The notes under the pieces were generated by a model that did no database searches, had not been told where the DNA came from, and saw nothing but the letters and a program-made list of their open reading frames with translations. The translations under genes were made by a program, and so were the position numbers. Shown one piece after another: positions 1 through 23,789 of a stretch of DNA of 23,789 nucleotides; position 1 is the first letter of the stretch, and each line of letters begins with the position of its first letter. Location: contig SUPR01000055.1 in NCBI GenBank assembly GCA_005191425.1, positions 1-23,789 of the forward strand. Reading direction: 5' to 3'. Origin of the DNA: Candidatus Helarchaeota ASGARD archaeon Hel_GB_B (lineage in GTDB: Archaea; Asgardarchaeota; Lokiarchaeia; Helarchaeales; HEL-GB-B).

Positions 1-69
1 ATATAATTTTAACTTAATATAAAATTTATTTAATTAATTGAAAAGAATTCAGCGTATTATTCATGATTT

Positions 70-507
70 ATGATGAAAAAATGGAATATTGAATTTAGTG
101 AGTCAAAGGAAGGTAATTCAAATTCATTTAATATTGAATTTTACGATGTTTCGGAATTTACAACTCAAGAATTTGAAATATCCGATGAAATAATTGAAGA
201 AATTCTAATTTTAGCGCAACAAAAAGAAAATTACAATTTATTGCACAATATAAGATTTCTTAGAAATTTTAATGGTAAGGATTATACTAATAAAAATGTG
301 ATAGTAATTTTGGGAACAACAATTTTAGAACAAAAGTTTGGAATGTTATATTTAAAAATCCTGGATAAATCATTTAAATTGGTAGCATTATGGCCGAAAG
401 AATTCATTTTACAATTTAGTGATGATAATAAATTATTAATAAATTTTTTAAGCGATATTGTCAATGAGCCAGACTCATTTTATGATATTAGTGTGATTTT
501 ACCTTAA
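70..507 (+). CDS. Hypothetical protein (145 aa, acidic N-terminal half, soluble)
   Basis: Open frame with protein-like composition, convergent with the 530-2344 gene; no motif recognised. Confidence 0.7.
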   Translation: MMKKWNIEFSESKEGNSNSFNIEFYDVSEFTTQEFEISDEIIEEILILAQQKENYNLLHNIRFLRNFNGKDYTNKNVIVILGTTILEQKFGMLYLKILDKSFKLVALWPKEFILQFSDDNKLLINFLSDIVNEPDSFYDISVILP

Positions 508-529
508 GATTCTAAATAAAAGGGTAAAA

Positions 530-2344
530 CTATTTTTTAAAGAGATAATAAAAGAATAGAATAATTCCGAAGCCAAGTCCAAAGATTTGTACAATTAATT
601 TTAAGCTATCAATTAATTTAAAAATAATTGCTGAAAAAGTGCTAACTGATTCATAAAAGAGGACAGTGTGTATCCTTAAAAATCCATACATAGATATTGT
701 ACCTAAAAATATGGAAATTAATGCAATGCCCAGCAATATACGACTTTTATAAGCAGCGGGCTCTCTAAATAACCTGATTATTTTTAATTCTTTTGTGTTT
801 TCTTTCAGTCTATCACCAAATCTTGCTAAATTATATGCAGAACGATAAGATGAGTATGCTAGAATTCCTTCAGTAATGATTAATGTAGAAATGAGAATGT
901 AGTCATTACCTATAGAGCCAATTAGGTTACCGGAAATAAGTTGAATTATTATGGACCCATCGTAAAGTTGGCTTAAAAAATATACAGCATTTACGTAATC
1001 ATCAGGTGTATTAGTAAAGAAATAATTAAACCATATTAATATTCCCAGAAAACAAATAGAAATTATTGCCGCGATAATACCAAATAATTTACTGTGGTTT
1101 ATTTTTTTGCCGATTTTAACAATGTATCTGTAAATTAATCTAGCAAGCCCGATTTGAAAATAGCCAAATATGAAAAATAGAGGGATTAAGATTAAATACA
1201 AATAGAAATAAAAAAAGCCAAACCCACCAAACATTTGAATTAAATTCGGGTCAAATCCTGGAGAATAAAGCAGAAATAATTCCGCAATAGTGGTGCCAGA
1301 TAATAATTGTAATAAAAATGCTAAAAATACGCTGATGATAACACCAATAACCTTTACTTTCCCAGTTTTACCGTAATCAAACAATCGAATTATCAGAGGT
1401 ATTCCAAATAATACTCCGATGTAATACAATATAAATGGAAATTCAAAAAATAAATTTACTCGTAATGGATAACCAATAATTGATAAAAGAACACCATAAT
1501 AAATATAAAATGAAGCAAATAATTGTAGAAACATAATACCAAGGCAAATATAAGCCGATCTCTTAGTAAATCTAAAAAATAAAATTAATGTTAATATCCA
1601 GCCACTAAAAAATATCAATACAGGGGTTAATAATAAAATCGTATCAAAACGAAGATTAAAAAATATCGGGATAAAAGTTAAAATTGGAAGAAACCAAATA
1701 ATAACTGAAGCAATAGATTTATCATTGTTTTTATAAATTAAGGCTGAAAAAATAATGAAAAAACAGAAAAACAACGGAGCTAAAATAAAAATTATAAATA
1801 ATATTAACGGCATCATAGAATTGCTCATTGATACATAAATGAATGTAAAAAAGCCATAATCGGTATATCCTTGCGGAATTAAATAAATTAAACTTGCTGC
1901 ATCTCTAAAGCCATAGGTAAAAATTGCTATAACGCCCCCTAATGTACATAAATAGAAATATGTTAACAGCATTGCAGAGCCAGGAGATATTCGTTCATAA
2001 TCTATGGGAAAAATTTTATTAAGCACCCATTTAATAGCTTTAAAAAATTTTGGCGGTGTTTTGTTTCTCTCTTTATATACTCTAATTATGATATGGTTAA
2101 CTGAAAGAAAAATATTCAGAATGAAAAAAATATAAACAGAAATAATAGCTAGGATATCAGATGTTATAAGATGTACAATTACTATAGCTAAAATAGTTAG
2201 AGAACTAAGTGTGAATATTGCAGGAATAGAGAAAGTTTTGCCTATTCTGCGTTCAATTCCTTTTTTCATAGTTTTTCGGACTTTTTTAACCTTTTCAATT
2301 TCGCTTTTAGGAATAATACCATTATCTTTACTCATTTTAATCAT
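530..2344 (-). CDS. Polytopic integral membrane protein, function unknown (roughly 13-14 TM segments by eye)
   Basis: 604-aa ORF with a basic N-terminus followed by many hydrophobic 20-aa stretches separated by short K/R loops; no transporter signature recognised. Confidence 0.8.
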   Translation of the reverse strand: MIKMSKDNGIIPKSEIEKVKKVRKTMKKGIERRIGKTFSIPAIFTLSSLTILAIVIVHLITSDILAIISVYIFFILNIFLSVNHIIIRVYKERNKTPPKFFKAIKWVLNKIFPIDYERISPGSAMLLTYFYLCTLGGVIAIFTYGFRDAASLIYLIPQGYTDYGFFTFIYVSMSNSMMPLILFIIFILAPLFFCFFIIFSALIYKNNDKSIASVIIWFLPILTFIPIFFNLRFDTILLLTPVLIFFSGWILTLILFFRFTKRSAYICLGIMFLQLFASFYIYYGVLLSIIGYPLRVNLFFEFPFILYYIGVLFGIPLIIRLFDYGKTGKVKVIGVIISVFLAFLLQLLSGTTIAELFLLYSPGFDPNLIQMFGGFGFFYFYLYLILIPLFFIFGYFQIGLARLIYRYIVKIGKKINHSKLFGIIAAIISICFLGILIWFNYFFTNTPDDYVNAVYFLSQLYDGSIIIQLISGNLIGSIGNDYILISTLIITEGILAYSSYRSAYNLARFGDRLKENTKELKIIRLFREPAAYKSRILLGIALISIFLGTISMYGFLRIHTVLFYESVSTFSAIIFKLIDSLKLIVQIFGLGFGIILFFYYLFKK

Positions 2345-2624
2345 TATTTAAAATGGAATTTTCAAAATTTGAAAGTATTATATAACTATAAATTATGTTT
2401 TATTAATTAATCTAAATTTTTAAAAATCCAATGAAAATAATATGAATTATATTTAAATTAAAGATATTCAATCAAATAAAAAATTTAATAATAAATAATT
2501 TTGGAAAAGATCTGGTAATAAATTTTTAGTATTCAAAAACATTCATTTATGATTAATGTTTATTCTCAAATTTGAACTTAAGTATCACTGAAATACTAAT
2601 AATACTTGGAAAAAAAAACTAAAT

Positions 2625-3218
2625 TTGGTGATAAATATAGATCTTTACGAACTTGGAATGAGGTTATCATTTTTAAGAAAATTTAGACTATTTCCAAAAC
2701 AATGGTCGGACATATTCAATTGGGATGATATAGCATTAGAAATAGGATGCGGGATTGGTGATTGGTCAATGATACCAAAAGAGAAGCACAATATAGTAAT
2801 TGGACTGGAAATTTCAAAACATTTTTTAGTTTTACAGCATAAAAATAAAAAAAATAGAATGACGCATAACTATTGCGACCATTTAATTTGTGCTTCTGCG
2901 GATTATATGCCTTTTAAAGATAAAATAATTGACGTGGCATATAGTTGTGATGTCATTCATCATATTCCTTTACAAATCCAAGAGCGATTTTTTAAAGAAT
3001 GTAAACGAGTTATTAAAAAATATTATTTGCCCTTAGAAATGAAATTAAAAGGATTCCCACTTATTTTTACGACAATTGCTGATGAACTTCAAAAATTAAT
3101 TTGGGGTTATAATTATAATTATGATAGATCATTATTTTTTAAAAATTTTAAATTTTTACGATATCGAAAGAGCTTTATGTATGATTGGTTTTTAGCAGAT
3201 TGTAATGATGATAGATAA
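2625..3218 (+). CDS. Class I SAM-dependent methyltransferase (Methyltransf_11-like)
   Basis: Motif I ALEIGCGIG, acidic VIGLEIS, then CASADYMPFKDKIIDVAYSCDVIHHI and FFKECKRVIK. Start uncertain (TTG 2625, GTG 2628 or ATG 2658). Confidence 0.85.
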   Translation: MVINIDLYELGMRLSFLRKFRLFPKQWSDIFNWDDIALEIGCGIGDWSMIPKEKHNIVIGLEISKHFLVLQHKNKKNRMTHNYCDHLICASADYMPFKDKIIDVAYSCDVIHHIPLQIQERFFKECKRVIKKYYLPLEMKLKGFPLIFTTIADELQKLIWGYNYNYDRSLFFKNFKFLRYRKSFMYDWFLADCNDDR

Positions 3219-3251
3219 AAATAATAGATAAAATAATAGATAAAATAATAG
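3211..3251 (+). repeat. Short tandem repeat, about 3.3 copies of ATAGATAAAATA (12 bp; first copy has one extra A)
   Basis: Units at 3211-3223, 3224-3235 and 3236-3247, plus partial ATAG 3248-3251; overlaps the methyltransferase stop codon. Confidence 0.85.
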
Positions 3252-3291
3252 GTTTAATAGAAAATTAATTTAAAAAGTGTGTAAATTTTAT

Positions 3292-4395
3292 TTATTCAAT
3301 TAAATTTAGAATTATTTCTGTAATATATTGGACATCGATTGGTCTTTCATTTTTTCTTCTAGCATAACTTAAATTAAAGGTACAAAATGGACAAGTAGTC
3401 GTCAAGATATCTGCTTTATTTACTGCATCATCGATTCTTTTTAAAGCTACTTTTGTGGCTAAATTCTTAAAACCCGCCCGAGCTGCTGAATCAGCACCAC
3501 AACAATCTGAATCATCTCTGTTATTGTCGAATTCTACTAAAGTTTTAAATGCTTCTTGTAATACAATTCTAGGCTCTTCATATTTTTTGAATTCTCTCCC
3601 GTAATGGCATGGATCATGATATATGACCTTTTTATCACTTTTTTTGAATTTGATTTTTTTATCTTTTACTGCTTCAGCAATTACTTCAATAATATGTTTA
3701 ACTGGAATAGTCTTTCCAATTAATTCAGGATACATCTCTTTAAATGCCCTATAACATCCAGTACAAGAAACAATTAAATTTTTTACATTATTTTCTTCAA
3801 ATATTTTTAGATTTTCATTGAAAAATTTTTTAGCATTTTCAATATCACCGACATCAAGCAAAGGACTGCCGCAACAAATTTCGTCTTTAATTACTTTGAA
3901 CTTGATCCCTATTTTTTTTAATATTTGGACTGCCGTAGTCGAAATATTCTTTAAAAAATAACCTGGAAGACATCCAGCATAATATAAAGTGGTCGCATCT
4001 TCATCATTTTCAAAATTCTCGGGTAGATAGTCCAGTAAATGCTCATGGTCTCCTTTTGTGGAATTTTTAAGTTTTAAAATACCATCTCGCAGGTTTGAAT
4101 GACCTGAAAGCATCTCATGACCTGATTTGAACAATTGATTTCTTGCTTGACCAATGATTTTTGAAATTTGAATTTCGGCTTCACAATATAGATCACATTT
4201 TTCACATTTTGTGCAGCTAAATAACGCGTTATATTCATTTTCAGAGATTTCCTCCCCGCTAAAAACTTTTCTAGCAATCTGTATTCGGACATCAGGAGCT
4301 TCGAGCTCGTTATTAGATATATTAAATGTAGGACATTTTGAATTACATGTTTTACAGCCAATGCATTTATCTATTTCTTCTATATATTCTTCCAT
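3292..4395 (-). CDS. Fe-S oxidoreductase, HdrD/GlpC/GlcF-like (two 4Fe-4S motifs plus two CCG domains)
   Basis: CIGCKTCNSKCP and CTKCEKCDLYC; CCG domain 1 YYAGCLPG..EICCGSP..SCTGCY; CCG domain 2 YHDPCHYGR..DCCGA..TCPFC. ATG at 4395 preferred over TTG 4404 because AGGCGG (4405-4410, minus) then sits 9 nt upstream. Confidence 0.9.
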   Translation of the reverse strand: MEEYIEEIDKCIGCKTCNSKCPTFNISNNELEAPDVRIQIARKVFSGEEISENEYNALFSCTKCEKCDLYCEAEIQISKIIGQARNQLFKSGHEMLSGHSNLRDGILKLKNSTKGDHEHLLDYLPENFENDEDATTLYYAGCLPGYFLKNISTTAVQILKKIGIKFKVIKDEICCGSPLLDVGDIENAKKFFNENLKIFEENNVKNLIVSCTGCYRAFKEMYPELIGKTIPVKHIIEVIAEAVKDKKIKFKKSDKKVIYHDPCHYGREFKKYEEPRIVLQEAFKTLVEFDNNRDDSDCCGADSAARAGFKNLATKVALKRIDDAVNKADILTTTCPFCTFNLSYARRKNERPIDVQYITEIILNLIE

Positions 4396-4758
4396 ATTAA
4401 ACAACCGCCTTTATCTTTTTGAATATAATTAGAAATTTCATATTAACAATTAATAATTTTTTATTATAGCACAGAATTATATTAATAATATTTAAAAATT
4501 TAAGAAAATCTTATAGATATTAAATATTAATTTCAATTTTGTAAATAAATCTAAGATTTTGATACTTTTATTAAAATTAAATTGTCAATCAATCAAGAAA
4601 ATCATTTATTTATTTATTTTTATATCAATTTATTAAAAATCTTTAAATACATGAATTTAAAACTTAAAAAATAGATTTTAAAATGGTTAAATTTCCAATT
4701 TTCTTAAAAAATTTTAAGAGTTAATATGTCGTAAAAAGGTAAACCAAGAATGAAAAAA

Positions 4759-5418
4759 TTAAATGCTTAAATGAGTAGGTTTGTGTTTTACACCAAAAAA
4801 CATAAGTACCCACCCAAAAATTATTGTTAAATTGGTTATCCATGAAAGACCATATGGCATTATAGGAGATACAGCAGTTATTTTTAGTATTGGCCTTATT
4901 ATATTTCCAATAAAAATAGTTATCGCTGCTAAGGCTATAAGTAGCCCATTGACATTTGTTAATCTTTTCGTATAATAAGTAAACAAGAATGTTATTATCA
5001 AACTTATAATAGCCGGCAATGTAATGATTGCAGAAGCAATGTCCAATAATATCACATTTGTAGGAATTAGTAAGAGTACAATAATCGAAATTATTGATGC
5101 CAATATTATAATTATATATCTTAATTTAACTTTAGAAGCCATCCAGACAGAAAGCATAGCACCAAAAATTAACTGCGTACAAATTAAATCTAAAGCATAT
5201 CGAATGTTATATATTATACTTGGGCCAATTAAATTTACCATAACCAATTGATCGATTATTGTGCCAGGAATTAAGAATAAAATCCCGATACCAATTAAAA
5301 ATGGTAAATCACTTGTATATTTTTTTTCTAATTTAATCCATTCTTTTAATAAATATACTCCTAATATTGCATATCCAATTGTTTTAAATACAGATGTTGT
5401 CATATAAAAAATGTCCAT
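4759..5418 (-). CDS. 7-TM integral membrane protein, function unknown
   Basis: Seven hydrophobic segments in 219 aa; SD GAGGT at 5426-5430 (minus), 7 nt before the ATG. Confidence 0.8.
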   Translation of the reverse strand: MDIFYMTTSVFKTIGYAILGVYLLKEWIKLEKKYTSDLPFLIGIGILFLIPGTIIDQLVMVNLIGPSIIYNIRYALDLICTQLIFGAMLSVWMASKVKLRYIIIILASIISIIVLLLIPTNVILLDIASAIITLPAIISLIITFLFTYYTKRLTNVNGLLIALAAITIFIGNIIRPILKITAVSPIMPYGLSWITNLTIIFGWVLMFFGVKHKPTHLSI

Positions 5419-5538
5419 TTTTAATACCTCGGATTAATTTTTTAGAATTTAATAATAACCGATACAGTTCCTTTTTTTTGGAAATTCATAATTTTTTAAA
5501 TTTCAATGAATTTATTGAAAAAAAATATTTAAAACCCC

Positions 5539-7053
5539 CTAAAAATTCAGACCATTTATTAAAAAGAATGACGTAAAATAAAATGAAATAAAGTAAATTA
5601 ATATAAAAAGCAATGAAATTGGTAAACTTTTTTGAAAATTAATTGTTTTAAATATAATTTTAGATGTAAAAAAAACCAATATTGTATTAGTTATTATGAT
5701 CGGAATTATGATTTTGTTGTCAAACAAAATGAAATTATTTTGGATAAATAATCCATTAGTTACTTGCTGAAAAAATAAACTAAAGATAGGTAATATATTA
5801 GTAAATAAGCCCATTAATATACTGAATATGCTCATCAATATTAGGACTTTAAATTGAATAGATTTTATTATTGTTTTTCTCTTTGCAATTAATTTCCTAT
5901 TAAATTCGATATTATCCAATATATTTTTTATTCGTTTTCCAGTTTCTAGCGAATTTTTAGATAACATTTTGAGTATTAATTTCAGTAATATCTTATTTTT
6001 TTGTTCTTTAAAATTATTAATTAAATTATTCCAGTATTCATTAAATTCAAAATTATTGATTTGAATAAACATTTCAGGATTTTTAAAAAAAGAAGAATTT
6101 AGTTTTAATAACTTAATAGATTTAAAAAGTGCGATCTCAGGAGAATTATTTAGGCATAAATAATTTGAGAATACGTCTAAGAAATTTAATAATAGAATTA
6201 ATTCTTTTTCTTGATTAACAGATTCTCCAAAAAAGACGAAACTTCTTTTTATAAGCGACTTTTTTAGAATAATGAGAATAAATAAATGAAATGGAATGAG
6301 AATAAGTATAAACCATGGATTAGATGCCAGATAAATAGAAAAAAGGACGATTGTAATTATTGGCAAAAAAATATTAATCGTAATTAAAATGGTGAATCTT
6401 ACCTGTAATTGTTCAGTAGTTTTTTGGTATTTGCTTAATAACTCAACCGAAAATTTAGGATTTTTATTAATTAGATCATTATTGTGTATATCAGAACTTA
6501 ATAAAGACAAAAAATTTTCCTTAAAAGTGGGATTTGCTATTATTCCAGCGAACTCAATGAGTAAATGTTCAGGCGTTTGGCCCATATTTATTTTTTTTAC
6601 TATTTCCTTAAAATAACCGGAAATGATCGGATAATCAGATTTTGAAACATATTTAATGCAGTCAAGAAGAGTACCAGATGATTTTAAGATAAGTATAAAA
6701 TCTTGATAAATCAGGTCCAAATATTGTAGAAAATTATCTTGCTGAATATGAAATTGAATAATTAAATAACCATAAATTTTTTTTGAAATAATTAAACTGA
6801 ATATTAGGCTTATTAAAATTGAAAAATAAAAGTTTATAAGGCTTAGTATAAAGAAAAAAGAAAAAAAACTAATAATAAAAGATAATATGGCGGATTTTAT
6901 AATATCATCAGAATGTAGGTCTATCACTGCTCTTTTATCATAATTATAATAGTTTACTGCTTTATTCAATTCTTCACTATAGAATTTTTTACAGAATCTA
7001 TTTAAGAGAGTGAGTTTTGCCGAAATTTTATAAAAATTTAAGATCCAATCCAT
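5539..7053 (-). CDS. Type II secretion system F-family / TadB-TadC-like pilus membrane platform protein with two T2SSF-like domains
   Basis: Pattern of TM hairpin, helical cytoplasmic domain (DFILILKSSGTLLDCIKYVSKSDYPIISGYFKEIVKKINMGQTPEHLL), TM hairpin, second domain (DVFSNYLCLNNSPEIALFKSI...ETGKRIKNIL) and three TMs. Overlaps the upstream ATPase by 16 nt; SD GAGG at 7061-7064. Confidence 0.75.
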   Translation of the reverse strand: MDWILNFYKISAKLTLLNRFCKKFYSEELNKAVNYYNYDKRAVIDLHSDDIIKSAILSFIISFFSFFFILSLINFYFSILISLIFSLIISKKIYGYLIIQFHIQQDNFLQYLDLIYQDFILILKSSGTLLDCIKYVSKSDYPIISGYFKEIVKKINMGQTPEHLLIEFAGIIANPTFKENFLSLLSSDIHNNDLINKNPKFSVELLSKYQKTTEQLQVRFTILITINIFLPIITIVLFSIYLASNPWFILILIPFHLFILIILKKSLIKRSFVFFGESVNQEKELILLLNFLDVFSNYLCLNNSPEIALFKSIKLLKLNSSFFKNPEMFIQINNFEFNEYWNNLINNFKEQKNKILLKLILKMLSKNSLETGKRIKNILDNIEFNRKLIAKRKTIIKSIQFKVLILMSIFSILMGLFTNILPIFSLFFQQVTNGLFIQNNFILFDNKIIIPIIITNTILVFFTSKIIFKTINFQKSLPISLLFILIYFISFYFTSFFLINGLNF

Positions 7054-9302
7054 TTATTATCCTCATTACTTGTTTGATTCATATAATCATTCATTAATTT
7101 TTTCAATAGACCCCAATCTTTGATCTTTTTTTTCTTATTTAATATCCAATATTTGTTAAGTATTTTGTTAAGTCTTGAATTATCAAGGATTTCATTTTCA
7201 AGCATTTTAGTTAAAATAAAGATGTAAAAGGATATTTCATTGTAGAATGAATCGAAATCAAGAGGTTCTATGTTAGAGTTTTTTATTTTATTGATTACAG
7301 GTGATTTATTGTAAATATTTTCGAGTTTATTATACAGGTTTTCTAATTTATCTGCTAATGCATTTCTTTTAAAAAAAGATATAAAGTTATAATTATTATT
7401 GTCGTCAAATTCTAATTCAGATATTTTGATTACCCTTCTTTTAATTTTATTTACATCATTAACGCGAGCAAGTTGGACAATTATATCAAGATCTTTTATA
7501 GAATTTATTGATATTTGGTCTTCAATCATCCATCGTTTCACAATTAATTCAGGCGTTTCTCCATGACTTGTACTTAGGCCAGACCTAAGTCCAACTTTTA
7601 ATAGAAAGAAAAATGCATTGACTGACGATGAATTAATTATTTCACCGAGATAAATCATATCGGGAGTTCTATGTAATGCTTCTCTCACCTGAAATTCTTT
7701 TGAAAAATTTAAATTCTCAAAATTGTTTTGTAATTTAACTGAAATTCTTATTTGATGTTGAGAGATTTCAGATTGATCAATACTTTCAATGACATCTTCT
7801 ATATACATTTTTCTCCAATGATTTGGAGTTAAAATATCCAATGAATTAATAAGAGTTGTTTTACCAGATCCCGGAGGTCCGATTACAACAATATTTCTTT
7901 TATGGTACAGGTTAAATAACAAGTATCCAGCTGCTTCAACTGAAATTGTTCCATTTTTTATTAATTCTGTCAATGAGAAATCTTTTTTGCGCATTTTTCT
8001 TATAATTAGGATATAACCATCAGTAGACAATGGATTTATTATAATTGTTGCTCTTACTTGGAAGAATTCAGTAATAATTTCTGCCTTGAGTGAAGGGTGC
8101 ATTTCGTCAAGTGGCATATTGCTCTCAATTCGTATAATAGTTATAAATCTTTTAAGTTCGTTTTCAGATAATATAATATTTGTTTTACACCTTCCAAATT
8201 CCCTATGGTCAATATAGATTTCAGTGTTCGGTCGGTCTATAAAAATTTCTTCAATCGAATCATCTATTAAAAATGGAAATAAAAATAAAAATCCAGTAGT
8301 TTTGAATGTTGCATAATAAATAAGGAATTGTTTCCATTGTGGATTTAAATGGTCAAAATTTTCGTCCAGAAATGATTTAATTAAATTTTTTCTCTGATTT
8401 AATGAATCATTTAAGTTTAGAAACTCATCACCAGAGAACCCATAATCGATAGATTTTAATTTATTTTCAATCCAATTCAATACTTTTCTAGTTTCGTCAT
8501 TTTTATAGAGAGATTCCACTTTATAAAAATTTTCAATTGAATTCGCATTTTCATAGATAATTATATGAAACGGGAATAAATTGTATTCATTTATTTGTCT
8601 TAAATGCTTTTCTGTTATATTTTCTTTATTTTCAATTTTTTTGGATACGAAAATATCGCCCAAAATCAATTTCAATGAATTATGGTCTATTTTATTTTTA
8701 ATAAGATGTTCAAATTTCAAATATTTTTTAATGAATATTGAATCATTTAAATTAATTATAGCATTTTTTAAAAAATTTAAATAGTTTTTATTACATTTTT
8801 TACATTTTTCAAGGACATTTAAGTTTTCAATTATTGTAATTTCTAATTTAAATTCCTTATAAATTTTAATTGGATTTTTAAATATGGGTATATTGATTAA
8901 ATTCTTCCCAATTGTATTTTTTACAAAATTATTTATCCTTTTTAAACAATTTTCATAATTTTCACATGAATTATTTGATAGAAAATCAGATATATTATGT
9001 TTATTCAGTTCGTTTTTTATAATTTTTATTTTTTCGGTCAAATTCTTTAAAATGTAAATATTATTTCTATCCAAAATATAATAATTAGTCCTTCTATCTA
9101 TTTTAATCTCCAGGACTTCTTCTTTTATGTCATTTAATATAGTTAAACAATGACATAAACAATTAGGATTTGAAAAAAGTGGAATTGATGGAATTAAATA
9201 ATTACAATTAATACAATCACAAGTTAGTACCTTTTGAAAAACGTCTTCTTTGCCAGACTCGCGGACTTTCGTTTCTAATATAAAATGTGCATCTAATTCC
9301 AT
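7038..9302 (-). CDS. Type IV pilus/secretion ATPase (TadA/CpaF/VirB11/FlaI family) with a Cys-rich N-terminal extension
   Basis: IEEIFID, IIRK, Walker A GPPGSGKTT (7854-7880), Asp box YIEDVIES, Walker B ALHRTPDMIYLGEI, His box STSHGET, and KRRVIKISE. Confidence 0.92.
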   Translation of the reverse strand: MELDAHFILETKVRESGKEDVFQKVLTCDCINCNYLIPSIPLFSNPNCLCHCLTILNDIKEEVLEIKIDRRTNYYILDRNNIYILKNLTEKIKIIKNELNKHNISDFLSNNSCENYENCLKRINNFVKNTIGKNLINIPIFKNPIKIYKEFKLEITIIENLNVLEKCKKCNKNYLNFLKNAIINLNDSIFIKKYLKFEHLIKNKIDHNSLKLILGDIFVSKKIENKENITEKHLRQINEYNLFPFHIIIYENANSIENFYKVESLYKNDETRKVLNWIENKLKSIDYGFSGDEFLNLNDSLNQRKNLIKSFLDENFDHLNPQWKQFLIYYATFKTTGFLFLFPFLIDDSIEEIFIDRPNTEIYIDHREFGRCKTNIILSENELKRFITIIRIESNMPLDEMHPSLKAEIITEFFQVRATIIINPLSTDGYILIIRKMRKKDFSLTELIKNGTISVEAAGYLLFNLYHKRNIVVIGPPGSGKTTLINSLDILTPNHWRKMYIEDVIESIDQSEISQHQIRISVKLQNNFENLNFSKEFQVREALHRTPDMIYLGEIINSSSVNAFFFLLKVGLRSGLSTSHGETPELIVKRWMIEDQISINSIKDLDIIVQLARVNDVNKIKRRVIKISELEFDDNNNYNFISFFKRNALADKLENLYNKLENIYNKSPVINKIKNSNIEPLDFDSFYNEISFYIFILTKMLENEILDNSRLNKILNKYWILNKKKKIKDWGLLKKLMNDYMNQTSNEDNKWIGS

Positions 9303-9472
9303 TGTTCTCTTTTAAAAAATAAAATATAAAAACCCCATCAAATATTTCTCGAGGTCTTTTTAAAATTCAAAGACGATTTTTACTCATTAAATTAAAAATA
9401 ATAAATGTATAATTTACCTGTTTTAAAGATATTTTAATATTTTATCAATTTCGATAATAATGAAATAAATAA

Positions 9473-9706
9473 TTATGAATATATAATCTCAGTCATAATT
9501 TGATAAATAATTAGAACAGATAAAATGAGACCAGCAAATATTAGAAAATTTAAAAAAATATTTGGAATATTAGATGAAATAGATATTACAAATGGTAATG
9601 TTAGAAAAAAAGGAGCGGATACAATTAATGTCGATGAAACATCTTCACAAAAAGGTAGAATTATAATTTCTGCAATCCAGATCAATAATACAATTATATA
9701 AAACAT
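9473..9706 (-). CDS. Small membrane protein (77 aa, two hydrophobic segments)
   Basis: SD GGTGA (9716-9720), formed by the last codon and stop of the upstream gene, lies 9 nt before the ATG; co-oriented with the operon. Confidence 0.55.
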   Translation of the reverse strand: MFYIIVLLIWIAEIIILPFCEDVSSTLIVSAPFFLTLPFVISISSNIPNIFLNFLIFAGLILSVLIIYQIMTEIIYS

Positions 9707-9715
9707 TTGAATATT

Positions 9716-11515
9716 TCACCTTATCTTTAAAAAACGTAATGATTTAGGTCTCTTGAATGTTTTTAAAGTTACCATCATGAAACATGCCAAAATGATGAAT
9801 GCAATGATATATCCAGAATAATAAGTTAAAAATTGGTCTAAATTTCTTTGAATATTAATATTAAATTCGAAATATATTGGTGAATAAGGATAACAATTAT
9901 TGTATAATATTTCGATTTTAAGAATACCTTGTTTTTCAGGAGTTATATAACTTATATTTATAATTCCCTGTTTATTTGTATTTAACCACCAAGATTGATT
10001 ACCTATTTTTATGAAAATTAATTTATTTACAAGATTACTGTTATTTGATAACTGGAATTGAAAGACCAAGTTAATTCGCACCGAAAGTGGATAATAAAAT
10101 TTTATATATGGAATTATTTTTGTTATTATAATTGTTCTGTCGATATTACTTGAGTTAAAAATTGAATTATTTACCAATTGGACTCTAAATCTAATTTGAG
10201 AATCATTAAAGCCAAGTGGTAATTTCCAGTTATATCTAAAATTAATTTTTGATATTTTAATGATATCAATTTTAGACCAATTGTCAAAATCAGGATTATA
10301 TTGAAATAAAAATACTGATTGGTTAACGATAGTTTTATTTGTTAATTTATCAATTAAATTAAAATAAAAATTAAATTGAATTAATGAATTTTTACTCCGA
10401 TTATGTTTAAATATTATCTGTAATGGCCTTTTTTTAATTTTAATTTCTCGTGATATTATCAATCTTTTTCCAGGTTTTATAGGTGTTGCAGATACATTAA
10501 GTAGATAAGTTCCAGATTTTTTTGGGGCTTTTAATGTTAAATTGTATTTATTTTGCTTATTTTTTGTAAAATTAGCAATTCCAAATGTAGAAACACATGT
10601 TATACTAGCATTAAATGCGCTAGTGGCAGTTAATTCTACATTAGAAAAAGTATCATTTAAGTTATAATTAGTATAGATATTATTTTTATTTAGAATAGTA
10701 AAATTAAAAGCTGTTGTGTCATTGTATATATATAATTGGAAATAAAATAAATTGTCAAAATAGTTGAACGTTTCATGAACGTATATAGTTAATTTAATAT
10801 CGCCACACCCAATATTACTTGTGTCTAATGATGTATTAACAATTCCATTATTATCAGTCGTGGCGTTTGAATTAATCTGAGCAGTGGTCCGAAGATTTTC
10901 TAATTTGAAAAAGATTAATTTATTGTTATATTTGAAAGTATAATTATTATGATTGAAAAATTCGAAAACTACTCGAGTATTATCAGACGAAAAAATAGTT
11001 TCAGGATATTGTGAAATAAATATACAATCAACAAAAGCTTTAGTAAAAATGAGTATTTCATCAGATTTTTTAATAATATCCGCATAATTCCATGGATTTT
11101 GAATTTCTGAAATTCTAATCTCCAAAAACCCATAATAGTCTAAGGAAGTATTAATATCATTTGGATTGAAATAAAATTTATCAGAGATTTTTACATTTGC
11201 ACCTTGAATTTTTGGCTCATTTTTACAAAGACGTTTATCAGCGTTAATTATCCCAAGATAAATTGAATCTACAGTCCATCCTTCATTAAGGAGTAATTTA
11301 TAGCTTGCATTTATAATGATACTTTTTCCAACTTCTACCTCAGTTTTTTCAAGAGTAACATTAAAAATTTTCACATCACCAAATGGAAGGTCTGTTTTAG
11401 TTATAACGCGCGAGTTGGATGATTTGAAAGGAGAATATAATGATATTGTTGGAAAAATGATATAACCTATAAAAAATAACAAAATAAACAATAAGAAAAC
11501 TTTTAATTTTTTCAT
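9716..11515 (-). CDS. Large membrane-anchored surface protein, beta-rich (Ig-like repeats probable), likely N-glycosylated
   Basis: N-terminal signal/TM (KKLKVFLLFILLFFIGYIIF), C-terminal TM (YSGYIIAFIILACFMMVTL) plus basic tail, TTDNNGIV/TNKQGII Ig-type motifs, about 23 N-x-S/T sequons by hand count. Confidence 0.75.
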   Translation of the reverse strand: MKKLKVFLLFILLFFIGYIIFPTISLYSPFKSSNSRVITKTDLPFGDVKIFNVTLEKTEVEVGKSIIINASYKLLLNEGWTVDSIYLGIINADKRLCKNEPKIQGANVKISDKFYFNPNDINTSLDYYGFLEIRISEIQNPWNYADIIKKSDEILIFTKAFVDCIFISQYPETIFSSDNTRVVFEFFNHNNYTFKYNNKLIFFKLENLRTTAQINSNATTDNNGIVNTSLDTSNIGCGDIKLTIYVHETFNYFDNLFYFQLYIYNDTTAFNFTILNKNNIYTNYNLNDTFSNVELTATSAFNASITCVSTFGIANFTKNKQNKYNLTLKAPKKSGTYLLNVSATPIKPGKRLIISREIKIKKRPLQIIFKHNRSKNSLIQFNFYFNLIDKLTNKTIVNQSVFLFQYNPDFDNWSKIDIIKISKINFRYNWKLPLGFNDSQIRFRVQLVNNSIFNSSNIDRTIIITKIIPYIKFYYPLSVRINLVFQFQLSNNSNLVNKLIFIKIGNQSWWLNTNKQGIINISYITPEKQGILKIEILYNNCYPYSPIYFEFNINIQRNLDQFLTYYSGYIIAFIILACFMMVTLKTFKRPKSLRFLKIR

Positions 11516-11564
11516 AAATATTCCCTTACAATAATATGTAAATATAAAAAAAAATTTAGATTGA

Positions 11565-12128
11565 CTATTGCATTTTAATATTATCTAAAAGTTGTAAAAA
11601 AGATTCATGTATATTATACCCTTCAGTAGCAATAGTTTTAAATATATGTACTTTATTTCCTATGCGGAAATATTTTTTTAATTCGTTTTCAGTTATCAGA
11701 TTAGATTGGTCTTGTAAATCCCATTTATTTAGACAAAAGATTATTGGAATTTTACTGATTTTATTTCCTAATAGCTGTTGTAATTCATTCCAGCTCTCAA
11801 TATTTTCTTGAATTAAATTTTTTTGAGAATCGACAACAAAAATAATTCCATCAGTTCCATTTAATACCGTTGGGCGAGTTTCTGCATAAAAGTTCTGCCC
11901 TGTAGAGCTCCATATATTAATTTGTATTTTCCAATTTCCTTTATTAAAAGTAAGTTCTCCAAAGTCGAAAAATAATGTCCGACCAGCTCCAGTTTCGATT
12001 GATTTCAGATAATCTAACCGATTGTAATGTTTGAAAAGATATCGAACTGATGTAGATTTTCCTGACATAGCAGGGCCCCACCAAACTAATTTAAACATTA
12101 TTAAATGTTTTCCATAATCTATAATCAT
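11565..12128 (-). CDS. mglA: MglA-like small GTPase (Ras/Arf superfamily)
   Basis: G1 GPAMSGKST, G2 region ETGAGRTLFFDF (MglA-type RTLFFDF), G3 WSSTGQ, DGIIFVVDSQ, G4 NKWD, G5 TIATEG; SD GGTGA at 12136-12140. Confidence 0.85.
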   Translation of the reverse strand: MIIDYGKHLIMFKLVWWGPAMSGKSTSVRYLFKHYNRLDYLKSIETGAGRTLFFDFGELTFNKGNWKIQINIWSSTGQNFYAETRPTVLNGTDGIIFVVDSQKNLIQENIESWNELQQLLGNKISKIPIIFCLNKWDLQDQSNLITENELKKYFRIGNKVHIFKTIATEGYNIHESFLQLLDNIKMQ

Positions 12129-12202
12129 TTATTACTCACCATATTCTAATAAAAAGGGAATTATTAATCCTTTATTTAATTTATATTTCAAGAATTTCAT
12201 TT

Positions 12203-13111
12203 TTAACCCCATTTTGATTCAATCCTATCTCCAATATCGATTTTTAGTCCAGTACCGATACATTTGGAAAAATCTATTCCATATTCATATAAAAGAAATT
12301 CTAATAACCGTTTGTGTCCAACTTCTTGATAATCAATAGTCTTAAATAATGTTTTATCGGAAATTTGAATATTAAAGCCTAATTCCTGTAATAGTTCTAT
12401 ACGAGATAAAATTGCTAAAGCCCTATTTGCAGCTTGAACGAATTCGTCGATTTTTTGCTTATATATATTTTGTCGGATTTTCTCCTCTTCTGTATCGAAA
12501 GTCATTACCGCTTCAATAATTCCGGAAGACTTATGAGCCTTAATTTTTTTCTGTAGGACGCGTTTCATTTTTTCAAGAGCAATTTCTGTTTCAACTATAG
12601 CCTTTTGGATCAGATTTTTTTCAAAATCATAATTTTTACCATTCCATTTATAATTTGACTCTAAAATTTCGATTTTATCATTATTTAAATATAAAATAAC
12701 AGGTGTTTCTATAACTTGATTGATTTGGTTTATTGCCTCTCGTAAAATAATTTTGTTTTTTAATGAAAAACCTAAAACCCAACCATTGAAATGTTTAGAA
12801 CTTATTTTTCGTAATGCATGAGGTGTAGCATTAGTTGGAGATCTAACAATAAGCCTAGGAACATTGAAGTCAGATTCTTCTGTCTGATATAATTGAACAA
12901 TTTCATTTTCTTCAATAAAATCATTCCAATATATTAATTCATTTCTATGAGGCATAAGCTGTATTAAACTATTAACAATTTTATCAACTTGTATTGATTC
13001 ATCTCCGATAATTACAAGCGGTATTCTGTTAAATAATGCCCGCAAAACTTTTGAAAAATTTTCTTTTCCTATCATTTCAATTAAATTTTTCATTGAATAA
13101 CTTGATTCCAT
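12203..13111 (-). CDS. Hypothetical protein with DENN-core-like (cDENN/dDENN) sequence pattern
   Basis: GKENFSKVLRALFNRIPLVIIGDESIQVDKIVNSLIQLMPHR resembles the helix-strand-helix-P start of cDENN; later GWVLGF and PVILYLNNDKI strands and a helical C-terminus. Starts directly after the upstream stop; SD GGTGA at 13119-13123. The CDS is secure, the family call is tentative. Confidence 0.5.
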   Translation of the reverse strand: MESSYSMKNLIEMIGKENFSKVLRALFNRIPLVIIGDESIQVDKIVNSLIQLMPHRNELIYWNDFIEENEIVQLYQTEESDFNVPRLIVRSPTNATPHALRKISSKHFNGWVLGFSLKNKIILREAINQINQVIETPVILYLNNDKIEILESNYKWNGKNYDFEKNLIQKAIVETEIALEKMKRVLQKKIKAHKSSGIIEAVMTFDTEEEKIRQNIYKQKIDEFVQAANRALAILSRIELLQELGFNIQISDKTLFKTIDYQEVGHKRLLEFLLYEYGIDFSKCIGTGLKIDIGDRIESKWG

Positions 13112-14113
13112 TTATGAATCACCAATTTTAAGCCCATCAAAAATATTATTTAAATTTAATATCGGCGGCTCAAGCTTTTGTGATTGTACAAGTAATTCCG
13201 ATAGAATTTTGACATATTGGGGAATTAAAAGCCGTAATAATCCCAATCGTTTTTGACCTCTGGAAATATATGTACTAAAAATCCCCATTTCACATCCATA
13301 TATAAAATGAGAATATCCTTCGCAATCTATTAGGACATTATTGATAGGAGTTTGCTTTAAAGTAGTAATAATTCTTTTACTAGTATCATAGAGAGTATAA
13401 CTTAAAGCACCTTCGCTTTGAGTATTTGTAGAATCTAAATTAATATTTAATAAAGGATATCCACCATTTAATGATATACTTGCCATTTTTACTCCTGGAA
13501 CAGTTTTTGAAAATTCAAAGATACAGTCTCGAATTTTATTGGATATTTCCTCACTTAAATTAATATTAACACTTGAATAAGAGTCGGAACAGCTATTATC
13601 TTCTTTAACATTAAAACTTTCAAGAATCTTTTTTAACTCGTCCTTATCATAAGATCTTAGCGGTGGTTTAAAATTAGCTCCAGAATTTTCAATTGCCATT
13701 GTAAGTGCATTCAAAGTATCCTTCATTGATAACATTATAGCCCCTAAATTAACCTTTAACCGTGCAGTGATTGTTAAAAAATATTCGGCTTTATTTACCG
13801 AATTATATATTTTATCTAATTTAGTGTGAATAGGTGCAATTAATATTTTTGCTCTCTCACCGTCAATTAACAAATATTTTAATGTTTCAGGGTGTAATTG
13901 CTCTGCAACGTTGAAAATTGCACTAACAATAGAACAGACACCAAATATTTCATTTTTTGAAAGCCAAACACCAGCAGATTCTATAGGCTGACCGTCTCTC
14001 TGCGTAAGGACAACATTTTCTACACCGGTAATAGATTTAATCTGTCTTAAATTAAACTTAATTTGCCTGAGTGTTTCTTCCATCATTTTAACCTCGAAAT
14101 TCTCAAAAATCAT
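13112..14113 (-). CDS. Tandem roadblock/LC7 (MglB-like) domain protein
   Basis: Domain 1 IKSITGVENVVLTQRDGQPI...LLIDGERAKILI...VNLGAI; domain 2 SKTVPGVKMASISLNGGYPL...VLIDCEGYSHFI...KRLGLLRL; joined by a linker of about 45 aa. Confidence 0.85.
   Translation of the reverse strand: MIFENFEVKMMEETLRQIKFNLRQIKSITGVENVVLTQRDGQPIESAGVWLSKNEIFGVCSIVSAIFNVAEQLHPETLKYLLIDGERAKILIAPIHTKLDKIYNSVNKAEYFLTITARLKVNLGAIMLSMKDTLNALTMAIENSGANFKPPLRSYDKDELKKILESFNVKEDNSCSDSYSSVNINLSEEISNKIRDCIFEFSKTVPGVKMASISLNGGYPLLNINLDSTNTQSEGALSYTLYDTSKRIITTLKQTPINNVLIDCEGYSHFIYGCEMGIFSTYISRGQKRLGLLRLLIPQYVKILSELLVQSQKLEPPILNLNNIFDGLKIGDS
13119..13123 (-). promoter_or_regulatory. Shine-Dalgarno GGTGA inside the last codons of the tandem-roadblock gene (translational coupling)
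   Basis: Minus strand reads GGT GAT TCA TAA ATG: the stop is followed immediately by the next start, with a 7-nt SD spacing. Confidence 0.7.
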
Positions 14114-14158
14114 TGTTTAATTAAATTTTAGATCGGGTATTGTTTTTTTTTGAAAAGG

Positions 14159-14166
14159 ATATATAA
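14159..14166 (-). promoter_or_regulatory. Candidate TATA box for the roadblock-DENN-like-GTPase operon
   Basis: TTTATATA on the minus strand about 45 nt upstream of ATG 14113. The AT-rich background makes this weak. Confidence 0.3.
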
Positions 14167-14321
14167 ACTGCACCTTTATGTGAAAAATAGCAAAAAATTA
14201 TTCTCAATGCGCAAATTAACTGACAGAAATTTAATGAAACAAAATTATTATAATAAAAGTCATTTATTCGTAAAAATTTAAAAACAAAATAAATAAATAA
14301 TTTAAAATCATTTTTTTAAAA

Positions 14322-14627
14322 CTAAATATTTTCCCAGACTTCAATCATTTTTTTTATTGCTTTAACTCTATAATCTTCAATTCTAATTCTGTAAATTCTT
14401 ATTCGTCCATAAATTTTTTCTTGTAAAATCCCTGCTTCTACCAAGAATTGTAAATGCTTTAATGTAGATTTATGATTTAATTTACATCTCTCTACTATTT
14501 CACTAATATTGAGCTCTTCTTCTTTTACTAGAATTTTTATTATCTTTACCCTCCCTTTAGATGCAAAAACATCTTCAATTTTATATTGAAAATTTATTTT
14601 TCTTTCTAATGACATCATTTTCATCAT
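14322..14627 (-). CDS. ArsR/SmtB-like winged-helix transcription regulator
   Basis: FASKGRVKIIKILVKEEELNISEIVERCKLNHKSTLKHLQFLVEAGILQEKIYGRIRIYRI is a typical ArsR-type wHTH. Confidence 0.85.
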   Translation of the reverse strand: MMKMMSLERKINFQYKIEDVFASKGRVKIIKILVKEEELNISEIVERCKLNHKSTLKHLQFLVEAGILQEKIYGRIRIYRIRIEDYRVKAIKKMIEVWENI

Positions 14628-14984
14628 CTTTTATTTAATCGTATTATTTATCTATCAAAAAGAATTTAAATACTAAAAGAGAGACCTTCTCAAATTTGAA
14701 AATTTTTAAAAAACATTATTTTACCTTAAAAAAATTATTTTTTCAAAATGATTTCTTTTTTAAATTTATGAGATAACTTTTTTTAACCGATAAAAATATT
14801 TGTAAATATTATTTATAATCAAACCTAAGAGATATGCAATATAATTAGTTGTTAACCATAAATTATAATAATTATATTCTATTGCAGAATATTATTTTAT
14901 TCAATTTCATATAAATTCTGTGGTCTTTTATCTAATAAAATTAGTTGAGTTTAAATAGTTTTAATTATAATTAAATTGATCAAA

Positions 14985-15185
14985 ATGACAAGTATAAAGA
15001 AAAATACGATTTTTAAATTGATCATTAAAGATAGGAAAGGATCACCAGTTGTTGAGGAGGCACTTTTGATCGGAATTGCGATAGTTGGAATTTTAATATT
15101 TCTTGGTGTGATATTTGGACTTTTTGATTGGATCAATGATGCTCTTACATCATTGTTTAATAATTTTAGTCTTTCGTTGGTCTAA
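14985..15185 (+). CDS. Minimal Flp-like type IV pilin with class III signal peptide
   Basis: Basic leader ending DRKG, predicted cleavage G|S (after 15041), Glu at +5 (SPVVE), then a hydrophobic helix; mature peptide 47 aa. ATG 14985 or TTG 14976 start. Confidence 0.85.
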   Translation: MTSIKKNTIFKLIIKDRKGSPVVEEALLIGIAIVGILIFLGVIFGLFDWINDALTSLFNNFSLSLV

Positions 15186-15252
15186 TCACAATAACTCATT
15201 AAAAAACATTAAAGACAGGAAATTGAGAATAGAAAACAAAGAATTTAATATA

Positions 15253-15294
15253 TTTTTCATAAAAAAATTAAGTTTTTTCATAAAAAAGTTAAAT
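15253..15294 (+). repeat. 21-bp tandem duplication (19/21 identical), each copy with a TTTTT-CAT-AAAAA inverted core
   Basis: tttttcataaaaaaattaagt (15253-15273) and tttttcataaaaaagttaaat (15274-15294), between the convergent pilin and roadblock genes; possible bidirectional terminator. Confidence 0.6.
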
Positions 15295-15315
15295 TTTATT
15301 AATTTTTTAGGTGTG

Positions 15316-15696
15316 TTATAGATTTTTTATTATTATTTTCTCTAATTTATTTACTTGTCTTCTGAAATAACGCATTTTAATTGGGACTATTGAAATTAAT
15401 AAAAATTGCTGGTTTTTTTTATCACAACTAATTTTTCTGATAATGATTTTTTCATTTTGTTGTATATAATTTAAGATTATTTCATCAGGTGGAAGGTAAC
15501 CATAGTTATGGTCATTTATCATAGATGCTGCCATAGCTGCAATTGTTTCACAATTATAAATCGTTTCATATCCAAATGTATCGATGATTAATAATCCTTC
15601 TTCTGAACATAAAATACAGCCAATGACTTCAGATTCGTCAACTATAGATTGTAAAGTATATTGCACCTGATTAACATTAAAATTAACAATTCTCAT
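15316..15696 (-). CDS. Roadblock/LC7 domain protein (MglB-like)
   Basis: LQSIVDESEVIGCILCSEEGLLII...ETIAAMAASM...EIILNY...KIIIRKI...LLISIV. ATG 15696 preferred over GTG 15705 because GAGTGA (15702-15707, minus) fits as its SD. Confidence 0.85.
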   Translation of the reverse strand: MRIVNFNVNQVQYTLQSIVDESEVIGCILCSEEGLLIIDTFGYETIYNCETIAAMAASMINDHNYGYLPPDEIILNYIQQNEKIIIRKISCDKKNQQFLLISIVPIKMRYFRRQVNKLEKIIIKNL

Positions 15697-15916
15697 TATT
15701 TTCACTCGATTGCCAATATTAGTATAAATTCACAATTTTTTCAAAAAAATTATTTATAAGCTCAACTATTAGAATTTAGAAATAAAGGGGAAATAATATA
15801 ATTGTAATAAGGGAAATTGGTCATAAATTGAAAAAATATGACTTTTTATACTCTTTTTTAAAATTAAAAATAAAATTAGATTTGAACACTAAAAAAAGAA
15901 TTTAATAGGTGAAATA

Positions 15917-17464
15917 ATGAAAAGTTATGATTTTCTGTTTTTAATTTCTCCTCAAAAACCGCAAATAAGACCTTTTGATGTATTTTACCCATTTTCATAT
16001 CAAATTGAAACGAAAAAAACAATTCTACCACTTCAATATGGTGTAATGTCGTTATTAGGTTCCTTAAAGGATGAATTTGAAATTGGATATTATGATTTAG
16101 CACATTTTAAAAGCATGACCAAGAGTTCATTAAAAGAAACAGTGGATACATTACTAAAAAAATATAATCCAAGAGTGGTAGGACTTCAATCATATACATT
16201 TAACTTTAATGGACTAAAAGAAACAGTAAAATATATTAAAGAATTTAATAAAGACATTATTACTGTTGCAGGAGGACAACATGTATCATTTCTTGACACG
16301 CAATCTATTAAAGAATGTAATGGAAATTTGGACATAGTAGTTCGGGGCGAGGGTGAAAAAATCATTACAGAATTATTACAAAAATTAATTAAAAACAGAC
16401 CAATAAAAGATGTTAAAGGAATAACTACAGATAAATTTAGGAATCCAGATGCACCTTTAATGTCAGAAGAAGAATTAAACAAATTGCCACTTCCTGCATT
16501 TGAACTTATTCCAACCTCCGAAAAAAATGGCCAATATATTTATTTTCCCATTAGTGTTTCAAGAGGGTGTGTATATAAGTGTCTATTTTGCGTTAATCAC
16601 CAATTCTGGAGAAAATGCGTCCGAATAATGGACTCTACACCGGCAATTAATATATTAAAATATTTTATTGAAATTTTTGGAACCCGAAAAATTATGTTAG
16701 AATTCTGCGATTCGATATTACCAATAAATATAAAAAAATTCAAAGATTTAGTCGATAAATATACAACTGAAATAAATTTTCCAGTATTGTTTGCATTAAC
16801 AAGAGCAAATTTAACTGATGATACCAGATTAGAACTTCTATCGAAATTATTACAAGGAATTGGCGTCCTTTCAATAGGGATCGAAAATGGTAATGCAGAA
16901 GTCTTAAAACTTATGCATAAACCAACTTTTGAAACGTCCGTTAAAGCACTTATCAATATTAGGTCTCATAACCTAAAAGCAACTCCGTCTTGGCTTGTAG
17001 GTCATCCAGGGGAATCATTAAAAACAATGAATGAAAATTTAGAAAAAATAGAATATTTATTTAATAAAAAATTAATTGATACATTAATTCCGTTTATATG
17101 GATCCCATTACCTGGAACTCCTCCTTTTGATGAACCTGAAAAATATTTTGTGAAAATTATAACTTATGATTGGGACAGATATGACAGAGCAATTTTTTTA
17201 CCGCCATATCATTTGTTAGAAAAGGAGAACCCTAAAAGGATTGCACTAAGTAATTTACAAATTTGGTCTTATTATCTAAATGTAATTTCATTATGTAATA
17301 AAAACAGCCAGAATTTTAAACTGAAAAGCAGGAAAAAACAAGTACCATTATCTGAATTTCTAAAAATTGTCAATAATGATTACTATTATACTCGATTTAG
17401 TCCGGGAAAAGATGCAGATCTAAATTATTATAGAGATCTTGATGCATTTGTAGCACTAGCATAA
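15917..17464 (+). CDS. Cobalamin-binding radical SAM protein (class B methyltransferase/BchE-like superfamily)
   Basis: B12-binding region PRVVGLQSYTF...TVAGGQHVS...DIVVRGEGE; radical SAM motif SRGCVYKCLFC (Cys codons 16568-16591); SIGIENG, LVGHPGES; SD AGGTGA at 15907-15912. Confidence 0.92.
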   Translation: MKSYDFLFLISPQKPQIRPFDVFYPFSYQIETKKTILPLQYGVMSLLGSLKDEFEIGYYDLAHFKSMTKSSLKETVDTLLKKYNPRVVGLQSYTFNFNGLKETVKYIKEFNKDIITVAGGQHVSFLDTQSIKECNGNLDIVVRGEGEKIITELLQKLIKNRPIKDVKGITTDKFRNPDAPLMSEEELNKLPLPAFELIPTSEKNGQYIYFPISVSRGCVYKCLFCVNHQFWRKCVRIMDSTPAINILKYFIEIFGTRKIMLEFCDSILPINIKKFKDLVDKYTTEINFPVLFALTRANLTDDTRLELLSKLLQGIGVLSIGIENGNAEVLKLMHKPTFETSVKALINIRSHNLKATPSWLVGHPGESLKTMNENLEKIEYLFNKKLIDTLIPFIWIPLPGTPPFDEPEKYFVKIITYDWDRYDRAIFLPPYHLLEKENPKRIALSNLQIWSYYLNVISLCNKNSQNFKLKSRKKQVPLSEFLKIVNNDYYYTRFSPGKDADLNYYRDLDAFVALA

Positions 17465-17475
17465 CAATTTTTTAT

Positions 17476-20400
17476 TTACATTTGTCTTCTAAGATTCCTA
17501 ATCCAAGGGTCGATATCGCTCCAATCAAATCTTAAAACTTCAACCTTATCGGTTATTCCCCAATTATTTAACTTTTTTTCAATATTATTTTTTAATTCTA
17601 TCGAATATATAATAATAATTTGAGTGAAATTGGGATTTTTTGTCAGACCTGTTATTAGTCGTTCTTTTAAGTTTGCTAAATCGCTGGTATCATAGATAAT
17701 ATTAATATAAATTGAATGTTTAGGTAAAGAAATATCAAAAAATGATATATTATTACTAAATTGACCTTTTGATTCTAAAATTTTATTGGGAATATCATTG
17801 TCATTAAAAATTTTTATTAAATTATTTTTTATTATGGCTTTTCCATTAATAATATCCCGCCACCCATAATAAATATGAGTAACATTTGTTGGTTCATCGA
17901 AATCATGAACTCTAATTTCTTTAACATATCTCCTTATTGGATTTAAATTATTCATAATATCGTTAATATCACAACCTAAATATTCTGAAACTTCAATTTC
18001 TGTAGGAAAATCAGATCCGAATCTAATTAATAATTCAGTAGGAAACAAATTATTAAATTTAGATAGTATATCACTAAGAAATTTATTATAATCTTGCTTA
18101 ATATTGGACTTAAATGAATTATTTTTATGATTTTCCATATTTTTTATTGATGGTGTAGTAATTTTTTTATTTGGAAAATTATTTGAATTATGGTCATCTT
18201 TTATTTCGTTAATTTCACCAAATTGTATAAATTGTCTAAATTTATTCCAGTCAAATTTATTAAAAGCAAATACATGGACTGTATCAATGTTCCATTCATT
18301 AAACCATTTAAGAATTTTATTTTTCCATTGAGAATAAGGGATAATTAAAATAATATCTAACATATTATTCGTATAAGCTTCAATAATTAAATCGGAAATT
18401 ATTTTTGAAAATTCTTTTTCGTCCAAACTTTTATAATTTTTGACATAGATCTTAATATAGATATTTTGAGAAAACATTATATAATCAAATAGTTTATTAT
18501 CAGTATAGCCAAAAGTTCCAGGTCGGACGAAGTCAATTTCTATTTTTGCTTTTATTATATTTATTAATTCAGAAATTGGATCATTTAGTGAATATATCTT
18601 CTGTAATTTTCCATTAGAAAAAACTGGAAAGATGGAACTTTTAAAAGTGCCATTAGAGATCGGCTGAGTTAAAAGTGGTTCAACCTGTTCTAATCCTATA
18701 TTTAAAGATTTTGCGATTTCAAATTTATTTCTAGGCCCATTTTTCAATATTTCACTGATTTTTTCGATATAATTTTCGATCTCCAATTCAATATTTTGCT
18801 CAAAATTATTATGTAGTTTATTACTAGAGTTTTTATAAAGATCTGGAAATACTTTTTTATTATTCATGATTATTTCTTGATCACTGCATTTTTGAAAATA
18901 AACATTTTCAGATTTTATTCTAAACGGGTACTGAAACCCAGGAATTGTAATAATGGCTTCTTGTTTAGGCATTATTTTTAGATATTCTTCTTGTTCTTGG
19001 TTCAAGTTTTGATAATTAGCAATTTTTTTTGAATCATAAGGACTTTTAAAACTAACTTTTATTCCAGAATTACTGATAATATCCGGGCTAATTTCAGGTC
19101 TTGTTGCAATAGTAATCATACTTTCTCCTACACCTCTTAACAATAAAGGAATATCTTCACCCATGCTAGTTTCAGGCACCTCCCGTAAGACTGCGGGGAC
19201 TAATAATTGGGCGTCTTCAATTATCACTATATGATTTAATTCATTTGAAATTCCTCTTTGTAATGCTTTATCGATAACATATTTTAAAACAAGGTTCATA
19301 AGGAACCTAACATCTTGTTTAGTCCCACCTTTGCTTAATAAATAATTAAAATCAAATATTACCTTTTTATTTACAATAGTATTAAAATCTATATTCGAAT
19401 TTTTGACATCAAAGACTTTTTTTAGATTTCCGCTACGAAATCTTTCAAACCTATTTATTAGGGCATTAACGGTCATTGAAATTGTCCTATTATTAATTTT
19501 TTCTCGTTCTTGATAATCTTTTAATGCTTCAAAAAAAGCTTCTAATGAACGTTTATTTTCATTAGTAGTGACTTCATAAATGACATCTCTACAAACACGT
19601 TCCATCTGGACGGATAGTTCTGGTTTATTTTGAAAGTCTGATTTAAATAGCTCAATAACTAGTGCAAATAATTTTCTAGCATGTTCTTCAGAATTTGCAT
19701 TTTCAGGATTGAACATATTAATTTGAAATGGTACTTCGTCAGTCCCGGGTCTTAATATTAGAATTTCGCCTGGAGCTTCTTTTATTAATGCAGCATAATC
19801 ACCTTTCCAGTCTAGGACAAGCCAATTTATATTTGAATAATATTTATTCAATTTTTTTAATATATTCATAACAAGGCTTGTTTTACCCATTCCAATTAAA
19901 CCAGTAATAAACATATTTAAACGCAAATCTTCGATATCAATTCCTACATTAAATAATTCTTTATTATCTTGAAATAGAATTGTCCCAATTGTAATTTTTT
20001 CATTAACAAGATCTTCAGTAGGAATTTCAAATAAAGGAATATTTGATCGTTCAATGGAAGGAAAAGATTCTTCTGGGAGATGGAGATATGTAGCAAGTTG
20101 TCCACTAGTCATTATTATTCGTTGGCCAATTGACTGTCTGTTTATTATCAATGATAAGCAATATATTAATCTACTCTTCTTTACAAATTCAGTTTCTATA
20201 GAGTTCTCATTTCCGCTAAAAACAGTGTCCAGAATAGCCGTAATTTTTTTTGATTCATTTTCAATTTGGTCTTCATTAAGAGACCTTAAAACAATATATG
20301 CGGATATTTTCCAGATAGCTGTAATCTCTGAATGACGTAAACTCAATAAATTTTCTCTTATAGATGTATTATTTTTATTGATATTGATAGGTTGAAAATT

Positions 20401-21603
20401 ATTAGAAAAAGATTGATATGGAAATTGATTATCTTGAAATTTAAAAATATTTACAGGAGTTAAATGGACAACAAAATTACACCCATAAACATTGCTACTT
20501 AATATACTAGAAATAAAGCTATCAATCTGCGTTCTTTTTAAGTATGCTTTAACTTGTGGTCTATTTTTTATTTTTATAATTTTTAGAAAAATATCCTTCT
20601 CTAGCTGTGAAATTTTCAAGATATTGTTTTTTAGAGTTTTGATATTATAATCGCCAATACCACCAAATATCTCAGACCAAGCATTTCTAAGTTTATTACC
20701 ATAAAGAATCTCAAAACTTAGACCAGGAAAAGATGTTTCATAAATTCTTGAGATAATTTCCAGTATATTTTTTAATTCAGTAATTAGTTCATTCTTATTT
20801 TTTCCTATAAAAGTCAGAATTATTCTAAATCGCACCCTATTTTTATGAATTGAAATTTCATAAGATAATTCAGGGACGTAATTTAATAATACAGTTAAAT
20901 GATAATGAAAATAGACCTGTTGATCCCCAAAAGTAATCCTTTCAATATTTTTTTTCATTATTCTATTTTCTCTGCTTGATATATTCCGGGGAATATTTTT
21001 AATTTCAAGGATTGAAACTCCACGGATCCTTCTATGTTGCCTTCCAAATATAATTGCATGAGAATTAATTTCAAAATTAAAAAGTTTATATTTAAATTTT
21101 CCAAATTTATAATAAGATTTTATAAGAAGGATTAAAATTACTAAAATCCAAGCACCGAAAAATACAAAAATTTTTAATATCCATTGGAAAAGTCCGGATA
21201 TAAAGATTATTACACCGTAGATAAGATTATTTGAAATCACATTATAGTAGGAGGACACAAAAACAGCAAGAATTGGAGTACCTAAGAAAAATAATATTAT
21301 TTCAAAGATCAGATATTTATTATCATTTATTTCCTTTTTTGTTTTAAAATATTCTATTACTGAAATTATAATAAAAATAATAGAAATATAGAAGATAATA
21401 TCTACTAATGTAAAAACTGGATTAATTATATTTTGTATAAATGATATATAAGTAGTATCATATTTTGAAGTAATAAATAAAAAAGAATAAAATAAAATTC
21501 TATCAAATATCAATATGACAAGAGAAAATGTTAATATCCTTTGCCAAGTTGGCTTCTTTGACTCTTTTTTTCTATAATGAGAATAATAAAATTTTTTTTT
21601 CAT
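17476..21603 (-). CDS. Membrane-anchored HerA/VirB4/VirD4-like (DUF87-type) P-loop ATPase with duplicated C-terminal modules
   Basis: About 4 N-terminal TMs; NMFITGLIGMGKT Walker A (19879-19902), LVLDWKGDY, Walker B variant HIVIIEDAQ (19207-19233), ITIATRPEI; C-terminal internal repeat. Confidence 0.85.
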   Translation of the reverse strand: MKKKFYYSHYRKKESKKPTWQRILTFSLVILIFDRILFYSFLFITSKYDTTYISFIQNIINPVFTLVDIIFYISIIFIIISVIEYFKTKKEINDNKYLIFEIILFFLGTPILAVFVSSYYNVISNNLIYGVIIFISGLFQWILKIFVFFGAWILVILILLIKSYYKFGKFKYKLFNFEINSHAIIFGRQHRRIRGVSILEIKNIPRNISSRENRIMKKNIERITFGDQQVYFHYHLTVLLNYVPELSYEISIHKNRVRFRIILTFIGKNKNELITELKNILEIISRIYETSFPGLSFEILYGNKLRNAWSEIFGGIGDYNIKTLKNNILKISQLEKDIFLKIIKIKNRPQVKAYLKRTQIDSFISSILSSNVYGCNFVVHLTPVNIFKFQDNQFPYQSFSNNFQPININKNNTSIRENLLSLRHSEITAIWKISAYIVLRSLNEDQIENESKKITAILDTVFSGNENSIETEFVKKSRLIYCLSLIINRQSIGQRIIMTSGQLATYLHLPEESFPSIERSNIPLFEIPTEDLVNEKITIGTILFQDNKELFNVGIDIEDLRLNMFITGLIGMGKTSLVMNILKKLNKYYSNINWLVLDWKGDYAALIKEAPGEILILRPGTDEVPFQINMFNPENANSEEHARKLFALVIELFKSDFQNKPELSVQMERVCRDVIYEVTTNENKRSLEAFFEALKDYQEREKINNRTISMTVNALINRFERFRSGNLKKVFDVKNSNIDFNTIVNKKVIFDFNYLLSKGGTKQDVRFLMNLVLKYVIDKALQRGISNELNHIVIIEDAQLLVPAVLREVPETSMGEDIPLLLRGVGESMITIATRPEISPDIISNSGIKVSFKSPYDSKKIANYQNLNQEQEEYLKIMPKQEAIITIPGFQYPFRIKSENVYFQKCSDQEIIMNNKKVFPDLYKNSSNKLHNNFEQNIELEIENYIEKISEILKNGPRNKFEIAKSLNIGLEQVEPLLTQPISNGTFKSSIFPVFSNGKLQKIYSLNDPISELINIIKAKIEIDFVRPGTFGYTDNKLFDYIMFSQNIYIKIYVKNYKSLDEKEFSKIISDLIIEAYTNNMLDIILIIPYSQWKNKILKWFNEWNIDTVHVFAFNKFDWNKFRQFIQFGEINEIKDDHNSNNFPNKKITTPSIKNMENHKNNSFKSNIKQDYNKFLSDILSKFNNLFPTELLIRFGSDFPTEIEVSEYLGCDINDIMNNLNPIRRYVKEIRVHDFDEPTNVTHIYYGWRDIINGKAIIKNNLIKIFNDNDIPNKILESKGQFSNNISFFDISLPKHSIYINIIYDTSDLANLKERLITGLTKNPNFTQIIIIYSIELKNNIEKKLNNWGITDKVEVLRFDWSDIDPWIRNLRRQM

Positions 21604-21881
21604 CGATATCGCTAATTATTCCAAAAGAACATATTTAAACTCAAATTGCGAATTTTAAAGTCTTTAATTAAACTTAAAATCCAAAATGAATTAAAGATAG
21701 TTTAACATAATTGAACTCAATTATTTTATTATGTCACTAATTTAATGGAAATCAATTACATTTTTACGCCAAATAAAACAAGTCCAATTAGTTATTTTTT
21801 TTTATATATAAATAATGCGTTTAAAAATTCAAAAAAATTGAATTAATACTATTAAAAAATAATATTTATTGAACTTGTTCA

Positions 21882-22916
21882 CTAATTTTCAATGTAATTT
21901 TTTAGAAACGATGTTTTTATAACTTTAAAATGGTCTCGGATTGAATATTCTGCACATTTACATGCGTTAGATAAGATTTTTTGAGTTAAAATAGCTTTTC
22001 GTTTCTTATACTTAGCTAAGATCTGGTCGCTGGTGTAAATAATAGCCACAGCAAAAATATAAGGGTTTCTACCACCTCGTTGTTGAAGCCCAAAATTCTT
22101 TAGTATTTCAAAACTTTTGTTTAATAAATATAACCGATATTCATTAACATCTTCGTCAATTTTTAGTAATCTATTTATTACTTCGCTATAATTACAGACT
22201 TTAGATACTATTCGATTAACATAGTCCTCACTTTTTCGAGTATTGGATTTAATGAAATCTCCGGTATAGATACTTACTTTTTGTATCTCCCTTAAAATAG
22301 TTCGTGGAGAAACACGGTGGCCAAGTTCTCTAAATATTTGACATAATTCCTGAATAGTGATTGGCGCTTTATTCTTATATTCTCTAATTGCTAAAAAAAT
22401 ACACATAGCAATTAAAATTATATGGTTTGTAATTTCTTCTTTTGGCACTGAAGAAATGATTTTATTGTAAAAATATGCAGCACGGTCTTTTATATTATCA
22501 TTTAATTTTAAATGATTAACGACACGATTTAATAAATTAAATACATTATAATTAGTTTCCTGGTTAACATATCTTGACCTGACATCATAAAAATATTTTA
22601 AACGTTTAAATAATGTTTGCTTTTTTGCTTTTAATGGTCTTCCAGATGCATCGGTAAATTTTGTACTATATTGATAGTCCATAAAACTTCCTAGCCCATC
22701 TACCATATTTAATCGCTTACCTAATGCAACAAAATGTCTAGATGAATTAAATTTATTTGAATGGTCAATGTTCATTTGATATGTTGGTGAAACTAGTTGT
22801 TTTTCAATGACCAGTCCACATAAAGAACAGATATATTCACCTCTTACTTCGTCTAATATAGGTTCATGCTTACAATCAGTTAAAATTTTTGAATATTCAC
22901 TTTTCGTTATAATCAC
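21882..22916 (-). CDS. tfb: Transcription initiation factor IIB paralog
   Basis: Zn ribbon CKH...RGEYICSLCGLV, GLGSFM linker, two cyclin repeats (AAYFYNK..IAMCIFLAIR..PITIQEL; GRNPYIFAVAIIY..LTQKILSNACKCAEYSIRDHFK); GTG start. Confidence 0.9.
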   Translation of the reverse strand: MIITKSEYSKILTDCKHEPILDEVRGEYICSLCGLVIEKQLVSPTYQMNIDHSNKFNSSRHFVALGKRLNMVDGLGSFMDYQYSTKFTDASGRPLKAKKQTLFKRLKYFYDVRSRYVNQETNYNVFNLLNRVVNHLKLNDNIKDRAAYFYNKIISSVPKEEITNHIILIAMCIFLAIREYKNKAPITIQELCQIFRELGHRVSPRTILREIQKVSIYTGDFIKSNTRKSEDYVNRIVSKVCNYSEVINRLLKIDEDVNEYRLYLLNKSFEILKNFGLQQRGGRNPYIFAVAIIYTSDQILAKYKKRKAILTQKILSNACKCAEYSIRDHFKVIKTSFLKNYIEN

Positions 22917-23280
22917 TCCTAAACACTATTTTTAATTAAGAGAAAAAATCATACCAATTTGCGAAATTATATATTTTAGCAAAAAATATATTATTTATTA
23001 GGAAAACATATCTGTTTATTTGATCTCTTCAATATCTAACAGAATATTAGTTTTACTTTCAATCGTAATAGTGTTCCTTTTATGGAGAGGTGGTTGAAAG
23101 TTAAACTTGAAAAACAAATTTTAATTTGTGATTTTAAGAATGAATTATGATATATAATTAGTGAAAATATTTATTAATTAATCAATTAAACCAAAAGCAA
23201 AAAGTTTTAGCAACTTAATTATATTAAAAAAAAATAATATTTATATTAAATATTGAATAGATAGAAAGTCTGGGTTAATT

Positions 23281-23789
23281 TTGTCGGTACTAAATAATTT
23301 AATAGATACAGTTACAAAATATTGGAAAAAATATCGATTAAATCTAAAAATAAAAGATTTAAGCATTGGGCCACACTTTGCTATTTGTATTCTTAATAAT
23401 GATTCTACAGGGGTATGTCATAATATTTCAGTAAGCAAATGTAAACCAGATATTAATGAATTGAGGAGAAATACATTAACATTTTCTGAAATATCCAAAC
23501 AAATATTATTAGATGATAAGTTTTTAGACCCACTATCCTTAATAACATTAGCAAAATCTGATATAATTTTTGAAAAGATCCTTGGTATTGCTTGTATAAA
23601 TGCAATTTCTCAATATATCTTAGTTAAATTCAATAAAAATTTATCTTTTGATAATAAAAGAATTGCCGGATTAGACATTAACCCTGATTTTAAGATTGGG
23701 ATAATTGGGTCTATTTTACCCATAATTAGACAGTTAAAAGAAAAAAATGTAAAAAAAATTTTTCTAAAAGAATTTATAGAAGAAAAAAT
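23281..23789 (+). CDS. DUF364/DUF4213-like Rossmann-domain protein, partial (runs off the window edge)
   Basis: Not in the ORF track. My translation from TTG 23281 is open to the end: MSVLNNLIDTVTKYWKKYRLNLKIKDLSIGPHFAICILNNDSTGVCH...EKILGIACINAISQY...KIGIIGSILPIIRQLK. The IG..G, LGIACINA and IGIIG patterns fit DUF364. Confidence 0.7.
   Translation, partial: MSVLNNLIDTVTKYWKKYRLNLKIKDLSIGPHFAICILNNDSTGVCHNISVSKCKPDINELRRNTLTFSEISKQILLDDKFLDPLSLITLAKSDIIFEKILGIACINAISQYILVKFNKNLSFDNKRIAGLDINPDFKIGIIGSILPIIRQLKEKNVKKIFLKEFIEEK

Follow-up and report, generated by a model that had tools for sequence, protein, structure and literature searches.

Asgard archaea encode many eukaryote-like GTPases and GTPase regulators, almost none of which has an assigned target. 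Matching the two is difficult because Asgard GTPase genes are generally not found in operons with their regulators (PMC10933270). From comparative genomics, most Asgard archaea have been predicted to share an operon of a Roadblock protein (LAMTOR1-like), a small GTPase and a DENN protein (Liu et al., 2020/21, bioRxiv 10.1101/2020.10.19.343400, Fig. 5b); the roadblock-DENN-GTPase trio is not new, having previously been published as this conserved Asgard operon. In Myxococcus, MglA/MglB and SofG control the polarity of type IV pili (PMC7668184; PMC4316618). A 2026 survey reported that an ordered type IV filament (T4F) locus is rare in Asgard genomes (PMC13705601), and experiments now address how Asgard cells adhere to surfaces and move on them (PMC13716822).

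The window analyzed here is a stretch of 23,789 nucleotides from Candidatus Helarchaeota archaeon Hel_GB_B (contig SUPR01000055.1). A preliminary description had read its positions 5539–22916 as a candidate pilus or DNA-transfer system wired to a GTPase switch and a dedicated TFB, a reading that is partly supported overall. What is added here is the position of the trio inside a duplicated pilus array, the linkage of trio and pilus ATPase in seven families, and an older link between the pilus and a TFB paralog. Families (f), genomes (G), contigs (C) and loci (L) carry our own labels.

The pilus array and its second copy

The map of open reading frames agrees with the 13 genes previously counted in positions 5539–22916 (g01 to g13), 11 of them on the minus strand. 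From g08 (ArsR) to g01 (probable platform), eight genes share one orientation, spaced by -16 to 208 nt, and in the genus of the window the trio of double roadblock, DENN-like and MglA-type GTPase genes sits inside this eight-gene pilus array. Contig C131 of the same genome carries a second copy of the identical eight-gene order, with its own divergent TFB alongside, and the sister species G126 has both array copies. Only two T2SSE ATPase genes were found in the genome (tblastn, 1e-5), one per trio copy. The array was duplicated whole, trio included, and each copy has its own divergent TFB nearby. Contigs C131 and C140 were checked for abutting, which would join the second HerA copy to the second TFB, and showed no end overlap. 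Origin from a mobile element is unlikely, since the composition is even (21–30% GC) and the chromosomal context is the same throughout the phylum.

The type IV filament assembly ATPase g02 (7038..9302, minus strand, 754 aa) matches T2SSE at 1.9e-15, with a score above the cut-off, as well as the models for FlaI (8.9e-27), TadA (7e-23) and VirB11 (6e-21), in agreement with its earlier description as TadA-like. Its Walker A motif is GPPGSGKT (residue 475), preceded by a Cys-rich N-terminal extension with clusters of cysteines at residues 28–52, 113–119 and 167–170. The start of g01 (5539..7053, minus strand, 504 aa) overlaps the end of the g02 gene by 16 nt. This polytopic, TadC/ArlJ-like protein has six predicted TM segments, and the sole Pfam family matching its protein family is T2SSF (4/6 orthologs, best 2.5e-4), under the curated 25.2-bit cut-off; the family profile gave nothing above noise against the PDB. 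The TadB/C-like platform that had been proposed is thus kept as probable.

The gene g09 (14976..15185, plus strand) encodes a Flp/Epd-like minimal prepilin of 69 aa with the class III signal motif DRKG|SPVVEE, followed by a single TM helix, as expected for the Flp-like pilin described before; no Pfam match was obtained. Homologous pilins of 61–75 aa with the same motif adjoin the ATPase in G137, G142, G303, L042, L049 and families f21 and f26. A small membrane protein of 77 aa, g03 (9473..9706, minus strand), has ~3 TM segments in a hydropathy scan and is kept beside the ATPase in C131, G126, L034 and family f26. The surface protein also stands: g04 (9716..11515, minus strand, 599 aa) has the type-I layout of an N-terminal signal/TM segment and a C-terminal TM segment, 23 N-x-S/T N-glycosylation sequons and a weak MG4/Ig-like match (4.4e-5), and is a candidate adhesin or anchor. 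Its position is identical in both paralogous loci and in L035. The prepilin peptidase (Peptidase_A24) is present as one genome copy outside the window (contig C79; 33.1 bits, above the cut-off), whereas the pilus operon of family f5 includes its own peptidase gene (1.4e-7).

Two regulators accompany these genes, both as previously described. The ArsR-type winged helix-turn-helix protein g08 (14322..14627, minus strand, 101 aa; HTH_5, 1.8e-7) has orthologs in the pilus operon of families f5 and f6 and of the Odin-type genome, where they form a pair with an Orc1/Cdc6-like gene. The TFB paralog g13 (21882..22916, minus strand, 344 aa) has a TFIIB Zn-ribbon (1.8e-6) and is very divergent, scoring 63.7 bits against NF001658, for which the cut-off is 384; two canonical TFBs of the same genome reach 478 and 498 bits. 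Residues 5–334 align to positions 9–303 of the 312 in the model, nearly its entire span, so that g13 is full length. Sulfolobus TFB3 is a truncated TFB that lacks the core cyclin domains. Taken together, the gene content supports a type IV filament system of the Tad/Epd-like kind with a divergent, locus-linked TFB paralog.

The GTPase trio and the neighboring ATPase

The small GTPase g05 (11565..12128, minus strand, 187 aa) is of the MglA type, confirming what had been noted from its sequence. In phmmer searches against the PDB it matches MglA structures at 2.6e-23 (3t12) to 3.9e-22, whereas the best Rab, Rab11, is 13 orders of magnitude worse (1.8e-10). The switch I motif RTLFFDF is identical to that of MglA, G3 reads SSTGQ (TVPGQ in MglA) with no canonical Asp, and G4 is NKWD.

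The DENN-like assignment of g06 (12203..13111, minus strand, 302 aa) also holds. Residues 1–279 of its AF2 model (pLDDT 87) superpose on the folliculin DENN domain (residues 343–558; VIA Z 12.8, rmsd 3.8, 190 residues aligned), with further structural matches to DENND10 (Z 11.2), SMCR8 (Z 10.7), C9orf72 and DENND1A, and to DENND11 in Foldseek (7e-5). Residues 1–155 also resemble P-loop domains of secretion ATPases (Z ~10). The first residues already align to the central and C-terminal parts of DENN proteins, leaving no room for an N-terminal longin (uDENN) domain, which g06 lacks. At the level of the model, a predicted fold of cDENN plus dDENN is verified.

Directly upstream, with a gap of 0 nt between its stop and the g06 start, lies the tandem double-roadblock gene g07 (13112..14113, minus strand, 333 aa), whose product is MglB/LAMTOR-like. 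Its N-terminal half matches Robl_LC7 (1.5e-7), and in its second half profile positions 178–297 match roadblock proteins of the PDB (9jue_D, 2e-6; 7f8m_A, 3e-4). A further roadblock domain had been seen in g10 (15316..15705, minus strand, 129 aa). The profile of g10 found only roadblock proteins in the PDB, in register but weakly (best E 0.034), and its look-alike clusters are Robl_LC7/LAMTOR3 (0.93–0.94); pairwise hhalign comparisons of the two g07 halves, and of g10 against them, gave weak in-register signals only. By the profile searches, both halves of g07 are confirmed among the three roadblock domains counted earlier, and g10 is kept as a probable single roadblock-fold protein; its orthologs were detected in families f1 and f3 only. 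A search of PHROGs with six proteins of the locus returned nothing.

Beyond the trio lies g12 (17476..21603, minus strand, 1375 aa), a membrane-anchored ATPase of the VirB4/HerA type with 4–5 N-terminal TM segments, a membrane anchor kept in all its orthologs, and a Walker A motif at residue 568. Its AF2 core model matches VirB4 (Z 30.8), DndH-C (30.6), HerA (26.8) and TrwB (24.6), and an ortholog matches DUF87 at 9.6e-11, which upholds the described membrane-anchored HerA/VirD4-like ATPase; phmmer with the full-length protein against the PDB found nothing. By fold class, with TM segments and a modeled VirB4-like core, g12 resembles CedB, a likeness that does not imply orthology. It is separated by 3.4 kb from the trio's end and by ~8 kb from the pilus ATPase, and orthologs are found 4–8 kb from the trio in families f3, f5, f6 and f19; none was found in the Odin-type or f31 closed genome, nor beside the pilus genes in f9, f21 and f26. 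As a canonical HerA-NurA repair helicase g12 was rejected: searches of the window gave no HAS-barrel and no adjacent NurA, and the N-terminus spans the membrane. A genuine HerA-NurA pair adjoins the trio in family f31. Since PADLOC gave only weak, generic matches to HerA/mad8 and radical-SAM proteins, g12 is not assigned to a defense system. Its neighbor g11 (15917..17464, plus strand, 515 aa) is a B12-binding radical SAM enzyme (B12-binding 2.4e-14; Radical_SAM 7.9e-14), and a member of its family is paired with the g12 paralog on contig C140; this pairing was not seen outside family f1, and a role of g11 in the pilus system is doubtful.

Linkage across the phylum

In more than 50 genomes of seven families, both the trio and the pilus ATPase could be located on a single contig, and in all of these they lie 3–26 kb apart. 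Measured from the DENN gene, the distance to the ATPase is ~3 kb in f1 and 5 kb in 10 genomes of f19; it is 5–12 kb in at least 16 genomes of f6, 10 kb in the closed genome of the Odin type and 12–15 kb in three closed genomes of f5, and it ranges over 4–23 kb in f3 and over 6–26 kb (mostly ~24 kb) in 17 Thor-type f31 genomes. The pilus ATPase is usually single copy, genome sizes range from 1.4 to 6 Mb, and a single-copy gene would fall within 15 kb by chance with a probability of ~0.5–2% per genome; the clustering of these genes is far beyond chance. Within the trio, the gene order was intact in 19/20 sampled loci.

Orthologs of these genes were not found to be unlinked in related genomes, the outcome that would have spoken against the preliminary description. 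In families of the Lokiarchaeia class the ATPase, the TFB and the VirB4/HerA-like ATPase lie near the trio; in f19 and the Odin-type genome the ATPase and the TFB do. In f31 only the ATPase does, and the co-occurrence that had been expected is not strict. The ATPase family is present in 320/400 genomes of the phylum versus 230/400 for the trio, as judged by the DENN family, which is usually single copy. Pilus genes and TFB without the trio characterize families f9 and f21, family f26 has pilus genes without the trio and no TFB match in the stretch examined, and a closed genome of f31, which marker genes rate as 86% complete, gave no match to the pilus ATPase.

The TFB paralog accompanies the pilus genes throughout the phylum. 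In families f1, f3, f5, f6 and f19 and in the Odin-type genome, orthologs of g13 (1e-58 to 1e-72) are 0.5–4 kb away from either the trio or the ATPase, and in the trio-less f9 and f21 they still adjoin the pilus ATPase. Being present in two families that have no trio, the link between pilus and TFB is older than that between pilus and trio.

Proximity alone is not proof of wiring, since the genes for ribosomal protein S17e and 16S rRNA are equally conserved neighbors in several classes; part of the linkage between trio and pilus may reflect an inherited order of genes. The flanks of the trio in f31 are the genes for CTP synthase, HerA-NurA and other housekeeping functions. The short conserved "ORFs" that precede the trio in f5 proved to be spurious frames inside the 16S rRNA gene. 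The conserved nearness of the trio and the pilus genes suggests, without proving it, that the GTPase switch controls the pilus.

RNA libraries from one study of a cultured relative contain contigs covering the trio, the TFB, the surface protein, the stretch from pilin to ArsR, and the ATPase, and in each of two runs a single contig spans all three trio genes; as assembled contigs of one study, these are compatible with DNA carry-over and are no proof of a single transcript. Word depth in the pilin bin is very high, contig depth being a poor measure of expression. A spot of very high depth in L062 matched no Rfam family. For the sequence of the window itself no RNA data set is listed, which speaks neither for nor against its expression.

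Possible function and comparison with known systems

We give about an even chance to the reading in which the locus makes a Tad/Epd-like pilus with a TFB paralog, and the trio embedded in the same array is a GTPase switch on that pilus. Going by gene content and what is known of the families, the class III signal peptidase encoded on another contig would cut the 69-aa prepilin after KG. The divergent TFB, together with the ArsR regulator, may turn the locus on. The ATPase, as a hexamer, and the polytopic platform would then polymerize the pilin into a thin Flp-like filament, a step again read from gene content and family knowledge, for which the glycosylated g04 and the small g03 could serve as anchor or adhesin. 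By analogy, the GTP form of the MglA-type GTPase might license or position the assembly machine, with the tandem roadblock protein serving, like MglB, as a platform for GAP activity and the DENN-like protein in the role of an exchange factor or a co-regulator; the VirB4/HerA-like ATPase would be a linked yet separate module. Rather more doubtful is that the GTPase, a fused roadblock GAP and a longin-less DENN-like GEF directly gate where and when the filament is assembled, with the pilus-dedicated TFB as readout. If the GTPase does gate the filament, roadblock/DENN regulation, a matter of endomembranes in eukaryotes, would first have positioned an archaeal surface machine, in mechanistic kinship with bacterial MglA control of pili. 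The locus offers one Asgard GTPase module a concrete candidate effector, the pilus machine, the genes of which are present in RNA libraries of cultured relatives; for work on Asgard adhesion and motility, an adhesive filament under regulation makes a timely candidate.

The trio could instead be a general Asgard membrane or polarity switch, for example FLCN/Ragulator-like as in Liu et al., and not be tied to the pilus in particular; its position near the pilus and TFB genes would then be order inherited from an ancestral region that also holds the 16S rRNA and S17e genes, and the compact array a secondary rearrangement. We attach an appreciable probability to this, though short of an even one. 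The presence of the trio in 230/400 genomes, usually as a single copy and in a tight order of its own, its purely housekeeping flanks in f31, the occurrence of pilus and TFB without it, and S17e and the 16S rRNA gene as conserved passengers of the same region all fit a general switch, as does the absence of pili from the published reading of the operon (10.1101/2020.10.19.343400). Against it, trio and pilus have stayed within 26 kb of each other in several classes whose local arrangements differ. Gene order beyond operons normally decays fast. In f1, furthermore, the trio has the ArsR gene on one side and the structural genes of the pilus on the other, with short gaps, and its retention in both diverged copies of the array is not expected of a general switch.

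The preliminary description had raised the possibility that the locus is an inducible machine for adhesion or for DNA exchange on cell contact. In a DNA-exchange machine similar to the Ups pili and Ced importer of Sulfolobales, the pilus would join cells, the VirB4/HerA-like ATPase move DNA, and the TFB be stress-inducible like TFB3. The fold of the g12 core (nearest VirB4, DndH, HerA and TrwB), its conserved membrane anchor, its position near the trio in the window and in f3, f5, f6 and f19, and the linked TFB are all in keeping with such a machine. However, no CedA-like candidate was recognized among the genes of the window; in f5 the ATPase is parted from the trio by genes for a YchF-type GTPase, a tRNA and 16S rRNA and adjoins a thermosome gene; the Odin-type and f31 closed genomes, and the surroundings of the pilus in f9, f21 and f26, yielded no ortholog; and ATPases of the VirB4/HerA fold serve defense and protein transport too, the PADLOC matches being weak. 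The argument for DNA exchange comes down to this one ATPase, and g13 is full length, unlike the truncated TFB3; we regard the proposal as improbable. Still less probable is that ATPase, platform and pilin build a short pseudopilus or bindosome-like surface device, displaying or secreting the adjoining glycoprotein, and no external pilus. A gene for a large surface protein does always accompany those for pilin and ATPase (g04 here, 587–1963 aa in f5), and the pilin is minimal and has no head domain; but minimal Flp/Epd-type pilins form true pili in bacteria and methanogens, and the word depth of the pilin bin would be typical of a major filament subunit, poor measure though contig depth is. The imaging of cultured Asgard cells that is cited in PMC13716822 stresses surface proteins and protrusions, not pili, which is in line with a surface device.

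Compared with Epd and bacterial Tad (Flp) pili (Denise et al., 2019; PMC13705601), the locus differs in the ~330-aa Cys-rich N-terminal extension of its ATPase and in its accessory genes, namely the ArsR and Orc1/Cdc6-like pair, the large glycoprotein, the dedicated TFB and the GTPase trio. An ordered Asgard T4F locus with a divergent TFB qualifies the statement that such loci are rare (PMC13705601); the arCOG-based models of the survey may have missed the present one. With the Ups/Ced system under TFB3 it shares the joint occurrence of a type IV pilus, a membrane ATPase of the VirB4/HerA family and a TFB paralog, whereas here the TFB is full length and linkage of the ATPase is confined to some of the lineages. 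The eukaryotic folliculin-FNIP, C9orf72-SMCR8 and DENND proteins with Ragulator are similar in their cDENN plus dDENN fold (Z 10–13 for the g06 model), roadblock partners and small GTPase; unlike these longin-DENN regulators, g06 has no N-terminal longin (uDENN), and the GTPase is of the MglA type and not a Rag, Rab or Arf.

Shared with MglA-MglB of Myxococcus and Thermus (PDB 3t12, 3t1q) are an MglA-type GTPase that has the intrinsic Arg in RTLFFDF and lacks Asp in G3, a partner of the roadblock fold, and a genetic link to type IV filament machinery. The partner here is a fused pseudo-heterodimer, MglB a homodimer; a DENN-like protein is added, where bacteria use RomR/RomX, SgmX and similar proteins; and the filament, known here from its genes, is archaeal and Tad/Epd-like instead of T4aP. 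The operon of Liu et al. has the same three-gene make-up and wide Asgard conservation, a likeness drawn at the level of protein families. In that study the GTPase is called Rab-like and the module an FLCN-like exchange factor; here the GTPase is MglA-type and the roadblock protein a tandem double domain. The earlier statement that no characterized system is known with this combination needs qualifying for the trio itself, which had been published as a conserved operon. Pili are never mentioned in the main text of Liu et al., whereas the trio described here is part of a type IV filament locus or linked to one.

Gene content of the locus

The window spans one complete contig (C135, 23.8 kb); the metagenome-assembled genome to which it belongs measures 3.5 Mb and has a GC content of about 25%. 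Among named genomes, Candidatus Helarchaeota MAGs are the nearest relatives, and the same DNA is also present in hydrothermal-vent and marine-sediment metagenomes. The ORF map agrees with the preliminary description in placing 13 genes (g01 to g13) at 5539-22916, 11 of them on the minus strand. A 604-aa ORF upstream of the locus (530-2344) has neither a Pfam match nor a paralog in the genome, and the platform gene is followed directly downstream by the gene for a polytopic membrane protein of 219 aa (4759-5418) that belongs to no Pfam family. Homologs of this protein are found near the roadblock-DENN-GTPase trio described below in L034, L040 and G303; a copy at 65% identity is encoded on contig C56 (19410-20060), where a pilin copy at 90% identity is also found.

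The ATPase and the Flp-like pilin proposed earlier were recovered: g02 encodes an ATPase of the T2SSE/FlaI/TadA type that is extended at its N-terminus by a Cys-rich stretch, and g09 a 69-aa Flp/Epd-like prepilin (KG|SPVVEE followed by one helix), with pilins of 61-75 aa as its counterparts in orthologous loci. The platform assignment of g01, which has six predicted TM segments, rests on a T2SSF signal, its sole Pfam signal, seen below threshold in four of six orthologs and consistent with the 16-nt overlap of its gene with the ATPase gene. A predicted type-I glycoprotein (g04), a small membrane protein (g03) and an ArsR regulator (g08) are also encoded, and a prepilin peptidase is encoded outside the window, on contig C79. 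Within the pilus operon or next to it, ArsR is regularly accompanied by a gene for an Orc1/Cdc6-like AAA+ protein (about 400 aa; Cdc6_C 1.5e-10; L057:4862-6070 in the closed genome G142), which also occurs in G303, L038 and L039 and, just upstream of ArsR, on contig C131; it is absent from the window's copy of the locus.

Three adjacent genes, hereafter the trio, encode a double roadblock protein (g07, one domain per half), a DENN-like protein (g06) and an MglA-type GTPase (g05). The MglA-like and DENN-like identities first read from the sequence were borne out: g05 matches MglA structures at 2.6e-23, 13 orders of magnitude above any Rab, with the RTLFFDF motif in common, and the g06 model (pLDDT 87) has a cDENN and dDENN fold without a longin domain, aligning to the corresponding part of folliculin (Z 12.8) and also to DENND10, SMCR8, C9orf72 and DENND1A. 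Two of the three roadblock domains expected in two genes are those of g07; the third, a single roadblock fold in g10, is probable on weak evidence. The N-terminal alpha/beta half of g06 (gene at 12203-13111) aligns at Z of about 10 to GspE, HP0525, PilB, FlaI and CpaF and lacks a Walker A motif; this likeness to secretion ATPases, intriguing given the nearby ATPase gene, hints at the relation of cDENN to P-loop domains. In the paralogous locus of the window's genome, and also in family f6, another small GTPase, extended at its N-terminus (217-296 aa; L145:257-1147 on C131, also L036, L038 and L039), is found repeatedly between the TFB and either the trio or the platform gene; it is absent from the window.

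The membrane-anchored VirB4/HerA-like ATPase of the preliminary description is confirmed in g12, in which four to five N-terminal TM segments, an anchor kept in all orthologs, precede a VirB4-like core whose predicted model aligns in structure comparison to VirB4 (Z 30.8), DndH (30.6), HerA (26.8) and TrwB (24.6). Likewise, g13 is a full-length TFB paralog, very divergent, scoring 64 bits where the cut-off is 384; two canonical TFBs of the same genome score 478 and 498 bits. Orthologs of the divergent TFB are matched at E-values of 1e-59 to 1e-72, and the remaining TFBs at 1e-11 or worse.

Eight of these genes form a one-directional array (ArsR, double roadblock, DENN-like, GTPase, surface protein, small membrane protein, ATPase, platform) with gaps of -16 to 208 nt. 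C131 carries another copy in identical order (37-71% identity), and a further divergent TFB follows that array about 2 kb downstream; the sister species G126 also has both copies. The two array copies contain the genome's only T2SSE ATPase genes (tblastn, 1e-5); the radical-SAM and VirB4/HerA-like genes are duplicated as a separate pair on contig C140.

Distribution across the phylum and RNA libraries

The DENN family is present in 230, and the ATPase family in 320, of 400 genomes of the phylum, and the order of the trio is kept in 19 of 20 sampled loci. The ATPase is usually single copy, and its distance from the DENN gene is about 3 kb in the window's own family (f1), 4 and 23 kb in f3, 5.0-5.2 kb in f19 (10 genomes), 5-12 kb in f6 (at least 16 genomes), 10 kb in an Odin-type genome (closed, 1.42 Mb), 12-15 kb in three genomes of the Loki family f5 (closed, 4.3-6.0 Mb), and, in the Thor-type family f31, 23-26 kb in 14 genomes and 6-11 kb in three. 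By chance, a single-copy gene would lie within 15 kb in approximately 0.5-2% of cases per genome, related genomes not being independent. The neighbourhood search proposed at the outset found linkage of trio and pilus ATPase in all of these groups; strict co-occurrence failed, as no DENN match was found in f9 or f21.

In 55 of 80 named loci, an ortholog of the divergent TFB is found about 3.5 kb downstream of the trio start; in f19 and the Odin-type genome it is next to the pilus ATPase. In f3, f5, f6 and f19 the trio has a VirB4/HerA-like gene at a distance of 4-8 kb; this gene was not found in the Odin-type genome or the closed f31 genome. Lokiarchaeia have this membrane protein a few kb from the trio, whereas Thor-type genomes have a canonical HerA-NurA pair and CTP synthase directly downstream (L060:4141-6821, closed f31 genome G319).

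Some 640 bp upstream of the trio, genomes of f5 have a complete 16S rRNA gene together with a tRNA gene (L056:9434-10928 in G142), and conserved proline-rich "small ORFs" upstream of the f5 trio proved to be spurious frames within the rRNA gene. Most f6 MAG contigs start 0.4-2 kb upstream of the trio, pointing to assemblies that break at the 16S rRNA gene. MAGs labelled Nanopelagicaceae bacterium, Patescibacteria and Bathyarchaeota have the Asgard operon (L075, L089, L109, L140), which suggests mislabelled or contaminated bins.

Four metatranscriptomic runs, all from one study, cover the region in the closed relative G137 (L062). The trio and a small downstream ORF form one RNA-library contig in two runs (L062 416/423 to 3292/3309), and further contigs hold the TFB-to-S17e stretch, the large surface protein, pilin-Orc1-like-ArsR and the ATPase, the pilin-holding bin having very high word depth; such assembled contigs indicate presence rather than transcript boundaries or levels, and DNA carry-over is possible. 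In the four runs, the intergenic stretch L062:3271-3924, which separates a 92-aa membrane ORF from a 392-aa ORF, reaches a word depth of 5e4 to 2e5. It shows many loose ends, matched no Rfam family, and represents either a repeat or an abundant RNA that is not annotated.

Interpretation and relation to described systems

The roadblock-DENN-MglA trio is already known from the literature. Liu et al. (10.1101/2020.10.19.343400) read the Asgard roadblock-GTPase-DENN operon as an FLCN-like module, in a main text in which neither "pili" nor "pilus" appears, and Tran et al. (2024) mention a small group of MglA-like Asgard GTPases and report that GTPase genes and roadblock genes do not as a rule share operons. 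A 2026 survey of archaeal type IV filaments (PMC13705601) found an ordered locus to be rare in Asgard genomes and names no GTPase, roadblock protein, TFB or HerA. The initial statement that no such combination was known to be characterised needs a caveat as regards the trio; a link of the trio to the pilus we did not find in the literature searched.

The locus is best read as a pilus system of the Tad/Epd-like kind that has its own dedicated, divergent TFB and that, in this Helarchaeales-type lineage, has been joined with the known trio into one array. The initial proposal of a pilus/DNA-transfer system is upheld in its pilus genes; a DNA-exchange machine, for which the VirB4/HerA-like ATPase is the sole argument, seems improbable to us. 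The main rival holds that the trio is a general switch, its nearness to the pilus being inherited gene order. The f31 trio is flanked by CTP synthase, the canonical HerA-NurA pair, an HD hydrolase, a GPN GTPase, a tRNA methyltransferase and a deacetylase; the 36-kb f5 region also holds a thermosome gene, Tsr3, YchF, a MiaB-like enzyme, S17e and the 16S rRNA gene; and S17e recurs near the trio or pilus in f3, f5, f6, f9 and the Odin-type genome, so that part of the linkage may be ancestral gene order, slowly decaying. Furthermore, f9 and f21 have a full-length ATPase ortholog with a divergent TFB 0.5-1.6 kb away, and f21 and f26 have platform and pilin genes alongside the ATPase, so that the pairing of pilus and TFB predates the trio and is independent of it. 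Local arrangements nevertheless differ between families, so that the linkage is not a single inherited layout, and we regard the general switch as possible, if the less probable account. That the trio gates the pilus machine, setting where or whether it assembles, we hold to be about evenly balanced between true and false; it is proposed by analogy with the control of type IV pili by MglA in bacteria.
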